Program-made: the position numbers and the translations under genes
Shown: one piece after another, positions 1 to 61,187 of the stretch
Numbering within the stretch: the first letter of the stretch is position 1
How the letters are laid out: each line of letters opens with the position of its first letter
IMG/VR virus record: IMGVR_UViG_3300027339_000002
Span: 1-61,187 of that record
Strand: one strand, 5' to 3'
DNA from: a virus
Taxonomy: Duplodnaviria > Caudoviricetes
Length of the DNA: 61,187 nt
The notes under the pieces: generated by a model
Database searches by the model: none
What the model was told of the DNA's origin: nothing
The model's input: the letters and a program-made list of their open reading frames with translations, nothing else

Positions 1-413
1 CCTGCCCCGATTTCAGAGCTGTGCAAACCGCGGGCCATAGACAGCGTGCAGTAAATCTTGCGCGGCTTGATCTTGTAGCGGTGGCTCAGGATGAAGCCGT
101 CGAACTGCGCATGGTGGGCCAAGAGGTCATGAGTAGACCAGTCGATTTTGGCCAGCTCTTCGGCGATCTTGGGACCGGGGACGACCTTGGTCTTGCCCTT
201 ACCGATCTTGATGCCGCACATGAGCGCTTGAAACCGCGTGTCTCGTATGTACTCGCTGGTGCTGAGCTTACGCAGCGTGTAATCGCTGTCGTAATAGGTC
301 TCGAAGTCGAGCGTCACGAGGTTCGTAAAGTTCACCTCGGCCGGCTTGATTTGTGCGAGCACCACGGGTGGTTGTTCATCAGCCTTACGGCGGGCGGCAG
401 AAGACCAGCTCAT
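1..413 (-). CDS. DNA polymerase (family A-type), N-terminal 3'-5' exonuclease domain, truncated by window edge
   Basis: Not in ORF track. Hand translation from ATG at 413: MSWSSAARR...LVTLDFETYY...LLAHHAQFDGFIL...YCTLSMARG, with ExoI (DxE) and ExoII (HxxxFD) motifs; frame open to base 1. Confidence 0.85.
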   Translation of the reverse strand, partial: MSWSSAARRKADEQPPVVLAQIKPAEVNFTNLVTLDFETYYDSDYTLRKLSTSEYIRDTRFQALMCGIKIGKGKTKVVPGPKIAEELAKIDWSTHDLLAHHAQFDGFILSHRYKIKPRKIYCTLSMARGLHSSEIGA

Positions 414-414
414 T

Positions 415-675
415 TCATTCTTTCAGTCTTGCTGTGATCAGCTGTAGTGTGAGAAGGGCGTTCGCTCGCGCGATCTTTAGTTCGCGCAACCAAGCACCGC
501 GGTGGTAGTTTGTGTAGACGAACGGACCGACACTTGACAGAACACGGTTGCCGAAAGGGCCCGCGGAGCACTTTTGAACAAACGCCCACTCGTCGTACTG
601 AATAGCAAGGCGGTCCATAGGATCACCATGTCGATACTTAGCTATCAGCTCGTCGATGTCCATGCGGCCCCGCAC
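415..675 (-). CDS. small hypothetical protein with C-terminal RL motif (LITARLKE)
   Basis: Abuts neighbouring genes on the minus strand; 86 aa. Confidence 0.7.
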   Translation of the reverse strand: MRGRMDIDELIAKYRHGDPMDRLAIQYDEWAFVQKCSAGPFGNRVLSSVGPFVYTNYHRGAWLRELKIARANALLTLQLITARLKE

Positions 676-1068
676 TCAGAACTTATTCACCTTGTTGATC
701 ATGGCCCGTTCAAACTGCGCCTGTGCATCCCAGCCGACGGCATTGCCGCCGAGTATGGCGCCTGCGTTTTCCGCGACGCGCGCTTTTACTGCTTCTTGCG
801 TTTGCAGCCACTTGAGCAGGTCTGCATCTTTTTTCAAAGACGGGCCGTTGATGACACCGATGCCGCTGATACGGTGAGCGACAGCGTTGATACGGTCCTG
901 CCGCTCTTTTTTCGCGAAAGACAAGACGTTGAGCCACGTGACAAAAGTCATCGGGGGCTTGAGCAGCTCAAGCGGTATGTATTGAGCGACAACAGCAAGT
1001 TCGTCTTCGGTCGGCGAGACGAAGTGGTTGTATTTGGTGATGATGGCGTCGAGGGTTTCTGCGGTCAT
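676..1068 (-). CDS. hypothetical protein
   Basis: ATGA overlap with helicase stop; 130 aa. Confidence 0.7.
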   Translation of the reverse strand: MTAETLDAIITKYNHFVSPTEDELAVVAQYIPLELLKPPMTFVTWLNVLSFAKKERQDRINAVAHRISGIGVINGPSLKKDADLLKWLQTQEAVKARVAENAGAILGGNAVGWDAQAQFERAMINKVNKF

Positions 1069-2471
1069 AACGATCCAAACAGGTCGAGAAGGTTGCGCAT
1101 GCGCTCGTTCTTGCCGAGCAGAATCTCGTAGACCTGTTCTTCGATCGTGTTTTTGGCCACGACGATGATGGTCTCGGTTTTCTTTTTCTGCCCCATGCGG
1201 TACTGGCGGCGGTTGCCCTGGGCAAACAGCTCGGCGTCGTACGTGGGGCAGGGCCAGATGGTCGTGGTACCGCGCGTAAGCGTCAAGCCGTGGGCGATAC
1301 TGCGCGGATGACCAAACAAGACGTCAAGTTGGCCAGCTTGGTAACGAGCGACGATAGCGTCTCGCTCTTTGTCAGGCGTGCTGCCGTCGATCACGGCATA
1401 ACTCAGCTTGGCTTTGGCTGCATGCTTGACCAACAGATCGCGTTGGTGCTTCCAGAAGAAGAACACGAGACTGTGCTGACGCTGAGCCACCATGTCGATG
1501 ATCATCTCGTAGCGCTCTTCGTCCACCACGCTGAACTTGTCATCTGTGGTGTAGAGCGCACCAGAACTGATCTGCAGCAGCTTGTTGGCCACGGCAGCAG
1601 CGTTGATGGCGATGGCGTCAGCCGGCACGCCAGACAGCCGTTGCTTGACTGCGGAGACCACAGACAAATAGATCTGATCGCGGCTCATGCGTTCGTATGC
1701 GTCACGCTGCTTTTTGGTCAGCTCCCAGTCCACCGTGTACTGATGGTTCGGCGGGATGTCCACGCAGTCTTCGAACTTGTGGCGGATCACGATGTCGCTG
1801 AGCAGGCCAAAAACGGCTTCTTCAGCGCCGGGCTTGTCCTGCCAGTTGATCGCGTTAGCGTTGCGCCCTACTTGCTGCGGGATGCACACGCTATTGCGAA
1901 ACGCATAGAAACTGGGGCCCAAGCGCTGCCCGCCGTCGAGCAGATAAACCTGATGCCACACGTCGGTGATGCTGCGGCCGTTGGGCGTACCCGTGAGGCC
2001 GGAGCGGTACTCGAAGTGCTTGGAAACCTTGGCCATGGCGCGACTGCGCTGGCTGGTGTGGTGCTTGTACGCAGTGATCTCGTCGACTACCAGTTCGTCG
2101 AATCGCTCGAAGAAAGCTTTCTTCTGCTTGGCGAGCCATACGGCAGCATCTACGTTGGTCACGTAAATGTCGGCGTCGGCCTTGAACGCCTCATCACGAT
2201 TGTCTGCTCGGGCGACTGATACGCGCATGTCTGGACAGAACTTGCGTGCGTCGTCAGCCCAGGCTGACTTGAGCAAGCTCTTGGGGGCGATGACCAGCAT
2301 ACACTTGGCCTTACCGCCCTTGCGACGCCGCCGAGCTGCGTAATGGACCAGACGCACGAACGTCTTCCCGGTACCAGGGTCGCTGGTGTCGTAGCGGATC
2401 GGCGTGCGGTCGGCGTGCTTCAAGCTGACCGCTTGATGCTTCATCGCTTTGGGGGGAAGTACGCGCGGCAT
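1065..2471 (-). CDS. SNF2-family (SF2) DNA helicase
   Basis: PGTGKT, LVIAPKS, VVDE, LTGTP, KLLQ, HGLTL and QGNRRQYRMGQ helicase motifs. Confidence 0.92.
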   Translation of the reverse strand: MPRVLPPKAMKHQAVSLKHADRTPIRYDTSDPGTGKTFVRLVHYAARRRRKGGKAKCMLVIAPKSLLKSAWADDARKFCPDMRVSVARADNRDEAFKADADIYVTNVDAAVWLAKQKKAFFERFDELVVDEITAYKHHTSQRSRAMAKVSKHFEYRSGLTGTPNGRSITDVWHQVYLLDGGQRLGPSFYAFRNSVCIPQQVGRNANAINWQDKPGAEEAVFGLLSDIVIRHKFEDCVDIPPNHQYTVDWELTKKQRDAYERMSRDQIYLSVVSAVKQRLSGVPADAIAINAAAVANKLLQISSGALYTTDDKFSVVDEERYEMIIDMVAQRQHSLVFFFWKHQRDLLVKHAAKAKLSYAVIDGSTPDKERDAIVARYQAGQLDVLFGHPRSIAHGLTLTRGTTTIWPCPTYDAELFAQGNRRQYRMGQKKKTETIIVVAKNTIEEQVYEILLGKNERMRNLLDLFGSL

Positions 2472-2734
2472 CAGTGCACCTCTTTCAAGCGAGTTCGACG
2501 TTCATCGGCGATCTCGGCGCACCGCTGCCGCAGACTCTCTCCCGACGGGTCGGTGTAAACATCGGCATGGCAGAAAAAAGAGAGCTGCAGCCCGAGCAAT
2601 CGGATAGCCGGGCACAGCAAAGGTGGTGACCCTTCTGCTTGCGCTTCGGCGATGAACTTGCTGAGCATGTCCACGACGTCGTTCAGCGCGTACGCTCCAG
2701 GCTGCATGTTGGCGACAATTTCAAAGCGGTTCAT
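2471..2734 (-). CDS. hypothetical protein (ends RRTRLKEVH)
   Basis: Start placed at the ATGA overlap at 2731-2734. Confidence 0.6.
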   Translation of the reverse strand: MNRFEIVANMQPGAYALNDVVDMLSKFIAEAQAEGSPPLLCPAIRLLGLQLSFFCHADVYTDPSGESLRQRCAEIADERRTRLKEVH

Positions 2735-3021
2735 GAGGTCAGCCGAGATGAGATGATGGCGGGCAAAAAACGAATGCAGCGTGCGCACGTGACTTGACTT
2801 GCGTCGAGAAAGGGTGCATCGCTCTTCAGGTCAGGTATGCGTCCGCACAAGTTGCGGTACAGCGGGCGTCCCGAGACCGTGCGCTCGGCGATGCGGTCTG
2901 GTACATAGTGCTGCACGGTACCGCTGGGTACGATGTACGGCCTGCGATCTTGGATCACTGCCTGCACGTACGCTTGATAATCTTCGAGCCGAGTAAAACC
3001 TTTCGGGACGCGCTCGTTCAT
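2731..3021 (-). CDS. hypothetical protein with C-terminal RL motif (IISSRLTS)
   Basis: ATGA overlaps at both ends; H, C and CxxC residues suggest zinc binding. Confidence 0.65.
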   Translation of the reverse strand: MNERVPKGFTRLEDYQAYVQAVIQDRRPYIVPSGTVQHYVPDRIAERTVSGRPLYRNLCGRIPDLKSDAPFLDASQVTCARCIRFLPAIISSRLTS

Positions 3022-3848
3022 CGGTTGTACCCTTTCTTGACTCCGTCCTGGCAATGGCCGGTCCCCCAAGGGCCGTACGCGCACCATTGACAGCTGAAGA
3101 TGTTCGCGTTAGCCGGGAACTCAGTGGCCGTGGTCATCTCGTTGCCCCGTCGATCGAAGTTCGACTTGAAGCGCAAGCCTTGCGCTCGGGTAAAGGTCTG
3201 AACCGTCACTTCGTTTTGATCGAGGTACCACAGCTCCGTGGTGACAGACTGCAGCTTCGGGTAACGCAAGAACGTCACGAGTTGGTACAGCTGCAGCTGC
3301 TCAGCGTGCTTGACTTCATTGCCGAACTTACGACCGGTCTTGTAGTCGATCACCGTGGCGTGCTCATCGCCGTGAAAAACACATGCATCAAGCTTCAAGC
3401 GAAGCCACACAGGTACCCATTGATAAAATTTCTTGCCGACCTGATAGAACAGGCTGGCGTCGCCGCGCTCGGGCAACTTCTTGACCTTGGTGACGGGTTC
3501 GGCAAACGCCAACTCTCGCCACTCGCCGTTGTAGTCCATGGGTTCCCAGTTACGGCCCATGCCCCATTCGCCTTCAAGCGAAACGCAACCCTCTTTGTAG
3601 AGGATGCGCAAAAGATCGAGGTGAACACCGAAGTGCTTTTCCGCTTCAGGGGCCAGGGTATTGATGTCACCGCGAACGTAGCGTTCGCAGGAATCGTGCA
3701 CGCGCGTGCCGCGGTCGTTGGCGTGCTCTGTTTTGCCTGGGGGCAACGGGCGTTCAGGCTCGGGGATACGCTGGTCGTACTTGAGCCATGCCATGCGCTT
3801 GCAAGTCTGAAACGACTGCAGCCGGGTCGGAGACCAGGATTTGATCAT
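3018..3848 (-). CDS. PD-(D/E)XK RecB/Cas4-like exonuclease
   Basis: WSPTRL..C, GTRVH, KLD, IDYKTG, QLQLY and C-terminal CQWC..C. Confidence 0.9.
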   Translation of the reverse strand: MIKSWSPTRLQSFQTCKRMAWLKYDQRIPEPERPLPPGKTEHANDRGTRVHDSCERYVRGDINTLAPEAEKHFGVHLDLLRILYKEGCVSLEGEWGMGRNWEPMDYNGEWRELAFAEPVTKVKKLPERGDASLFYQVGKKFYQWVPVWLRLKLDACVFHGDEHATVIDYKTGRKFGNEVKHAEQLQLYQLVTFLRYPKLQSVTTELWYLDQNEVTVQTFTRAQGLRFKSNFDRRGNEMTTATEFPANANIFSCQWCAYGPWGTGHCQDGVKKGYNR

Positions 3849-4486
3849 GATGAAGTGTGGTTGATTTTTGAGACCAGATATCGTAACTGATCTTCGACCC
3901 AGGCTTCAGCCTCGCCATCTTCTCCCCAAGTGAACGTCGGTGAGTTCTCCCAGAAGTCGAGGGCGCTGCATTCAACCCGCCATTCTTTGTCGAAACACTG
4001 CCCGTTAACGACATCTCTGGCCCACGTCCTTGTGCGCTTGATGTACTCATCGGCGGCGCGTTGAGCATAGGCGACACCTGACTTCTTGCGGGCGTCGCAG
4101 AAGTACTGCGCCCAGGTGTACTCAAGAACTAGGACAGTTCTATTTCCATGGCCCCGTGCAGTTCCAAGATCGATCTCTTCTCCGCCGCGTTGGACACCGT
4201 ACGGTCTATGCACTGTGTCTATTTTACCGACACCTTCAAAAGCGTACTCTTGATCAACGTAGTCCCAACGTGCGGTGATGCAGACGTCGTTGTACTCGAC
4301 CTCGAAAGTTTGCTCACCCCGTTTCATGCTCGGTGTATCAAACGGCAAAGGACACATGCGCCGCGCTGCGCGCTGAGTAATCTCTTTCTTGGCGAGGTCG
4401 TATGCGTAAGGGGGAGCGATGCCGCGCTCACGCCGGGCCCGATACGCCTCGATCAGTGTCTCTGAGAGGTTTGAAGTCCGGAACAT
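3845..4486 (-). CDS. hypothetical protein
   Basis: 213-aa ORF, ATGA-coupled to the nuclease. Confidence 0.65.
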   Translation of the reverse strand: MFRTSNLSETLIEAYRARRERGIAPPYAYDLAKKEITQRAARRMCPLPFDTPSMKRGEQTFEVEYNDVCITARWDYVDQEYAFEGVGKIDTVHRPYGVQRGGEEIDLGTARGHGNRTVLVLEYTWAQYFCDARKKSGVAYAQRAADEYIKRTRTWARDVVNGQCFDKEWRVECSALDFWENSPTFTWGEDGEAEAWVEDQLRYLVSKINHTSS

Positions 4487-4832
4487 TGGTTTCGATCCCT
4501 CGTGTCACGCGCATCAGCGGCTCGCCGTCGCCGAAGTTGCGGCATTCGGTGTCATCGTCGTTCTCACCCAGGCGGATGAACGTGCCAGAGAACTCGCTGT
4601 CTTGCGCGAGCTCTCCCCAGAGCCGTTCGTGGATCGCGACATCCTCGTACTGCAGGTACCACTTGACGTCGTCGGCGTCGAAAGTGATGTACCCGTCGCC
4701 TTCATGCACACCGATCGAGCACTCTGCGAGGGCCTGTGCGTGTTCGCCAGTGAGGCGCCACGCTGCAAGCTTGGCCAACATGACCTTTTCAGGGGCGTAG
4801 ATGGCGTACGACACGGTTGAACGGTAGCCCAT
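4428..4832 (-). CDS. hypothetical phage protein
   Basis: GGAG RBS; MGYRS...DVKWY...FIRLGE pattern typical of small phage proteins. Confidence 0.7.
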   Translation of the reverse strand: MGYRSTVSYAIYAPEKVMLAKLAAWRLTGEHAQALAECSIGVHEGDGYITFDADDVKWYLQYEDVAIHERLWGELAQDSEFSGTFIRLGENDDDTECRNFGDGEPLMRVTRGIETNVPDFKPLRDTDRGVSGPA

Positions 4833-4843
4833 GCGTAACTCCG

Positions 4844-5353
4844 TCAGTTGTCGAAGCAGAAGACGACACGGTACACCTCGTTGACTTTGTTCGGGTCGTC
4901 GAAGTGAAACGCGTCAGGTTCGAAAAGTTCGGCAAAGCAGCGGTACGGATGACCGTCTTTGAAGGACGCACGCTGCTGTGTCAAGCGGTCAGCCACAAAC
5001 TCATGACCGAAGTGTTTGTGAAGGATAGGCTCAATCTCGCTGGGCGTGAGCCACGAGTGGCTGTGGAGGTCGGAGTCGTCTTGACTATACCGAGCGCGCG
5101 CCATCACGGACGCATCAGGCGGGAGGCCTTTCGGCGTGAAGCCGAAGTTGCCGTCGCCACGGACATCCGCGAGGTCGGCAAAGAGATCGTAGTTGCGACT
5201 GCACACTTTGAAGTACATGTTGCCGCTGGGGAACGACTGGCCTTCTCGAAAAGAATCGAACATTTTGTTAGATAGGCCCGTGAAATCACGGACGCCGTAC
5301 CACTCGCCGGTGCTGGCTTTTTGTTCGAGGATGATGTGGATGTCGCAGCCCAT
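4844..5353 (-). CDS. conserved phage hypothetical protein
   Basis: MGCDIH...RNYDLFADLADVR...HSHSWLT...RVVFCFDN pattern that I recognise as widespread in phages. Confidence 0.8.
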   Translation of the reverse strand: MGCDIHIILEQKASTGEWYGVRDFTGLSNKMFDSFREGQSFPSGNMYFKVCSRNYDLFADLADVRGDGNFGFTPKGLPPDASVMARARYSQDDSDLHSHSWLTPSEIEPILHKHFGHEFVADRLTQQRASFKDGHPYRCFAELFEPDAFHFDDPNKVNEVYRVVFCFDN

Positions 5354-5362
5354 GCTGTTCTT

Positions 5363-5536
5363 TCAGTCGTTGATCTTGAGGCCTTCGCTGGTGTGCTCCA
5401 CGTTGATGAGCACATCGGCTGGCACCGTCACGTCGATGTACCAGAGCACATCGTCGTCTTTGGCGCCGCGTGATTCGACCAGGGCTTTGAACTGGCCCCA
5501 GGTCATGCCGTCGGAAGGGACGAGAGCCGTGTTCAT
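5363..5536 (-). CDS. small hypothetical protein
   Basis: MNTALVPSDGMTWGQFK...; ATGA overlap at 5533-5536. Confidence 0.6.
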   Translation of the reverse strand: MNTALVPSDGMTWGQFKALVESRGAKDDDVLWYIDVTVPADVLINVEHTSEGLKIND

Positions 5537-5883
5537 TGCTTGCCCTTCTGCGCGCCGAGCAGGAACCACTTCCAGTCGCGTGCGATCGCCGGGTTCACAT
5601 ACGTGCCCTTGCGCGAGCGGCGGAAGTTGAACGAGTCCCTGTTGAGAGACTCGAAGATGGTGCGGAGGCGGTCTTCGTCGAGCGGTTTGACGGGCTCGTG
5701 TCGTGCATCCCGGAAACCAGGGTGCGTGCACTTGCCCCGCTCGCACTCGCAGTACGGGCTGCGGCAAGGCTTGAGTTCGCGGTCTTGGGCTGTGCAATTG
5801 GTGGCCATGCACAAGCCCATTTCATCGAAACGGTGCCGGCCGTCGCTGTGACCGGGGCAAGGGTCAGATTTCGATGCGGACAT
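5533..5883 (-). CDS. Cys-rich hypothetical protein
   Basis: Cys/His cluster followed by GTYVNPAIARDWKWF. Confidence 0.55.
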   Translation of the reverse strand: MSASKSDPCPGHSDGRHRFDEMGLCMATNCTAQDRELKPCRSPYCECERGKCTHPGFRDARHEPVKPLDEDRLRTIFESLNRDSFNFRRSRKGTYVNPAIARDWKWFLLGAQKGKQ

Positions 5884-6964
5884 GCTGCCCCCACGGCGGA
5901 ACGACGTCGGTGGTCATGACCCACAGCACCGGGTAATCCGGCGCCGTTTGAGGGAACGGGCCGTAGCCGTCAGTCAGGTAGATCAAGCATTTGGGGGTTT
6001 CGCCGAGCTCATCGAAGTGCGTGAACGGAGGGCGGAAGTCGGTACCGCCGCCGCCTTTGCTGACGAGCTTGAACTCGTCTTCCATGGAGAACTCATCCAT
6101 GTGGTTGATGCGCGCGTCACACGAGATGTGGATGGTTTTGACGGGGCGCACAGCATCGCGGATGGCCGAGATTTCGGCTGTGAACGCAGAGAGCACAGGC
6201 CCGTCGATGGAGCCAGAATCGTCAGTCACGACGCACACGCTCTCCATGACTTCGCTGTGCAGGCCGGGCAAATAAAAGCCGCTGGCCAGCATGCGCCGGT
6301 TGGGGCGCGTCCACTGATAGTCGTTTTTCGCGAAGGACGTGATGAACTGGCGCAGCATGGCCTTCCAGTCCACCTTGCTGTTCAGCATGTCGTCGACAAA
6401 GCGCTCGAGCGGTCCGCTCAGTTTGCCTTGCGCTTTGGCAGCCTGCGCAGCCTGAGCAGTGGCGATCTTCCACTCGGTCTCGACCATTTCGGCGTCAGCC
6501 GGATTGCCTTGTGCCGCGTCACGGATATCACACAAGCCGCCGTGCTCATCGTCAGGTTGGTCGGGCAGCAGCGAGTAGATGTGGTCCGCTGTCATGCCCT
6601 TGAAGGCGGGGTTGTGCAGCCACGTTTTGCCCAGCTCGAACCCGGCATCTTTGATGACGTCATTGATGACGTAGTCACCAGCGGCGTTCCACTTGCCAGG
6701 GCTTCGACCGTTACGACGCGTCAGATGATCGAACACGCAGTGGCCGACTTCGTGGGCCATAGCGGACTTGCGCAGCGCAGGCGTGAGATCACGCACGAAC
6801 TTCGCGTTGTAGAAGACGTGCTTGCCGTCAACGGCCAACGTCGGGATGGTGTTGTCTTCCACCAGCTTCAGACGGAGCGCCAGCGTACCGAAAAACGGCT
6901 GGTCGATGATCATGGCTGCGCGAGCGCGCGTGAGTTCAAGGAGAGCTTGTTGATCGACGGTCAT
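5864..6964 (-). CDS. putative metallopeptidase plus vWA domain protein (DUF2201-like)
   Basis: HEVGH (HExxH), WNAAGDYVIN, MIDAS-like DDSGS, GGGGTDF, YLTDGYG; start at the ATGA overlap 6961-6964. Confidence 0.9.
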   Translation of the reverse strand: MTVDQQALLELTRARAAMIIDQPFFGTLALRLKLVEDNTIPTLAVDGKHVFYNAKFVRDLTPALRKSAMAHEVGHCVFDHLTRRNGRSPGKWNAAGDYVINDVIKDAGFELGKTWLHNPAFKGMTADHIYSLLPDQPDDEHGGLCDIRDAAQGNPADAEMVETEWKIATAQAAQAAKAQGKLSGPLERFVDDMLNSKVDWKAMLRQFITSFAKNDYQWTRPNRRMLASGFYLPGLHSEVMESVCVVTDDSGSIDGPVLSAFTAEISAIRDAVRPVKTIHISCDARINHMDEFSMEDEFKLVSKGGGGTDFRPPFTHFDELGETPKCLIYLTDGYGPFPQTAPDYPVLWVMTTDVVPPWGQHVRIEI

Positions 6965-7248
6965 GATGTAAGGCGTTGGATTGAGATAAGAAGAACGGTT
7001 TGTTCGACAACTGCGAGGGCGCATGGGTTACCGCCCAGTGCTTGTATGTGCACTGTTCGCATCACGGTTCGCTCTTTTTCGCTGCCTACTACTGCTCGTC
7101 CCCACGCAGATAGCCATTGTTCTACTGTGGGGGAGCGTTGATGTAGGGTATACAGCGCATTAGCGAAAGCGCTTGTCTCGTGTCGGTTGTCTACGCTTAA
7201 CCGACTAAACGCATTGCAAGCACTTTGCTGACTATCCGTGAGTGCCAT
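6961..7248 (-). CDS. small helical protein, QA..GNP/RL family
   Basis: Ends QALGGNPCALAVVEQTVLLISIQRLTS. Confidence 0.65.
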   Translation of the reverse strand: MALTDSQQSACNAFSRLSVDNRHETSAFANALYTLHQRSPTVEQWLSAWGRAVVGSEKERTVMRTVHIQALGGNPCALAVVEQTVLLISIQRLTS

Positions 7249-7439
7249 GGGTTACCTTGCGCTGCTTGTTGTTTCCAGTGTTGTATCGAGCGATGCCTAG
7301 ACGCCAGAGACAACGTATTGAAATAAGCGTTGATGGAGTTGAGGCCGAGTTCTGCGAGCGCCCGTTGAAAGTGCGTTATTTCTTGCCGCTCTTCAGCGCT
7401 CAGGGATACTTTGCGGATAGTGCTCAAAGGTAGCCCCAT
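7197..7439 (-). CDS. small helical protein, QA..GNP/RL family
   Basis: Ends QQAAQGNPWHSRIVSKVLAMRLVG. Confidence 0.65.
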   Translation of the reverse strand: MGLPLSTIRKVSLSAEERQEITHFQRALAELGLNSINAYFNTLSLASRHRSIQHWKQQAAQGNPWHSRIVSKVLAMRLVG

Positions 7440-7448
7440 GATGTTCGC

Positions 7449-7697
7449 TTAGCCTTTCAGGCGTTCGACGGTAACTGCCGTCATGAGCGTTTTGGCCAGC
7501 TCTGTCGGGTTCGGTCCCTGCGCTTGCTGTTCGATCCAGTAAATCCACCGCAGCTGTTGGGCGTCGCTCCATCTGGCGAACTTCACGCAAAGCACTCTCC
7601 ATCCAGGCGATCCTTCTGCTCGCTTGTTCTGCATCACGCGTCGGAACAGAGCGATCAGTTGGAGTTCGTCGGGGGAAGGAGTGAAAGAACTTTGCAT
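7449..7697 (-). CDS. small helical protein, QA..GNP/RL family
   Basis: Ends QQAQGPNPTELAKTLMTAVTVERLKG. Confidence 0.65.
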   Translation of the reverse strand: MQSSFTPSPDELQLIALFRRVMQNKRAEGSPGWRVLCVKFARWSDAQQLRWIYWIEQQAQGPNPTELAKTLMTAVTVERLKG

Positions 7698-8500
7698 GCC
7701 ACTTCGTCGATTTCCCGACGCCGGAAAGTACTGATGCGCAGAGTGCGCGGGCTCACTGATGCCAACGGCTCCATTTCTTTGTGGAGCTGAATGAGCAAAG
7801 GGTCGTCCGTGAGGTTCAGCGCAAGGATGACCCCATGAAGGTTCTTGACGTTGTCCACGAGGGAATCGCGGAACACTGCTTTGGGGTCGCTGAGACGCTC
7901 GTGCATGGTACCGACCACTTCGCGGATGCGCGCGAAGATGTCGTTCACCGCTTTCTCTTGACGGGCTCGAACTGCTTGTTCGAGCTCATGCCGCACGCGC
8001 GCCATCTCGGTTTCACCGACATCGACACGAAAATCACTGGCGCTTGGCACAGGTTCGGGGTCGATACTGACGTAAAACTTCAAAGCGATCTTGGCGGCAT
8101 CCGGGTAGTCGCGAGGGTCGTACAACGTACCCAATCGCTGTCGTGCGGTCTGCACCAGCGCAGGATAGCCGTCAACGAACTCCCGCACACGGGTGTTGAA
8201 GGTGTCCTTGAGCTTGCGCATGTCCTGTGTGTACTGCATGAACAGCTTCGATGGGAGCAAGCGGCGACCGTCATCGGTCCACGGCAAAGTGTTCTTGTTG
8301 TGGTAGTCACGCAGGGCGTTTGCCGCCGACGCGATTGGCTTGAGGGCGTCAGCGTCAACCAGCAGCTTGTTGAAGCGGCCGGCATTCTTGGCGCCGTGAT
8401 TTTTTTCGATCTCGGAAGACGCGTGCTTGTCGTGCTTGCGCGCCGTCCATTGGCTGATGCTCAAGGTCATCAGCATCGCTTTGTGATTCAGCATGTTCAT
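7655..8500 (-). CDS. DUF3150-like protein, partner of phage AAA/vWA modules
   Basis: LSISQWTARKHD...NKLL...TLPWTDDGRRLLP...RLGTLYDPRDYP...FRDSLV...LNLTDD. Confidence 0.7.
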   Translation of the reverse strand: MNMLNHKAMLMTLSISQWTARKHDKHASSEIEKNHGAKNAGRFNKLLVDADALKPIASAANALRDYHNKNTLPWTDDGRRLLPSKLFMQYTQDMRKLKDTFNTRVREFVDGYPALVQTARQRLGTLYDPRDYPDAAKIALKFYVSIDPEPVPSASDFRVDVGETEMARVRHELEQAVRARQEKAVNDIFARIREVVGTMHERLSDPKAVFRDSLVDNVKNLHGVILALNLTDDPLLIQLHKEMEPLASVSPRTLRISTFRRREIDEVACKVLSLLPPTNSN

Positions 8501-8607
8501 TCCTTCAGGCGAGCAGACGTCTCAAAGATGACGAAACGTCAATCAGCTCGGTTGTGTGCCCACGCCAATGTCCTTCGCATGAATCTTTCCAACTCATCGT
8601 GGGTCAT
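8497..8607 (-). pseudogene. interrupted micro-ORF with RL tail (MTHDELERFMRRTLAWAHNRAD*RFVIFETSARLKE)
   Basis: Hand translation; ATGA overlaps at both ends; one in-frame TGA at codon 23. Confidence 0.55.
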
Positions 8608-8795
8608 GCTTTGAGCCTTAACGCGATCAGCTCTATTTCGTACCAAAGCTTAAGCGTTTGCGCCAGCAACTCGCCATTCTCCGCTCGCCGGAGCATGTCG
8701 TGCCGGTCTTGAAACAGACGTGTGTAGCCCTTGTGCACAAGGATGACCCACGCTTCTTCTTCAGGGGTGAAAAAGTCGTCGATGGTCATAGTCAT
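8604..8795 (-). CDS. small protein with RL tail (ELIALRLKA)
   Basis: 3' part of track ORF 8604..9023; start uncertain. Confidence 0.6.
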   Translation of the reverse strand: MTMTIDDFFTPEEEAWVILVHKGYTRLFQDRHDMLRRAENGELLAQTLKLWYEIELIALRLKA

Positions 8796-8824
8796 CGGTG
8801 AAGATAGGCCCCTGGGCATAGTGG

Positions 8825-8998
8825 TCAACGCAGGCGTCGTCGAACTGATTCGGCCAGTAGTTGTTCCGCTATTTGCATAGCTGCAGAATCGTTGTAGAAA
8901 GCTCTCTCGAGGCATCGGACCATCCCTCCTTTGGAGTCGAAGAAGGGATGACACAAACCTCGTCGGTGCATGTCCGCCCATACGTGCAGCATGTTCAT
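8825..8998 (-). CDS. small protein with RL tail (AESVRRRLR)
   Basis: Start at the ATGA overlap 8995-8998. Confidence 0.55.
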   Translation of the reverse strand: MNMLHVWADMHRRGLCHPFFDSKGGMVRCLERAFYNDSAAMQIAEQLLAESVRRRLR

Positions 8999-9168
8999 GA
9001 CCGCGTCCGCGTCGAAACGGCAAGGATCAAAGCGCGATTGAACAGCTCCCGGATCTGGTACTTCGCTCCGGTTGTTTTTGCTCGTAGCCATGCTAAGTAC
9101 AGCTCGCGGTATGTGTGTTCGTAAACGACGCGGCAATATTTCTTGGGTAGCGTGCCCTGAAGCTGCAT
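8995..9168 (-). CDS. small helical protein (ends LILAVSTRTRS)
   Basis: ATG at 9168 downstream of a hairpin; coupled to the next gene. Confidence 0.5.
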   Translation of the reverse strand: MQLQGTLPKKYCRVVYEHTYRELYLAWLRAKTTGAKYQIRELFNRALILAVSTRTRS

Positions 9169-9188
9169 GAGGCCAAAGGCACGCCCTA

Positions 9189-9213
9189 GTTCCTCCGAGT
9201 AACTCGGAGGAAC
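9189..9213. repeat. perfect 12-bp inverted repeat
   Basis: GTTCCTCCGAGT-A-ACTCGGAGGAAC just downstream of the ATPase stop. Confidence 0.8.
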
Positions 9214-9221
9214 CCACCGCT

Positions 9222-10301
9222 TTAGATCAGCACGGAGCTGTTGTCGATCGCCCATTTGTGGAACGCCTTGCACTGCTGCAGGTCGGAGTCGCGCTGCAGT
9301 GCCGTGCGCATGAACACGACTTGGAACTCGACCTGCATGCGGTTGCTGTACTCGACCAGACGATCGAAGTTGTTCGGCGACGCTTTCATCGCCATGGCGA
9401 TGCTCAGCGCGTACAGCACCGACGGCGATTCAGGCACCGGCACCTTTTCGGGCGCCAGCAGGATCTTGTCGATGCTCGGCATTTCCGCCGCGTCCTTGCG
9501 GAAGGCCATGAACTCACCGGCCGGGCCCTCGCCAACCGTGCCCTTGATGAGCTCGTGTTCTTCCTGCATGCTCAAACGCGGAGCCTTGGGATCGACGTGC
9601 GAGATGATTTGGCTGGCGAACGCCCACGAGCGCGGCGACGGGAAGGCACGCTCGTTCTTGGCCGGGTCGAAGCTGTGCAGCAGGCTGGGCTTGAACTTCA
9701 TGAAGGCGATCACGTCTTGGTGCACGCCGTTCTTCAGCGCCCAGGACGCCCAATCGTCCACGTCCACGTCGAAGTCGATGTGGACGAGGCGGTTGGCCAG
9801 CGGGGCAGGCATGCGGCTGGTGACGCCGCGGTCACCGTCGCGGTTGCCGGCGGCGATGATGGCCCAACCTTCAGGCAGCACGTAGTTGCCGATGGAGCGG
9901 TTCAGGATCAGCTGATAACCGGCAGCCTGCGTGGCGGGCAATGCACTGTTCATTTCGTCGAGGAACAGGATACCGCGCGTGGGATTCGGGATCATGGTGT
10001 CGGCTTTTTCGCCTTTCTTGAGCTTGTAGCCTGCGACGTCACCGGCACGCACAAACGTGGGCGGCAAGAAGTCGGGCGGCAGCCACTTCATCACGCCGCC
10101 GTCTGCGTCCGGCACGGGAAAGCCCTTGAGGTCCACCGGGTCCAGCAAGTTCAAGCGAACGTCGCGCAGCTCCATGTCGTTGTCATGGGCAGACGTGGTG
10201 ATGACGTCAGACTTGCCGATGCCGGGCGGGCCCCAGAGGAACACGGGCCGCTTGATGCTGATGCAGTGGTTGATGACGCGGGAGACGGAAGAAGGCTTCA
10301 T
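9222..10301 (-). CDS. MoxR/dynein-related AAA+ ATPase
   Basis: GPPGIGKS Walker A, LFLDE Walker B, AAGN sensor, PLANR arginine finger, PSPRSW. Confidence 0.92.
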   Translation of the reverse strand: MKPSSVSRVINHCISIKRPVFLWGPPGIGKSDVITTSAHDNDMELRDVRLNLLDPVDLKGFPVPDADGGVMKWLPPDFLPPTFVRAGDVAGYKLKKGEKADTMIPNPTRGILFLDEMNSALPATQAAGYQLILNRSIGNYVLPEGWAIIAAGNRDGDRGVTSRMPAPLANRLVHIDFDVDVDDWASWALKNGVHQDVIAFMKFKPSLLHSFDPAKNERAFPSPRSWAFASQIISHVDPKAPRLSMQEEHELIKGTVGEGPAGEFMAFRKDAAEMPSIDKILLAPEKVPVPESPSVLYALSIAMAMKASPNNFDRLVEYSNRMQVEFQVVFMRTALQRDSDLQQCKAFHKWAIDNSSVLI

Positions 10302-10310
10302 GATGCTCTT

Positions 10311-10601
10311 TCATGAGTTGGTGGATTGATCATCGCCACGCAAACGGCGACTCACTTGTTCGGCCTGAATGACAGACCAGATGGTTGCGACTTCTCGCAT
10401 ACCTGAGACAAACACGTTGAGGCCGCGGCGCTCAACGATGTGTCGATATTGGGGGTGCAGCTTACTGAATGCGTTGTAAGACCGCGTAGTCATCTTGACA
10501 TGGTGGACGTCAGGAGAAATAGCGCGCACCCAGTTGTACAGCTCTTGCGCGCTCAGCGTTTCAAGCTTTTCGCTACAGCTGTCGATATGATCTCTCTCCA
10601 T
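10311..10601 (-). CDS. small protein, paralog of 10553..10807, RL motif (VSRRLRG)
   Basis: Aligns by eye with its neighbour. Confidence 0.6.
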   Translation of the reverse strand: MERDHIDSCSEKLETLSAQELYNWVRAISPDVHHVKMTTRSYNAFSKLHPQYRHIVERRGLNVFVSGMREVATIWSVIQAEQVSRRLRGDDQSTNS

Positions 10602-10807
10602 AACGGGATCTCTTGACGGATGTCGACGAGGTACACGACGAACGTGTGCGCATACGAGTGGAGAAGTGTTTCACCGCGCAGAGCGCAGATCATTCCGTAC
10701 GTCTTGCGTGATACTTCAACGCAGTTATGCGGGCACTTCTCGATGGCCTCGATCAGCTCTGAAGGCGATGCGCAATCTTCAAGGCGGCCACTTGCTCTCG
10801 GGTCCAT
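10553..10807 (-). CDS. small protein, paralog of 10311..10601
   Basis: GGAG RBS before ATG at 10807; ends STAVAKSLKR. Confidence 0.6.
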   Translation of the reverse strand: MDPRASGRLEDCASPSELIEAIEKCPHNCVEVSRKTYGMICALRGETLLHSYAHTFVVYLVDIRQEIPLWREIISTAVAKSLKR

Positions 10808-11058
10808 GCTTTGCTCTCCAGCCACGGCTCTAACAACGGTCGGCACGCTAAAGCATCGAGGTACTTACAAACCCCTGCGTACATGCTGAACTCGTTAGAG
10901 TCGTCAAACTCACACCATCCTCCTACCTGTATGCATTGAAACAGGTACGTAAGCCCGACCAACTGCCCATGACTTAAGTCGCCGATGTCGCATGGTCCGT
11001 CGTTCATGGATTTCGCCAATTCACGAGAGATATCGGCGTCACCAAAATCGGTGCTCAC
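10753..11058 (-). CDS. small protein with RL tail (LKIAHRLQS)
   Basis: GTGA overlap with the upstream stop. Confidence 0.6.
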   Translation of the reverse strand: MSTDFGDADISRELAKSMNDGPCDIGDLSHGQLVGLTYLFQCIQVGGWCEFDDSNEFSMYAGVCKYLDALACRPLLEPWLESKAWTREQVAALKIAHRLQS

Positions 11059-11276
11059 TTCTGATCCCCGAGCGCTTGCTCGATCGACATGATGCGCGGG
11101 TCACGAGACTTGAAGCCCGGAGGACGTTGAAACGTATGCACCAGCGTGTTGTGCTTGGGGAACTTCATGGTCGGTCGCCAATCGACAATGTAGTTCGCCA
11201 AGTCACGTTTTGCTTGGATCAGTGCAACTTGGCTGGGCGTCGGAGCCTTGCCGACGATAATGATGGACTGGCTCAT
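11055..11276 (-). CDS. hypothetical protein
   Basis: ATGA-coupled; phage-typical codon usage. Confidence 0.65.
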   Translation of the reverse strand: MSQSIIIVGKAPTPSQVALIQAKRDLANYIVDWRPTMKFPKHNTLVHTFQRPPGFKSRDPRIMSIEQALGDQK

Positions 11277-11704
11277 GGATGGTGATGAACTGGTTGTTGT
11301 GTGCCTCGCCCATCTTCTTGGGTAAGGCCAGCGGGCAGCTGACCACCCATAAAAATGGAAAGGGCCTGGGCGAGCGGAACATGAGTGACTTTCTGCGCGG
11401 CGGCAGCTTCGCGCTTGCGCTGGTGATAGCGCTGATAGCGCTCTTTACGAACTCGATCGACCAGACGTTTAGGCGGCGCAGCCTTGTGTTCACCTGGACT
11501 TGTCGTGTATCGAGCGCGTATTTTCTGATTACCGACATGTGACCACGAACAGATACGAACGGCGCTCTCGTCGATTAGTTTCGTAAGCCAACGACTGAGT
11601 GTGGATTCAGGAATGCCGAGCTCAGCGATGAGGTCTTCCTGAGTGCAGCTACGCTTTTGCGCCACCGTGGCCAGGATTAAGTCTCTCCATGGACGTCGTT
11701 TCAT
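11273..11704 (-). CDS. winged-helix HTH DNA-binding protein
   Basis: CTQEDLIAELGIPESTLSRWLTKL. Confidence 0.75.
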   Translation of the reverse strand: MKRRPWRDLILATVAQKRSCTQEDLIAELGIPESTLSRWLTKLIDESAVRICSWSHVGNQKIRARYTTSPGEHKAAPPKRLVDRVRKERYQRYHQRKREAAAAQKVTHVPLAQALSIFMGGQLPAGLTQEDGRGTQQPVHHHP

Positions 11705-12204
11705 TTCGGCCAGCCGAGCTTCATGAGGTCAGTGATCAGGTTCGTCCCGGCGGGCAAGTTTTCGTCGTTGCTGCCTTTGCCGAACTCCATGTCAATGTAC
11801 TTCTTGAACTCCGGGTAGCGCTTGCGCAGCGTGTTGACGGTAGAGCACCCTTTGAGCGCAGCTCGGACGCGGCGCTCTGTTGCCCCGTACTCGACTTTGA
11901 TGTCTTCGAGCTCGCGTACCTTGTTCATGAGCGCCGGCGCAGCGGGCCCGAAGTCGTCGAAAGTGATGCTGTCGCCGCTCCAAGGCACGCCCTGGACGTA
12001 GCCGATGCCGTCGCAATAGATCGACGCCGTGTTGACGAACGAGCGCAGCTCGGGGTCGTACCAGAGCTTCTTCACTTCATCGGGTAGCAAATCGACGGCT
12101 GCGTCTACGAGGGCTCTGAGCATCACCTCGTAGTACTCGGGCTGCGGCACGTCATTCATGATCGAACGGCAGATCGAGTTGCGGTTGTGTTCGGTGAGTT
12201 TCAT
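11701..12204 (-). CDS. Nmad5-like (nucleotide modification-associated domain 5) protein
   Basis: MKLT..R..I..IM.DVP N-terminus and L..CSTVNTLRKRYPEFKKY...NLP C-terminal signature. Confidence 0.7.
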   Translation of the reverse strand: MKLTEHNRNSICRSIMNDVPQPEYYEVMLRALVDAAVDLLPDEVKKLWYDPELRSFVNTASIYCDGIGYVQGVPWSGDSITFDDFGPAAPALMNKVRELEDIKVEYGATERRVRAALKGCSTVNTLRKRYPEFKKYIDMEFGKGSNDENLPAGTNLITDLMKLGWPK

Positions 12205-12409
12205 GGTGTCGGCTCTTGAGTTGCATCGGCTCTACGTACGCCCTTACGCAAAGCTCTACGGTTGTTCTGCAGTTGTTGCGCTTGCGTGCTTGCCGCAGCT
12301 GCTGCTCGATGGTTTTTTCTGAACGCTTCGTGAAGTGAGCCACCTCACGGAGCGTCCAGCCTTTGGCGAGCATCCGCACAGTGCGGAGCTCGATTCGGGT
12401 GAGGATCAA
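12152..12409 (-). CDS. LuxR/GerE-type HTH protein
   Basis: LTRIELRTVRMLAKGWTLREVAHFTKRSEKTIEQQL...TTVEL; TTG start overlaps the ferritin-like gene stop. Confidence 0.75.
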   Translation of the reverse strand: MILTRIELRTVRMLAKGWTLREVAHFTKRSEKTIEQQLRQARKRNNCRTTVELCVRAYVEPMQLKSRHHETHRTQPQLDLPFDHE

Positions 12410-12936
12410 GCCTCGAGACCCAGGACTTCGCGACCGAGCGTGTGGTACGGGCGCACCTTCTCGATCGCTTCCGGGGAAGTGAGCTTGGCGAATGCGCGTT
12501 CGTGCCACTCTTCATCGTGCAGAATGCGCTCGAAAGTGAAGCGGACATCAGGCGGTGCTGCTTCGTCGGCCACGATGACGCGGATGCGCTCAAGGCGCAT
12601 GCCCTCAGCCAAGGTGGCGATGGCCGCCTTGTCTTCGAAGGTGATCGCGGCCGCACTGACCTCACCCCAGTAGCGGGCTGACTCGTCATGCTGCCCGGGG
12701 TCGACGTTGCGGTTGTCGAGCAGCTCCTTGACCCAGGCGGCGTGCTGTTCTTCTTGGCGGGCGATTTGCTCGAGCACGCGCTTGTTGTCGGCGTTGATCG
12801 TGTCGGCTGCCATGGCAAGGATGCGAACGGCTGCCGTGACTTCACCGTGGTACTGCTTACGCAGCCATTCGTTGAACTTGGCGGGGTCTTGCTTGACTTC
12901 GGCCCACCACTGTTGTGAGGTGACCGGCATGATCAC
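12406..12936 (-). CDS. ferritin-like di-iron protein
   Basis: Two E...ExxH pairs (YHGE/EEQH and LAE/EEWH). Confidence 0.8.
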   Translation of the reverse strand: MIMPVTSQQWWAEVKQDPAKFNEWLRKQYHGEVTAAVRILAMAADTINADNKRVLEQIARQEEQHAAWVKELLDNRNVDPGQHDESARYWGEVSAAAITFEDKAAIATLAEGMRLERIRVIVADEAAPPDVRFTFERILHDEEWHERAFAKLTSPEAIEKVRPYHTLGREVLGLEA

Positions 12937-13955
12937 TCCTTGGAGTCGAGGTGCGCCACCAGGGCGGCGATGCCTTCTTGGCGCTTGGCGATCTCGGCCA
13001 CCAGCTTCTTGGGCTTGGCCTTGATGGCTTCCAGGCGAGCGATCTCGGCTTCCTGGGCAGCGATCAGGTCGTAGACCTCGCTGTCCTTGAAGTCCTTGAT
13101 GTCGACACCGTTGATCAGGGTCTTGTTGGTGATTTCGATGACGGCGGTCTTGTTGGTCATGATGCGGGCTTTCAAAAGTTCGGCCTCGACTTTGTCGATA
13201 TGGCCTTGGGCTACGGAAATGTGAGCGTTGATTCGAGCGCTCACGGCTTTGAGGTTGAGGGCAGACTCGGCTTCGTGGTTGATCGGGCTGTCACCGGCAA
13301 TCGCAGCATCGGCTTTTGCGAGTTGCTTGACGTACTCGTCGCATGCTCTCCAGCCATTTTGAGTGACGTAGTACTTCAGCGAGACCGTGTTGACGCAGAT
13401 CAGATGGAGCGGACTGCACAGCTTGTTGATCACGCCGTCGGCCGGGCGCTGCAGCTCGATGCAAATCTGTTCAAGGCCGCAGCCACGAACAAACAGCAAC
13501 TTGAGCTTGAGCAGTTCGGCTTCCGACCAGATCATGCCGTGTCGAGCGCGACGCTCATTGTCACGCTGTTTGAACAATGTGTTCCAGACATCGCCGTTCT
13601 GGTACGCCGGCTTGACCGTCGGCGCCTTGGGTTTTTCTGAATCAGCGTTTTTGACGCGATCCTCCCAAAACGCAAACGGCGGCAGATCCGAGAAGCCAGA
13701 CGAACCGACGCGATCTTCGATGTCGTAAATGTCATCAAAGTAGCGACGCAAGTGCTCTCGGTTTGCTGGTCCGTCGATGCTGGAAGAAGAAAGCACTCCG
13801 GCTGGAGCCACGGCGAATCGGGTCGCGAACTGCATGATCACTGTTCGCGCACGCGCGTGGCTTTCGCCGGCGCACGCCTTGTACATCTCGTGGAATGTAG
13901 CTTCGTTCTCGAGCACGATTGCGATCTCGTGCAGCTTATGTGCTAGGGCATTCAT
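12933..13955 (-). CDS. composite hypothetical protein with a Myb/SANT-like HTH segment and a C-terminal coiled domain
   Basis: WSEAELLKL...G..LEQI..ELQR; C-terminal 75 aa from ATG at 13160 have much stronger C/G-ending codon bias. Confidence 0.65.
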   Translation of the reverse strand: MNALAHKLHEIAIVLENEATFHEMYKACAGESHARARTVIMQFATRFAVAPAGVLSSSSIDGPANREHLRRYFDDIYDIEDRVGSSGFSDLPPFAFWEDRVKNADSEKPKAPTVKPAYQNGDVWNTLFKQRDNERRARHGMIWSEAELLKLKLLFVRGCGLEQICIELQRPADGVINKLCSPLHLICVNTVSLKYYVTQNGWRACDEYVKQLAKADAAIAGDSPINHEAESALNLKAVSARINAHISVAQGHIDKVEAELLKARIMTNKTAVIEITNKTLINGVDIKDFKDSEVYDLIAAQEAEIARLEAIKAKPKKLVAEIAKRQEGIAALVAHLDSKE

Positions 13956-14200
13956 GATTCTCCTTCTGTGAGTCTGAGGAATACGTGAGCAGCTTCCAAA
14001 GATTCAAACTCACGCGGCGGGTATCTGGCGTCGTCCTCAGTACGTACAGCAATGAGGTACGCTTTGCCTGATGATGCGTCGACCCTGAGTGACACGTACG
14101 TTTGATTGCGCCATATCCCTTCGAATTTTTCGACGGGGTATGTGTTTAGGAAGATGCTGGTGCCGTTCGTCGGGTCTATCACCCAAGAAGTCTCAGCCAC
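13952..14200 (-). CDS. tandem-array paralog 12 (divergent)
   Basis: Ends SLEAAHVFLRLTEGES. Confidence 0.65.
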   Translation of the reverse strand: MAETSWVIDPTNGTSIFLNTYPVEKFEGIWRNQTYVSLRVDASSGKAYLIAVRTEDDARYPPREFESLEAAHVFLRLTEGES

Positions 14201-14379
14201 GTTACAGCCTCCTTAAGTGAGCCAGCGCGTCGCGACTCACCGAACAGCGTTTTTCGTACACGCCAATGATCGTGGCCGAGAAGCTTGTAAATCAGCACAT
14301 CGCCCTTGATGCTTATAGAGCAGCGCGATGATCCAAGAGTGGCGTGCTCTTGCACAGGTGGAAACCTGATAACTTTCAT
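14179..14379 (-). CDS. tandem-array paralog 11
   Basis: MKVIRF..SSRC..HW..SLKEAVTWLRLLG. Confidence 0.7.
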   Translation of the reverse strand: MKVIRFPPVQEHATLGSSRCSISIKGDVLIYKLLGHDHWRVRKTLFGESRRAGSLKEAVTWLRLLG

Positions 14380-14627
14380 GTCTTCCCGGCTGAACTGCAT
14401 GGCATAACCCTGTATGCGGCGTACGCGTGCGATAGTTTTTTGAACGGGCCGATCGTCGACAAAGTCCATTCGTCAGACGAATAGTTTGGTACGAGGTACC
14501 AGCTTTTGCGGTCCATGAATTTGGCGATTACGTAGTCACGGGTTACGCCGCCTTCAAAAATTACACAGCGCAGCTTCCTGTTTCTGTGCGTTGATGCGCC
14601 ACGGATATCTTTGTGGACGGTCAACAT
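14376..14627 (-). CDS. tandem-array paralog 10
   Basis: MLTVHK..KLRCVI..SW..KKLSHAYAAYRV. Confidence 0.7.
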   Translation of the reverse strand: MLTVHKDIRGASTHRNRKLRCVIFEGGVTRDYVIAKFMDRKSWYLVPNYSSDEWTLSTIGPFKKLSHAYAAYRVMPCSSAGKT

Positions 14628-14884
14628 GACACAAGCCTCAGATAAAGAAGCGCGTCCTTGAGCTTTGGGAAGAAGTCATACACAGCCACAGATTCGTACG
14701 ACGCGAGGTGCCATCCTGGGTGGCCCACAAACTTCGCGACGTAGACCTCGTCTTGGAGAGATGGCACGTACCAACATTCTGTTCTGGTCGCAACATTGAA
14801 GATTCCGCTGCGAATAAGCAAGCCGTCGCTCTGGTAGCAAGGGTGCTGTTTGTAGTACGAACGGACGCATCGGTAAGCGCTCAT
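14621..14884 (-). CDS. tandem-array paralog 9
   Basis: YVAKFVGHPGW..KLKDALLYLRLVSC. Confidence 0.7.
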   Translation of the reverse strand: MSAYRCVRSYYKQHPCYQSDGLLIRSGIFNVATRTECWYVPSLQDEVYVAKFVGHPGWHLASYESVAVYDFFPKLKDALLYLRLVSC

Positions 14885-15081
14885 CGGTTCAGCTTCCACG
14901 AAACGATCGTCGCCTTCAATGTAGGGGCGCTTATGTATATACGCGCAGGGAAATTAAGCCATACGCGCCAGTGCGTTTCGTCCCTTCGTCTCGATATGAC
15001 GATCCAGCCGTGTTGGTCGCGTACCGCACAACGCAGACTCGCTGGATACAAGCGTCGATGAACGGTGAACTCTTTTTTCAT
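14881..15081 (-). CDS. tandem-array paralog 8
   Basis: MKKEFTVHRR..SLRCAV..HW..TLKATIVSWKLNR. Confidence 0.7.
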   Translation of the reverse strand: MKKEFTVHRRLYPASLRCAVRDQHGWIVISRRRDETHWRVWLNFPARIYISAPTLKATIVSWKLNR

Positions 15082-15281
15082 GCTAGCAGTCTCCGCTGTG
15101 CAATAGCTGCTCTCAACGTTGGTGCTGTATACGGCACGCCGTCTACCCAAAACGTCCAGCCTGAACCAGGCGTGCGTTTCAGGAAAATCGCAGTGATTTC
15201 GCCGTTGTGATCCAAGGCCTGTGCGGTTGCTCGTGGCATCTCGCCGTCCTTGAAGCGTTGTACTTTGATTTTCTGGTTCAT
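15078..15281 (-). CDS. tandem-array paralog 7
   Basis: MNQKIKVQRF..PRATA..GW..TLRAAIAQRRLLA. Confidence 0.7.
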   Translation of the reverse strand: MNQKIKVQRFKDGEMPRATAQALDHNGEITAIFLKRTPGSGWTFWVDGVPYTAPTLRAAIAQRRLLA

Positions 15282-15478
15282 CGCTTCATCCTCAGGATGA
15301 CCAATGACGCCTTGATGGTTGCGGCAAGTGGTGCAAAGGTCTCGTTGCAGTACCAGAGATTGTCTCTGCGCCTGCGGTACATGACCACGGTGCCCCACAT
15401 AACGTCGCGGTCTGTGAGTACACAACGTGCCCGCGTATATGACTCTTTCTCTTGGTAGCGGATGATTTTGTACTTCAT
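15278..15478 (-). CDS. tandem-array paralog 6
   Basis: MKYKIIRY..TRARC..LW..TIKASLVILRMKR. Confidence 0.7.
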   Translation of the reverse strand: MKYKIIRYQEKESYTRARCVLTDRDVMWGTVVMYRRRRDNLWYCNETFAPLAATIKASLVILRMKR

Positions 15479-15684
15479 CGCAACAGCCTCATAGCGATTC
15501 GGTTAGCTTGGCGCTTTACGAGAGCTTCGCGAAGTCTTGGATATTCTTGGCCTAGTACTCTCCACGTACCGCGGTCTGTTCGATACGCGTAACGGAAAAG
15601 TTTTCCTCGCCATACCATGTAGACAGAGCGATCTTCGAAGATCAGCGGAAGTTCACAGTAGGGTAAAGGTGCGACGGCTCTCAT
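15475..15684 (-). CDS. tandem-array paralog 5
   Basis: TW..RLREALVKRQANRIAMRLLR. Confidence 0.65.
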   Translation of the reverse strand: MRAVAPLPYCELPLIFEDRSVYMVWRGKLFRYAYRTDRGTWRVLGQEYPRLREALVKRQANRIAMRLLR

Positions 15685-15899
15685 CTGGTGAGTCTCCACA
15701 CGGCCAACAGCTCCTTCAGCGTGCGTGCATACAGGGTTTCGTCATCTACGTACGCACACCAACGGTTTCCGTTGAGCTTGGTTTCCTTGCAGAAGTACAT
15801 CTTTTCGTTACGGATCACCAGACTCGCCCAGGCACGAAGAGCATCTGGTCGTTGGGGCCGAATCCGTTTAATGGTCAGCCCTGGATATTTCGTGCTCAT
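15681..15899 (-). CDS. tandem-array paralog 4
   Basis: LTIKRI..LRAWA..MYFC..RW..TLKELLAVWRLTR. Confidence 0.7.
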   Translation of the reverse strand: MSTKYPGLTIKRIRPQRPDALRAWASLVIRNEKMYFCKETKLNGNRWCAYVDDETLYARTLKELLAVWRLTR

Positions 15900-16114
15900 C
15901 GTTTGAGCTTCCACAGAACTAAGAGCTCCTTGAGCGTGTTGGCTTCAATGCGCTCAGTGTCTATATGCAACGTCCACAGCTTCGTGGCCCTCGACCTGAA
16001 GCAAAAGTACATCCCGTTGTCGATGTTCAGGACAGCTGTAGCTCGGAGTGATGGAGAGGCGGCGAGTGAGCTGCGCGTAACGTGGATAGGGCGACGTTCA
16101 CATAGCCAGTTCAT
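15896..16114 (-). CDS. tandem-array paralog 3
   Basis: IHVTR..LRATA..MYFC..LW..TLKELLVLWKLKR. Confidence 0.7.
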   Translation of the reverse strand: MNWLCERRPIHVTRSSLAASPSLRATAVLNIDNGMYFCFRSRATKLWTLHIDTERIEANTLKELLVLWKLKR

Positions 16115-16314
16115 CTCATAATCCTCCAGCGCACGATCGCTTCTTTGAGCGTGCGCGCTTCGCCATATCCCCCGTACTTCATGAGATACCGCCACTCTCC
16201 TCCCCACCTCCGCCATATGGGGCTGTGCGTCACATCTCCGACCTGTACAAACAGCTCGGCTCTCATGTCGTAAGTCCCGGTGCCGCGGGGTGTGCGGACG
16301 ATTGAGTACTTCAT
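16111..16314 (-). CDS. tandem-array paralog 2
   Basis: MKYSIVR..MRAEL..EW..TLKEAIVRWRIMR. Confidence 0.7.
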   Translation of the reverse strand: MKYSIVRTPRGTGTYDMRAELFVQVGDVTHSPIWRRWGGEWRYLMKYGGYGEARTLKEAIVRWRIMR

Positions 16315-16556
16315 GGTTTGAGCTTCCACGCTACCAAGGCCACGCGGAGCTTTCTATGGCCGGTGAGCTTTGCCTTAGACGGAAATTGAGTCCACCCCCG
16401 ACCACGTTCGTAATAGGCGATGCGAGACCACCTACCAGATTCAAGTTCACGAGCGGCGTATGCGAAATCGCATACGGGACCGAACCTGTGGATACCAAAA
16501 AGCCTCACGATCTTGATCGTGAGGCCTCCGATCTCGACTGTAGGGACGCGCTTTAT
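16311..16556 (-). CDS. tandem-array paralog 1 (start uncertain: ATA at 16556 or GTG at 16508)
   Basis: IKIVRL..GW..KLRVALVAWKLKP. Confidence 0.6.
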   Translation of the reverse strand: MKRVPTVEIGGLTIKIVRLFGIHRFGPVCDFAYAARELESGRWSRIAYYERGRGWTQFPSKAKLTGHRKLRVALVAWKLKP

Positions 16557-18907
16557 TTCACCTTCTTGAGCGCCGGCTTCGACGTCGGCTTTGGGTACAG
16601 CGCTGATTGATGGGTCGCCCACTTCTTTGTGTCCTTCCACATGATCTTGATGCCGTTCACAGTCTTCGGCGCAATCCACACTTTTGTGACGTGGATGCGG
16701 TGGTGTTTGAGCATCGTGGTGAACTTGTTGGGCGAGTTCGGGATGTTGCCCACGGTGTACTCGAAGACCGTGCGGAGCTCTTCGCGGCTGATGTTGCACT
16801 CGCCGCTTTTGGTGTCGGTGCGTTCATAGATCCCTTTCAGGACAGCCTTGTAGTCCTCAACGCGGTTGATCTCCGCGGCATTGCCCATGTACGTCTCTGT
16901 GGTGGGCAGCTGGTCGATGAAGAACTCGAAGTCGCCGGCCTCCAGCGCGGCGCCGACGGTGTCGAAGCTGGTGACGGACAGCGAGATCATGTTCTGGCGA
17001 TCCTCGGTGTCCAACACCGTGGATGCTGCTTGCGTATTGCACGGGTAGTGCAGCAGGTAGTCATACATCGACTGCAGCTCGCTGTCGATCTGGTCGACTT
17101 CGCTCATGGTCATGACCTGCTTGAGCGGTACGGGCTGATACTTGCCCACGTTGAAGCGGCGGTCTTCAGGGTCGATGCGCACCACAGCGGACTTGTTCGA
17201 CGCCAAGATCCAGTTGGTGTAGTTGGGGAACTCCTTGGCCTGTGCGTGCATTTCGCGGATGGGCACCATGGGCTCGGTGATGAAGTTCTTGAACTTGGCA
17301 ATGACGCCGGACTCGTTCTTGAGCGCACCTGTTTCGACCTCGTCCACGAACACCACGAAGCATTGCTTCATGAAGTGGTTGTAGCGCTCTTCGAACTCTT
17401 CCATGCGGCGCGTAGCTGTCTGCTTATCGCCAAGCAGAGGGCGGATGATCTTGTTCATCATCACGCCCTTGCCTGTGCCCTGCGTGCCATGCAGCACCCA
17501 GGCCGTCTTGGTGCGATCGCGGAACTGCACGATGAACGCGAGCCAGTTGATGAAGTGCTCGTAAATCTCCTGGTCCTCGCCGAGCGCGTGCCAGATGACC
17601 TTGTGGCAGTTCTTCGGGATCGTTGTGACCTTCTTCGTGCTGGCCTTCATGAACGTGGTCAGCTGAAACAGATTGGCCACGCGTGTCGTCAAGTCAACGC
17701 GGACGTTGTCATGCGGGTCGAAGACCAGATCCCACTCAGGGATGTAGTCGCCCAGCGGGACGCCATGCTGTTTGGCGAAGTGACGGACTTGAGTCTCGTT
17801 CTTCGCGGGATTGAGATCGAGTTCATCGAGCGTGGCGTCGTACGTACCGCGGTAGTACGTGCTGGTCTTGCGGTCCAGGAAGGCCAAGTAGATCAGGCCC
17901 GACGAGGAAACGCGTGCTGCTGTTCCGGTGATCTGCTGCCAGTACTCCGGCAGCAGCTCTTTGGTCAAGTAGACCGGCTCGCCCTTGAAGTTGAAGATGT
18001 AGTCGGGGTTGTCTTCTGGGTGGTAGTACGCCCAGCTGTCCCCGCCGTTGAGGTTGAAGTAGACAAAGCCGCGCTCTTGCTTCATCTCGGTGATCGTGCA
18101 CACGTCGGGTTTGACGAGCACCTCCATCGCGCCGTGCATCTTGTACGTCGTCTTGCGCTTGGGCAAGCCGTCCTTCTCGCGGAGTTCGTCGATGCGCTTG
18201 CTGGTGCGCTCACGGTTCTTAGCGGTGGAAGGGATCGTGTCTGCGATCGACAGCTTGTCCTTTTTGCGCTTGACGAGCGTGATGCGTTGCTTGCCGTGCG
18301 GGTCTTTGATGCCCTTGAGTGTCGGCGGAGCGATGTAGATCAGCTTGTCGTTCTGGCATGCGCTGATGTCCAGAGGCCAGAGCAAGGCGTTGCCTGTCTT
18401 GGTCAAGGCCATCGACTGACTGAGCATGGGCGTGTCGTGGTTGATGCCGACCAGCCACTGCTTGAGCAGAGGTGCAGGGTACGCCTTGTCGAGCATCATG
18501 AAGACGTGGGCACGGAGCTTCTTGTCCGTGACCAAATGCGACGCGCTGTACTGCACGATGTAGGACACGTCCTTGAGTCCGATGAGCGCAAGGAACGAAT
18601 CCACTGTCTCGGAGTCAGGCAGTCCGTCGAGGTCGAACACGACCCACTCGGTCGAGTCGTTCGTGTTGGTGGTCCCTGCACGAGACTCCTTCACGAGTTG
18701 CCGGGAGATGTTGCCCTTGACGAGGCAATGACCGAGAGCCGCGTGTTTGATGAGGGCACGTTCGAAGTCCTGGAGGTTGCGAACGTCGATGTGGTGGGAC
18801 GAGACGTCGTACACGTGGGGATAGGACGTCTTGGTGATGGTGCCATCGGACTTCTTTTCGAAGCGCTTCGTCAACGGCACAGAAGCTTCCAACATGACAA
18901 GCTGCAT
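16553..18907 (-). CDS. primase-helicase (N-terminal primase-like domain plus DUF5906/SF3-like P-loop helicase)
   Basis: WVVFDLDG and RAHVF in the N-terminus; GTQGTGKG, VFVDE, ILASN, DRRF. Confidence 0.88.
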   Translation of the reverse strand: MQLVMLEASVPLTKRFEKKSDGTITKTSYPHVYDVSSHHIDVRNLQDFERALIKHAALGHCLVKGNISRQLVKESRAGTTNTNDSTEWVVFDLDGLPDSETVDSFLALIGLKDVSYIVQYSASHLVTDKKLRAHVFMMLDKAYPAPLLKQWLVGINHDTPMLSQSMALTKTGNALLWPLDISACQNDKLIYIAPPTLKGIKDPHGKQRITLVKRKKDKLSIADTIPSTAKNRERTSKRIDELREKDGLPKRKTTYKMHGAMEVLVKPDVCTITEMKQERGFVYFNLNGGDSWAYYHPEDNPDYIFNFKGEPVYLTKELLPEYWQQITGTAARVSSSGLIYLAFLDRKTSTYYRGTYDATLDELDLNPAKNETQVRHFAKQHGVPLGDYIPEWDLVFDPHDNVRVDLTTRVANLFQLTTFMKASTKKVTTIPKNCHKVIWHALGEDQEIYEHFINWLAFIVQFRDRTKTAWVLHGTQGTGKGVMMNKIIRPLLGDKQTATRRMEEFEERYNHFMKQCFVVFVDEVETGALKNESGVIAKFKNFITEPMVPIREMHAQAKEFPNYTNWILASNKSAVVRIDPEDRRFNVGKYQPVPLKQVMTMSEVDQIDSELQSMYDYLLHYPCNTQAASTVLDTEDRQNMISLSVTSFDTVGAALEAGDFEFFIDQLPTTETYMGNAAEINRVEDYKAVLKGIYERTDTKSGECNISREELRTVFEYTVGNIPNSPNKFTTMLKHHRIHVTKVWIAPKTVNGIKIMWKDTKKWATHQSALYPKPTSKPALKKVK

Positions 18908-18962
18908 GATGTGTCAGGGTAGAGGTAACGGTGGATGGAGAGGGCCAGTGTATGGCTTTTTC

Positions 18963-19240
18963 CCTTCCAATCCCTGCCCGCAAGGATTGGAAGGAAGCCC
19001 GTCAGAGGGCAGTGCTGTTTGTAACATTTCGTACATCGGTCCGTTTCTTCCAATCTTCAGCCTTCAGATTGGAAAATTGGAAGGTCTCAAATCGCCTTTT
19101 TCTTCAGCTATATCTACATCCTTCCAAACTTCCATTCCAATCTTGAAAAAAACTACAATGGAAGACTACATACTAAGGACAAGAGCCTTTCTATATAGAT
19201 GAACAAGATCGCAGGATTGGAAGGAAGATTGGAAGGCGCG
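18963..19240. repeat. origin-like element 1: inverted TTCCA/TGGAA repeats around an AT-rich core
   Basis: 11-bp IR at 18963-18994, 9-bp IR at 19048-19074, TTCCA cluster at 19120-19144, TGGAA cluster at 19214-19240; directly upstream of the primase-helicase. Confidence 0.7.
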
Positions 19241-19412
19241 CCAGCTGCTTAAAAATGATGCAGTCTGTCGATGCGCGTGAGGGTCTCTGCGGCGTCGCAT
19301 TCGGGCGTGTTGATGAGCGCAGCGTGTGGGTGAGGTTGAGGTGAGAGCCATGATCTGATCTTGCTCAAGATGAGGTGGATGAAGCGCATGTCCGTCACTC
19401 CTTACGTGGCAT

Positions 19413-19442
19413 AAAAAAGGTGAGAGCCGAAGCTCTCACCTT
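19413..19442 (-). terminator. Rho-independent terminator
   Basis: On the minus strand AAGGTGAGAGC-TTCG-GCTCTCACC-TTTTTT. Confidence 0.9.
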
Positions 19443-19454
19443 ACCCGTTGATCG

Positions 19455-20306
19455 TCAGATCATCAAGCTGATTTCAGCCAGCTGGCCGCCACGCTCTTGG
19501 TAGGCCGTCAGCTCTTCGACGTGCTCTTCAGCGAACGTCTTCATCGCCAGGGCCAGCTCGTTGTGCGCACCCTTGATGAGAGCGATGTCGCCTGCGGATT
19601 CCAGACGGTTGTAGCGCAGCAGCGATGCGAGCGCTTTGTCGCCACCCTTCTTGAGGCCGCGGAGCACAGACGCACCCAGCTTGTACTGGATGTGACGAGG
19701 CAGTGCCGAGACAGCGTCGTCGGCTTCTGCTGCGTCGACTTCCTCTTCGTCGAACGAGTTGAGCGAATGGACGGTGTCGATGATTTGACCTGCCATCTTG
19801 ATGAGCTCGTCGCGTTCGTCTTCGATGAGCTTGAGCTTGGCAGCTTTGAGCACTTCGAAGTCTTGGTTCAAGGCGAGAGCGAGAGCCTTCAGTGCAGGCT
19901 CGTTGATGTCCGGGGAGGACTTGATCTGGAAGGTGATGGTGTCACGCACAGTGAGAGCGACGTCACTGGGGTGATTGGCCAATGCTGCCAGTTCACCGAT
20001 TGCCCACAGCCGGACAACGTCCAGCTTGCGAGCGATCTCGATGTTGGGCATCGCCGTGTTCAGCCCCATGTCTTCCAGGGCCTTGCGATCGGCGCTTTCT
20101 TCGTGGATGTCGGCCATCGCTTCGTTGAAGGCGTCGATGGTCGGTGCTTCCGCCTGGTTCGAGATGTTCTCGTAGCGCGATTGACGGATGTGACCGCGCG
20201 TGTAGCTGATGATGGAGCTGTTCAGCGAACCGATGAGCGTCTTGAGCAAGCCCTTACGGGGCATGACAGGCAGAGACAGGATGGTGGAGGTGACGTTGAT
20301 GTGCAT
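19455..20306 (-). CDS. hypothetical all-helical early protein
   Basis: 283 aa, strong codon bias, own terminator. Confidence 0.85.
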   Translation of the reverse strand: MHINVTSTILSLPVMPRKGLLKTLIGSLNSSIISYTRGHIRQSRYENISNQAEAPTIDAFNEAMADIHEESADRKALEDMGLNTAMPNIEIARKLDVVRLWAIGELAALANHPSDVALTVRDTITFQIKSSPDINEPALKALALALNQDFEVLKAAKLKLIEDERDELIKMAGQIIDTVHSLNSFDEEEVDAAEADDAVSALPRHIQYKLGASVLRGLKKGGDKALASLLRYNRLESAGDIALIKGAHNELALAMKTFAEEHVEELTAYQERGGQLAEISLMI

Positions 20307-20508
20307 GATGTACTTTCAGGTTGAGTTGAGTTGAATGATGGCTGGTGAGCTTTCGCTCTAAGGACTCAGCCGGCGCCCCGTACGCAGAATGTGTGGCACG
20401 TGTTGCGCGCACGGTCAGGCACGCCACGTTTGAACGCCAAGTTGAAACCGTTGCTCAAGGTACGATCGGTGACAAGCGTGAGCTTTCAACGCAGGCCATC
20501 GCGTGGTG

Positions 20509-20694
20509 TTAGTTTCTACATAGGGGTTCTCCAAGTTCTTCCTCGAGTTCAGCGAGGATGTCAAAAGGGTCACGACAGAGCATCGAGTCGTCGGAGTACT
20601 GCTCTACGAAGTAGCGCAATGCCTCGGACGCATCCCACGACAACTCACGAGGGTCGTGATCAAGACCGAGTGAGCGAGCTACTACCCGCGCCAT
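20509..20694 (-). CDS. small acidic protein
   Basis: MARVVAR...DPFDILAELEEELG; GGAG upstream. Confidence 0.55.
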   Translation of the reverse strand: MARVVARSLGLDHDPRELSWDASEALRYFVEQYSDDSMLCRDPFDILAELEEELGEPLCRN

Positions 20695-20919
20695 GCCAGG
20701 ATGACTCCGGTTGCAGCCATGCAAACGATGCCGCCCACAGCGTAGGCAGCATCGGCGAAAGTGCAGTGCCAGCGATAGACACGCCACTTGGTTGTGATGG
20801 TGAGTTGGATCATTTGGGGTGGATGCACGAATGCAGCACAGCGATGCGACACGCGCATTGCCGCGCTGCGGATTGGGCGCCCATGCGTTTGTACATGGGG
20901 ATCATGAGAAGCAAAGCTG

Positions 20920-21144
20920 TCAGCTCAGCTTCGATGAGCGCAAGCGCAAGCTTTCGGTCAATCTTTTCCATTCCACCTCCTCAGGTGAATGTGGGTTGTG
21001 ATGGATGGGCTCGACGTACTCGATGATGCGCACGTTTGTGAGAGTCAACTCACGCTGAACTGCACGTGCCCACACGCCGTGAAGTTGAGACTTGGCCAGC
21101 ACATCAAGTGCTCGCAAGTACCAGAGAACGAGATCGTGATCCAT
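20920..21144 (-). CDS. hypothetical protein
   Basis: GGAG RBS; 74 aa. Confidence 0.55.
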   Translation of the reverse strand: MDHDLVLWYLRALDVLAKSQLHGVWARAVQRELTLTNVRIIEYVEPIHHNPHSPEEVEWKRLTESLRLRSSKLS

Positions 21145-21147
21145 GTG

Positions 21148-21357
21148 CTACTCCGGACGGTATTCACCGTTGAACAGGTCGATGGTGTAGACCATGTCGC
21201 CGTTGCGAATTTCGATCTTGCTTTTGCTGCGGTAGCCCGGCATGGTTTGAGAGTGATCGAACGCCTCGTCGAGTGTGTTGTGCGACTCGACGACGGTGTT
21301 GATCACTTCACATGCAGCGTTGACCATGACGTTGATGGAAGTGATCTTGAGGGTCAT
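21148..21357 (-). CDS. hypothetical protein
   Basis: MTLKITSINV...; ATGA overlap. Confidence 0.6.
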   Translation of the reverse strand: MTLKITSINVMVNAACEVINTVVESHNTLDEAFDHSQTMPGYRSKSKIEIRNGDMVYTIDLFNGEYRPE

Positions 21358-21644
21358 GCGATGAGACCTTTCTCTTGCAGGTTGTAGAAGCCGGGCACGT
21401 ACTTGCCCTTTTCCTTGTAGCCGATGAGCGTGCGAGCGGTGGACAACACGAGCGAGCACATCAGTGCACCGCCCGTTGCCACCATCACGCCAGAAAAAGT
21501 CCCCCAATGCAAAAGGCAGAGGACGGCGAACACGATGCAGTCCACCAAGAACGGTGAACTGAGTATGCGCATTCGCCAGGACCACGGAAGCTTGGCGAGC
21601 GAGACGAGCAAGCCAAGCCCGACGATGAGTGACATCTCGAGCAT
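21354..21644 (-). CDS. small membrane protein
   Basis: About three hydrophobic segments; GAGG RBS. Confidence 0.75.
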   Translation of the reverse strand: MLEMSLIVGLGLLVSLAKLPWSWRMRILSSPFLVDCIVFAVLCLLHWGTFSGVMVATGGALMCSLVLSTARTLIGYKEKGKYVPGFYNLQEKGLIA

Positions 21645-21653
21645 GGCGTCACC

Positions 21654-22247
21654 TCACGCAGCTGCGGCAGCTGCGGCAGGAGCGGCAACAGCCTTGGGCT
21701 CAGACTTGAACCAGCCGAACACGCGATCCTTGGCCGAGCCGAGCGTGTTGCGCACAGCCGAGAGGTCGGAGTCGACGTTGCTGGTCAGGATGTACTGAGC
21801 GACCTTGCGACCAGCGACGAACGCGGCGTACGCAAGGAGGCACAAACCCAGGATGTAGACCAGCATGCTCAAGAAGGCAGAGCCCGTGAGCACGAGGGCA
21901 CCAGCGACCAGCATGCCGAGCAGCTGGCCACCGAAGTAGCCGATGCAGCCGCCGACGATGATCGAGGCGACAGTGGCCACGAGGATGCGGCGCTTGGAAG
22001 GGATGGCGACGCCCAGCGACTCACAGAACGAGCGGAAGTCGAAGTTCAAGTTGCTGAACATCGAAGCGTGATCAGCGGCATGCTCAGCCGTGCTGTCTTC
22101 AGCAGACAGGATGGCATCAGCCTGGGCCTTCAGGTCGGCTTCAGCGCCGCGCAGCTTGCGCTGAGCAGCGACGTCCTTCTTGGCCTGAGCGATTTGCTCG
22201 GCGGTGGGCTTGGTGGAAGCGGCGGTCTTGGTGGTACGTGCGGTCAT
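21654..22247 (-). CDS. membrane protein
   Basis: GGAG RBS; long hydrophobic stretch ILVATV...AAFVAG. Confidence 0.8.
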   Translation of the reverse strand: MTARTTKTAASTKPTAEQIAQAKKDVAAQRKLRGAEADLKAQADAILSAEDSTAEHAADHASMFSNLNFDFRSFCESLGVAIPSKRRILVATVASIIVGGCIGYFGGQLLGMLVAGALVLTGSAFLSMLVYILGLCLLAYAAFVAGRKVAQYILTSNVDSDLSAVRNTLGSAKDRVFGWFKSEPKAVAAPAAAAAAA

Positions 22248-22393
22248 GATGATCTCCAGTGAAACAAGTTGATGAAGGAAAGAACACAAAGCGTGTTGGA
22301 GCGAGGACGTAGTCCTCGCATCGGCGTCACGCCAAAACGCCGAACAGGATGAAGAGCTGCTCAGGAGTCAGCTCGATGTACGCGGTGTGCATC

Positions 22394-22804
22394 TCAGCGC
22401 CCTTGCGCGCGAACGATCGCGCCGTTGTTGGCAATGGCCAAAGCCTTGGCGCGCTGGAAGTCGCCGGGCACATTGGGGTCGAACTCGAAGACCGGGCGAG
22501 GGAAAGGCAGCTGGCGCGGCATGACGCGTGCAATGCGCGCATCGGCCAGGGCGTTCAGCGCGTCGTGCTTCGCATCCAGCTGCGCGTTGCGCTGCTCGAC
22601 GGCCTTGGCCAGCTGGGCTTCCAGCACGCGGACGCGCAGCGCGTCGGCGTTGGCCTGACTGAGCGCCGCTTCGTACTCACGCTGCTTCGCAGTAGCTGCG
22701 TCCAGCAGGATGTTGAGCGAGGCGATCTTCGATTCAAGCGCGTCGCAGTTGTGACGCAGCGCTTCGACTTCGTTCTGGAGCTGAGCTTTGGTGATGGTAG
22801 GCAT
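22394..22804 (-). CDS. coiled-coil early protein
   Basis: MPTITKAQLQNEVEALR...; heptad pattern. Confidence 0.75.
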   Translation of the reverse strand: MPTITKAQLQNEVEALRHNCDALESKIASLNILLDAATAKQREYEAALSQANADALRVRVLEAQLAKAVEQRNAQLDAKHDALNALADARIARVMPRQLPFPRPVFEFDPNVPGDFQRAKALAIANNGAIVRAQGR

Positions 22805-23059
22805 GATGAACTCGTGAGGTAGTGGATGAAGACACCACGCGTGAGGGAGCGAAGGGCGCGGAACGCGAACTTCGCACAGCGGTGGGTAGAAGAGACTCCT
22901 TATCCCAGTCCTCGAATCCGAATCCGAACCCGGGACGGTCTTTGAGGACAGGGGGATAAGAGACTCACGCGGCGACCTACACACGAAAAACCGACCCACC
23001 CGGCCCTTCCGTACAAACCACTTTCAATTTTTTTCTATAAAATTTCCGTACGTCCAACT
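22805..23059. promoter_or_regulatory. divergent early/late intergenic control region
   Basis: Coding strand switches here; CTTATCCC/GGGATAAG and GTCCTC/GAGGAC stems; AT-rich TATAAAAT near 23036. Confidence 0.6.
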
Positions 23060-23671
23060 TTGATGCACACCATGGCTACATCCAAAAAGCGCGGGGCCGA
23101 CGCGACGCCAGAAGGCCGCGCCAAGCACGCAGCGCAAGCGCGGCGAGGCATCAACACGTCCAGCGCGAAGAACGCCGAGCTGATCAGCCCAGACAAACCG
23201 CTCACCGACATGCAGCGCGCGTTCGTCAAGTTCTGGGCGCAGGGCGAGTCGATCCTCAGTGCATCGGCCAAGGCGGGCTACAACGATGGGGGCGCATACG
23301 CGTATCGCCTCGTGCGGATGCCCAACGTGCTGCGCATGTACGAGGACGAGAAGCGCCTCTACGAAGAGGCCAGCCAAATGACCCGCAAGCGCGTGATGGA
23401 CGGCCTTTTGGAGTCCATCGAACTGGCCAAGCTCATGGCGGAGCCCGGAACGATGGTGTCAGGCTGGCGCGAGATCGGAAAAATGTGCGGCTACTACGAG
23501 CCGGTGCAGAAGAAGCTCGACATCACGATCAACGGCAAAGTGATGCTGGACCGCCTGGACCGCATGAGCGACGCAGAGCTGTTCAAGGTCATCGCAGAGA
23601 CAGGTCAGCAGGTACTTGAGGCCGAAGCGGCCTTGATGGAGCAAGAAGATGGCGACGGAGAACCTGAATGA
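23060..23671 (+). CDS. terS: terminase small subunit
   Basis: LTDMQRAFV...SASAKAGY...AYRL motif; upstream of terL; start could be 23063 or 23072. Confidence 0.85.
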   Translation: MMHTMATSKKRGADATPEGRAKHAAQARRGINTSSAKNAELISPDKPLTDMQRAFVKFWAQGESILSASAKAGYNDGGAYAYRLVRMPNVLRMYEDEKRLYEEASQMTRKRVMDGLLESIELAKLMAEPGTMVSGWREIGKMCGYYEPVQKKLDITINGKVMLDRLDRMSDAELFKVIAETGQQVLEAEAALMEQEDGDGEPE

Positions 23672-24065
23672 CCAAGATTTCGACCCGCAAGCCGAGTTCT
23701 ACGACGAAGAAGGCTACCGCTACCGCAGCTTCGCGGCGTGGCTCGTCCAAGACAAAGACCACTGCGGCCTCAACACGCGCCTCGACGAGCTCAAAACCAT
23801 CCGCGAGTGGCCAAAAGGCGCCCGTGCGTGGTTCAGCGTCCACTGGCAAGAGCGCGAAAAAGCCCACCCTAGCGAGTACCTCGAAACTCGCAGCGCTCAC
23901 GCCTTCGCCTCAGCCCACCGGGACTTTGCCAATTCCGGCTGCAAGCACCCCCGCAGCTGCGGCCGTACAACGCGAACTGGCGTCGCGCGTGCTGTCGCGG
24001 CGCCGTCTCATGCCGTTCATCCAGCGGATGAACCCGAAGTACCTCGCAGGGTGGGTCCACGATGA
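23649..24065 (+). CDS. candidate overlapping gene nested in the 5' end of terL
   Basis: GGAG 7 nt before ATG; C/G-ending codons; globular-looking composition. Confidence 0.45.
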   Translation: MATENLNDQDFDPQAEFYDEEGYRYRSFAAWLVQDKDHCGLNTRLDELKTIREWPKGARAWFSVHWQEREKAHPSEYLETRSAHAFASAHRDFANSGCKHPRSCGRTTRTGVARAVAAPSHAVHPADEPEVPRRVGPR

Positions 24066-25617
24066 CATCTGCCGCCGGCTGGAGCGCTTCAGTGAGGCCG
24101 TGGCGGAGGGCAAATCGCCCCGACTCATGCTGCTCATGCCGCCCCGGCACGGCAAGAGCGAGATCGCGTCCAAGAACTTCCCTGCGTGGCACCTGGGGCG
24201 CTACCCGGACCACGAGTTCATCGCCTGCTCGTACAACTTGAGCCTCGCGATGGGTTTCAGCCGCAAGGTCAAGCAGCTGATCGACGACCCCGCCTACCAG
24301 AGCGTGTTCACGGACACCCGCCTGGACCCCAACAACAGCTCGACCGAAGAGTGGGGCGTACACAACCACCGCGGCGGCTACGTGGCAGCTGGTATCGGCG
24401 GCCCGATCACGGGTAAGGGCGCTCACGTCCTCGTGATCGACGACCCCGTGAAGAACGCGGAAGAGGCGGACAGCGCCGACGGCCGCGAAAAGACCTGGGA
24501 GTGGTACCTGTCCACCGCCTACAGCCGCTTGGCCCCCGGTGGCGGCGTGCTGGTGATCCAGACGTGGTGGCACGACGACGACTTGGCGGGCCGCCTGCAG
24601 AACATGATGAAGCTGGGCGGCGACGAGGACCACATCGACCAGTTCGAGGTGGTCAAGTACCCCGCCCTGGCCGAGCAGGACGAGTGGCTGGACACGGCCA
24701 CGGACGAGATCGTCCGCATCGACACCGGCAAGATGGCGCAAGACGTGCTCCGCAAGGCCATGGTCAGCGCCAAAGTCATGGCGTTCCCGGAAGAAGCCCG
24801 GGAAGCCGCCGCGCGGGCGATGCTGAGCGGGACCGACCCGACCAATCTGCGCTGGCTCCGCAACGCGGGCGACGCGCTGCACCCGGCACGCTACGACGTG
24901 GCCAAGCTGTTGCGGATCAAGGCCCAGAACAACGGCGGGCGCTGGTGGGCAGCCCTGTACCAGCAGAACCCGGTCCCTGACGATGGGGCGTATTTCACCC
25001 GCGAGCAGTTCCGCCGGGCCCAGCCGCCGAGGGTCAAGGACGCCAACGTCTACATCGCGTTCGACTTCGCCATCAGCGAGAAAAAGCAGAACGACTACAC
25101 GGTCGGCAGCGTCGGGCTGCAGGATACGAACGACATGCTGCACATCGCTGAGGTCTTGCGCTTCAAAAGCGGGGACGCGTTCTTCATCGTGGAGAGCATC
25201 CTGAATCTTGTCGTACGCTGGTATAGTCCGAGTCTGATTCTGGGCTTTGAGGACGGGCAGATCTATCGAGCGATCGAAGCGCTGCTGAAAAAGCGCATGA
25301 AAGAGCGGCAGCTCTACCCGTCCATCGAAGTGCTGAAGCCAATCACCGACAAAATGGCGCGTGCCCGCCCACTTCAAGGCCGAATGCAACAGGGCATGGT
25401 CAGTTTCAACGACTCGGGTGACTGGTACGACGTCGTGCGGCAGGAAATGCTGCGCTTCCCGGCCGGCGTGCACGACGACTGCGTTGACTCACTGGCCTGG
25501 ATGACGCAGCTTGCCATCGGGCGGGCTGCACCTCTCAAACCGCGTGCTCAGAGGATTCCGTCATGGAAGGACAAACTCAAGGTCGGTGGCGCAGCAGCGT
25601 CGCACATGGCAGCTTGA
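23668..25617 (+). CDS. terL: terminase large subunit
   Basis: MPPRHGKS, ITGKGA.VLVIDDP, QTWWH.DDL, YQQNP, AFDFA, FPAGVHDDCVD. Confidence 0.95.
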   Translation: MTKISTRKPSSTTKKATATAASRRGSSKTKTTAASTRASTSSKPSASGQKAPVRGSASTGKSAKKPTLASTSKLAALTPSPQPTGTLPIPAASTPAAAAVQRELASRVLSRRRLMPFIQRMNPKYLAGWVHDDICRRLERFSEAVAEGKSPRLMLLMPPRHGKSEIASKNFPAWHLGRYPDHEFIACSYNLSLAMGFSRKVKQLIDDPAYQSVFTDTRLDPNNSSTEEWGVHNHRGGYVAAGIGGPITGKGAHVLVIDDPVKNAEEADSADGREKTWEWYLSTAYSRLAPGGGVLVIQTWWHDDDLAGRLQNMMKLGGDEDHIDQFEVVKYPALAEQDEWLDTATDEIVRIDTGKMAQDVLRKAMVSAKVMAFPEEAREAAARAMLSGTDPTNLRWLRNAGDALHPARYDVAKLLRIKAQNNGGRWWAALYQQNPVPDDGAYFTREQFRRAQPPRVKDANVYIAFDFAISEKKQNDYTVGSVGLQDTNDMLHIAEVLRFKSGDAFFIVESILNLVVRWYSPSLILGFEDGQIYRAIEALLKKRMKERQLYPSIEVLKPITDKMARARPLQGRMQQGMVSFNDSGDWYDVVRQEMLRFPAGVHDDCVDSLAWMTQLAIGRAAPLKPRAQRIPSWKDKLKVGGAAASHMAA

Positions 25618-25635
25618 TGCGCACAGGAGAACCGC

Positions 25636-25998
25636 ATGGCCGATAAATGCGCCGAACTGATCGCCCGCTGCTTCGCAGCGCGCACCGCCGCCCACTTTGC
25701 CCACTTCACGACCCGCTCGTACTCCGCGCACATGGCGCTGAACGAGTTCTATGACGCCATCGTCGAGGCTGCAGATACGTTCGCCGAGTGCCGCATGGGC
25801 GTGGAGGGGCCGTTCAAGAGCTTCCCCAACGTGCCTGTGCCCACCGGGGAGCCGGTGGATTGGCTGCCGGATCTGCACCAGTGGATCAAGGCGCACCGCA
25901 CCGAGTGTGCAGACGGCAGCACGGAGTTGGCCAACCTGATCGACGAAATCTTGTCGGTGATCGACAAGTCGTTCTACAAGCTCAAATTCTTGAAGTGA
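25636..25998 (+). CDS. Dps/ferritin-like phage protein (DUF5856-like)
   Basis: HFAHFTTRSYSAHMALNEFYD...D.FAE...NLIDEI...YKLKFLK. Confidence 0.75.
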   Translation: MADKCAELIARCFAARTAAHFAHFTTRSYSAHMALNEFYDAIVEAADTFAECRMGVEGPFKSFPNVPVPTGEPVDWLPDLHQWIKAHRTECADGSTELANLIDEILSVIDKSFYKLKFLK

Positions 25999-26005
25999 GT
26001 CGCCT

Positions 26006-28141
26006 ATGCCGATCGACGCCGCCCTGTGCACAAAAATCTGGTACCGCTACGCCTGGGCCCGTGACAACGGGCACGCGCAGTTCGTCGAGAAGGCGGACAA
26101 GTGCGAGGCGTTCTTTCGCGGCGACCAGTGGGACAAGGCCGACAAGACCAAGTTGCGCCTGCAGCGCCGCCCGGCACTGACGATCAACAAGATCATCTCG
26201 ACCATGGCCAACGTCATGGGCGAGCAGATCTACAACCGCAACGAGATCGCGTTCCGCCCGCGCTCAGGGTCGCCCGCCGAGACGGCCGACGTGCTGACGA
26301 AGGTCTTCAAACAGATCAGCGACAACAACCAGCTGGACTGGAAGCGCTCGGACATGTTCGCCGACGGGATCATCACGTCCCGCGGGTTCCTCGACGTCCG
26401 CATCGGGTTCAACGACAGCCTGCAGGGCGAGGTCGTCATCGAGAACCTGAACCCCAAGAACGTCATCGTGGACCCGGACGGCGAGCAGTATGACCCGGAC
26501 ACGTGGAACGAGGTCTTCACGACCAAGTGGGTGACCGCTGACGACATCGCGGTGCTGTACAACAAGGAAGATGCCGATCTTCTGCGCAACCGCGAGCAGA
26601 GTTTCTTCCCGTACGGCTACGACAGCATCCAGTCCACGCGCGATCGCTTCGGTGACCGCTTCAACCCGATGTACAACGGCACGTACGATGAGTCCAGCGT
26701 GATGCGCAACATCCGCTTGATCGAACGTCAGTACCGCACGCTGGATAAGCAGAAGCACTTCGTTGACCCAACCACGGGCGACATGCGCGCCATCCCGGCC
26801 GACTTCGACCGCAACCGCATCGCGTGGTTCGTGGAAAAGTTCGGCTTCAAGGTCGTCCCGAAGATGGTCCACCGCATCAAGTGGGTCGTGATCGCCGACA
26901 ACGTGGTGCTGCACGACGACTGGAGCCCGTACAAGCACTTCACGGTCGTGCCCTTCTTTCCGTTCTTCCGTCACGGCACCACGATCGGCCTCGTGGAGAA
27001 CCTCATCGGGCCGCAGGAGCTGCTCAACAAGGTCTCGAGCCAGGAGCTGCACGTGGTCAACACCACGGCCAACAGCGGCTGGAAGGCCAAGGCCGGCGCC
27101 CTGGTGAACATGAGCGCCGAAGAGCTGGAGCAGCGCGGTGCCGAGACCGGCCTCGTGGTCGAGGTCAATGGCGACCCGGACAAAGACTTGGTCAAGATTC
27201 AGCCCAATCAGGTGCCGCAGGGTCTGGACCGGATCAGCTACAAGGCCGAGGAACACCTCAAGGGGATCTCTGGCGTCTCGGACAGCATGCAGGGCCAAGA
27301 CCGCGCCGACGTCGCCGCCAAGGCGATCCAGGCCAAGCGTCAGGCCGGCAGCACGAACTTCGTCAAGCCTCTGGACAGCTTGACGCGCTCCGACTTCATC
27401 CTGGCTCGCAACATCCTGGACTTGATCCAGACGTTCTACACCGAGGAACGCGTCCTGACCATTACCAAGGACAAGCTCACCGGCGAGGAAGAGACGTTCA
27501 CCATCAACGGCATGAGCCCCGATGGTACTGTCGTCAACGACCTGATGCTCGGTGAGTACGACACCGTCACTTCCAGCGTACCGCAGCGCGAGACCCTGGA
27601 GGACAGCCAATTCGACCAAGCCGTCGCTCTGAAGGAACTGGGTGTCGCCATCCCGGACGAAACGCTGATCGAGAACAGCCGCCTGATCGGCAAGCGCGAG
27701 ATCATCAAGAAGATGAACGCGGCGGCGAACAGCCCCGAGGCGCAGGCACAGCGAGCGCTCGCCATGCGTGGCCAGCAGGCCGAAGTCGCCAAGACGGAAG
27801 CAGAGGCCGCTGGCAAGCAGGCCGACGCCGGCCTCAAGCACGCCAAGGCCCGCAAGGAAGGCGTGCTGGCTGAGAAGGAAGCGGCTACGCCGCCAGAGGA
27901 CAACGGCGCCCAGGCCCAGGCGATGAAGGTGCAGGCCGACATCGCACTCGATGAGAAGAAATTCCAACACGAGATGAGCATGGAAGAGCGCAAAATGCAG
28001 TTCGAGTTCGGGCTGCGCCAGATGGAGGCGCAGCAGAACGCCCGCCTTCGCGAACAGGACGCCGCCGTTCAGCGGGCCGTGGCCGTGAAGCAAGCCAACC
28101 AACCCAACCCCCAACCCTCCAACCCGAAGGAAACAGCATGA
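26006..28141 (+). CDS. portal protein (P22-like)
   Basis: F.GDQW...RPALTINKI, IGLVENLIGPQ..LNK, ISGVSD, coiled C-terminus; follows terL. Confidence 0.92.
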   Translation: MPIDAALCTKIWYRYAWARDNGHAQFVEKADKCEAFFRGDQWDKADKTKLRLQRRPALTINKIISTMANVMGEQIYNRNEIAFRPRSGSPAETADVLTKVFKQISDNNQLDWKRSDMFADGIITSRGFLDVRIGFNDSLQGEVVIENLNPKNVIVDPDGEQYDPDTWNEVFTTKWVTADDIAVLYNKEDADLLRNREQSFFPYGYDSIQSTRDRFGDRFNPMYNGTYDESSVMRNIRLIERQYRTLDKQKHFVDPTTGDMRAIPADFDRNRIAWFVEKFGFKVVPKMVHRIKWVVIADNVVLHDDWSPYKHFTVVPFFPFFRHGTTIGLVENLIGPQELLNKVSSQELHVVNTTANSGWKAKAGALVNMSAEELEQRGAETGLVVEVNGDPDKDLVKIQPNQVPQGLDRISYKAEEHLKGISGVSDSMQGQDRADVAAKAIQAKRQAGSTNFVKPLDSLTRSDFILARNILDLIQTFYTEERVLTITKDKLTGEEETFTINGMSPDGTVVNDLMLGEYDTVTSSVPQRETLEDSQFDQAVALKELGVAIPDETLIENSRLIGKREIIKKMNAAANSPEAQAQRALAMRGQQAEVAKTEAEAAGKQADAGLKHAKARKEGVLAEKEAATPPEDNGAQAQAMKVQADIALDEKKFQHEMSMEERKMQFEFGLRQMEAQQNARLREQDAAVQRAVAVKQANQPNPQPSNPKETA

Positions 28142-29190
28142 TCAAGCTGCACTGGATGTTCAAGCGCTACATGGAACCTGCAGGCGACGCCGACCAGGGC
28201 GGCGCGGGCGGCGGCACAGTCGACCGCGGCGACAACTGGACGCCCACGGACGATGAAGTCAAAAAGCCCGACGTCAAGCCCGACGTCAAGCCGGACGCCG
28301 ACACGATCGGCGCCGCCGACACCTCGCTGCGCGACGGCGGTGGCGGTGACGAGAGCGACGTGGACCCGGACAACCCGGACAAGGGCAGCGACGGCAAGGC
28401 CGACAAGGACGACAAGGCCAAGGCCGACGCGCGCATCCCGCTCAGCCGCCACAAAGAGATCCTCGAGGCCGAGCGCGGCCGACGTGAAGCTCTCGAGCAG
28501 CAGCTGTCGAAGTTCCAGCAAGGCCAGCAAGTCGCTGCCACGAACGACGAGATCACTCAGCTCGAGGACAAGCTGATCGCGAAAGAGACCGAGTACAACA
28601 AGGCCGTGGCAGACGGTGAGCTGGACAAAGCCAACAAGTTGATGCGCGAGATCCGCACGATGGACCGCGACATCAACGACAAGCGCACCAACATGAACAT
28701 CCAGGCCGCGGAAGCTCGCGCCGTCGAGCGCGTGCGCTACGACACCCTGGTCGACCGCATGGAAGAGGCCTACCCGCAGCTGGACCCCAAGCACCAGGAC
28801 TTCGACAAGGACAAGACCGCTGAAGTGCTCGAGCTCAAGGCCGCCTACCAAACCACGGGCTACACGCCCTCGCAGGCGCTGCAGAAGGCTATCAAGCTCA
28901 TCATGCCGCCCAAGACCCGCGCCCAGGAGACCGCCGCCGAGGCCACCCCGCGCGTCAGTGCTGAGGACGCGGCCAAGGCCAAGGCAGAAGCGCGTGCGGC
29001 AGAGCAGCGCAAGAAGAACGCGGACGTTGCCGGCCGGCAGCCTCCTGCGACGACGAAGGTCGGCCAAGACCACGACAAGCTCGGTGGCCAGATCAGCGCG
29101 AAGGACGTGCTCAAGATGTCGCAGGACGACTTCATGAAGCTCGACGAAAAGACCCTGGCTGCCATGCGCGGCGACGAACTGGAGGCATGA
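28138..29190 (+). CDS. capsid scaffolding protein
   Basis: Acidic low-complexity N-terminus, RIPLSR, coiled coils, C-terminal MSQDDF..LD...RGD; between portal and capsid. Confidence 0.75.
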   Translation: MIKLHWMFKRYMEPAGDADQGGAGGGTVDRGDNWTPTDDEVKKPDVKPDVKPDADTIGAADTSLRDGGGGDESDVDPDNPDKGSDGKADKDDKAKADARIPLSRHKEILEAERGRREALEQQLSKFQQGQQVAATNDEITQLEDKLIAKETEYNKAVADGELDKANKLMREIRTMDRDINDKRTNMNIQAAEARAVERVRYDTLVDRMEEAYPQLDPKHQDFDKDKTAEVLELKAAYQTTGYTPSQALQKAIKLIMPPKTRAQETAAEATPRVSAEDAAKAKAEARAAEQRKKNADVAGRQPPATTKVGQDHDKLGGQISAKDVLKMSQDDFMKLDEKTLAAMRGDELEA

Positions 29191-29534
29191 TCATGGCTCG
29201 CATCCACACTGACCACAACGGCGTCTATGTGAACGCCATCAGCGGCATGGCAGACGGTACCAGCGTCGAAGGGCATGTGTACGACGTTCACGCCGGGCGT
29301 TACTCTCTCCGCCTGTCGTTCCAGCTCGGGCCGATCAAAGAGGCCGGCGTCAACGGCCTGACCAACGAGGCCCTCATCGCGGTGCTGACGCATCGCATGA
29401 AGGTGCTCAACAGCAAGTTCCCGTGCGCTGAAAACCAGCGCGCCATCAACCACCTCGAGCTGGCCGCGCAGGCGCTTGAGTCGCGCACCAAGGACCGTAT
29501 CGCACGTGGGGTCGAAGGAACCCACGCCTCTTAA
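29187..29534 (+). CDS. tad1: Tad1-like anti-defence nucleotide sponge
   Basis: FQ.G...G...E.L..V..R....F...EN..A..HLE.A...L..R..DRI.R.V.GT matches the Tad1 C-terminal signature as I recall it. Confidence 0.75.
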   Translation: MIMARIHTDHNGVYVNAISGMADGTSVEGHVYDVHAGRYSLRLSFQLGPIKEAGVNGLTNEALIAVLTHRMKVLNSKFPCAENQRAINHLELAAQALESRTKDRIARGVEGTHAS

Positions 29535-29549
29535 CTTTCGGAGACCGCC

Positions 29550-32249
29550 GTGCACTACACCTCGAACCTCGTTTCATCCCCGTCCAATCTCCCTGGCTAC
29601 CGAACAGGCGACACCATCAGCATGGGCGACGGCTCGGCGTGGGTCTACTACGAAGGGGCGGGGTGGGTGCCCGACGTGTCCTCGGGCGCGGCATTTGCCG
29701 CGCCCAAACCGAGCGGCAACGACGACACCGCCATCCTGCAGGACTTCCTCGATACCATGGGGGCGGAAGCCGCCGCCTCGAAGCGCCGCCGCACCGTCGA
29801 GCTGTACGGGCAGGCCCCGTACCTCGTGAGCGGGTTGTGGCACCCTGAGTTCATCCACATCAAGGGCAACGGCACCACGTTGATCAAGACGACCAACGCC
29901 GTCTACACCAACGGGGCCCTGTTCACCAGCCCTCTGTCGTCGGTCATCCGCGCCAAATGGAACAAGAAGAACGGCAGCTGGTACGGTTCGGCGCGCTTCA
30001 TGGGTCTCGAAGACATCACGCTTGATGCTGCGAACAAAGACTACCTGTCCGTGATGGAGTACTTCAACGTCGAGAACCTGCTCATCAAGGACGTGACGCT
30101 CATCGCAGGGCTGTGGTCGCAGAACTGGTCCACGCGCATCGGCGGAAAGAACATCACGATCATGAACCCCCGGGTCCTGGGCGCCACGCGGGTGTTCCAA
30201 GACGGGCTGCACATCCTGTTCGGCGAAAACATCCACGTGATCGGCGGGTACATCGAGGCGGGCGACGACTGCTTGGCCTTCGGCGACGATCAGATCACCA
30301 ACAGCGAGTATTACGACGATCAAGGGCTCAAGAACTTTTCGGCTGTGGGTGTGTCTACGCTCGGCACACGCGGCGCGGGCTGCAAGGTGTACGTCCCGGC
30401 AACCAAACCGTTCGCCTCTGCACTGGGGTACACCAAAACAGGTCGCGTCTCCGGCGGTCGCATCTCGTTCACGGGTCGTGTAGGCCAGCTGCGCAACGGC
30501 GGCGTGTCGCTCATGAACCACGCTACCCCTGACACCAGCGTCATCTCCGATCTGCGCGACGTGCACGTGGAGGCCGACTTGGATGTCGGTACCGACGGCA
30601 CGGGGGTGTATTCGGCGATCCCGGGCACATTGATCGGCTCGCCATCGGCCGTGTCGCTCGCCAGCGAGGCCATCGTCACGCTCAACGGTCACGGGTTGAC
30701 CACGGGCAAAGTCGTCTCGTTCATCAACATCCCGTCCAACGGCATGCAGAACCTGTCGGGCTTTTACCAAGTCCGTATCCCGACCGCCAACACGTTCGGT
30801 CTGAGCGACATCGCGTATCGTAACAACGTGGGTCTGGACAGCACGGCGTTCGCCGCCTGGACATCCGGCCAGCTGGTGCATGTGTCGTCGGGCACTGGCT
30901 ACACCGTCGGCGACGACCTGACGTTGTCGGGCGGCTCAGTGCAAGAACACGCTGTGTTCCGCGTCACGCAAGTCGGCCCCAACGGTGAGGTCGAGGCGGT
31001 GCGCCCCATTTCGCGCGGCAAGTACACCACTCTTCCGCCCACCCCCAATTCGCCGACAGGCGGCACCGGCACCGGCTGTCAGCTGTTCCTCGAGCTGACC
31101 CACTCCGGAGTGAACGCGTTCGGCGTGATGAACGTGGGCACGATGGACACCTCCGTCGAAGCGAGTCTCGTCATCAACGACACGACCGGTTCGTCCACAC
31201 GCTTCGGCGTCGGGTCCTTGCAGGACGTCCAGGGCACGCAGACGAAAATCAACTGTCAGAACATGCCCGGAAACGGCGGGATTCAGATCGCGAACGCTTC
31301 GACCGTGCACAAAACCCGCGATAACCGCATCTCGGGGCACCTCGTCAGCAACGCGGACGTGTCAGTGGTGAACGGTCATGTGATCTCGTTCAACGCACGC
31401 GACACGGTCCTGCACGACTGCTTGTTCGAGGGCGTGCAGCCCAACGTGGCAGCGATCAACTTCGGGTTCAACGGCAACTTCTGGCAAGAGCACGTCTTTG
31501 TTTCAGCGACTGATTCCGTCGACGGGTTCGGCGCCTATGAATGCCCGATCGGCACGCCTGCGGTCGGTTGGCGTGCCGGTGACTACGTCGGCATCTTTGA
31601 CAACGTGCTGTCAGGCGGCGGGTCTCTGAACGGCTACTACTGGATCTACAAGATGTTCGGCGAGACGACCATCTACCTCAAGGACTTCAACAACGAGGTA
31701 GTGGGCTTGCGCGGGGCCACCGTTGTCACTCCCGGCCGCACCGCGCTTACGCAAAACACGATGACGTTGGAACGCGTCACGATCCGCGGCGGCGCGTCGT
31801 CGTACGGCATCGGCGCGGCGTCGAACAACCCCCTCCGCGTCAACGGACTGGTCATCAAGGACAGCGACTTCAGCGGCGTAATCACGCCGCTTGCGCCGAA
31901 CGTGATGAACTTGCCCATCATGTCGGTAGCGAACACCCTGGGCATCACATGTGACACCCGTGTGTACAAAGCTGCCTCCGTTACGCACAGCATGCTGACC
32001 AGCCGCAAGATTGTTCTGCAGCCCAGCGCAAACCTGACCATCAACGCGCCGACATCGGCGCGCAAAGGCGACGAGCTGGATGTCACGATCGTGCACCCGG
32101 CGGGCGGAGCGGTGACGGTGACCTGGGCCTCGGTGTTCAAGAAAGCCGATGACGGCACGGCCGCTGCGGGCTCCACGGGCAGCACGCGCTTCGCGTACGA
32201 CGGCACGAAGTGGGTACAGAAAGGCGGCGCGCTCGCGTACTTCGCGTGA
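29550..32249 (+). CDS. beta-helix (pectin lyase-like) spike or depolymerase
   Basis: DDTAILQ, DGLHI, GDDCLAF; inserted beta-domains (NGHGLTTG...TANTF; SGTGYTVGD). Confidence 0.75.
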   Translation: MHYTSNLVSSPSNLPGYRTGDTISMGDGSAWVYYEGAGWVPDVSSGAAFAAPKPSGNDDTAILQDFLDTMGAEAAASKRRRTVELYGQAPYLVSGLWHPEFIHIKGNGTTLIKTTNAVYTNGALFTSPLSSVIRAKWNKKNGSWYGSARFMGLEDITLDAANKDYLSVMEYFNVENLLIKDVTLIAGLWSQNWSTRIGGKNITIMNPRVLGATRVFQDGLHILFGENIHVIGGYIEAGDDCLAFGDDQITNSEYYDDQGLKNFSAVGVSTLGTRGAGCKVYVPATKPFASALGYTKTGRVSGGRISFTGRVGQLRNGGVSLMNHATPDTSVISDLRDVHVEADLDVGTDGTGVYSAIPGTLIGSPSAVSLASEAIVTLNGHGLTTGKVVSFINIPSNGMQNLSGFYQVRIPTANTFGLSDIAYRNNVGLDSTAFAAWTSGQLVHVSSGTGYTVGDDLTLSGGSVQEHAVFRVTQVGPNGEVEAVRPISRGKYTTLPPTPNSPTGGTGTGCQLFLELTHSGVNAFGVMNVGTMDTSVEASLVINDTTGSSTRFGVGSLQDVQGTQTKINCQNMPGNGGIQIANASTVHKTRDNRISGHLVSNADVSVVNGHVISFNARDTVLHDCLFEGVQPNVAAINFGFNGNFWQEHVFVSATDSVDGFGAYECPIGTPAVGWRAGDYVGIFDNVLSGGGSLNGYYWIYKMFGETTIYLKDFNNEVVGLRGATVVTPGRTALTQNTMTLERVTIRGGASSYGIGAASNNPLRVNGLVIKDSDFSGVITPLAPNVMNLPIMSVANTLGITCDTRVYKAASVTHSMLTSRKIVLQPSANLTINAPTSARKGDELDVTIVHPAGGAVTVTWASVFKKADDGTAAAGSTGSTRFAYDGTKWVQKGGALAYFA

Positions 32250-32263
32250 CCCGTTGCCAATCA

Positions 32264-32295
32264 AGAACAGCCCGCATCGCGGGCTGTTCTCTTTT
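32264..32295 (+). terminator. Rho-independent terminator
   Basis: AGAACAGCCCGC-ATC-GCGGGCTGTTCT followed by CTTTT. Confidence 0.8.
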
Positions 32296-32415
32296 GTGTA
32301 AAAAGTAGATTACACTCGCTCCCATCGTGCGAGATGACGACACATTCTCAGTTCGCTGGTCGTGGCGAGACACGACAAATGCCAGTACTTCAACCCACAG
32401 TCAAAGGAGAGCCCC

Positions 32416-33528
32416 ATGGCACTCACGAACTTTGGCCTGCTGACCAGTGAACAGAAGACCGTTTGGTCGATGGACCTCTGGCGTCAGGCCCGCAACATGT
32501 CCTTCGTCAACCGCTTCCTGGGCAAAGGCCCCAACTCGCTGATCCAGCACATCACCGAGCTGAAGAAGACCGAGAAGGGCGCTCGCGCAGTCATCACCCT
32601 GCTGGCCGACCTGCAAGGCGACGGCGTGGCCGGTGACCGCACCCTGGAAGGCAACGAAGAGGCGATGCAGACCTTCGATCAGGTGATCCGCGTCGACCAG
32701 CTGCGTCACGCCAACCGCCACGAAGGCCGCATGGCCGACCAGAAGTCGATCGTCGAGTTCCGCGGCAACAGCCGTGACGTGCTGGCCTACTGGCTGGCCG
32801 ACCGCATCGACCAGCTGGCCTTCCTGACCATGTCCGGCGTGGCCTACACCAAGAAGAACAACGGTACCAACCGCACCGGTTCGGACCTGCCGTTCCTCGA
32901 GTTCGGCGCCGACGTGGCAGCCCCGTCCGCCAACCGCCGCCTGCGCTGGGACGGCACCAACAAGACGCTGGTCGCCTCGGCTGCCACGTCTGCGTTGGCC
33001 GCCGCCGACACCCCGACGTGGAACATGTTCGTGCAGCTCAAGGCTTACGCCAAGGAGCGCTACGTTCGCGGCATCAAGGAAGACGGCGGCGAGGAAACCT
33101 ACCACGCCTTCCTGACCCCCTCGGCGTTCGCGAAGCTGAAGCAGGACCCCGACTACATGCTGAACCTGCGTCACTCGCAGCAGGCCGACAAGAACAACGC
33201 CCTGTTCACCGGCTCCAGCGTGAAGATCGACGGCATCTACCTGCACGAGTTCCGCCACGTCTACAACACCCGCGGTGCCGCTTCCGGCTCCAAGTGGGGC
33301 TCCGGCGGTACCGTCGACGGTTGCCAAGTCCTGTTCTGCGGCGCGCAGGCCCTGGGCATGGCAGACATCGGCGCCCCCGAGTGGGTCGAGAAGGGTTTCG
33401 ACTACGAGAACCAACAAGGCATCTCGGTGGGCAAGATCCTGGGCTTCCTGAAGCCCAAGTTCGGCAACATCTACGAGGCCGGTTCCGTCGAAGACTTCGG
33501 CGTGATCTCCTGCTACGTCGCCCAGTAA
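32416..33528 (+). CDS. major capsid protein (DUF4043/N4-gp56-like)
   Basis: AAGGAG RBS; LEGNEE, DQLRHA, LFTG, LFCGAQAL, FDYEN, DFGVI. Confidence 0.92.
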   Translation: MALTNFGLLTSEQKTVWSMDLWRQARNMSFVNRFLGKGPNSLIQHITELKKTEKGARAVITLLADLQGDGVAGDRTLEGNEEAMQTFDQVIRVDQLRHANRHEGRMADQKSIVEFRGNSRDVLAYWLADRIDQLAFLTMSGVAYTKKNNGTNRTGSDLPFLEFGADVAAPSANRRLRWDGTNKTLVASAATSALAAADTPTWNMFVQLKAYAKERYVRGIKEDGGEETYHAFLTPSAFAKLKQDPDYMLNLRHSQQADKNNALFTGSSVKIDGIYLHEFRHVYNTRGAASGSKWGSGGTVDGCQVLFCGAQALGMADIGAPEWVEKGFDYENQQGISVGKILGFLKPKFGNIYEAGSVEDFGVISCYVAQ

Positions 33529-33535
33529 CGGGCCA

Positions 33536-33555
33536 GGGCCGGCTGACGCCGGCCC
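33536..33555 (+). other. GC-rich hairpin after the capsid gene
   Basis: GGGCCGGC-TGAC-GCCGGCCC with no U tract. Confidence 0.55.
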
Positions 33556-33588
33556 GTAGCACAACCAGCTCATGAAAGGAGGCCAGTC

Positions 33589-34023
33589 ATGGCCAAGCTC
33601 CTGAAGAACCGAGGCCTGCAGTACGCGCTGTCGGCTGAGTTCACCCTCAACGTGACCGACACCATGGTCATGACCGACGGCGTCGAGAAGTTGTTCTCGG
33701 TCGCCGCCCCCGTGGCCGACATCATCGGTCTGCCGCCCAACGCTGTTGTCGTCGGCGGTGACGTGACCGTCGAGACCGTGTCGAACGACACCGGTACCGC
33801 GACCATCGCCGTGGGCGACTCGGCGTCGGCCAGCCGCTACTTGGCCGCCACCAGCATCAAGACGGCCGGTCGCACGGCTCTGGTGCCCACCGGCTACCGC
33901 GGTTCTGGTGAAGACATCCGCATCACCCTGGCCAACCAGAACGGCAACGCCACGGCAGGCACGGTGACCGTCCGCGTCCAGTACGTCGTGACCGGCCGCA
34001 CCAACGAAGTCCAGGTCGCTTGA
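33589..34023 (+). CDS. capsid decoration/cement protein
   Basis: AGGAGG RBS; beta-rich LPPNAVV..G..V...; immediately after the capsid gene. Confidence 0.7.
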   Translation: MAKLLKNRGLQYALSAEFTLNVTDTMVMTDGVEKLFSVAAPVADIIGLPPNAVVVGGDVTVETVSNDTGTATIAVGDSASASRYLAATSIKTAGRTALVPTGYRGSGEDIRITLANQNGNATAGTVTVRVQYVVTGRTNEVQVA

Positions 34024-34037
34024 TCTGAACAACCCAC

Positions 34038-34061
34038 GTCAGGGCTTCGGCCCTGACTTCT
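34038..34061 (+). terminator. UUCG hairpin, possibly a weak terminator
   Basis: GTCAGGGC-TTCG-GCCCTGAC-TTCT. Confidence 0.55.
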
Positions 34062-34073
34062 AAGGAGCCGAAC

Positions 34074-34439
34074 ATGAAATTCATCTCGAGTCGCGATCGC
34101 ACCATCGCGTCGCTGACCGGCCACTCGATCGAGTTCAAGAAGGGTGTGCCGACGTTTGTCCCCAAGGAGATGCACGCCGAAGTGCTCAACCTGGGGTGCG
34201 TGCCCGAGGAAGAGCTGCAAGACAGCACCGACGACAAGCCTGCGGTCGAACCGACTGACCCGACCGAACGCCAGGACGCGCTGCTGGCTGCCATCGCGGT
34301 CATGGTGGAGCGCAACTCCCGCGACGACTTCGGCGCCAACGGTGCTCCGAGCATCAAGGCCCTGAACGACGCCCTCGGCTGGAAGCCCAGCGCTGAAGAG
34401 CGCGACACTGCGTGGCTCGAGTACCAGACCAAGGACTGA
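34074..34439 (+). CDS. hypothetical virion-module protein
   Basis: AAGGAG RBS; DF..NG.P.I.AL...G....AEERD.AW. Confidence 0.75.
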   Translation: MKFISSRDRTIASLTGHSIEFKKGVPTFVPKEMHAEVLNLGCVPEEELQDSTDDKPAVEPTDPTERQDALLAAIAVMVERNSRDDFGANGAPSIKALNDALGWKPSAEERDTAWLEYQTKD

Positions 34440-34440
34440 C

Positions 34441-35100
34441 ATGACCGGCCAAGAGCTGCTTCAGCTGTTCCGCCAGGAGATGAACGATCTGGCTGCGCCG
34501 TACCTTTGGTCCGACGCAGAGATCCTGTCGTACATCGACGACGCGCAGATGATGTTCTGCCGAAAAACGGACGGGATCGCTGACGCCTCGACGGCCAGCA
34601 TCGTCAACATCGAGGTCATCGCAGGCCAGGACTGGTACACCACCAGTCCCCTCATTCTGAAATGGCGCACCGCTTTCCGTCGGGACAACGGACGCCCGGT
34701 CGATCTCGTCAACATCGAAGACACCGCGACCCAGGGCATGCGCTTCGATGGGCGCAGCGGCCCGGTGGGCGCGGTCGTCATCGGGCTGGAGCGCACCAAA
34801 GTCCGCGTCTGGCCCCTGCCCTCTGAAGACGTCGTCATCGAGACCACTGTGTTCCGCCTGCCGCTGCAGCCGGTCAACAACGCGACGAAAAACGAACAGC
34901 TCGAGGTCGACGTGCAGCACCACCAGCACCTTCTACGCTGGGTCAAGTCGCGGGCCTACGGCAAACAGGACTCCGAGGCTTTCGACAAGACGAAGGCGCG
35001 CGAGTTCGAGCTATCCTTCTTGCAGTACTGCGAGGATTCCAAGATCGAAGACCGCCGACTGCGCCACAAAACGCGCGTCGTAGCGTACGGCGGCTACTAA
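34441..35100 (+). CDS. head-tail adaptor protein
   Basis: D...PYLWSDAEI..YIDDAQ, VWPLP, AY.KQD.E. Confidence 0.75.
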   Translation: MTGQELLQLFRQEMNDLAAPYLWSDAEILSYIDDAQMMFCRKTDGIADASTASIVNIEVIAGQDWYTTSPLILKWRTAFRRDNGRPVDLVNIEDTATQGMRFDGRSGPVGAVVIGLERTKVRVWPLPSEDVVIETTVFRLPLQPVNNATKNEQLEVDVQHHQHLLRWVKSRAYGKQDSEAFDKTKAREFELSFLQYCEDSKIEDRRLRHKTRVVAYGGY

Positions 35101-35110
35101 GGAGCAGACG

Positions 35111-36601
35111 ATGCCAGTGATCACGATGACCACGAGTCGCACGTACGCGGGCTTGTGGCTACAAGCCGGCGTGTCGTACGACCTCGACACCTCCCCGGCC
35201 TCGGCCCTGGTTACCGCCGGCTCGGCGACATACGGGGCGCCGACGAACTCCGCCATTCAGCAGCTCGTTTACGTCGGCGCGACGGGGCAGCTGCAACGAG
35301 CAGGATCAAGCGCGCTGCTGGTGAGCGGCGCACCATTCGCCCGCCGGACCCTGGTGGTGGACGGCGACTCCCAGAGCAAGAACGGCGACGTCGTGTCAGC
35401 GGGTGCCTACCGCCTGCTGTCGTCGCGCGGCTACTGGGTGCACTGCTTGGCCGAAATCGGCTGGCCGTACGACGTGGTGGCCGTGTCGGCAGTCCCTGGC
35501 GAAACCATGCAGCAGATTCTGGCGCGCTTTGATTCGTCTGTCGCCGCATACCGCCCGAACGAAGTGCTGTTGATGCCGGGGCAGAACAACTTGCTCGACA
35601 CCGACAACTGCGTCGCCTTCGGCATCGCTTTGCGTGAGTACGCGATGAAGTGCCGAGCGATCGGTGCCGCCCTCCGCATCGTGTACACGACTCCGCGGTA
35701 CGGCGCTTTCAGCACGACCACTGTTCGCCAAAACATCGTGCTGATCCGACAGTACATCGCGGATCTGGTACGAGACAATCTGGCCGTCGCGTCGGACGCT
35801 CACCGTGCGCTCATCGACCGCACCAGCTCAGTCGGGTCGGCCCTGTCCGGCATGCTGTACGACCAAGCATCGGCGGGCGTGCACATCGGGGCAAAGGGCG
35901 GCGTGCGGATCGGACGCCAGTTCGCCAAAGACTTCGCCCGCGAAAACTTCTCGAACCCGTTCGTACCTCCTGCGTCGAACGTGGACTGCCGGCAGACGTA
36001 CGCACAGTCCAAACAACTGATGCTGAACCCTCTGCTCTCGGGCTCGGCGGGCACGGTCACCGCCCCCGCCGCAGGTGTGGCACCGGACTCGTGGCAGATC
36101 CAGTACGTCCGCTCCGGCACGTCGGCTGCACTCGTGACGATGGCCACCAACGTCGCCGACGCCAGCGATCCTGGCGGCACAGCATGCACGCTGACGTTCA
36201 GCGGCACCAAGACGGACGGCGCCGACGACCTCGCCATCCTGAACGCGTCTGCGCAGTTCGTAAACATGGCGTCGGGCGCCGCTCTCACGCCGGGCGTCGA
36301 CTACATCGACTACGCACGCATGGCCATCAAGGCGACGAACGTCTCGTCGAATTTCTCGTACGCCAAGCTGCAGATCGAGGCACTCAACGGCAGCACCCCT
36401 TTGTACGAATCGACGTGCATGGCGGAAAGCGCGTCTGACCCACAAGGCGAGTTCAGCCCGAACGAGCTCGTGTTCCACGCCCCCGGGTTTGTCATCCCGG
36501 TGGGTGCCACACGCATTCGCGCCAACCTGAAAATCGGGTACGGCGCGGGCGCCTGCACGGGTGTGTTCACCGTGCCGTACCTCTACTGCCGCATCAAATA
36601 A
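35111..36601 (+). CDS. SGNH/GDSL esterase-domain virion protein
   Basis: DGDSQS, VPGET, PGQNN and GVH blocks; beta-rich C-terminus. Confidence 0.75.
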   Translation: MPVITMTTSRTYAGLWLQAGVSYDLDTSPASALVTAGSATYGAPTNSAIQQLVYVGATGQLQRAGSSALLVSGAPFARRTLVVDGDSQSKNGDVVSAGAYRLLSSRGYWVHCLAEIGWPYDVVAVSAVPGETMQQILARFDSSVAAYRPNEVLLMPGQNNLLDTDNCVAFGIALREYAMKCRAIGAALRIVYTTPRYGAFSTTTVRQNIVLIRQYIADLVRDNLAVASDAHRALIDRTSSVGSALSGMLYDQASAGVHIGAKGGVRIGRQFAKDFARENFSNPFVPPASNVDCRQTYAQSKQLMLNPLLSGSAGTVTAPAAGVAPDSWQIQYVRSGTSAALVTMATNVADASDPGGTACTLTFSGTKTDGADDLAILNASAQFVNMASGAALTPGVDYIDYARMAIKATNVSSNFSYAKLQIEALNGSTPLYESTCMAESASDPQGEFSPNELVFHAPGFVIPVGATRIRANLKIGYGAGACTGVFTVPYLYCRIK

Positions 36602-36617
36602 CTACCTGCCGTACACC

Positions 36618-36863
36618 ATGAACGACATCCACGAACACACTGCTGATGCCGTCGTCGCCTCCGTGGCATCCAAGGCCACGTACGTCGGCGCAGGAACGAG
36701 CTTCATCGGGTGGCTTACAACGAGCGAGGCCGGCGTCGCTGTAGGTATCATCCTCGGTATCGTCGGCTTCATCGTGAACCTCTATTTCAAGCGCCGCGAA
36801 GACCGTCGCCAGCAAGAGCAGCACGATGCCCAGATGCGCGCGATTCGAGGGGATTACCTGTGA
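36618..36863 (+). CDS. holin
   Basis: Hydrophobic segments and a basic tail (NLYFKRREDRR); overlaps the endolysin start. Confidence 0.85.
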   Translation: MNDIHEHTADAVVASVASKATYVGAGTSFIGWLTTSEAGVAVGIILGIVGFIVNLYFKRREDRRQQEQHDAQMRAIRGDYL

Positions 36864-37384
36864 CCCCGCCCGTGTCGACTCAGTTCAAGGCGCGCGTCGC
36901 CGTGACGCTGCTGACCATGTCGGCAGCGGCGTTTGTGGCGCGTATGCAGACTGAAGGCTACAGCGATCGCGCGATCATCCCCACGAAAGGTGACGTCCCG
37001 ACGATCGGCTTTGGCACGACCGAGGGGGTGAAGATGGGCGACAGCATCACGCCGGTGCTGGCCCTCGAGCGCGCTCTGCGCGACGTGAACAAGTTCGAAG
37101 GCGCTCTCAAGCGCTGCGTCAAAGTTCCGCTGTTTCAGGAAGAGTACGACCTGTACCTCGACCTGTCGTACAACATCGGCTCGGGCGCATTCTGCTCGTC
37201 GACGATCGTCAGCCGCCTCAACGCTCGCGACTACCAGGGCGCGTGCGAGGGCATCCTCATGTGGAAGATGTACACCGTCGACCCCAAAACCAAGATCGAC
37301 TGCTCCAAGCCGAACAAGGTTTGCGCCGGCCTGTGGACGAACCGACTGGCGCTGCACGAGCGCTGCATGAAGGCGCAGCTGTGA
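36860..37384 (+). CDS. SAR endolysin (GH24 lysozyme)
   Basis: Ala-rich weak TM at the N-terminus; EG...GDVPTIGFGTT; YNIG. Confidence 0.9.
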   Translation: MTPPVSTQFKARVAVTLLTMSAAAFVARMQTEGYSDRAIIPTKGDVPTIGFGTTEGVKMGDSITPVLALERALRDVNKFEGALKRCVKVPLFQEEYDLYLDLSYNIGSGAFCSSTIVSRLNARDYQGACEGILMWKMYTVDPKTKIDCSKPNKVCAGLWTNRLALHERCMKAQL

Positions 37385-37857
37385 ACGCCTACGTCGTCCT
37401 TGCCCTCATCGCGATAGCGTCCGCGCTTTCGTTTTTTGCAGGTCAGGGCGCAAAGGAGAGAGAGCAGCTGAAAGCCGAAAAGCAAGCGAGCGAGCAACGG
37501 GAACGTAAAGAGCGGGAGTACCGCAAAAGAGGCCAAGAACATGAGGCAATCGTCGGTACCCTCACAGCGCAACGCGACGACGCAAGGCAAAAGCTCGCAA
37601 CCGCGACGACTGGTCGGCGTTGTCTTGAGTCTCGCGCTGTGCGCGTGCTCAACACCGCCGACCGAGTGCCCGGCACTGCCGAGCAACCTACTGGTGCGCC
37701 CGAAGCCGCTGAACGATCTGAAAGCCAGCGGGACCAAGAAGCCTTCGCCACAGACCGAGATGTGAGCGAGGCGATCTTAGAATGTCGCGTCGAGTACAAG
37801 AAAATCTCTGACCAGCTCAACGCCATAATCGACATCGAGCTGAGTCGTACCAAATAG
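37381..37857 (+). CDS. i-spanin (Rz-like)
   Basis: N-terminal TM followed by coiled coil; GTG start overlaps the endolysin stop. Confidence 0.8.
   Translation: MNAYVVLALIAIASALSFFAGQGAKEREQLKAEKQASEQRERKEREYRKRGQEHEAIVGTLTAQRDDARQKLATATTGRRCLESRAVRVLNTADRVPGTAEQPTGAPEAAERSESQRDQEAFATDRDVSEAILECRVEYKKISDQLNAIIDIELSRTK
37541..37765 (+). CDS. embedded o-spanin (Rz1-like lipoprotein)
   Basis: +1 frame inside Rz; lipobox LALCAC followed by a Pro-rich segment. Confidence 0.75.
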   Translation: MRQSSVPSQRNATTQGKSSQPRRLVGVVLSLALCACSTPPTECPALPSNLLVRPKPLNDLKASGTKKPSPQTEM

Positions 37858-37982
37858 CACCACCAGCACCAGCGGGTATGCGCGCAAGCGCGGTGTGCGG
37901 CGCTATCCGAGACCTTCGGCTCGGTTCCCAACCCCCGCCAGGGGCCGTGGTGTGAGTCCTTGGCATATCACGGCCCCTACCT

Positions 37983-39245
37983 ATGACCGCCTCAAACCCA
38001 ATCCGCGTCGGCCCTTTCCCCTTCGGTGAAAACAACCGCCGGTCTCCGCGCGACTTGGTCGAGAAGACGGTCGGGCAGCAGGGGCGTTTTGCGCGCGCCA
38101 TCGTGAACGCAGACGTTCACAGCGAGGGCCGTGTAACGCGCCGTCGCGGATTCACGCAGGCCCTTTCCCTGACGGATGCCACCGGTGCCGTAGAGCACGC
38201 GGCCGGGGCGCTCGTCGTCGATAACGGGCAGATCCTGTTCGTGCGGCAGCAGAACGGCGGGCTGCAGTCAGAGGTACTCGGTGCGTGCGTGCCGGGGCGC
38301 CGACCTGCTTTTTGCGATGTGCCGGCCGGCACGCTGCTGTCCGATGAGGATACGATCCAGCTGATCACGCCCGAGAACGAGGTGCGCGCGTGGACGCTAC
38401 CGCAGCCCACGTTTGCCTGCACCCAGACGACGGGTGCCCTGCCCCCAGGCCTGTACCGAGTGTCGGTAGCGTACCGCGCCGACGACGGCGCGCTGCATGC
38501 CGCCCCCGAAGTGCAAGCCGTCGACGTAACGACCGGCGGCATCCTCGTGAGCAACCTCCCAGCGACACTCCCGTCCGGGGTCACCGTCGTCATCGGCATG
38601 TCTCGCGCGAACGGCAGCGAACTGATGGAGGTCATGGAGTTCGGACAGGGGTCTACCCCCACGCCGCCGGTCACACTGGCCGTCGCTCCTTCAGACGGGG
38701 CAGAGTTCTGGGTAGCCGGACTTCAGCCGATGCCGGCCGGGCGCTTCATGGACACACTCGGTGGTCGCGTGCTTAGCGCGGTCGGCAACGCGGTGTTTTT
38801 CAGCGAGCCTTTCTCGGGTCACGTGTGCGCCCGAGATCGAAGCTACGTGCTGTTCGAGCACCCTGTGACGCTGTTGGCGTCGCTCGAGACCGGCACGTTC
38901 ATCGCCGCGGGCGAAACCTACTGGCTCCCCGGCGACATCGACGGGGCCGAAATGCTTCCGCAGCTGCCCTACGATGCGGTGCCGTACTCGCTTCGCGCCA
39001 TCCCGAACCAGAACAAAGTGTGGTGGATGTCCGAGAAGGGCATAATCGTGGGTGACCAATCGGGCGAGGTGAAGAACATCCAAGAGGCGAACAACGTTGC
39101 GCCACACGCCCAGGCGGGGGCCAGCATGTTCGTCGAGCAGAACGGTCTCCGCCAGATGCTCACGACTTTGTTCGGAGCTGAGCAGTCCCGCGCTGCTGCT
39201 TCGAGTTTCATGGACGCGGAAATTGTGCGAAGGAACACCGCATGA
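37983..39245 (+). CDS. tail structural protein
   Basis: NAD..G...RRRG, FSEPF; late operon position. Confidence 0.7.
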   Translation: MTASNPIRVGPFPFGENNRRSPRDLVEKTVGQQGRFARAIVNADVHSEGRVTRRRGFTQALSLTDATGAVEHAAGALVVDNGQILFVRQQNGGLQSEVLGACVPGRRPAFCDVPAGTLLSDEDTIQLITPENEVRAWTLPQPTFACTQTTGALPPGLYRVSVAYRADDGALHAAPEVQAVDVTTGGILVSNLPATLPSGVTVVIGMSRANGSELMEVMEFGQGSTPTPPVTLAVAPSDGAEFWVAGLQPMPAGRFMDTLGGRVLSAVGNAVFFSEPFSGHVCARDRSYVLFEHPVTLLASLETGTFIAAGETYWLPGDIDGAEMLPQLPYDAVPYSLRAIPNQNKVWWMSEKGIIVGDQSGEVKNIQEANNVAPHAQAGASMFVEQNGLRQMLTTLFGAEQSRAAASSFMDAEIVRRNTA

Positions 39246-39748
39246 ACGCCATCACCACCCTCCCTGTCGGCTTCAAATACCTGATCGAGGTCGTCAACAA
39301 AGACGGCGAGGTCACGGACAGCGAAATCGTCGACAACCTGATGCCGCTCCAGGGCCTCAACCACATGCTCGGCGTTGTCCTGAAAGGCAGTTCGCAGTTC
39401 GCCTCGTGGTACATCGGGCTGTACAAAGGCGCCTACACGCCGAACACGAACGACACGGCCGCGAACATCAGCGCGAACGCGGTTGAGTCGTCTGCTTACG
39501 GCTCCAACCGTTTGGCTTTTGTCGGCTCGACGGTGACGGGCGGCGTCTGCGACAACCACGACAACAAGGCCGAGTTCACGATGGCCTCAGCCGAGACCAT
39601 CTACGGCGGTTTCCTCGTCTCGGCACAATCGGTCGGTAGCACGGCCGGCGTGCTGCTGTCAGTGGTCCGCTTTTCCTCGCCCAAAGTCCTCGACGTCGGT
39701 TCGATCCTGCGCGTGACGGCCGGCATCTCTCTCGTCTCCACCAGCTAA
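39242..39748 (+). CDS. virion structural protein
   Basis: DNLMP.QGLNHML...WYIGL...IYGGFL. Confidence 0.75.
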   Translation: MNAITTLPVGFKYLIEVVNKDGEVTDSEIVDNLMPLQGLNHMLGVVLKGSSQFASWYIGLYKGAYTPNTNDTAANISANAVESSAYGSNRLAFVGSTVTGGVCDNHDNKAEFTMASAETIYGGFLVSAQSVGSTAGVLLSVVRFSSPKVLDVGSILRVTAGISLVSTS

Positions 39749-39758
39749 GGAGTCCTCC

Positions 39759-40199
39759 ATGACCTTGAAAGTTTCGACCGGCCTGCGCAACAAGCTGCTG
39801 GACACCGGCTCCCTCGCCACGTTGATGGCGGGCGGTCTCATCAAAATCTACTCGGGCACCCCGCCGGCCAGCGCCGATGACGCGGCGTCCGGCAGTCTGC
39901 TGTGCACGATCAGCCTGAACAGCACCGGCACCGGTGTGAACATGGCCAGCACCGCGACGGGCGGCGTGCTGGCCAAAAGCACGTCGGAGACGTGGTCAGG
40001 CGTCGTCGCCTTGTCGGGCGCTGCAACCTACTACCGCCACGTCGCCGCCAGCGACACGGGCGCGTCTTCGACCACCCAGGCCCGCCTGCAAGGTGAAATC
40101 GCCACGGCCGGTGCTGAGCTGAACCTGAGCAGCACCACGCTGACGTCGGGCGCGACTCAGACGGTCGACTACTACAGCGTGGCTCTGCCGACGCTGTAA
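39759..40199 (+). CDS. virion structural protein
   Basis: STGLRN.LL...IYSG..P.SAD...RLQG; AAGGAG RBS. Confidence 0.75.
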   Translation: MTLKVSTGLRNKLLDTGSLATLMAGGLIKIYSGTPPASADDAASGSLLCTISLNSTGTGVNMASTATGGVLAKSTSETWSGVVALSGAATYYRHVAASDTGASSTTQARLQGEIATAGAELNLSSTTLTSGATQTVDYYSVALPTL

Positions 40200-40209
40200 G
40201 GGGGCAAAG

Positions 40210-41226
40210 ATGCTGTCTGTGTTCGATGACTTTGCGTCAAACACCTCCGTGCTCAGCACGAATTCATCGACGCTAGGGGGCCTGATCGGCTTCCAGGCAG
40301 CATCCGGTGCCAAATGGCGGCGACCCACAGGGTCGCCCGCGTCCACTGCGCAGGTCCTCTCGGGCGGCACCATGTACCCCGGTGCGCGCTTCACGTCCCC
40401 TGGCTCGGGCGTGGTGGATCCGCGTGAGTGGTACACCACGCCTTATACCGAATCGGTGCTCACTGACTTTCCGGGCGACCCCAACGCACGCGATGCCGAC
40501 ATCGGCCTGGAGTTGCAGTACCAGATGCAAGCACCGTCCACAACCGGGACGCCGTTTCCGCTGGAACTCACGCATCATTACGGCGGCACGTCGGCGCAAT
40601 CCTATGCACGGGACTGCTCAGCGGCCTCTGCAACGGTCACGTCGGTGCAGATCAAGGTCACCCCCTCTGGCTCGACGCACGCGATTCAGGTCATCGTTTG
40701 CAATGGAGGCACCCGGTACGTCATCGACGCTACGTCGAGCGGACTGGTTGCAAACTCGCTGCGGTCTACCGTGTACGTGCGGCTGAAAGACACGATGGCC
40801 AGGGTGTACGTCAACGGCACCATGACGAACGAAGTTGACGTCGGTGCCCGTCGAGCACGCATGCCCTTTTTGATGACGGTGCGAGAGTTCGGTGCATACC
40901 GAACGACTGACATTTACTCGGTGCGCATGTTCACCATCCGCGGTGAGTACTTCCCGATGGACTTGAGCACACTGCTACGCGACGAGATGGAAGGTGCCGC
41001 AGGCGCAGTACCGACAGGACGAGCCCCCGAGGTCACGGCGTTTGGCAACTGGGTCAACGACACTGACGCCAACACGACCGCCGTGCTCAACGGGGCCGGC
41101 AAGCTGTACATGGAGAACCGCCTGAGCTATTCCGGCAGCGATCCGGTACTCGACGGCACAGGCACCAACACGCGATACCTGCCGTACGGCGGCCGTAACG
41201 ACAAAGCACTGAAGGTCGGCGAATGA
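40210..41226 (+). CDS. beta-rich tail or receptor-binding protein
   Basis: S/T/G-rich; VYVNG lectin-like strand. Confidence 0.55.
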   Translation: MLSVFDDFASNTSVLSTNSSTLGGLIGFQAASGAKWRRPTGSPASTAQVLSGGTMYPGARFTSPGSGVVDPREWYTTPYTESVLTDFPGDPNARDADIGLELQYQMQAPSTTGTPFPLELTHHYGGTSAQSYARDCSAASATVTSVQIKVTPSGSTHAIQVIVCNGGTRYVIDATSSGLVANSLRSTVYVRLKDTMARVYVNGTMTNEVDVGARRARMPFLMTVREFGAYRTTDIYSVRMFTIRGEYFPMDLSTLLRDEMEGAAGAVPTGRAPEVTAFGNWVNDTDANTTAVLNGAGKLYMENRLSYSGSDPVLDGTGTNTRYLPYGGRNDKALKVGE

Positions 41227-41819
41227 GTACCTACCCATCCGAGTTCACGCTCGACCTGATCGTATCGGGCATGTCGAGCACCACGAACCCCATCGTGAAC
41301 GGAGTTGAGCAGCGCGTGCACGGGGTAGACATCGTGTTGACGATGGGCGAGGACTCCGTGGACCCTGCGCACCAGAGCTACCTGCAGCTGTGCTGCTTCC
41401 GCAACCCAGATGCCCCTCACTACGACACGTTTTCCGACATCGTCGTTTCCTCGCGGTACATGCGCTACACATCGGGATCATTCACCGAGATGTGGGCGTC
41501 TGCGTTGTCCTATACGCGCAACTACACATCGAACTACCCCGACTCGGGCTCAAACCTCGTAGACGACATTGCCGTCACCTTGTCGTTCTCGCCGACGCTG
41601 CAGCGGCTGTATGTCAACGGAGCGACGCAGTCGACCACGACCAGCCTGATCGCGGTGCCGGAAGACGAGCGACGTGCACACCGCGTCGCCGTGCGGGCGT
41701 TCGGCTCAGGGTATGTGGAGCGACTGCAGATCGACGGCAACACGACCCGTACCCCCGCCGTCGCACGAGAGTTCTGGACCTTCTTCAACTTGACGAATGA
41801 AAAAGTTTCCGTTCCCTAA
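41223..41819 (+). CDS. beta-rich tail protein
   Basis: LYVNG; ends EFWTFFNLTNE. Confidence 0.55.
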   Translation: MSTYPSEFTLDLIVSGMSSTTNPIVNGVEQRVHGVDIVLTMGEDSVDPAHQSYLQLCCFRNPDAPHYDTFSDIVVSSRYMRYTSGSFTEMWASALSYTRNYTSNYPDSGSNLVDDIAVTLSFSPTLQRLYVNGATQSTTTSLIAVPEDERRAHRVAVRAFGSGYVERLQIDGNTTRTPAVAREFWTFFNLTNEKVSVP

Positions 41820-43698
41820 AGTGCTCGGCTCGCCGTCCCCGGTGGGCCAAGCCGCTTCGCGGGCGCTCGACATGGTTGACGCCCCTTTCCTCACCCGCCG
41901 CGTCGGCAACACCATCGCCGACAAAGCGGGTGAGTTCTCTTACGTGCGCACGATCGAGACGCCCGACGACCTGGGACTCGTCACGGTGTTCAGTACGCCG
42001 ACTGAGCAAGACTTCGCGGAACCGTCAAACAAAAAGCCCCTCGTGAGCCGAGCCCTTACCGGCGGCTCTGCATCAAAGGGGACAAACGTCACGAGCGCTA
42101 TGGGAGCCGTGCCGGCGGTACCGACGATCCCCGGAGCGACCAAGTCGTTCATCAACGGACGGACGGGCGCAGTGCATGTGGGTGGGGGGTACGTCCTATG
42201 GTGCCGGCAGTCCTACCAACGCGACGTGCCGTTTACCAACTGGTCGTTCATCAGTACGTGGCCCGTACTGACGTACGTGAAACGCCCAGGCACCGAAGAC
42301 GAGCCAGCAGAAGATTCCAAGTCCGTGTCATACGCGTTGACGGGGGCAACCTCATTCCAAGAATTGCGCTCAACGACAACACACTCCACGGCCAAGCATC
42401 TTGCCGACATGTCCATGAGCGCCGCGCCATACGGGGTCTTTGCGCTCGGGCAAAACGATGACGGAGACTACGTGTTCGGTGTTAGCTCGCTCACGTACAC
42501 GCTGGGTGTAGGGGTGTACCGTCACCAGATCGCCATCGGAAACACGAAGACGAAAGCACTCAGCACCAAGTTCACGCGAAACTGCTCGACGTTGCCTGTG
42601 GGGTCCGGACGAAGCAGCATGTCGCGTGTGTTCTGTACCGGGCGCGGTAAAGCGCGAGCGCTGTACGTCACCTGTACAGACGCCGACGTATCGGCGAACA
42701 ACGTGAACAACCTGTCCGTGTACACGGTACGTACGGACGACTTCGGAGAGACGTGGTCCATCGTCCATGAGCCGGTACTGGAGGAAGTCATCAGCCCGTG
42801 GGTGACGGCAGACCTACTGCCATACAACTCGAGCGCACTACAGGGCATCGAGCCCCACGTGCTGATCGGGTACATGGGCGCGGGCAAGCATTTTCTGTAC
42901 TTCAGCGCGGGGGACACGACCGGCTATGTCACGCAGGCGGCGCCGGGGCCGAACACGACGACACGCCCTGTCCTGTTCATCGGGGATGACGACGGGTACA
43001 CCCAAGCATCCTGGCCTGCCGACGCATGGCGCTCGCGAGTCACCGGCCCACTCGATGCGCGAGGCCAACGCGGGTGGATGGGGCGCAGCGGCACGACGTG
43101 GCGCTTGCCGTACACGGCTCTGGACTTGTCCTCGTGGGGGCTGCCGTCGGTGGTGATGCCTGCGGACTTCGTCCGCAATGATCTGTACAGCCTGACGTAC
43201 TACGGAGACATCGCTGCCGGGTGCGCGGGCCCGACTGTGTCTTGGGCGGCCGACAACGCAGCCAAGAGCCAGCACTGGTCGTTCGGCGAGGGGTGCATCA
43301 TGGTTCCGATCCGCCACTGGAACCCGAAGGCCTGGAAGATCATGCTGACGACCGACTTTGGTGCTACGTGGGTGACAAAAGACCTACCAGAAGACCTATG
43401 GCCCGCGGTGTACCGCAGCCCGCCGCTGGTCGTGCAGAGCCCGTGGAAAGACGGAGTCTCTGACGGCTCGATCTTGATCGGGCAGCAGGTATCAGGGAAG
43501 ACCGAGATCGTCTGGTGGAAGACGACCGACCTGTTCGACACGTTCACGAAGGCGCTCACGGTGTCGGCCGGCGTAGACTTACCGTACGGAGAATTTGACC
43601 CGGACGGATGCGGCGGAGACACGGGCTTGCTGATCATGTCAAACAAAAAACTGGCCCCTCCGTTCCCGGCCTTCCCCAACGATTTCAAGGGTGAGTAA
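41797..43698 (+). CDS. tail protein with Asp-box (BNR-like) motifs
   Basis: RTDDFGETW and TTDFGATW. Confidence 0.6.
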   Translation: MKKFPFPKVLGSPSPVGQAASRALDMVDAPFLTRRVGNTIADKAGEFSYVRTIETPDDLGLVTVFSTPTEQDFAEPSNKKPLVSRALTGGSASKGTNVTSAMGAVPAVPTIPGATKSFINGRTGAVHVGGGYVLWCRQSYQRDVPFTNWSFISTWPVLTYVKRPGTEDEPAEDSKSVSYALTGATSFQELRSTTTHSTAKHLADMSMSAAPYGVFALGQNDDGDYVFGVSSLTYTLGVGVYRHQIAIGNTKTKALSTKFTRNCSTLPVGSGRSSMSRVFCTGRGKARALYVTCTDADVSANNVNNLSVYTVRTDDFGETWSIVHEPVLEEVISPWVTADLLPYNSSALQGIEPHVLIGYMGAGKHFLYFSAGDTTGYVTQAAPGPNTTTRPVLFIGDDDGYTQASWPADAWRSRVTGPLDARGQRGWMGRSGTTWRLPYTALDLSSWGLPSVVMPADFVRNDLYSLTYYGDIAAGCAGPTVSWAADNAAKSQHWSFGEGCIMVPIRHWNPKAWKIMLTTDFGATWVTKDLPEDLWPAVYRSPPLVVQSPWKDGVSDGSILIGQQVSGKTEIVWWKTTDLFDTFTKALTVSAGVDLPYGEFDPDGCGGDTGLLIMSNKKLAPPFPAFPNDFKGE

Positions 43699-45567
43699 AT
43701 GCGCAACGTTCTGACCAAGGTCTCGTACACCTACACCCTCCCCGGCTCATCTGCTGTGCCGGCCAGTCCTGGCCGCCCGTACATCCCTGCGCACTGGGTG
43801 ACGGAACAGCAGCGGGTGTGCAGCGTCGTCAACTACGACCTGTACGACACCGGGCAGTCCATCGAAGAGCTGGCCCAACAGCTGCTCACCATGGGCGGCG
43901 CAGGGTCTGACCTCTCGTACAACGTCAACTACGCGATCCTCTGCACACTGCAGAACGTTTCGCGGTTTGTGCCGGAGCAGTCGTACATCGCCCCCACGCC
44001 GTACCGTGCGTCGGTCCCGCCCACAGTGGTGACGGAGTACAACCTCGGCTGGACCGGCACGGCCCGGTCCGTAGACGTGCTGCTTTCTGACGGGCGCGTG
44101 TCGTTCAAGGCGGACACCAACAACGTCGGGGCCATGGTCGGTCTGCTGGAAGCCGCGTTCGTGGGGCGCTGGACAGCACTCTACGACTACACCGTGATGT
44201 CTCACAACTTCTACATCCAGGGTCGCACTTACGCGATCTACGAGAAGGGTGTGCGCCGCACGGAAGACACCGTGTTTGCATCCGGGGACGTATTCGGCAT
44301 TCGTCGAAAAAACGGCACGGTGACATACACGGTCAACGACACGACTGTGTTCACGTCGTCCGCACCCAGCACGACACCTGTGTTCCTGCTCGCAAGCTTG
44401 TACTCCGGCGGCGACTATGTGTACGACCCGATCCTCACGGCTGAAGCGTCCGGCGCCTCATCTATGCAGCCGTTGCGCAGCGCGGGCGGTGAGGGCGCGT
44501 ACGCCGCTGCCGCCGCGTACATGGCCTCGTTGCGAACTGCCGGCGGCGGGCACTTGATCGCCACGGTCTCGTGCACCATGCAGCCGGTCATCGCCCTTGC
44601 GTCCGCGTACGGGCGCCCGTACGGCCAAGCGACGACTCGCCTGCCCGCGCTGACGTCCGACGCGTACACCAGCAAAGTCGTGCCGCCTTACGGGCTGTCG
44701 AAAGGGTCCATGGCCTACCTGACATCGGCCGCGGTCGGTACGACCGGAGGCGTGATCAGCGGCAACCTCACCATGCCGACGTTTGTGTCGCGCGGTAGCG
44801 ATCGCGTGTACGGCGAAGCAGTCGTGACCCTGCCGCGTCTGTCCTCGTACGCCAACGCCTACGAAGGCAACGAGAACGCGTCGATCATTTCGCGCACCAT
44901 CACGGCCCACGAGATCGCCGGCACACAGATTGCCTTTGCGGCCATCAACATGACGGCATCAGGCACAGCCACACTGGCCGTTGCGACCGTCATCGACAGC
45001 GACGCTTTTACGCGAGCGACAGCGAGCGGAGACTTCGACGTCGTCGAGCTGATCGAAGCGATTGCCACCAGCCGAGCCGAGACGTATGCAGGGGTGCCGC
45101 TGTGGGACAACGCAGGCGAGACGATCGTCGTGAACGCAGACACGTCGGCTTTCAGCCGCTACGAGGGGTACGGGTTCTTGTCGTACTTCCACATCGGCGA
45201 CGACGTGTACGGGCTCTCGCGGGACGGCGTGTTCTTGCTGGGCGGTGACACAGACGCCGGCCTGCCGATCCAGGCGTCCGTGAACGCAGGCGCGGTGGAC
45301 GCAGGCACCTCGCTGCTCAAATGGGCGTCGGAGTGCTACCTCGCGGCGGCTTCGGACGGGCCACTTCGCCTGCGGGTGACGGTGGGGGATAATGCGTACC
45401 TCTACACCGCGCGAAGCAGTAGCCCTGAGATGCAGATGCAGCGCGTCGACATCGGCAAAGGGCTGCGGGCCACCTACTTCGAGCTCGAGGTCATCAACGA
45501 CAATGGTGACGACTTTGAACTCGACCGCATTGAGTTCCGCTCGGCTCCTACCTCTCGGAGAATCTGA
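43699..45567 (+). CDS. tail structural protein
   Basis: C-terminal RVDIGKGLRATYF...SRRI. Confidence 0.7.
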   Translation: MRNVLTKVSYTYTLPGSSAVPASPGRPYIPAHWVTEQQRVCSVVNYDLYDTGQSIEELAQQLLTMGGAGSDLSYNVNYAILCTLQNVSRFVPEQSYIAPTPYRASVPPTVVTEYNLGWTGTARSVDVLLSDGRVSFKADTNNVGAMVGLLEAAFVGRWTALYDYTVMSHNFYIQGRTYAIYEKGVRRTEDTVFASGDVFGIRRKNGTVTYTVNDTTVFTSSAPSTTPVFLLASLYSGGDYVYDPILTAEASGASSMQPLRSAGGEGAYAAAAAYMASLRTAGGGHLIATVSCTMQPVIALASAYGRPYGQATTRLPALTSDAYTSKVVPPYGLSKGSMAYLTSAAVGTTGGVISGNLTMPTFVSRGSDRVYGEAVVTLPRLSSYANAYEGNENASIISRTITAHEIAGTQIAFAAINMTASGTATLAVATVIDSDAFTRATASGDFDVVELIEAIATSRAETYAGVPLWDNAGETIVVNADTSAFSRYEGYGFLSYFHIGDDVYGLSRDGVFLLGGDTDAGLPIQASVNAGAVDAGTSLLKWASECYLAAASDGPLRLRVTVGDNAYLYTARSSSPEMQMQRVDIGKGLRATYFELEVINDNGDDFELDRIEFRSAPTSRRI

Positions 45568-46562
45568 TGGCATTCACCTACACCGGCCCTTCCGTCGCAG
45601 CCGCGTTCGTCACGGGCGTCTACAACGAAGCGTGGGACTTGGCGTTTCAGAAATCCGCCGACGCCCTGAGCATGTCTCAAGACGCGGTGGACCGCGCGTC
45701 CACGCCCTCGCTGATCGTGTCGACGCCGCAAGCCGCGCTGCCTGAGATCCCGTCCACGCCGAGCCTGACGGAGCCGATGTCGATCGCAGAGGCGACAGGT
45801 CTCTACACGTCCACGGTCAATGAGATCAAAGCGCTGCTGACCGACAACTTCACGTCGTTCATCAGCGAATACTTCGGCAACACCGATGCGTTCACCGCTG
45901 CCGGCGACTGGCTCAACAAAGCCATCTCTGAAGGCGGAACCGGCCTGACGCCTGCGGCGGAACAGCGCATCTATGACCGCGATCGCGACCGCGTGCTGGC
46001 AGAAGCTCGACGGACTGAACGACAGGCGCTCACGGGGTTCTCTGCCAAGCGCTACCGCCTCCCGCCCGGGAGCATGATGGCCAGCATCGCCAACATCCGC
46101 CGCGAAGCGGGTGACCGACTGGGCGACAACTCCCGCCAGCTCGCCATCCAGGCGATGACGCTGGAGATCGAGAATGTACGTTTCGCCGTCGAGCGCGCCA
46201 TCACCTTGCGCACGCAGGCGCTGCAGTCGGCCGGCGAGTACATCCGCGTGCTGGCCCTGGGGCCGCAGACGGGCGCTGCGATCACCACTGCCATGCTGGA
46301 CGTCCAGGCCAAGGCCGCTCAGACGCTGTCGAGCTTCTACACGGCTCAAGTGGCCGCAGCAGAACTTCCGCTGCGCGCTCGCCTGTCGAACGCAGAACTG
46401 GTCCAACGCACGAGCGAGGCGAACCAGCGGGCCAGCGTCGACGCCATGAACCAGCGAGTTCAGGCGACAATGGCAGCAGCGCAGTCCCTGGGGACTCAGG
46501 CCGCTGCCGCTCTCAACGGACTGACTGCTCAGACTCAGTTCTCTGGAAACGAATCTCTGTAA
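45567..46562 (+). CDS. virion or ejection protein
   Basis: GGTGL..E..IY.R.RDR...LPPG; helical. Confidence 0.65.
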   Translation: MAFTYTGPSVAAAFVTGVYNEAWDLAFQKSADALSMSQDAVDRASTPSLIVSTPQAALPEIPSTPSLTEPMSIAEATGLYTSTVNEIKALLTDNFTSFISEYFGNTDAFTAAGDWLNKAISEGGTGLTPAAEQRIYDRDRDRVLAEARRTERQALTGFSAKRYRLPPGSMMASIANIRREAGDRLGDNSRQLAIQAMTLEIENVRFAVERAITLRTQALQSAGEYIRVLALGPQTGAAITTAMLDVQAKAAQTLSSFYTAQVAAAELPLRARLSNAELVQRTSEANQRASVDAMNQRVQATMAAAQSLGTQAAAALNGLTAQTQFSGNESL

Positions 46563-46571
46563 GGAGCCGAC

Positions 46572-48422
46572 ATGGCAACTCCACGAATCCCCGGCCTTGA
46601 GGTCGACGAGCTCAGTCCGACGATGCGCAGCGCTCGCCCTATCCCGGGCGTGGAAGTCACCGAGTTTCACGCACAGCCGAACTCGGCGGGCCTCCGCAAC
46701 CCGAACGTTGCAGCCGGTGCACCGAGCGCTGAAGCGCAGGCATTCCGCGCGTCGCAGCAAGCAGGCGCGATGCGCGCGCCTCCGTCCGTGCCTGGGCAAC
46801 CGACCACCTCGCTCAGCGGCTTGCGCTCGATGACCGGCGCCGCCGGCAACACGGTGCGCGGGGTGCTCAACAGCAGCAAGGTGTCCGGGATGCTCAAGGC
46901 CGGCGGCGCTGTGGCTGCAGCACAGGCCATCGGCGACTCCATGCAAGACGACAGCACTGCCCGCTACGCGAAGCGCTTCGGCGTCAGCGAGCCCACGGGT
47001 GACGGCAGCATCGGCGACATTGCCAAGTTCGCCGCACTGCGCGCTGGCGGGTTCGCGTCCGACCTGGGAAACAACCTGACCGGCGGACTCGCAGGCAAGC
47101 TGTTCCGAGACAACCCCAGCGAACCCAACGTCGCGCCGATGTCGTTCGCAGCGCCCGCTGCCGGTACCGCTGACTTGCGCGCGCCCGTGTACCCGAGCAA
47201 CACCCCGCCGGGCAGCGGCCCGCAGGTCACGAACGACTTGCCCGCGGGCTGGCAGGCTCGCGCCTTGGACACCGCCAGCGACAACAGCGTGCGCCGCGTC
47301 ACCACGCCGGATGGCCGCACGCTGTACACCAATGTCGCAGGGCCGGACAACGCCGCCTTGATGGGCATGCGCGGCGGCGCCGTGTCGATCGCCCCGGGCG
47401 TCCCCACCGCATCGTCCGTGGCCCCCACTCCTGCAACCGAACCGATGGTGGCAGGCGGCGGGGCGGCCAGCTTGGGCGGCAGCGTGCCGTCCCAGGTGCG
47501 CTCGGCTCAGACCTTCCGCGATCAAGTCGCTCAGGGCAACGCCCAGCGCGCTGTGACTGATGGCCTGCGCAGCGGCAGCGCGCGTGAGCGAGCTGCAGCC
47601 ATGCAGTTGGCCGGGCAGCTGTCCGGCGACATCGAAAACACGGCGCGTGCATCCGCTCGAAACGAGGTCGAGCAGGGCATGAACGAGATCAACAATGCGA
47701 CCGCTCAGCGAGGCCAAGACACGCAGCGCGCGATCGCTGAGGGGAACAACGCTGTCTCGCTGCGCGGCCAGGACGTGCAGGCCGGCATCGCCCGCATGCA
47801 GGGGCGCATGGCGCAGATGAAGGACGATCGCCAGTACCAGCTCGACGTCGCCAAGTTCGGCGAAGAGCGAGCCAAGACCATGTTTGGCCAGCGGCAAGAC
47901 GCGCGCAACAATTTCAACGAGTGGGCGAAGTCCGCGTTCGTGACGCGCGACAAGGACGGCAAAGCGATTCCGGACGAGGCCAAGGTCGCGGATTTCAACA
48001 CCGCTGTGAACGCCACGCTGGGCAACATGATCACGCGCCTGCAGCAAGCGGGCGACGCCGCCAGCGTGCAGAAGGCTGAGCGCCTGCAGCAGCTCGGCAT
48101 CGCCGCTCTGGACGAGCAAGACAAGCAGACCCTCAAGCAGCTGTTCGATCGTCGCAACCGCGTGACCGAGGCCCGTGGTCTCATCCCTGGTACGGCTACT
48201 GCCAATCGCTCGGACGACCTGTTCGATTACGCCATCACTGGCACCGACGCCGGCCTTGTGCAGAAGCGCTTCAAGATGGCAGGAGGCGGCAGCATCGGCG
48301 TCAACGACCTCCGATACGCAGACGGTCCGGCGAACTATGTCCTGCCTGACCTCTTCAAGGCCCCGACCTCAACACTCGGCCCGACTCTGGAAGAGCAGGC
48401 CGCCCTCAAAGGACTCCGATAA
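46572..48422 (+). CDS. internal virion (ejection) protein
   Basis: A/G/Q-rich with RGQD repeats; AAGGAG RBS. Confidence 0.65.
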   Translation: MATPRIPGLEVDELSPTMRSARPIPGVEVTEFHAQPNSAGLRNPNVAAGAPSAEAQAFRASQQAGAMRAPPSVPGQPTTSLSGLRSMTGAAGNTVRGVLNSSKVSGMLKAGGAVAAAQAIGDSMQDDSTARYAKRFGVSEPTGDGSIGDIAKFAALRAGGFASDLGNNLTGGLAGKLFRDNPSEPNVAPMSFAAPAAGTADLRAPVYPSNTPPGSGPQVTNDLPAGWQARALDTASDNSVRRVTTPDGRTLYTNVAGPDNAALMGMRGGAVSIAPGVPTASSVAPTPATEPMVAGGGAASLGGSVPSQVRSAQTFRDQVAQGNAQRAVTDGLRSGSARERAAAMQLAGQLSGDIENTARASARNEVEQGMNEINNATAQRGQDTQRAIAEGNNAVSLRGQDVQAGIARMQGRMAQMKDDRQYQLDVAKFGEERAKTMFGQRQDARNNFNEWAKSAFVTRDKDGKAIPDEAKVADFNTAVNATLGNMITRLQQAGDAASVQKAERLQQLGIAALDEQDKQTLKQLFDRRNRVTEARGLIPGTATANRSDDLFDYAITGTDAGLVQKRFKMAGGGSIGVNDLRYADGPANYVLPDLFKAPTSTLGPTLEEQAALKGLR

Positions 48423-51400
48423 TGGGCATCCTCACCGACACCATCAAGCAGCTGACTCCTTCCGAGGGCGTCGATCAAGGGCAGACTCTCGGCGAGGCGG
48501 CGGGCGCGGGCTTGCGTTCCGGTACGCTGGGCATGGGTTCGCAGCTCGCTAGCCTGGGCGGCGCAGTCGCGAACGAGCTGGGCGCTGACGGTCTCGGGCG
48601 CGGACTGCACGACAAAGCGACGGAGCTGCGCCAGCGAGCGGCCGAAGCCGCACCGCGCGTGCAGTCGGTCGACCAGATCGGATCGCTGCGCGACGCGCTG
48701 GAGTTTGGCGCAGGTACGGTCGGGCAGGCCCTGCCGTCTGTCGTGCCAGCCGTCGCGGCCGGCGTCCTGACGCGCAATGCAGGCCTGACGACGCGCATGC
48801 TTGCCCCCGCCGCCACGTTCGCCCCGATGGAGATGGGCGACGTCGTGCAGCGCCAGCAAGACGCAGGGCAGGCTGTGAACCTGCGTGACGCCGCGTTGAT
48901 CGGCGGCGGTTCCGCGGCCCTGCAAAGCGTCGTGCCCGGTGTCGTCGGGGCCAAGCTGGCAGGCCGCGCTGCCGCACCGCTGGTGGCGGGCGGCGGCCTG
49001 CGGGCCACCACCGCGAAGAACATCGCAGGCGCAGCCCTGGGCGAGAGCGCCACCGAGGCGGGCGGAGAGGCGTTCAAGCAAGTGGCCATGGGCCAAGACC
49101 TCGACGCGACGGCCATCCGGGACAACGCCATCGCTGGTGCCCTGGGCGGCGCGGCCCTGGGCGTGCCCGGTGCTGCAGGCGACGTGGCGGCGCGCGGCGG
49201 CGCTGCGGCGCGGGCTGCCGTGCAGGGAATGTCCGAAAAAGTGAAGGCTGCGCCCGGAGCGCTTAAAACCGCCGCTGCGGGCCTGAGCGATCAGGCAGTG
49301 TCGAGTGCCCGCCGGGGCGCTGAAAACGCCGCCACGGGCGTATCCGAGGCCCTGACGGCCGGTAAGACGGCGCTGGATGAGACCGATCTGGCAGGCGTGG
49401 CACAAAATGTCAAAAACGTAGGCGCGGATGCCGGCCAAACCGTGCTCGACGCCCTGGCAGGCCTCAAGGGCAAGGCCGCGTCCGCCGCCGAGCGGATGAC
49501 TCAGGGTAAACCCTTGGAAGACGACCCGGTGCTGACCGAGGGCGACCCCGCCAGCCCTGAGTTCCAAGCGCGCGTGCAGGAGATGGACAAGGGCCACGCG
49601 GCCAAAGCCAAGGAGTTCGCCGACGGCCTCTTGGCCAAGGCCGACGCATGGTTGACCCCCGAGCGCCGGGCTCAGCTCACCGAGGCGGCCGGCAACCTGG
49701 GCGACGCAGCCAACCGCGCGACCGTGGCAGGCATGCAGAAGGCCCGTGAGGGCTACGACCGCGCCAGCACGATGCTGCGCAGCGCGACCGACGACATGCG
49801 CGCCTGGGCCGAAGCGCGTCTGCCCGCTACCGACAAAAACGCCAAGCAGTCGAAAGTGATGTCCGGCCTGGGTGCGCAGATCGACGAGAGCGTGGTTTCG
49901 CGCGCCCTGAACAATCACGGCGTTGAGGTGGACCCTGAAGTGCGCACCGCGTTCAGCAGCGCTCTGGCTAACACCGTGCGTGCCATGACGATCGGCGAAC
50001 GCGTCCCTGCCCGCACCGTGAGCATGCTCGACGACGCATTGGGCGAGCACTCGTCTGCCGTGATGGAGCAAGTGTTCCGCGCGACGTTCCCCGGAGCGAC
50101 CCTGCAACAGCGTGATGCGTTCTACAAGGGCCTGAACAAGGTCCTCGACACGCGCGACAGCTACACTCGCGTGATCGACCGCATGACCAACGCGCTGCAG
50201 CCGGAGCAGGCCAAGTCTGTGACCACCTCCGACATGCGCGCGCTGTACCGCGCCGTGCGTGAGTGGGATGCTCGCCCCGACCGAGGCACGGCCGAAGACC
50301 GCTATCGCTCGCGCCAGATCGTCGAAGGCATGCGCGAGTACTTCGGCGAAAAGACCGATAGCGTGCTCGAGGACATCCGCAAGAGCCGCCTGAAGGAAGA
50401 GCAGCGCGTCGACACGGCCAGTGACGAAGACGGCGCCGACTTCGACGACGGCCTGACCGAGACCGAGGTGGAAGACCCGGACCCCAAAGACCCGACGCTG
50501 GCCTTCGAGCAGCAGAGCCCCGAACAGAGCAAAGCAGACCCGAGCGCACCCCTGAGTGCCGTCGGTGTCAGCCGCATGCGCTTCAAAGGCGGCAAGGGCG
50601 CTGACGACCGCCGCACCAGCCCGCGGGCGCTGCGCACGAACCCCGACAAGCCTGACAGCGACGTGTTCGACACCGTGGCCATGACCAAGGTCATGCGCAC
50701 TTCGCAGCCGTATCAGGACGGCGAGGTGAGTGGCCAGCGCCGCGATGCACGCATGTTCAACGAAGCCGTGAGCCGCCTGAGTGAGAAGCTCGGACGCAGC
50801 GTGGACGTGCCGGACACGGCGGTGGTCAACGAGAAGGGCATGACCTGGGGCGATGCCAAGAAGCTGCTGAACAACGATCCGGGCCCGAGCGTCACGGACC
50901 GCAAGCTGCAGCGCCTGCGGGATCAATACCGAGACGCCAAGGCCAGCAAAAACTCCGACCGCATGAGCGCTCTCGAAGCGCGTGCACAAGAGCTGCTCGA
51001 CCAGCGTGACGCTGAGATTGCATTCGACGGATCTGACCTCGAGCCCTCGCTCGCGCAGGACTACCTCACTGCGCTCGGTAAGGACGCGGCCGACCCGCGC
51101 CAGGACAACATCACGTTGGCCGCGACCCTCAAGCCTGATGAGCTCGCGCTGAAGACCGACGAAGCCGGCCAACCGCTGACCAAGAGCGTGGCCCGTAGCC
51201 GCGACGGCATGCTGGGGCGCCTGAGCAGCAAGATCAGCCAGATGGAGAACGCCACCTACACGCGAGAAGACAAGACGTACGTCAACAAGCCCGCGCAAGC
51301 CCTGGGTGCAAAAGCACGCGAGCTGTTCGGTAAGTTTGACCAGCTCAAGCCGCTGGACCAAGCCGCGCTGCTGTCGATCGTGCAGGCCGACAAGCCCAGT

Positions 51401-54400
51401 GATGCAGCGGGCACGATCAACGCGCTGACTGCAAAGTACGCCGACAAGCCCGCCAAAGACCTGGGTGCTCGCGTCGACGCGATCGCCGCCAAAGAATCCT
51501 GGGACGTGCTCGACACGCCGGAGAAGGCCGTCAAGTTCATCGAAGCTGCAGTGCCACGCATGCGCGAGCTGAACAACATGGACGACATGTCTGATGTGCA
51601 GCGCAAGGCGTATGCAGGACTGCTCGGCGTGTTGGGGCGGGACGCAGACCCGCACATGCTGGTGACGGAGGCCGATGGGTTCTACGAACTGAGCAAGAAA
51701 GAGCAAGAGTCTCTGCTGGCCCGTGTCGACGCTGCCACCGCCGCCTCGGAGGTGGCGGCCAAAAGCCCAAAAGCGCAAGCCGCCCGGCTGGAGGCTCGGG
51801 CACGTTCTGGTGACGCGTCGCTGATCAAGGAAATCAACTCGATGCAGGACGCAAAGAGCCTGCAGCGTGCCCTCGACCACCTCAACTCGGCGGATGTCCG
51901 CAGCGAAGCAACGGATGCGCTGAACGCGCGCATCGGTGAGCTGGCGCAAGACCCAGACGTGGCCTACAACCTGCAGACCCCTGCAGGCAGTGCGGTGCCG
52001 CACACCACGCGCATGGATGTGCAGCGCCACATCGAGAAGGTGCTCGGCCCCAAGATCAACGTGGCCTGGAAAGTCATGGGTCACGAGGGCGAGTACACGG
52101 CGCACGACGACACGATCCGTGTGGCGGTCCACTCCATGAACCCCATGGGCACAGCCTTCCACGAGAGCTTCCACGCGTGGGTCAAGCGCCTGGGCGACCA
52201 CGGCGCGCAGGACATCGCCAACACGATCATGCGCGCCGCCAGCTCGGACCACGTGATCGCTCAGCTGCGCGATCGCCTCAAGGGCGAGCCCGCTGCCCTG
52301 GCGCAGCTCAAAGATGCTGAAGAGCGCGCAGCCTACATGTACCAGTTCTGGGCGAGCGATTCGACGTTCCGCGTGGCTGCTGGCGCACGGACAGCGTTCG
52401 ACAAACTCGGGCAGTTCTTCCGCAAGGTGCTTGGCATCGTGAGCAACGACGAACGCGCTCTGCACATCATCGACGCGTTCAACGCCGGTGAGTACGCGAA
52501 AGACAACTACGCGTTTGTCGACACGATGAACGCGTACGGCCGCAACGCAGCGCTCGAGAAGATCAAGGCGTTCGTCAAGCCGTTGACAGACCTCGGTGAG
52601 CGACTGGTGGGCGCAGGCAGCGAGAACCTGCGAGACACGGGCATCCCTGCTCTGCGCGATCTGGCCAACGCCATGAAGCTCAAGCAGACGATCAGCGGGG
52701 ATGCTGCCGATGCTGGATTCATCCCGGAATCGCGCCGCATGCGCACTGAGTTCCTGAACCAGCTCAGTGCTGGACTCAAGGGCATGAGCCCCGAGAACAT
52801 GGACGCTGCGCTGCAAGAGCTGCAAGGTGGAGCGAAGGCGACGGACGTGAAGGCCCGCACGGCGGTAAAGGTCACGCGCAAGATACTGGACGGCATGCTG
52901 CAGTACATGCAAGACGCCGGGGTGCGCATCGAATCCATCGGTGCTGGTGTCGACTACTTCCCGCGCGTCTACGACGTCAACTACATCGGCAGCAACCGCG
53001 ATGCGTTCCGTGCCGTCCTGACCAAGCACGGCGTGTCCAACCCTGACCGCATCGTCTCGAACTTGATCACTGCGCAGGGCAACGAGTTCACGATCGAGTC
53101 CATGAAGCCGGGCATGCAGTTCGCAAAGGAACGCGCCCTCAAGAACATCCCAGACAGCGAGCTTGCTCCCTTCATGGTGAAGGACTACTCGCGCATCATG
53201 GCGAGCTACATCAATCAAGCTACGCGCCGAGCTGAATGGGCCCGCCGCTTCGGTGATGATGGCGCTCGAGTCACCGAGCTGTTGGCGAAGGCCAAGGAAC
53301 AAGGCGCTGACGCCGGACAGCTACGACACGCGGCTGAGTTCGTACAAGGAGTCGACGGCACCCTGGGCGACGGCCTGGACCCCCGCGCCCGCAAGCTCAT
53401 GGGCAACCTGATCGTGTATCAGAACATCCGCTTGCTGCCGCTGGCGATCTTCTCGTCCGTCGTCGATCCACTGGGTATTGCCGTCCGTGGCGGCACGGTG
53501 GGCGACGCTTTCGCTGCGTTCAAGCGCGGTGTCAAGGAGATCCCCAACAGCTTCCGCGACGACGCGAAGCTCACGAACGACTTGGCTGCTGATCTGGCCG
53601 AAACACTCGGTACCGTCGAGAGCGCCACGCTCAATCACGTTGTCGGCGAGATGTACACCGAGTCGATGACGAGCGACTGGGCGCGCAAGGTGAACGACAA
53701 GTTCTTCAAGTACAACATGATGGAAGGCTGGAACCGCAGCATGCGTGTGGCAGCGACGCAAGCTGCCGTCAAGTTCATCGCTCGTCATGCAGACGGTACT
53801 GCCGACGCGCACAGCAAACGATGGATCGCTGAGCTGGGCCTTGAGCCCGGCAGCGTGCCCATGCGCAACGGAGAGCTCGACGTTACAGACCCTCGCGTGA
53901 AAAGCGCCGTGCACCGCTGGGTGGACGGCGCAGTGTTGCGCCCTGACGCAGCAGACAAGCCGGTGTGGATGAACGACCCGCACTTCGCCCTCATCTCGCA
54001 CCTCAAGCAGTTCGTGTACGCGTTCAACGAGACGATCCTCAAGCGCGTCGTGCATGAAGCCAAGTTCGGCAACTACGACGCGGCGCTTGCTCTCGCGAGC
54101 TACGTGCCTGTGATGATCGCAGCCGATGCAGCCAAGGGTTTGATCATGGGCGGCGGCGAAGAGCCTGAATGGAAAAAGGGCTGGACGTTCGGCGACTACT
54201 TGAGCAACGGCGTGCAACGCGCGGGCCTGTTTGGTGTCGGGCAGTTCGGCCTGGACGTGCAGGAGCGAGGGCTTGGTGCGCTGACGGGGCCGACGATCGA
54301 ACAACTGAGCGACGCCGTCGGAGTGATGGGCGGGCGCGAGGCGTTCGGAAAGTTTGCGCTGGACGCGATGCCGGCGCACGCCTTGTTTGGTGCTGCGCTT

Positions 54401-54418
54401 GGTGGGGGGTCGACCTGA
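48422..54418 (+). CDS. large internal virion protein (1998 aa) with a zincin-like HExxH segment
   Basis: Ala/Gly-rich N-terminus; AFHESFH...EERAAYMY; YFPRVYD; last gene of the late operon. Confidence 0.75.
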   Translation: MGILTDTIKQLTPSEGVDQGQTLGEAAGAGLRSGTLGMGSQLASLGGAVANELGADGLGRGLHDKATELRQRAAEAAPRVQSVDQIGSLRDALEFGAGTVGQALPSVVPAVAAGVLTRNAGLTTRMLAPAATFAPMEMGDVVQRQQDAGQAVNLRDAALIGGGSAALQSVVPGVVGAKLAGRAAAPLVAGGGLRATTAKNIAGAALGESATEAGGEAFKQVAMGQDLDATAIRDNAIAGALGGAALGVPGAAGDVAARGGAAARAAVQGMSEKVKAAPGALKTAAAGLSDQAVSSARRGAENAATGVSEALTAGKTALDETDLAGVAQNVKNVGADAGQTVLDALAGLKGKAASAAERMTQGKPLEDDPVLTEGDPASPEFQARVQEMDKGHAAKAKEFADGLLAKADAWLTPERRAQLTEAAGNLGDAANRATVAGMQKAREGYDRASTMLRSATDDMRAWAEARLPATDKNAKQSKVMSGLGAQIDESVVSRALNNHGVEVDPEVRTAFSSALANTVRAMTIGERVPARTVSMLDDALGEHSSAVMEQVFRATFPGATLQQRDAFYKGLNKVLDTRDSYTRVIDRMTNALQPEQAKSVTTSDMRALYRAVREWDARPDRGTAEDRYRSRQIVEGMREYFGEKTDSVLEDIRKSRLKEEQRVDTASDEDGADFDDGLTETEVEDPDPKDPTLAFEQQSPEQSKADPSAPLSAVGVSRMRFKGGKGADDRRTSPRALRTNPDKPDSDVFDTVAMTKVMRTSQPYQDGEVSGQRRDARMFNEAVSRLSEKLGRSVDVPDTAVVNEKGMTWGDAKKLLNNDPGPSVTDRKLQRLRDQYRDAKASKNSDRMSALEARAQELLDQRDAEIAFDGSDLEPSLAQDYLTALGKDAADPRQDNITLAATLKPDELALKTDEAGQPLTKSVARSRDGMLGRLSSKISQMENATYTREDKTYVNKPAQALGAKARELFGKFDQLKPLDQAALLSIVQADKPSDAAGTINALTAKYADKPAKDLGARVDAIAAKESWDVLDTPEKAVKFIEAAVPRMRELNNMDDMSDVQRKAYAGLLGVLGRDADPHMLVTEADGFYELSKKEQESLLARVDAATAASEVAAKSPKAQAARLEARARSGDASLIKEINSMQDAKSLQRALDHLNSADVRSEATDALNARIGELAQDPDVAYNLQTPAGSAVPHTTRMDVQRHIEKVLGPKINVAWKVMGHEGEYTAHDDTIRVAVHSMNPMGTAFHESFHAWVKRLGDHGAQDIANTIMRAASSDHVIAQLRDRLKGEPAALAQLKDAEERAAYMYQFWASDSTFRVAAGARTAFDKLGQFFRKVLGIVSNDERALHIIDAFNAGEYAKDNYAFVDTMNAYGRNAALEKIKAFVKPLTDLGERLVGAGSENLRDTGIPALRDLANAMKLKQTISGDAADAGFIPESRRMRTEFLNQLSAGLKGMSPENMDAALQELQGGAKATDVKARTAVKVTRKILDGMLQYMQDAGVRIESIGAGVDYFPRVYDVNYIGSNRDAFRAVLTKHGVSNPDRIVSNLITAQGNEFTIESMKPGMQFAKERALKNIPDSELAPFMVKDYSRIMASYINQATRRAEWARRFGDDGARVTELLAKAKEQGADAGQLRHAAEFVQGVDGTLGDGLDPRARKLMGNLIVYQNIRLLPLAIFSSVVDPLGIAVRGGTVGDAFAAFKRGVKEIPNSFRDDAKLTNDLAADLAETLGTVESATLNHVVGEMYTESMTSDWARKVNDKFFKYNMMEGWNRSMRVAATQAAVKFIARHADGTADAHSKRWIAELGLEPGSVPMRNGELDVTDPRVKSAVHRWVDGAVLRPDAADKPVWMNDPHFALISHLKQFVYAFNETILKRVVHEAKFGNYDAALALASYVPVMIAADAAKGLIMGGGEEPEWKKGWTFGDYLSNGVQRAGLFGVGQFGLDVQERGLGALTGPTIEQLSDAVGVMGGREAFGKFALDAMPAHALFGAALGGGST

Positions 54419-54442
54419 CCCTAAAACGACTGAGTAACTCTA

Positions 54443-54557
54443 CCTTCCATTCTTACATTCCAATCTTCAATTTCTTCTATAGGAAGAGGAAAAGAGAAGA
54501 GCTAAGTTCTAGTAGAAGAACAAAAAGCACGGAATGGAATGGAAGTTGGAAGGCGCG
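54443..54557. repeat. origin-like element 2, homologous to 19120-19240
   Basis: 24/28 identity in the left arm; identical TTGGAAGGCGCG right end. Confidence 0.75.
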
Positions 54558-54688
54558 AGGTCGTGCTGGTGGCAGCGGGCCGGCAGTGTGAATGAGGGAC
54601 CGCATAGGGGTGTTGGTACCTGATAGGTTGCACACTGCGGGGCTCTTCGCTCAGCCTTAATAGGCTTCGGGTTTATGCGTCATGACGC

Positions 54689-54724
54689 AAAAAGAAAGAG
54701 CACCGTGGGGTGCTCTTTGTTCTT
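54689..54724. terminator. bidirectional terminator at the convergence of late and early blocks
   Basis: A-tract, AAAGAGCACC/GGTGCTCTTT stem, T-rich tail. Confidence 0.8.
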
Positions 54725-54727
54725 GGG

Positions 54728-54841
54728 TCAGCTCTTCAAGCGAGCCGTAACGGCGCGGAGTTCACTGCTGCACCGCAGGCATCCTCCGTCTTGACCGAGT
54801 ATGCACAAGCAGCGCGGACAAAGCGAGGGGCGATACTTCAT
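54728..54841 (-). CDS. 37-aa zinc-finger microprotein with RL tail
   Basis: MKYRPSLCPRC...CLRCSSELRAVTARLKS. Confidence 0.55.
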   Translation of the reverse strand: MKYRPSLCPRCLCILGQDGGCLRCSSELRAVTARLKS

Positions 54842-54843
54842 GC

Positions 54844-55089
54844 TCAGTCCTTGATCGGCTCCAGGCCACCGCGTTTGGTCAGGCCGAACTTGTCGCCAAA
54901 CGTCATGATCGGCTCGTCGTTCAGCATGGCCACGACGCCCTCCTTGTCGGTCTGCACTTCGCAGATCGTGATGATGACTTCGCCCCACAACGCTTTGTTG
55001 ACTGCCTCTTTGCCCAGCTTGTGAGCGGCGGCTTGCGTGGCCTCGTAGCCAACGACACCGCCATCGGTTTCAACGCGGAACACTTTCAT
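54844..55089 (-). CDS. hypothetical protein
   Basis: ATGA overlap; MKVFRVETDG. Confidence 0.65.
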   Translation of the reverse strand: MKVFRVETDGGVVGYEATQAAAHKLGKEAVNKALWGEVIITICEVQTDKEGVVAMLNDEPIMTFGDKFGLTKRGGLEPIKD

Positions 55090-55466
55090 TGCTTGGTTCT
55101 TTCTTCGAACATGTCGTAGAGACAGTGGACGGTGTACCACTTGTCATCTTCCAGCTCTAAGTCGAGGCTTTTGAAATGGACGACGACTTTGCCGCGCCGT
55201 AGAGAAAATTTGAACGGTACGACTGTCTCGAGATGACGCTTCGTTGATGAGGTGGGCCACCCGGCGAACGTGAACGCAATCGTCTCAGGGTTATATCCCT
55301 TGAGGCGATTGGCCACACGCAGCTCTTCAGGTCCGCCCAACGTGTCGACAATTTTGTTGCCGAACAAGTAGTAGCAGCTCCCGTCAGTGCTGGCGTTTCC
55401 GCGAGTAGCCCGCTCGCCTTTGTACATGCAGGCCGAGACTTCAGCTGCTTGCTTGGTGCCGTGCAC
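55086..55466 (-). CDS. hypothetical phage protein
   Basis: STDG..YYLFGNKI...AGWPT..TK..L; internal RVANRLKG. Confidence 0.65.
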   Translation of the reverse strand: MHGTKQAAEVSACMYKGERATRGNASTDGSCYYLFGNKIVDTLGGPEELRVANRLKGYNPETIAFTFAGWPTSSTKRHLETVVPFKFSLRRGKVVVHFKSLDLELEDDKWYTVHCLYDMFEERTKQ

Positions 55467-56160
55467 GGGTCTTCACCTCTTCATACTTGGCGGTCAGCGC
55501 TTCGCGCAAACCTTCGACGGACGTACCGGGGAACGTGCGCATGTAGTCGGTCAGATAGACGTTGTCTTCTGCGCCATCCCACATCTTGATGTACGTGCCT
55601 TCCTTGTAGCCGTTGGCCGCGCGGAACAGGTTCAGCACGTTCTTGCCGATGTACATGATTTCGAGTTCAGCCCAGGTGAGACCGACGCGCTGCATGACCA
55701 CGTTGAAGATCGAAGGAGCCACGAAGCCGAGACCAGCCAGCCCACCGAGGATGTCAACAGACTCGTGCAGTGTCAGCCCGTTGAGGGTGAAGCGACGGCC
55801 AGCGATGTCCACGACAGACATGGCGTCGTGTTCTTCGATCGTGCGGCGAATCACTTCGGCCGCAGTGCCGGAGCTGCCTTGGCAGTCGACGAGATGTTGA
55901 CTCAGCATGAAGTGCCAGATGTCAACGACCTCGAGCTTGGCTTGCTCCATGTCGGGCGCTTGAGCCTTCCACCACTTCCAACCGAGGTGTTCGGTCAGTT
56001 CAGCGGCTTCGACGCGGATCGCTCGCGTGAACGGGTTGTTGGCCGTGAGCCACTGCGGATTGATCTTCAGGTTCAGCGCGTCCTGCAGACCCAGCATGCG
56101 GGTCAGCGAGTCGTGAGAAGGCAGAAACGGAGAAGGCGAAGGAGTCGAGGAAGTCGTCAT
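55441..56160 (-). CDS. dut: dimeric all-alpha dUTPase
   Basis: ML.LQ..LN, EAAEL, WKWWK, LEVVDIWHF, YIGKNVLN.FR..GYKEG.Y.K.W..EDN. Confidence 0.9.
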   Translation of the reverse strand: MTTSSTPSPSPFLPSHDSLTRMLGLQDALNLKINPQWLTANNPFTRAIRVEAAELTEHLGWKWWKAQAPDMEQAKLEVVDIWHFMLSQHLVDCQGSSGTAAEVIRRTIEEHDAMSVVDIAGRRFTLNGLTLHESVDILGGLAGLGFVAPSIFNVVMQRVGLTWAELEIMYIGKNVLNLFRAANGYKEGTYIKMWDGAEDNVYLTDYMRTFPGTSVEGLREALTAKYEEVKTRARHQASS

Positions 56161-56392
56161 GAGTACCTTTCGAAATAGCGCGAAGACGATCGGCGACTTC
56201 GCGCACGACCTGTTCCTTCGCTTTGTTACGCGGGGGCAAAGGCGCCCACGCGAGGTATCTGCCGTCATCAGACCAGCACCCGGTGACACAGATGTGGCCT
56301 TGGGTGAGCAGCAGAACTTTGGAGCCGCCCGGCGGTTTGGCGTCGCCAGCAAGCGGATACTGATATTCAGGGAAGCCATCAATGTGCGGCAT
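56000..56392 (-). CDS. small phage protein (DUF551-like core)
   Basis: PPGGSKVLLLT..G...G.W...AWAPLP; tail overlaps the dUTPase by 161 nt. Confidence 0.55.
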   Translation of the reverse strand: MPHIDGFPEYQYPLAGDAKPPGGSKVLLLTQGHICVTGCWSDDGRYLAWAPLPPRNKAKEQVVREVADRLRAISKGTHDDFLDSFAFSVSAFSRLADPHAGSAGRAEPEDQSAVAHGQQPVHASDPRRSR

Positions 56393-56606
56393 ACGTACCT
56401 CGTTGGATGCGCTTGGCATCACGTACTACGGCGTTGATCGTCACTTCAGGGATCTTGGGGGTACAGGCTACCGTGAGCCTGTGATCAACATCGCTGATCG
56501 TGACCGTGATGTAAACGATGCCACGATCGAACTCATGATCGACCACCACAAAGCCTGCTCTGGTCAGCGCTTTCCGTATTTCGCGTACCAGTTTGTTGAC
56601 GCTCAT
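56379..56606 (-). CDS. hypothetical protein
   Basis: ATGA-coupled; 75 aa. Confidence 0.6.
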   Translation of the reverse strand: MSVNKLVREIRKALTRAGFVVVDHEFDRGIVYITVTISDVDHRLTVACTPKIPEVTINAVVRDAKRIQRGTYAAH

Positions 56607-56824
56607 TCTGGCGCCTCTTCGATGCTGTCGGGCAGAGCCTTGAATTCGACTTCATAGCCTGCCCTGCGCAGTGCTTCTTTCATCTCGTCGATCTGGTTAA
56701 GTACCAAGATCAGCTGCGATGTACGAGCAGACAAACGAGCTTGCAAGCGCTCAATACGCTCTTCAAGCTTTTGGATGCGGCGATTAACTGTCACACGAGC
56801 TCCAACAATCCAAGTTTCAGGCAA
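56603..56824 (-). CDS. coiled-coil hypothetical protein
   Basis: Heptad repeat; start uncertain. Confidence 0.55.
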   Translation of the reverse strand: MPETWIVGARVTVNRRIQKLEERIERLQARLSARTSQLILVLNQIDEMKEALRRAGYEVEFKALPDSIEEAPE

Positions 56825-58077
56825 GTCACGAACACCCGCTGTTGCGCTGCAGAGAGCTGACAGTACTGGATTGGGCCTTCCATCTGCAGCAGTTGTTCGA
56901 CGTTCGTACTATCGAGTGACCGCGTTGCAGCCCGCAGAACTGCATCTGCATCAAGCGCAGTGCGGGCGGCGACGGCAGAACGTGGCATAGGAGCCGTCCA
57001 TGATTCGTAAAGCGACGGAACGCTGCGAGGCTTGAACCGATCGCGTAGATCACGCAACTCAGTAAACAGCTCGGTGTACTTGCGACACACGACCTCGAGC
57101 GAAAGCTCAGAGGCGTAGCGTGCTTTTGCCGCGCGACCGATCTGATCACGCAGCTGCGCGTTTGTGAGTGAGAACAGGTATGAGCAAAGCTGCGGCACAG
57201 AGAAAAAAGTCTGCTCAGCGGCGGCGCGATGGTACGCAGCAGTAGCTCCAGTGAAATCAGGACCGGCGAAAGAAGCGGCGGTCATGCGCAGCAGATACCC
57301 CGATTCACGATGCACGATCATGTCTGAGTGCCCGGCCCATTCCGTAGCGATGACCGGAAGCCCAAGAGACATGGCTTCAGCTGTGGCCATACCAAATGTC
57401 TCTTGGACATTGTCAGACGGCGCGATGTACACATCCGCGCTACCCCAGGCGGCTTGCCACTCTTCTTCATTGGCCCCGTTGAACAGTACAAACTCGACTC
57501 TCGGGAAGCATGCAGCGACTGCCGCCAGCTCGGCTTCATCGTCTGTCGAGCCAACGCCAGCAACAGAATACTGAACAGTTGTGTTGAGCTGTTCAGCGAG
57601 CATCTGCAGCGCGGCGAACACAGGCGCCAGATTGGCTTTGCTCCAAGCCGAAATACGGCCAGCGGTAAGTGCCGTGAACCAGTACTTCTTGTACGGCCGG
57701 ACAACAGGCGCGCGCGTAGGCAGTGGAATAACAGGCAGCTGAACAAGACTGCTGCCCACCAGGGATTGAACAACCCTCTTAGCGGCCGAGGACGTACACA
57801 CGAGCGCGTCGTACGGTTTCAAGCACCCGTAGCTTTGCAGCTCAGCGACCACATGCGGGGTCGACAAGGTGTGAGTCAAGCCACACATGCTGTACCGCTG
57901 AAGACGATGCTTGGCTTGTTCGGTGATGAACGGGTCAGCCCTGAACACGGTGTCTATTGGTGCATCGCTAGGCAACGCAACAGCACCTAGTTCTTGCTTC
58001 AGCAAGGCGTGAACGTTCTCAGTGGCTTTCGACGCGCCGTTAAGAAAGAACCGCTCTTGCGGATAAAACCCGATCAT
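56791..58077 (-). CDS. GT4 (GT-B fold) glycosyltransferase
   Basis: ADVYIAPSDNVQETFGMATAEAMSLGLPVIATEW.G..D (E-x7-E motif). Confidence 0.9.
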   Translation of the reverse strand: MIGFYPQERFFLNGASKATENVHALLKQELGAVALPSDAPIDTVFRADPFITEQAKHRLQRYSMCGLTHTLSTPHVVAELQSYGCLKPYDALVCTSSAAKRVVQSLVGSSLVQLPVIPLPTRAPVVRPYKKYWFTALTAGRISAWSKANLAPVFAALQMLAEQLNTTVQYSVAGVGSTDDEAELAAVAACFPRVEFVLFNGANEEEWQAAWGSADVYIAPSDNVQETFGMATAEAMSLGLPVIATEWAGHSDMIVHRESGYLLRMTAASFAGPDFTGATAAYHRAAAEQTFFSVPQLCSYLFSLTNAQLRDQIGRAAKARYASELSLEVVCRKYTELFTELRDLRDRFKPRSVPSLYESWTAPMPRSAVAARTALDADAVLRAATRSLDSTNVEQLLQMEGPIQYCQLSAAQQRVFVTCLKLGLLELV

Positions 58078-58081
58078 AGGA

Positions 58082-58333
58082 TCAGCCTTTCAGACGCATT
58101 GCGGCGCGTCGTGCGATCTCGTTTTCGATTTCGCGCAGAGTGTCGGTCAGACGACGCGTACCATCGTTTGTTTGATTGAGCATGCGCGCCGCCAGATGGC
58201 AGATGATGTCTTCAGGCAAACTGAAAGTACTAGACCCGGTTGATGTAGATGAATGCTCGAGCAGCGTGAAGCCCGATGTAGCTGGAGCCCTATGAAGGTC
58301 CCAGCACTGCGCTCGTTCAACAACCTCGATCAT
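58082..58333 (-). CDS. small protein with RL tail (RAAMRLKG)
   Basis: ATGA overlap with the ligase stop. Confidence 0.65.
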   Translation of the reverse strand: MIEVVERAQCWDLHRAPATSGFTLLEHSSTSTGSSTFSLPEDIICHLAARMLNQTNDGTRRLTDTLREIENEIARRAAMRLKG

Positions 58334-59241
58334 GGCATGTCAGCCGCGTGCCGCTCACCCAGGTACACCGGGTGGCGGGGTTTGTCCTTCACGCCCACGG
58401 GGAAGAACTTGTACTTGACGATCTTGTTCACCCAGTCCATGCGCGCGCGGTCAGCCGCGGTGAAGCCGGTGCCGATTTCAAACGATACGCCGCTGTGGAT
58501 GTCGCGCACGGCCAGCGCGCCCATGGTGCCCTTGCCAGTCAAACCAGCCTTGGCCTTGCTGCGTTTGGTGCGGCCCAGGTTGTCGGTCTCAGCTTCGTTG
58601 CCGTTGTGCATCTCTTCGATGATGCCCAGCACGACAGCTTCGCTGTCTTCGAAGCGCTTGACCTTGAGCATGTACTGCTCGCGGGCAGTGGAACGGCCAT
58701 GCTTGTACAGGCCCATGCCGCTGCGCAGGATCAAGCCCTCGTAACCCAGGGCGATTTGCTTGGCCTCGTATTCGAGCAGCGCGTCTTCATCGTTGATGTG
58801 AACGTGTTCGTGGACGACGATCTTGACGTTGGCTTCACCTTTGAGGCGAGCAGCGACTTGACGCTCGGTGCCCCACTGCTCCACGTAGTTGCGCACATAG
58901 GCCAGCCGATTACTGAATGCCTCAGGGCGGTCATGCACATCAAACACATGGAACGTGGCTTCGGGCTCACCGGCGTGGCTCATCACCGCTGAGTTCGTCA
59001 CGCGGTACACGTCGTCAGCGGTGGGGGAGCCGACAATCAGTTCACCGTCCAGACCGTCGAACTGAGGCTTGCCCGACAGGGCGGCGAAGATGGCCTTGTT
59101 CGGGATGTCCAACAGCTTGCGGCTGACCAGCCGCTTGTTGAGCACAACGGCACGGATGCCGTCGAGCTTCGGCGATGCGAACAGCGGGTACTGCAGAATC
59201 TTGAAATCAGCCGGCGAAGCCAGCATGGGTTTGAATGACAT
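58330..59241 (-). CDS. lig: ATP-dependent DNA ligase
   Basis: SPKLDGIR, LDGEL, FHVFD, EGLILR, LKVK, IGTGF, RHP; AAGGAG RBS before ATG at 59241. Confidence 0.95.
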   Translation of the reverse strand: MSFKPMLASPADFKILQYPLFASPKLDGIRAVVLNKRLVSRKLLDIPNKAIFAALSGKPQFDGLDGELIVGSPTADDVYRVTNSAVMSHAGEPEATFHVFDVHDRPEAFSNRLAYVRNYVEQWGTERQVAARLKGEANVKIVVHEHVHINDEDALLEYEAKQIALGYEGLILRSGMGLYKHGRSTAREQYMLKVKRFEDSEAVVLGIIEEMHNGNEAETDNLGRTKRSKAKAGLTGKGTMGALAVRDIHSGVSFEIGTGFTAADRARMDWVNKIVKYKFFPVGVKDKPRHPVYLGERHAADMP

Positions 59242-59249
59242 GATGCTCC

Positions 59250-59471
59250 TTAACAATTCCAGTTTTGGATCACTGCCCTGAGTGCATCCAGGTGCAGCGA
59301 CGACCGTGCTTGAGCCGATGCGCGCACATGCGCGATTGCGGCGGGGGCATGCTTGAAGCGGCCTGATGACAGAATGCGTGTGCCTACGCGCTTTGTCCCG
59401 TTCTCGATGACAGAGAATACGCCCCAGCCTTCAGCCAAGGCGGCTGCCTGCATGGCCGGCGTCCACTTCAC
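59250..59471 (-). CDS. small protein, paralog of 59468..59734
   Basis: WTP...AALAEGW...RF....A..HV...AQ; GTGA overlap. Confidence 0.6.
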   Translation of the reverse strand: MKWTPAMQAAALAEGWGVFSVIENGTKRVGTRILSSGRFKHAPAAIAHVRASAQARSSLHLDALRAVIQNWNC

Positions 59472-59734
59472 AGAAGTCGCGCCTTGATCATGAGTGCTAC
59501 GGCTTTTCGGCACGTGCTGTCTCCTTTTTGAGCTTGGTCTGTGACATACCGTTCAGCTTCTTTGCGTGAGCTGAATCGGGTTGTGTGATCAAGCACACGC
59601 GCATGGCGGAATACCATGATGCGGTTGTGCGCCAAGACGTTTAAGCGCCAGCCTTGCTCACGAGCCGCTTCGTGGTTAGAAGGCTCCCAGCCCAAAGCAC
59701 GTAAGCGGAGGTGGATGTCACTGTGTTTGATCAT
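59468..59734 (-). CDS. small protein with RL tail (MIKARLL)
   Basis: WEP...AAREQGW...RF....A..YV..QAQKGD. Confidence 0.65.
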   Translation of the reverse strand: MIKHSDIHLRLRALGWEPSNHEAAREQGWRLNVLAHNRIMVFRHARVLDHTTRFSSRKEAERYVTDQAQKGDSTCRKAVALMIKARLL

Positions 59735-59949
59735 CGCGCAAAGAATCTACGGCGGCCCTCCAGTGCTTGCTGGCAGTGCACGCAGTTGTAAAAGCTGAGC
59801 TTGATACGAGCCTCGGGGATTTCACTCCCGCATTCACAGTGCCCGTCAAACCCTGCGGGCTTTGGTTTTTGCGACCGGGCTTTGTTAATCCCAGTTTCGA
59901 TCTCCGCGCGTGATAGCGCGTCGGCGACTTCCATTTGGTATTCGTCCAT
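59731..59949 (-). CDS. TraR/DksA C4 zinc-finger protein
   Basis: CECGSEIPEAR......CVHCQ. Confidence 0.8.
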   Translation of the reverse strand: MDEYQMEVADALSRAEIETGINKARSQKPKPAGFDGHCECGSEIPEARIKLSFYNCVHCQQALEGRRRFFAR

Positions 59950-60055
59950 CGTCTTTCTTGCGATTAAGCAGGTAGCTCAGCAACAGCGCTGTGGTGACGA
60001 TTTTATAGACCGCGGACATGACGCGGGCCGTGGTGAAAAGGGGTTGAAGATTCAT
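59885..60055 (-). CDS. small putative membrane protein
   Basis: Hand translation MNLQPLFTTARVMSAVYKIVTTALLLSYLLNRKK...; ATGA overlap. Confidence 0.4.
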   Translation of the reverse strand: MNLQPLFTTARVMSAVYKIVTTALLLSYLLNRKKDDGRIPNGSRRRAITRGDRNWD

Positions 60056-60477
60056 GGCATTGTGAACTCGGCGATCGCGGCTGCCAGTTGTTGCTTTGTT
60101 CGAACCAGGGAGTAAAAGACCGATGGCGGCAGGGGCTCTTCCCAGGCCATGTCCTGATAGATGACCCCGCCTTCAGGGCAGCCGACGATGACCCAGACGT
60201 TGCGGCCTTCGTCGTATCGCGCTGCGCCCCACTCGAGCTGTAACGTCGACAACTCAGGCAAGATGAGTGTGGTTTCGCGCGCCGGGATCTTGGGGAGCCA
60301 CTTGTACTCGATCCACAAATCCGTCGACTTGCGCTTTCCGCGTCGCTTGCCCGAGTACCACACGTCCCACGTACCTCCACGGTAAGGGTTGTGCATTTTC
60401 TCGAAGTAGGGCTTGGCCCCATCTTCAAACTTGCGATGCACGGCCGCGATGAAGTTGTTCTCGGGCTTGCTGCTCAT
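60052..60477 (-). CDS. VRR-NUC / Holliday junction resolvase-like nuclease
   Basis: E..F, GTWD, WIEYK, LSTLQLEW, G.NVWVIVG. Confidence 0.8.
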   Translation of the reverse strand: MSSKPENNFIAAVHRKFEDGAKPYFEKMHNPYRGGTWDVWYSGKRRGKRKSTDLWIEYKWLPKIPARETTLILPELSTLQLEWGAARYDEGRNVWVIVGCPEGGVIYQDMAWEEPLPPSVFYSLVRTKQQLAAAIAEFTMP

Positions 60478-60953
60478 CGCCGACCCTTCGCCTTGACGGG
60501 CACAGGCGCCGCGATCACATCGCGCCGGTCGTAGTGCTTGGGGTTCTTGCCCGCGTGCAGAGCCTGCAGATGCGCCACTTGGGGCAGCAAGTTGTCCACC
60601 AATCGCTGATAGCCGTCGTTCGGAGAGAACTGCCGGTCGTCGATCAGCGTGCCGTAGGCCTGAGCATCCACGATGATGGCGAGGCACGCCAAGGCGTTGG
60701 CGAGGTGTGGGTTGTTGGAGTCGAACGCCAGCTCCTGGCCTTCGAACCAGAGGTCCATGTGGCGCTTGAGTGCGGCCACGTAGATCGAGGCGTAGACCGG
60801 CGTGGCACGCCAGTTCAAACGTCCGTACTTGCCCATGCCTTCCAGCAAGCCCAAGCACCCCATGGCCGTCGCTGTCGCGGGCCACAGGTGCAGGGGCAGC
60901 TTGGCACGGCCAGCGGCATCCTTGGGGTTGGCGGCGTCGTGCATGGTGCTCAC
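60474..60953 (-). CDS. dATP/dGTP diphosphohydrolase-domain protein (DUF5664-like)
   Basis: NPKD..G..K.PL.L.P, G..KYG..NWR, A..RH...W..G....DS..PHLA.A. Confidence 0.85.
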   Translation of the reverse strand: MSTMHDAANPKDAAGRAKLPLHLWPATATAMGCLGLLEGMGKYGRLNWRATPVYASIYVAALKRHMDLWFEGQELAFDSNNPHLANALACLAIIVDAQAYGTLIDDRQFSPNDGYQRLVDNLLPQVAHLQALHAGKNPKHYDRRDVIAAPVPVKAKGRR

Positions 60954-61187
60954 TTCTTGTTCAGTTCGGCCCAGATGAGGTGGGCGTGTTGGGCTTGAGC
61001 GATGGCGTCGCTCAACGCGTTGTGCTTCACAGCTGCTTCAGGTTTGCCCGCGCGTTTAGCTGCTGGCAAGTTCTTCAGCGTGCGGAAGCAGCGGTTGTTC
61101 CAGAACTTCCAGGGCAGCTCCCAGCCGAACGACTTGACGGCATGGTGCAGCATAGGGATGTCGAAATCCGCACCGTTGCTCCACACG
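60950..61187 (-). CDS. DEDDh 3'-5' exonuclease (Rv2179c-like), N-terminus outside the window
   Basis: WSNGADFD..L, PWKFW..RC.RT, HNALSDA..QA. Confidence 0.85.
   Translation of the reverse strand, partial: VWSNGADFDIPMLHHAVKSFGWELPWKFWNNRCFRTLKNLPAAKRAGKPEAAVKHNALSDAIAQAQHAHLIWAELNKK

Follow-up and report, generated by a model that had tools for sequence, protein, structure and literature searches.

The window, meaning the whole 61,187-nt stretch of DNA analysed here, carries on its minus strand a series of small early genes whose products end in a tail with an Arg-Leu core, and these genes tend to cluster near a chaperone-like three-gene module. The module consists of an AAA+ ATPase of MoxR/midasin type (9222..10301, minus strand, 359 aa), a DUF3150-like protein of 279 aa at its centre (7655..8494, minus strand) and a DUF2201-type protein (5864..6964, minus strand) with an N-terminal metallopeptidase-like domain followed by a vWA domain whose MIDAS motif is intact. 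The ATPase matches PHROG 1297 'ATPase' (6.1e-106), its best solved-structure relative is a midasin AAA domain (1.8e-7), and its match to Pfam AAA falls under the cut-off (E 0.0075). The DUF3150-like protein, conserved in 15 orthologues and 80 further loci, matches Pfam PF11348 at E 0.0027 (17.5 bits, under the 24.9-bit cut-off). The DUF2201-type protein matches Pfam PF13203 (4.6e-48) and PF09967 (4.7e-20), and across its 15 orthologues H75, H80, D248, S250, S252, T308 and D332 are invariant (consensus AHEVMHC and DTSGS).

An earlier note, made from the letters alone, had listed 13 tail-bearing ends, all read on the minus strand, and nine of these have the exact form RLxx-stop: n415 (415..663, 82 aa, ITARLKE), n2731 (2731..3021, 96 aa, a Cys-pair protein, ISSRLTS), n6961 (6961..7248, 95 aa, SIQRLTS; P0031, P0038-40), n7197 (7197..7439, 80 aa, LAMRLVG; P0033, P0035), which overlaps n6961 by 52 nt, n7449 (7449..7697, 82 aa, TVERLKG; P0023, identical sequence), n8604 (8604..8819, about 71 aa, start uncertain, LIALRLKA), n10753 (10753..11058, 101 aa, KIAHRLQS), n54728 (54728..54841, 37 aa from ATG or up to 86 aa from GTG, VTARLKS) and n58082 (58082..58333, 83 aa, AAMRLKG). 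Two others, n8825 (8825..9217, up to 130 aa, start uncertain, SVRRRLR) and n59468 (59468..59734, 88 aa, MIKARLL), are one register off, and the remaining two did not stand as listed. The 'TSARLKE' at 8497 has an in-frame stop 13 codons upstream and is an alternative, non-ORF frame of the bases of a 30-aa ORF at 8505-8597 ending SLRRLLA; this stretch (8497..8597, minus strand) is probably a remnant, and two full genes occupy its place in the close relative L072. The protein n10311 (10311..10601, minus strand, 96 aa), ending VSRRLRGDDQSTNS, has its RL 11 residues before the stop (end SRRLRGDDQSTNS) and shows the RLRG-plus-extension form known from relatives; its L072 orthologue ends SRRLRGDD. 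One further gene, n2471 (2471..2734, minus strand, 87 aa), ends RTRLKEVH with RL six residues from the end.

By exact-sequence look-up, 7 of 10 tail ORFs are present in a public collection as independent gene calls, among them n415, n2471, n2731, n10311, n10753, n58082 and n59468. RL is invariant in the 7-member cluster of n415 (7/7), as is RLKG in that of n58082 (6/6, with M, T or A before the Arg), and the collection also holds a one-residue variant of n6961 and close homologues of n7197. The same look-up gave no exact match for the 71-aa version of n8604, for n8825 with the chosen start or for the 37-aa version of n54728, which has a weak codon score and closes its leftward block, no true gene lying beyond it. 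Orthologues of n8604 and n10753 in L072 end LIALRLKE and AHRLQN, respectively, and n2731, flanked by a PD-(D/E)XK nuclease and an SNF2 helicase, has a comparable protein (C..CC..RLTA-stop) at its position in L019.

The largest tail-bearing group is a tandem array of 12 paralogous genes (13952..16622, minus strand, 65-87 aa), which adjoins the primase-polymerase and lies outside the module; an HMM matches all 12 members and nothing else in the window. Array proteins combine a Trp-rich sheet with a C-terminal helix of the pattern T-L-K-x-A-h-h-x-W-[RK]-[LIM]-x-x-stop. They had been described as ending in [RK][LIMV] variants throughout, which holds for nine of the 12, with [RK][LIM] at -4/-3, while the other three end in RLVSC (-5), RLTEGES (-7) and YRVMPCSSAGKT. 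In the close relative L027 the array numbers 15 genes, and its DNA matches that of the window at about 70% identity where it aligns at all, compared with 88% for the flanking DNA; the array is hypervariable, with 12-15 genes.

Enrichment, position and conservation of the tail

The tail was evaluated on every stop-to-stop frame of 40 codons or more, an unbiased set, with early antisense, late sense and late antisense frames as controls. Frames ending RLxx-stop number 15 of 216 on the early strand, compared with 3 of 208, 1 of 219 and 2 of 218 in the respective controls; requiring a hydrophobic residue (h-x-x-RLxx-stop) leaves 13 against 1, 1 and 2, and relaxing the core to [RK][LIMV]xx-stop gives 24 against 4, 3 and 4, all tail counts being inflated by paralogy. 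Relative to the stop, RL shows a sharp peak at -4: 15 cases lie there, and each of the other offsets from 2 to 24 has 0-5. In the gene list, which is a dynamic-programming call and not the output of a trained gene finder, RL begins within the last 10 residues of 19 of 71 early proteins and of none of the 25 late proteins. The tail shared by small early proteins is real, exceeding the background of 1-3 in about 210 frames per control set, and its reported absence from late structural proteins is borne out (0/25).

It is not confined to this genome and runs across the whole phage clade. Among 449 small proteins of relatives, [RK]L[TKR] occurs at 48 of 3592 tail positions and 88 of 36107 internal positions (5.5-fold, p 3e-17), and 37 of 360 BLAST families carry such a tail. 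The carriers belong to several small early protein families, including the sheet-plus-helix array, the four-helix bundle and, in relatives, Cys-rich small proteins. Within the window the distinct cores are fewer than the earlier note supposed, as the 12 array genes are one family and n7449, n7197 and n6961 are paralogues of one helical family. Within any one genome the different families seem to share a tail variant, for example RLRG in L002, KLT[RQ] in L010, RLT[SGK] in L050 and ARLK[QS] in L074.

The Arg-Leu core is under selection at the protein level. In nine array orthologue pairs between the window and L027, the last 13 codons retain 78% amino acid identity (91/116) against 60% (325/540) in the rest, with synonymous change equal at 48% and 47%. 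The array tail Arg falls within GGAG/GGAA, and nucleotide and protein constraints are inseparable in these genes. Tail and body are conserved alike in comparison with L072 (0.81 and 0.81). The helical family is widespread and was analysed as 126 representatives of at most 50% mutual identity; n59468 and n8604, which share its C-terminal module ('A-Q-x-G-D ... helix ... RL' in n59468), were added to the alignment by hand. Its tail column holds Arg in 113 and Lys in 11 representatives (124/126), the next column Leu in 68, Met in 49, Ile in 6 and Val in 2, and 96 of 126 have exactly two further residues beyond the Leu/Met. A basic residue is retained with any of the codons CGC, CGT, AGG, AGA or AAG, and the tail Arg column ranks second in conservation, behind Met1; W33 and W51 are among the ten most conserved columns.

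Predicted helix tips and alternative accounts

AlphaFold2 models place the tail on two predicted folds, in agreement with its proposed attachment to different domains: five strands with a helix at 56-66 in the array (pLDDT 92) and a four-helix bundle in n7449 (pLDDT 89; helices 9-27, 33-42, 45-60 and 66-81). In both it makes up the final predicted turn of an amphipathic helix at the C-terminus, R/K-[L/M/I]-x-x-COOH. The earlier idea of a free short linear motif does not fit these models, in which the tail is the end of a well-predicted helix inside a folded domain. Between tail families, hhalign matches are confined to the C-terminal 8-30 columns, save for one truly homologous pair.

Because the tip sits within a helix predicted to be well folded, its Arg could be purely structural. 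The Arg-Leu pair would then seat and cap each family's own helix, for instance through an Arg-Trp contact and a last core Leu, with no common partner, and the tail would recur because a few old small-protein superfamilies multiplied in these phages. We regard this as possible, if on balance unlikely. It agrees with the location of the tail in high-confidence helices of compact models, with the conserved Trp that accompanies it (W41 in the array, W33 and W51 in the helical family), with the Gly after RL[KR], a common helix stop, and with the membership of many window tails in only two families. Set against this, one and the same tip is carried by an all-helical bundle, a sheet-plus-helix fold and Cys-rich proteins with no detectable homology beyond the last 8-30 columns, and the helical-family Arg exceeds every core position in conservation while no acidic residue figures in the top ten columns. 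Nor would a buried contact need the strict two-residue distance from the C-terminus (96/126), and the variants look uniform across the families of one genome.

An improbable alternative is a stability or degradation tag: a protease or unfoldase of the host or the phage, for instance one of ClpX type, would read the C-terminal tip and so time the removal of early proteins or protect them. ClpX recognises C-termini such as ssrA, MuA and the SspB tail, and the motif lies at a fixed distance from a free C-terminus, is restricted to small early proteins and is encoded among genes for a peptidase and an AAA+ ATPase; however, the terminal residues of the tails are small or polar, unlike the non-polar LAA type, and the modelled tip is helical and packed, offering no free peptide.

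The weakest accounts derive the tail from DNA at gene junctions, either as a by-product of the next gene's Shine-Dalgarno, A-rich spacer and ATGA overlap or as an inherited cassette (consensus A[AG]G CTC A[CA]A NNA TGA) reused on gene insertion, and even jointly we consider them highly improbable. The earlier warning that KG and KE endings double as the next gene's Shine-Dalgarno was justified: the two residues after RL (KG, KE, RG) and the common use of AGR for the Arg reflect the Shine-Dalgarno, A-rich spacer and ATGA start that follow, and the Arg-Leu core does not. Clade-wide, the tail Arg is AGR in 38 of 76 cases against 557 of 3413 internally (five-fold enriched, p 2e-11). Nearly identical junction DNA can be seen in different families and phages (AGG CTC ACA TCA TGA in L050, AAG CTC ACA TCA TGA in L024, AAG CTC ACA CGA TGA in L010), R-G in L002 always stands 5-8 nt before the next start regardless of the distance to its own stop, and the window remnant holds two overlapping RL frames (8497-8540). 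Yet all six Arg codons are used, both six-codon families are drawn on, the tail Leu has the codon usage of internal Leu (TTR 17/76 vs 767/4007, p 0.46), and in the window 8 of 10 non-array tail Arg codons are CGN, with Leu encoded by five different codons. Of the 26 ATGA-coupled junctions that the window contains, 16 bear different residues at -4/-3, and none of the 56 CDS of KPP25, a phage with the same coupling style, ends RLxx-stop (by eye). Tails persist without an adjacent downstream start at 10753 (59-nt gap before the next start), 7197 and 54728, tail codons change synonymously at the same pace as the others while the tail amino acids are better kept, and R/K is retained in 124 of the 126 helical-family representatives, which come from many phages. 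As sole cause, a junction by-product is largely refuted.

A proposed common docking tip and its relation to known systems

Since unrelated folds share the helix tip, mostly at a fixed C-terminal distance, and its Arg is, Met1 aside, better conserved than any other residue in the largest family, these proteins most likely all use the tip to contact one shared partner. We favour this shared-contact reading as the best explanation, at somewhat less than an even chance. The variable protein bodies would supply specificity and the tip would contact the shared partner, for which the best candidate is the surrounding module of MoxR/midasin-type ATPase, DUF3150-like protein and metallopeptidase-vWA protein. 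The AAA+/vWA-peptidase genes, the first hub candidate of the earlier note, gain indirect support from some forms of the motif. At clade loci with a DUF3150-like protein of at least 43% identity, the tail is present on 18 of 68 small genes within the module and on 8 of 165 outside (OR 7, p 8e-6), and at more distant loci [RK][LIMV]xG occurs in 8 of 72 against 10 of 474 (p 9e-4). The picture is mixed: [RK][LIMV]xG in the clade gives 13/68 vs 17/165 (p 0.085), [RK]L[TKR] at distant loci gives 2/72 vs 18/474 (not significant), and spurious ORFs are among the genes counted as outside. Distant phages with the module retain a small R-L-x-G-tailed gene inside it, and a separate family, seeded from genes between their ATPase and DUF3150-like genes, has [RK][LIMV]xG in the last 16 residues of 32 of 39 members. 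Docking of the tips to a shared partner is a plausible hypothesis.

MIDAS sites take a ligand carboxylate, as in integrin I domains and in midasin with Rsa4/Ytm1. Concretely, one may guess that the carboxylate of the free C-terminus, or a Glu directly after RLRG in relatives, completes the MIDAS metal site, beside which the Arg and Leu of the tip would fit. The idea of a fixed carboxylate is weakened by L002-type relatives, in which 1-8 residues follow RLRG and R-G tracks the next start codon.

Coupled operons are known to bias C-terminal amino acids through the next gene's Shine-Dalgarno; a literature search listed no paper on exactly this bias. The KG, KE and RG endings and AGR codons conform to it, whereas CGN-encoded Arg, the Leu, family-wide invariance and tail-less coupled junctions do not. 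Among known systems, the module comes nearest to MoxR-vWA pairs and to midasin with its MIDAS domain. In their passages on MoxR, Iyer et al. 2021 (PMC7824862) describe MoxR-vWA chaperone/cochaperone pairs, including a phage metallopeptidase-vWA fusion in group 2.2 jumbo phages, propose a role in virion assembly and mention no small accessory proteins or C-terminal motif. The window's MoxR/midasin-like ATPase and metallopeptidase-vWA protein with intact MIDAS correspond to the jumbo-phage gene pair described there, but they belong to a 61-kb podophage, where they occupy the replication/early block together with a DUF3150-like gene and with RL-tailed small genes interleaved.

The tail is also comparable to C-terminal positional docking motifs, such as the proteasome-activator HbYX, PDZ ligands and the SspB tail that binds ClpX, in being short, at a fixed distance from the free C-terminus (96/126) and carried by otherwise different proteins. 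Those motifs are flexible peptides with known pockets, whereas the RL tail differs in sequence and is predicted to end a folded helix, with no pocket known for it. Viral adaptors combine a constant docking box with variable bodies, as in the SOCS/BC box of HIV Vif and the poxvirus PRANC/F-box ankyrin proteins. There is no sequence or fold relation to these (Foldseek rows for SOCS2 and Vif, E >1), and the likeness is one of logic only, in that the window too places a constant helix at the C-terminus of numerous fast-evolving paralogues, a hypervariable tandem array among them.

The Arg-Leu tail in the window

The 61,187-base virus record is complete or near-complete and carries podophage late genes on the plus strand (about 23,000–54,400; a P22-type portal, a large terminase, an SU10-type adaptor and others), with replication and early genes on the minus strand on both sides of this block. 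The largest gene of the phage encodes a late protein of 1998 aa (48422–54418) without a Pfam match. A megablast search with 43 kb of the window found no DNA-level relatives among 50,697 phage records. The primase-polymerase shares 42% identity with its counterpart in Pseudomonas phage KPP25, uncultured relatives (loci L002–L070) standing at 34–64%. L027 and L070 are close relatives of the region of the array, a set of 12 paralogous genes (13952–16622), with a core of ~88% DNA identity, and an alignment of the DUF3150-like protein added 80 loci (L072–L151), including L072, a close relative at ~85% DNA identity. Gene calls were made in this analysis, counts are uncorrected for relatedness, and the starts of n8604, n8825 and n54728 (small window proteins are named by minus-strand coordinate) are uncertain.

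The tail is a C-terminal Arg-Leu core, usually followed by two residues (RLxx-stop), on small early minus-strand proteins, and the earlier note had proposed it as a candidate docking or addressing tag shared by about 25 small proteins. When every end that it listed was read, nine proved to be exact RLxx-stop ends and two (8825 and 59468) had RL shifted by one register, while two fell away: at 8497 an in-frame stop lies 13 codons upstream, the apparent end being a second frame of bases that code the end of a 30-aa ORF, and at 10311 a further 11 residues separate the RL from the stop. In a test independent of gene calling, covering every stop-to-stop frame of at least 40 codons, RLxx-stop ends occurred in 15/216 early sense frames versus 3/208, 1/219 and 2/218 in three control sets, and the offset of RL from the stop peaked sharply at −4. 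An RL starting in the last ten residues was found in 19/71 early proteins versus 0/25 late ones, bearing out the statement that late structural proteins do not carry the tail. Seven of ten tail ORFs are independent gene calls with exactly the same boundaries, and the public collection contains n7449 exactly, a variant of n6961 that differs at one residue, and proteins closely homologous to n7197. The genes n7197 and n6961 share 52 nt, read in different frames (7197–7248), and both are kept in close relatives; as close homologues of each also appear among independent public gene calls, the overlap is probably real.

Several other genes of the window are of note. A DksA-like zinc-finger protein among the early genes (59731–59949; PHROG 54, 8.6e-11) has no RL tail. 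Two small helix-turn-helix proteins (12152–12409 and 11273–11704), one resembling sigma-70 region 4 and one a MarR-like winged helix (each match below its Pfam cut-off), lie just downstream of the array and its two following genes. An Nmad5-like domain (11701–12204), a dUTPase_2-like protein (55441–56379), a 428-aa group-1 glycosyltransferase of atypical codon usage (56791–58077) and a dATP/dGTP diphosphohydrolase-like N-domain (60474–60944) possibly form a DNA-modification or nucleotide-pool set.

Folds, families and spread

The tail is a protein-level C-terminal signature carried on several folds. The 12 array genes form one family, as its HMM picks up these 12 and no other window protein, and an AlphaFold2 model from 35 sequences (pLDDT 92) comprises five strands followed by a helix at residues 56–66 of 67 (block pLDDT 97 and 91). 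The tandem paralogues n7449, n7197 and n6961 belong to a second, helical family that is also present in L010, L024 and L050; the n7449 model (21 sequences, pLDDT 89) is a four-helix bundle with RL in the last helix (66–81 of 82; pLDDT 91 for residues 71–80). We placed n59468 and n8604 in the alignment of this family, with which they share a common C-terminal module of the form A-x-x-G-[D/N]-P, a helix and R-L. Neither model could be assigned a fold by Foldseek against the PDB (best E 0.55 and 1.7), nor the array model by a wide VIA search (best Z 5.0), and an ESM Atlas search with n59468 gave no lead (best score 0.76). No tail protein scored above the Pfam cut-off among 95 window proteins scanned, nor did any of 31 relatives, which gave two weak sub-threshold matches; PHROGs (49 proteins scanned) and NCBIfam (2 tail proteins scanned) returned no match. 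BLASTP of the non-array tail proteins against all window frames found no pair below E 0.05, and tblastn of small window proteins against L002–L026 found no match at 1e-2. Profile–profile comparison of nine clade families gave matches only in the C-terminal 8–30 columns (probabilities 13–72%), with the exception of one truly homologous pair, and the protein cores therefore differ. The earlier note's view of a tag on different cores thus stands, with fewer than 25 distinct cores, while its short linear motif does not: the tail is the end of a folded terminal helix in both AlphaFold2 models, and a disordered motif was accordingly ruled out.

The tail is also old and widespread. A profile of the helical family retrieved at least 150 representatives (50%-identity clusters) at E ≤1e-3 from 1.84 billion proteins, and among 126 aligned representatives the tail Arg column reads R in 113 and K in 11, with a conservation second only to the start Met. 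While the rest of the family has diverged to ~20% identity, this Arg stands out as its best-kept residue. The following column holds L in 68, M in 49, I in 6, V in 2 and F in 1, and is itself followed by T, K or R and lastly by G, S, K, E or R. The distance to the free C-terminus is fixed, as in C-terminal docking motifs of the HbYX or PDZ-ligand type (exactly two residues after the Leu/Met column in 96/126, and the −4 peak of the window), the exception being L002-type tails with 1–8 extra residues.

The exact RLxx-stop pattern is not enriched in the relatives (24/2548 versus 25/2630); their tails sit in other registers. Five loci (L002, L003, L022, L023 and L033) carry A-R-L-R-G plus 1–8 residues, L010 ends K-L-T-[RQ] at the stop, L050 and L024 carry R-L-T-[SGKQ], L038 and L014 Q-L-T-[GK], and L056 ends R-L-K-[PQ] at the stop, while L074 has eight genes ending ARLKQ, ARLKS, LRLKA and similar; within any one genome, unrelated families seem to share the same variant. 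In 449 non-identical small proteins whose genes lie downstream of the primase-polymerase, the last ten residues are 5.5-fold enriched in [RK]L[TKR] over other positions (p 3e-17) and 26-fold enriched in [RK]L[TKR] with a following Gly, and the tail occurs in 37/360 BLAST families, these clade-wide counts containing paralogues and gene calls made here. The site of the window's Trp-rich array is occupied in L002 (12364–14105, just after the primase-polymerase) by about nine Cys-rich, zinc-ribbon-like small genes, all nine of which end in ARLRG and a short extension. Array turnover is very fast, with 12 members in the window and 15 in L027, and array DNA is ~70% identical or unalignable versus 88% in the flanks (window 13952–16622; L027 4300–7435; L070 39–3251). 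A single small KPP25 protein (23576–23878) has a tail-like end, RAKLRSQPAVA; it lies between a RecB-type nuclease and a helicase, the position of n2731 (ending SRLTS) in the window.

The main rival to a shared contact is a purely structural role, in which Arg-Leu would seat the last helix of each family, perhaps against a conserved Trp, and a few old families would have multiplied. It would accommodate the helical position of the tail in both models, and we regard it as unlikely though serious. A degron or stability tag is improbable, and an ssrA/ClpX-type degron in particular was rejected: LAA-like exposed non-polar C-terminal residues are absent, the last two residues being mostly K, T or R and then G, S, E or K. 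A ubiquitin-like modifier tail (LRLRGG) was rejected as well, the folds being a five-strand sheet with a terminal helix and a four-helix bundle, not a beta-grasp; the tails form helices that close with pairs such as KG, KE or TS, Gly-Gly is missing, and RLRGG can be read in one relative only. A macrolide-type R-L-R stalling peptide was dropped because a drug would be needed and the fit is limited to L002-type tails. Searches of the open-access literature found no description of this tail.

Overlap with the next gene's ribosome-binding site

Translation signals partly overprint the tail. In the array the Arg/Lys codons are AGA, AGG or AAG, set in TGG-AGA or TGG-AAG, and GGAG or GGAA stands eight or nine bases before the overlapping ATGA. 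In the A-R-L-R-G tails of L002-type relatives the second Arg and the Gly are written AGA GGA or CGA GGT GAG and always lie 5–8 nt before the next start codon, while their own stop lies up to 27 nt beyond. AGR makes up half of the Arg codons in 76 clade RL tails versus 16% internally (p 2e-11), a Thr or Lys after Leu is usually coded by the A-rich ACA or AAA/AAG, and the final codon takes the form NNA that the ATGA overlap requires. The nucleotides thus drive both codon choice and the final two residues, as the earlier note had cautioned in allowing that trailing KG or KE codons could double as the Shine-Dalgarno sequence of the next gene.

The Arg-Leu core itself is not nucleotide-driven. The Arg codon is CGN in 8/10 non-array window tails, their Leu codons are CTG, CTT, CTC, TTA and TTG, and tail Leu codon usage equals internal usage. 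At 16 of the 26 ATGA-coupled early junctions of the window the −4/−3 residues are quite different (KG, FT, AD, LE, EA, RT, GL, GW, HH and others), and in KPP25, which has the same coupling style, none of 56 early CDS in the GenBank gene calls ends in RLxx-stop when read by eye, Shine-Dalgarno-coded tails reading KE, GG, RG and WE. The stops of n10753, n7197 and n54728 adjoin no start codon. Across nine orthologue pairs of the window and L027 arrays, amino acids are kept at 78% in the last 13 codons versus 60% elsewhere, and identical residues are recoded at 48% versus 47%. These sequence comparisons show a core under amino-acid selection with free synonymous sites, the opposite of the fixed synonymous positions that the earlier note had named as refuting its tag. 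That the tail is a pure by-product of gene junctions, which the overprinted last residues would favour and the amino-acid conservation and varied codons of the core oppose, is very improbable.

The ATPase/vWA-peptidase module and a proposed common contact point

The non-array tails of the window crowd around three larger genes encoding an AAA+ ATPase, possibly of the MoxR/midasin type (9222–10301), a DUF3150-like protein (7655–8494) and a DUF2201 vWA-metallopeptidase (5864–6964). The ATPase matches PHROG 1297 ('ATPase') at 6e-106, falls below the cut-off of Pfam AAA, and has the midasin AAA domain as its only solved relative (1.8e-7, residues 8–80); the DUF3150-like assignment is weak and below the Pfam cut-off, and NCBIfam gave nothing for the module proteins. 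The DUF2201 protein (PF09967 at 4.7e-20, PF13203 at 4.6e-48) has an HExxH peptidase domain and a vWA domain with a MIDAS motif (DxSxS, T, D), and D248, S250, S252, T308 and D332, as well as H75 and H80, are invariant in 15 orthologues; it has the features of the vWA component of a MoxR-vWA chaperone/cochaperone module.

The order ATPase, tail gene(s), DUF3150-like gene, tail gene(s), vWA-peptidase recurs through the clade, and the tail is enriched in this module. Among the 80 loci that the DUF3150-like alignment brought in, whose outside sets hold spurious ORFs, [RK]L[TKR] occurs on 18/68 small genes inside the module versus 8/165 outside where the DUF3150-like protein is at least 43% identical (OR 7, p 8e-6), and is not significantly enriched in more distant loci (2/72 versus 18/474). 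The pattern [RK][LIMV]xG is enriched in the more distant loci, with contigs to 165 kb (8/72 versus 10/474, p 9e-4), and not significantly so in those at 43% or above (13/68 versus 17/165, p 0.085). In some distant phages a separate small gene that ends F-K-T-K-Q-R-L-L-G-K or similar lies between the ATPase and DUF3150-like genes, and the family found with these genes keeps [RK][LIMV]xG in the last 16 residues of 32/39 members.

Gene content at the module junctions varies. L072 has none of the three helical-family genes that the window carries between its DUF3150-like and vWA-peptidase genes (window 6961–7697; L072 3524–4903), and it has two full genes, of 63 and 99 aa, versus the 30-aa remnant of the window (8497–8600). 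Genes are thus gained and lost at the junctions. Tail and body conservation are not distinguished by the L072 orthologues, which have diverged too little.

We favour, tentatively and at somewhat less than an even chance, the reading that the tail serves as a shared contact, most probably with a component of the module. The helix tip would be the contact shared with that one component, and the free C-terminal carboxylate, or a nearby Glu in RLRGE forms, would be a candidate metal ligand of the MIDAS site. Early phage genes are mostly small orphans without a handle for study, and here one feature that is simple to mutate (an Arg, a Leu and the chain terminus) ties together some 25 genes in one genome and at least 150 public cluster representatives, while gene position ties their products to a chaperone-like module whose phage role is still conjectural. 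Should the tip prove to be a docking point, a single tail-peptide pull-down would name the partner, giving a function to the whole orphan class and to the module, and the hypervariable array would be a candidate collection of adaptors directed at the host. Should it be purely structural, the tails would still offer a clean case of Shine-Dalgarno overlap and protein selection jointly shaping C-termini.

A MoxR ATPase paired with a peptidase-vWA protein has been noted in jumbo phages, with a proposed role in virion assembly (PMC7824862); the passages on MoxR in that paper do not mention small partners, whereas here tail genes are interleaved with the pair. A more elaborate reading, which we consider a long shot, is that the ATPase, the DUF3150-like protein and the vWA-metallopeptidase would form a remodelling or cleaving machine with R-[L/M]-x-x-COO- as its handle, the carboxylate completing the MIDAS site, and that the small proteins, which number dozens and turn over fast and include the array of 12–15 genes, would be interchangeable adaptors bringing in different host targets such as defence proteins. 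If true, this adaptor machine would give bacteriophages their own version of the viral SOCS-box or F-box adaptor libraries.
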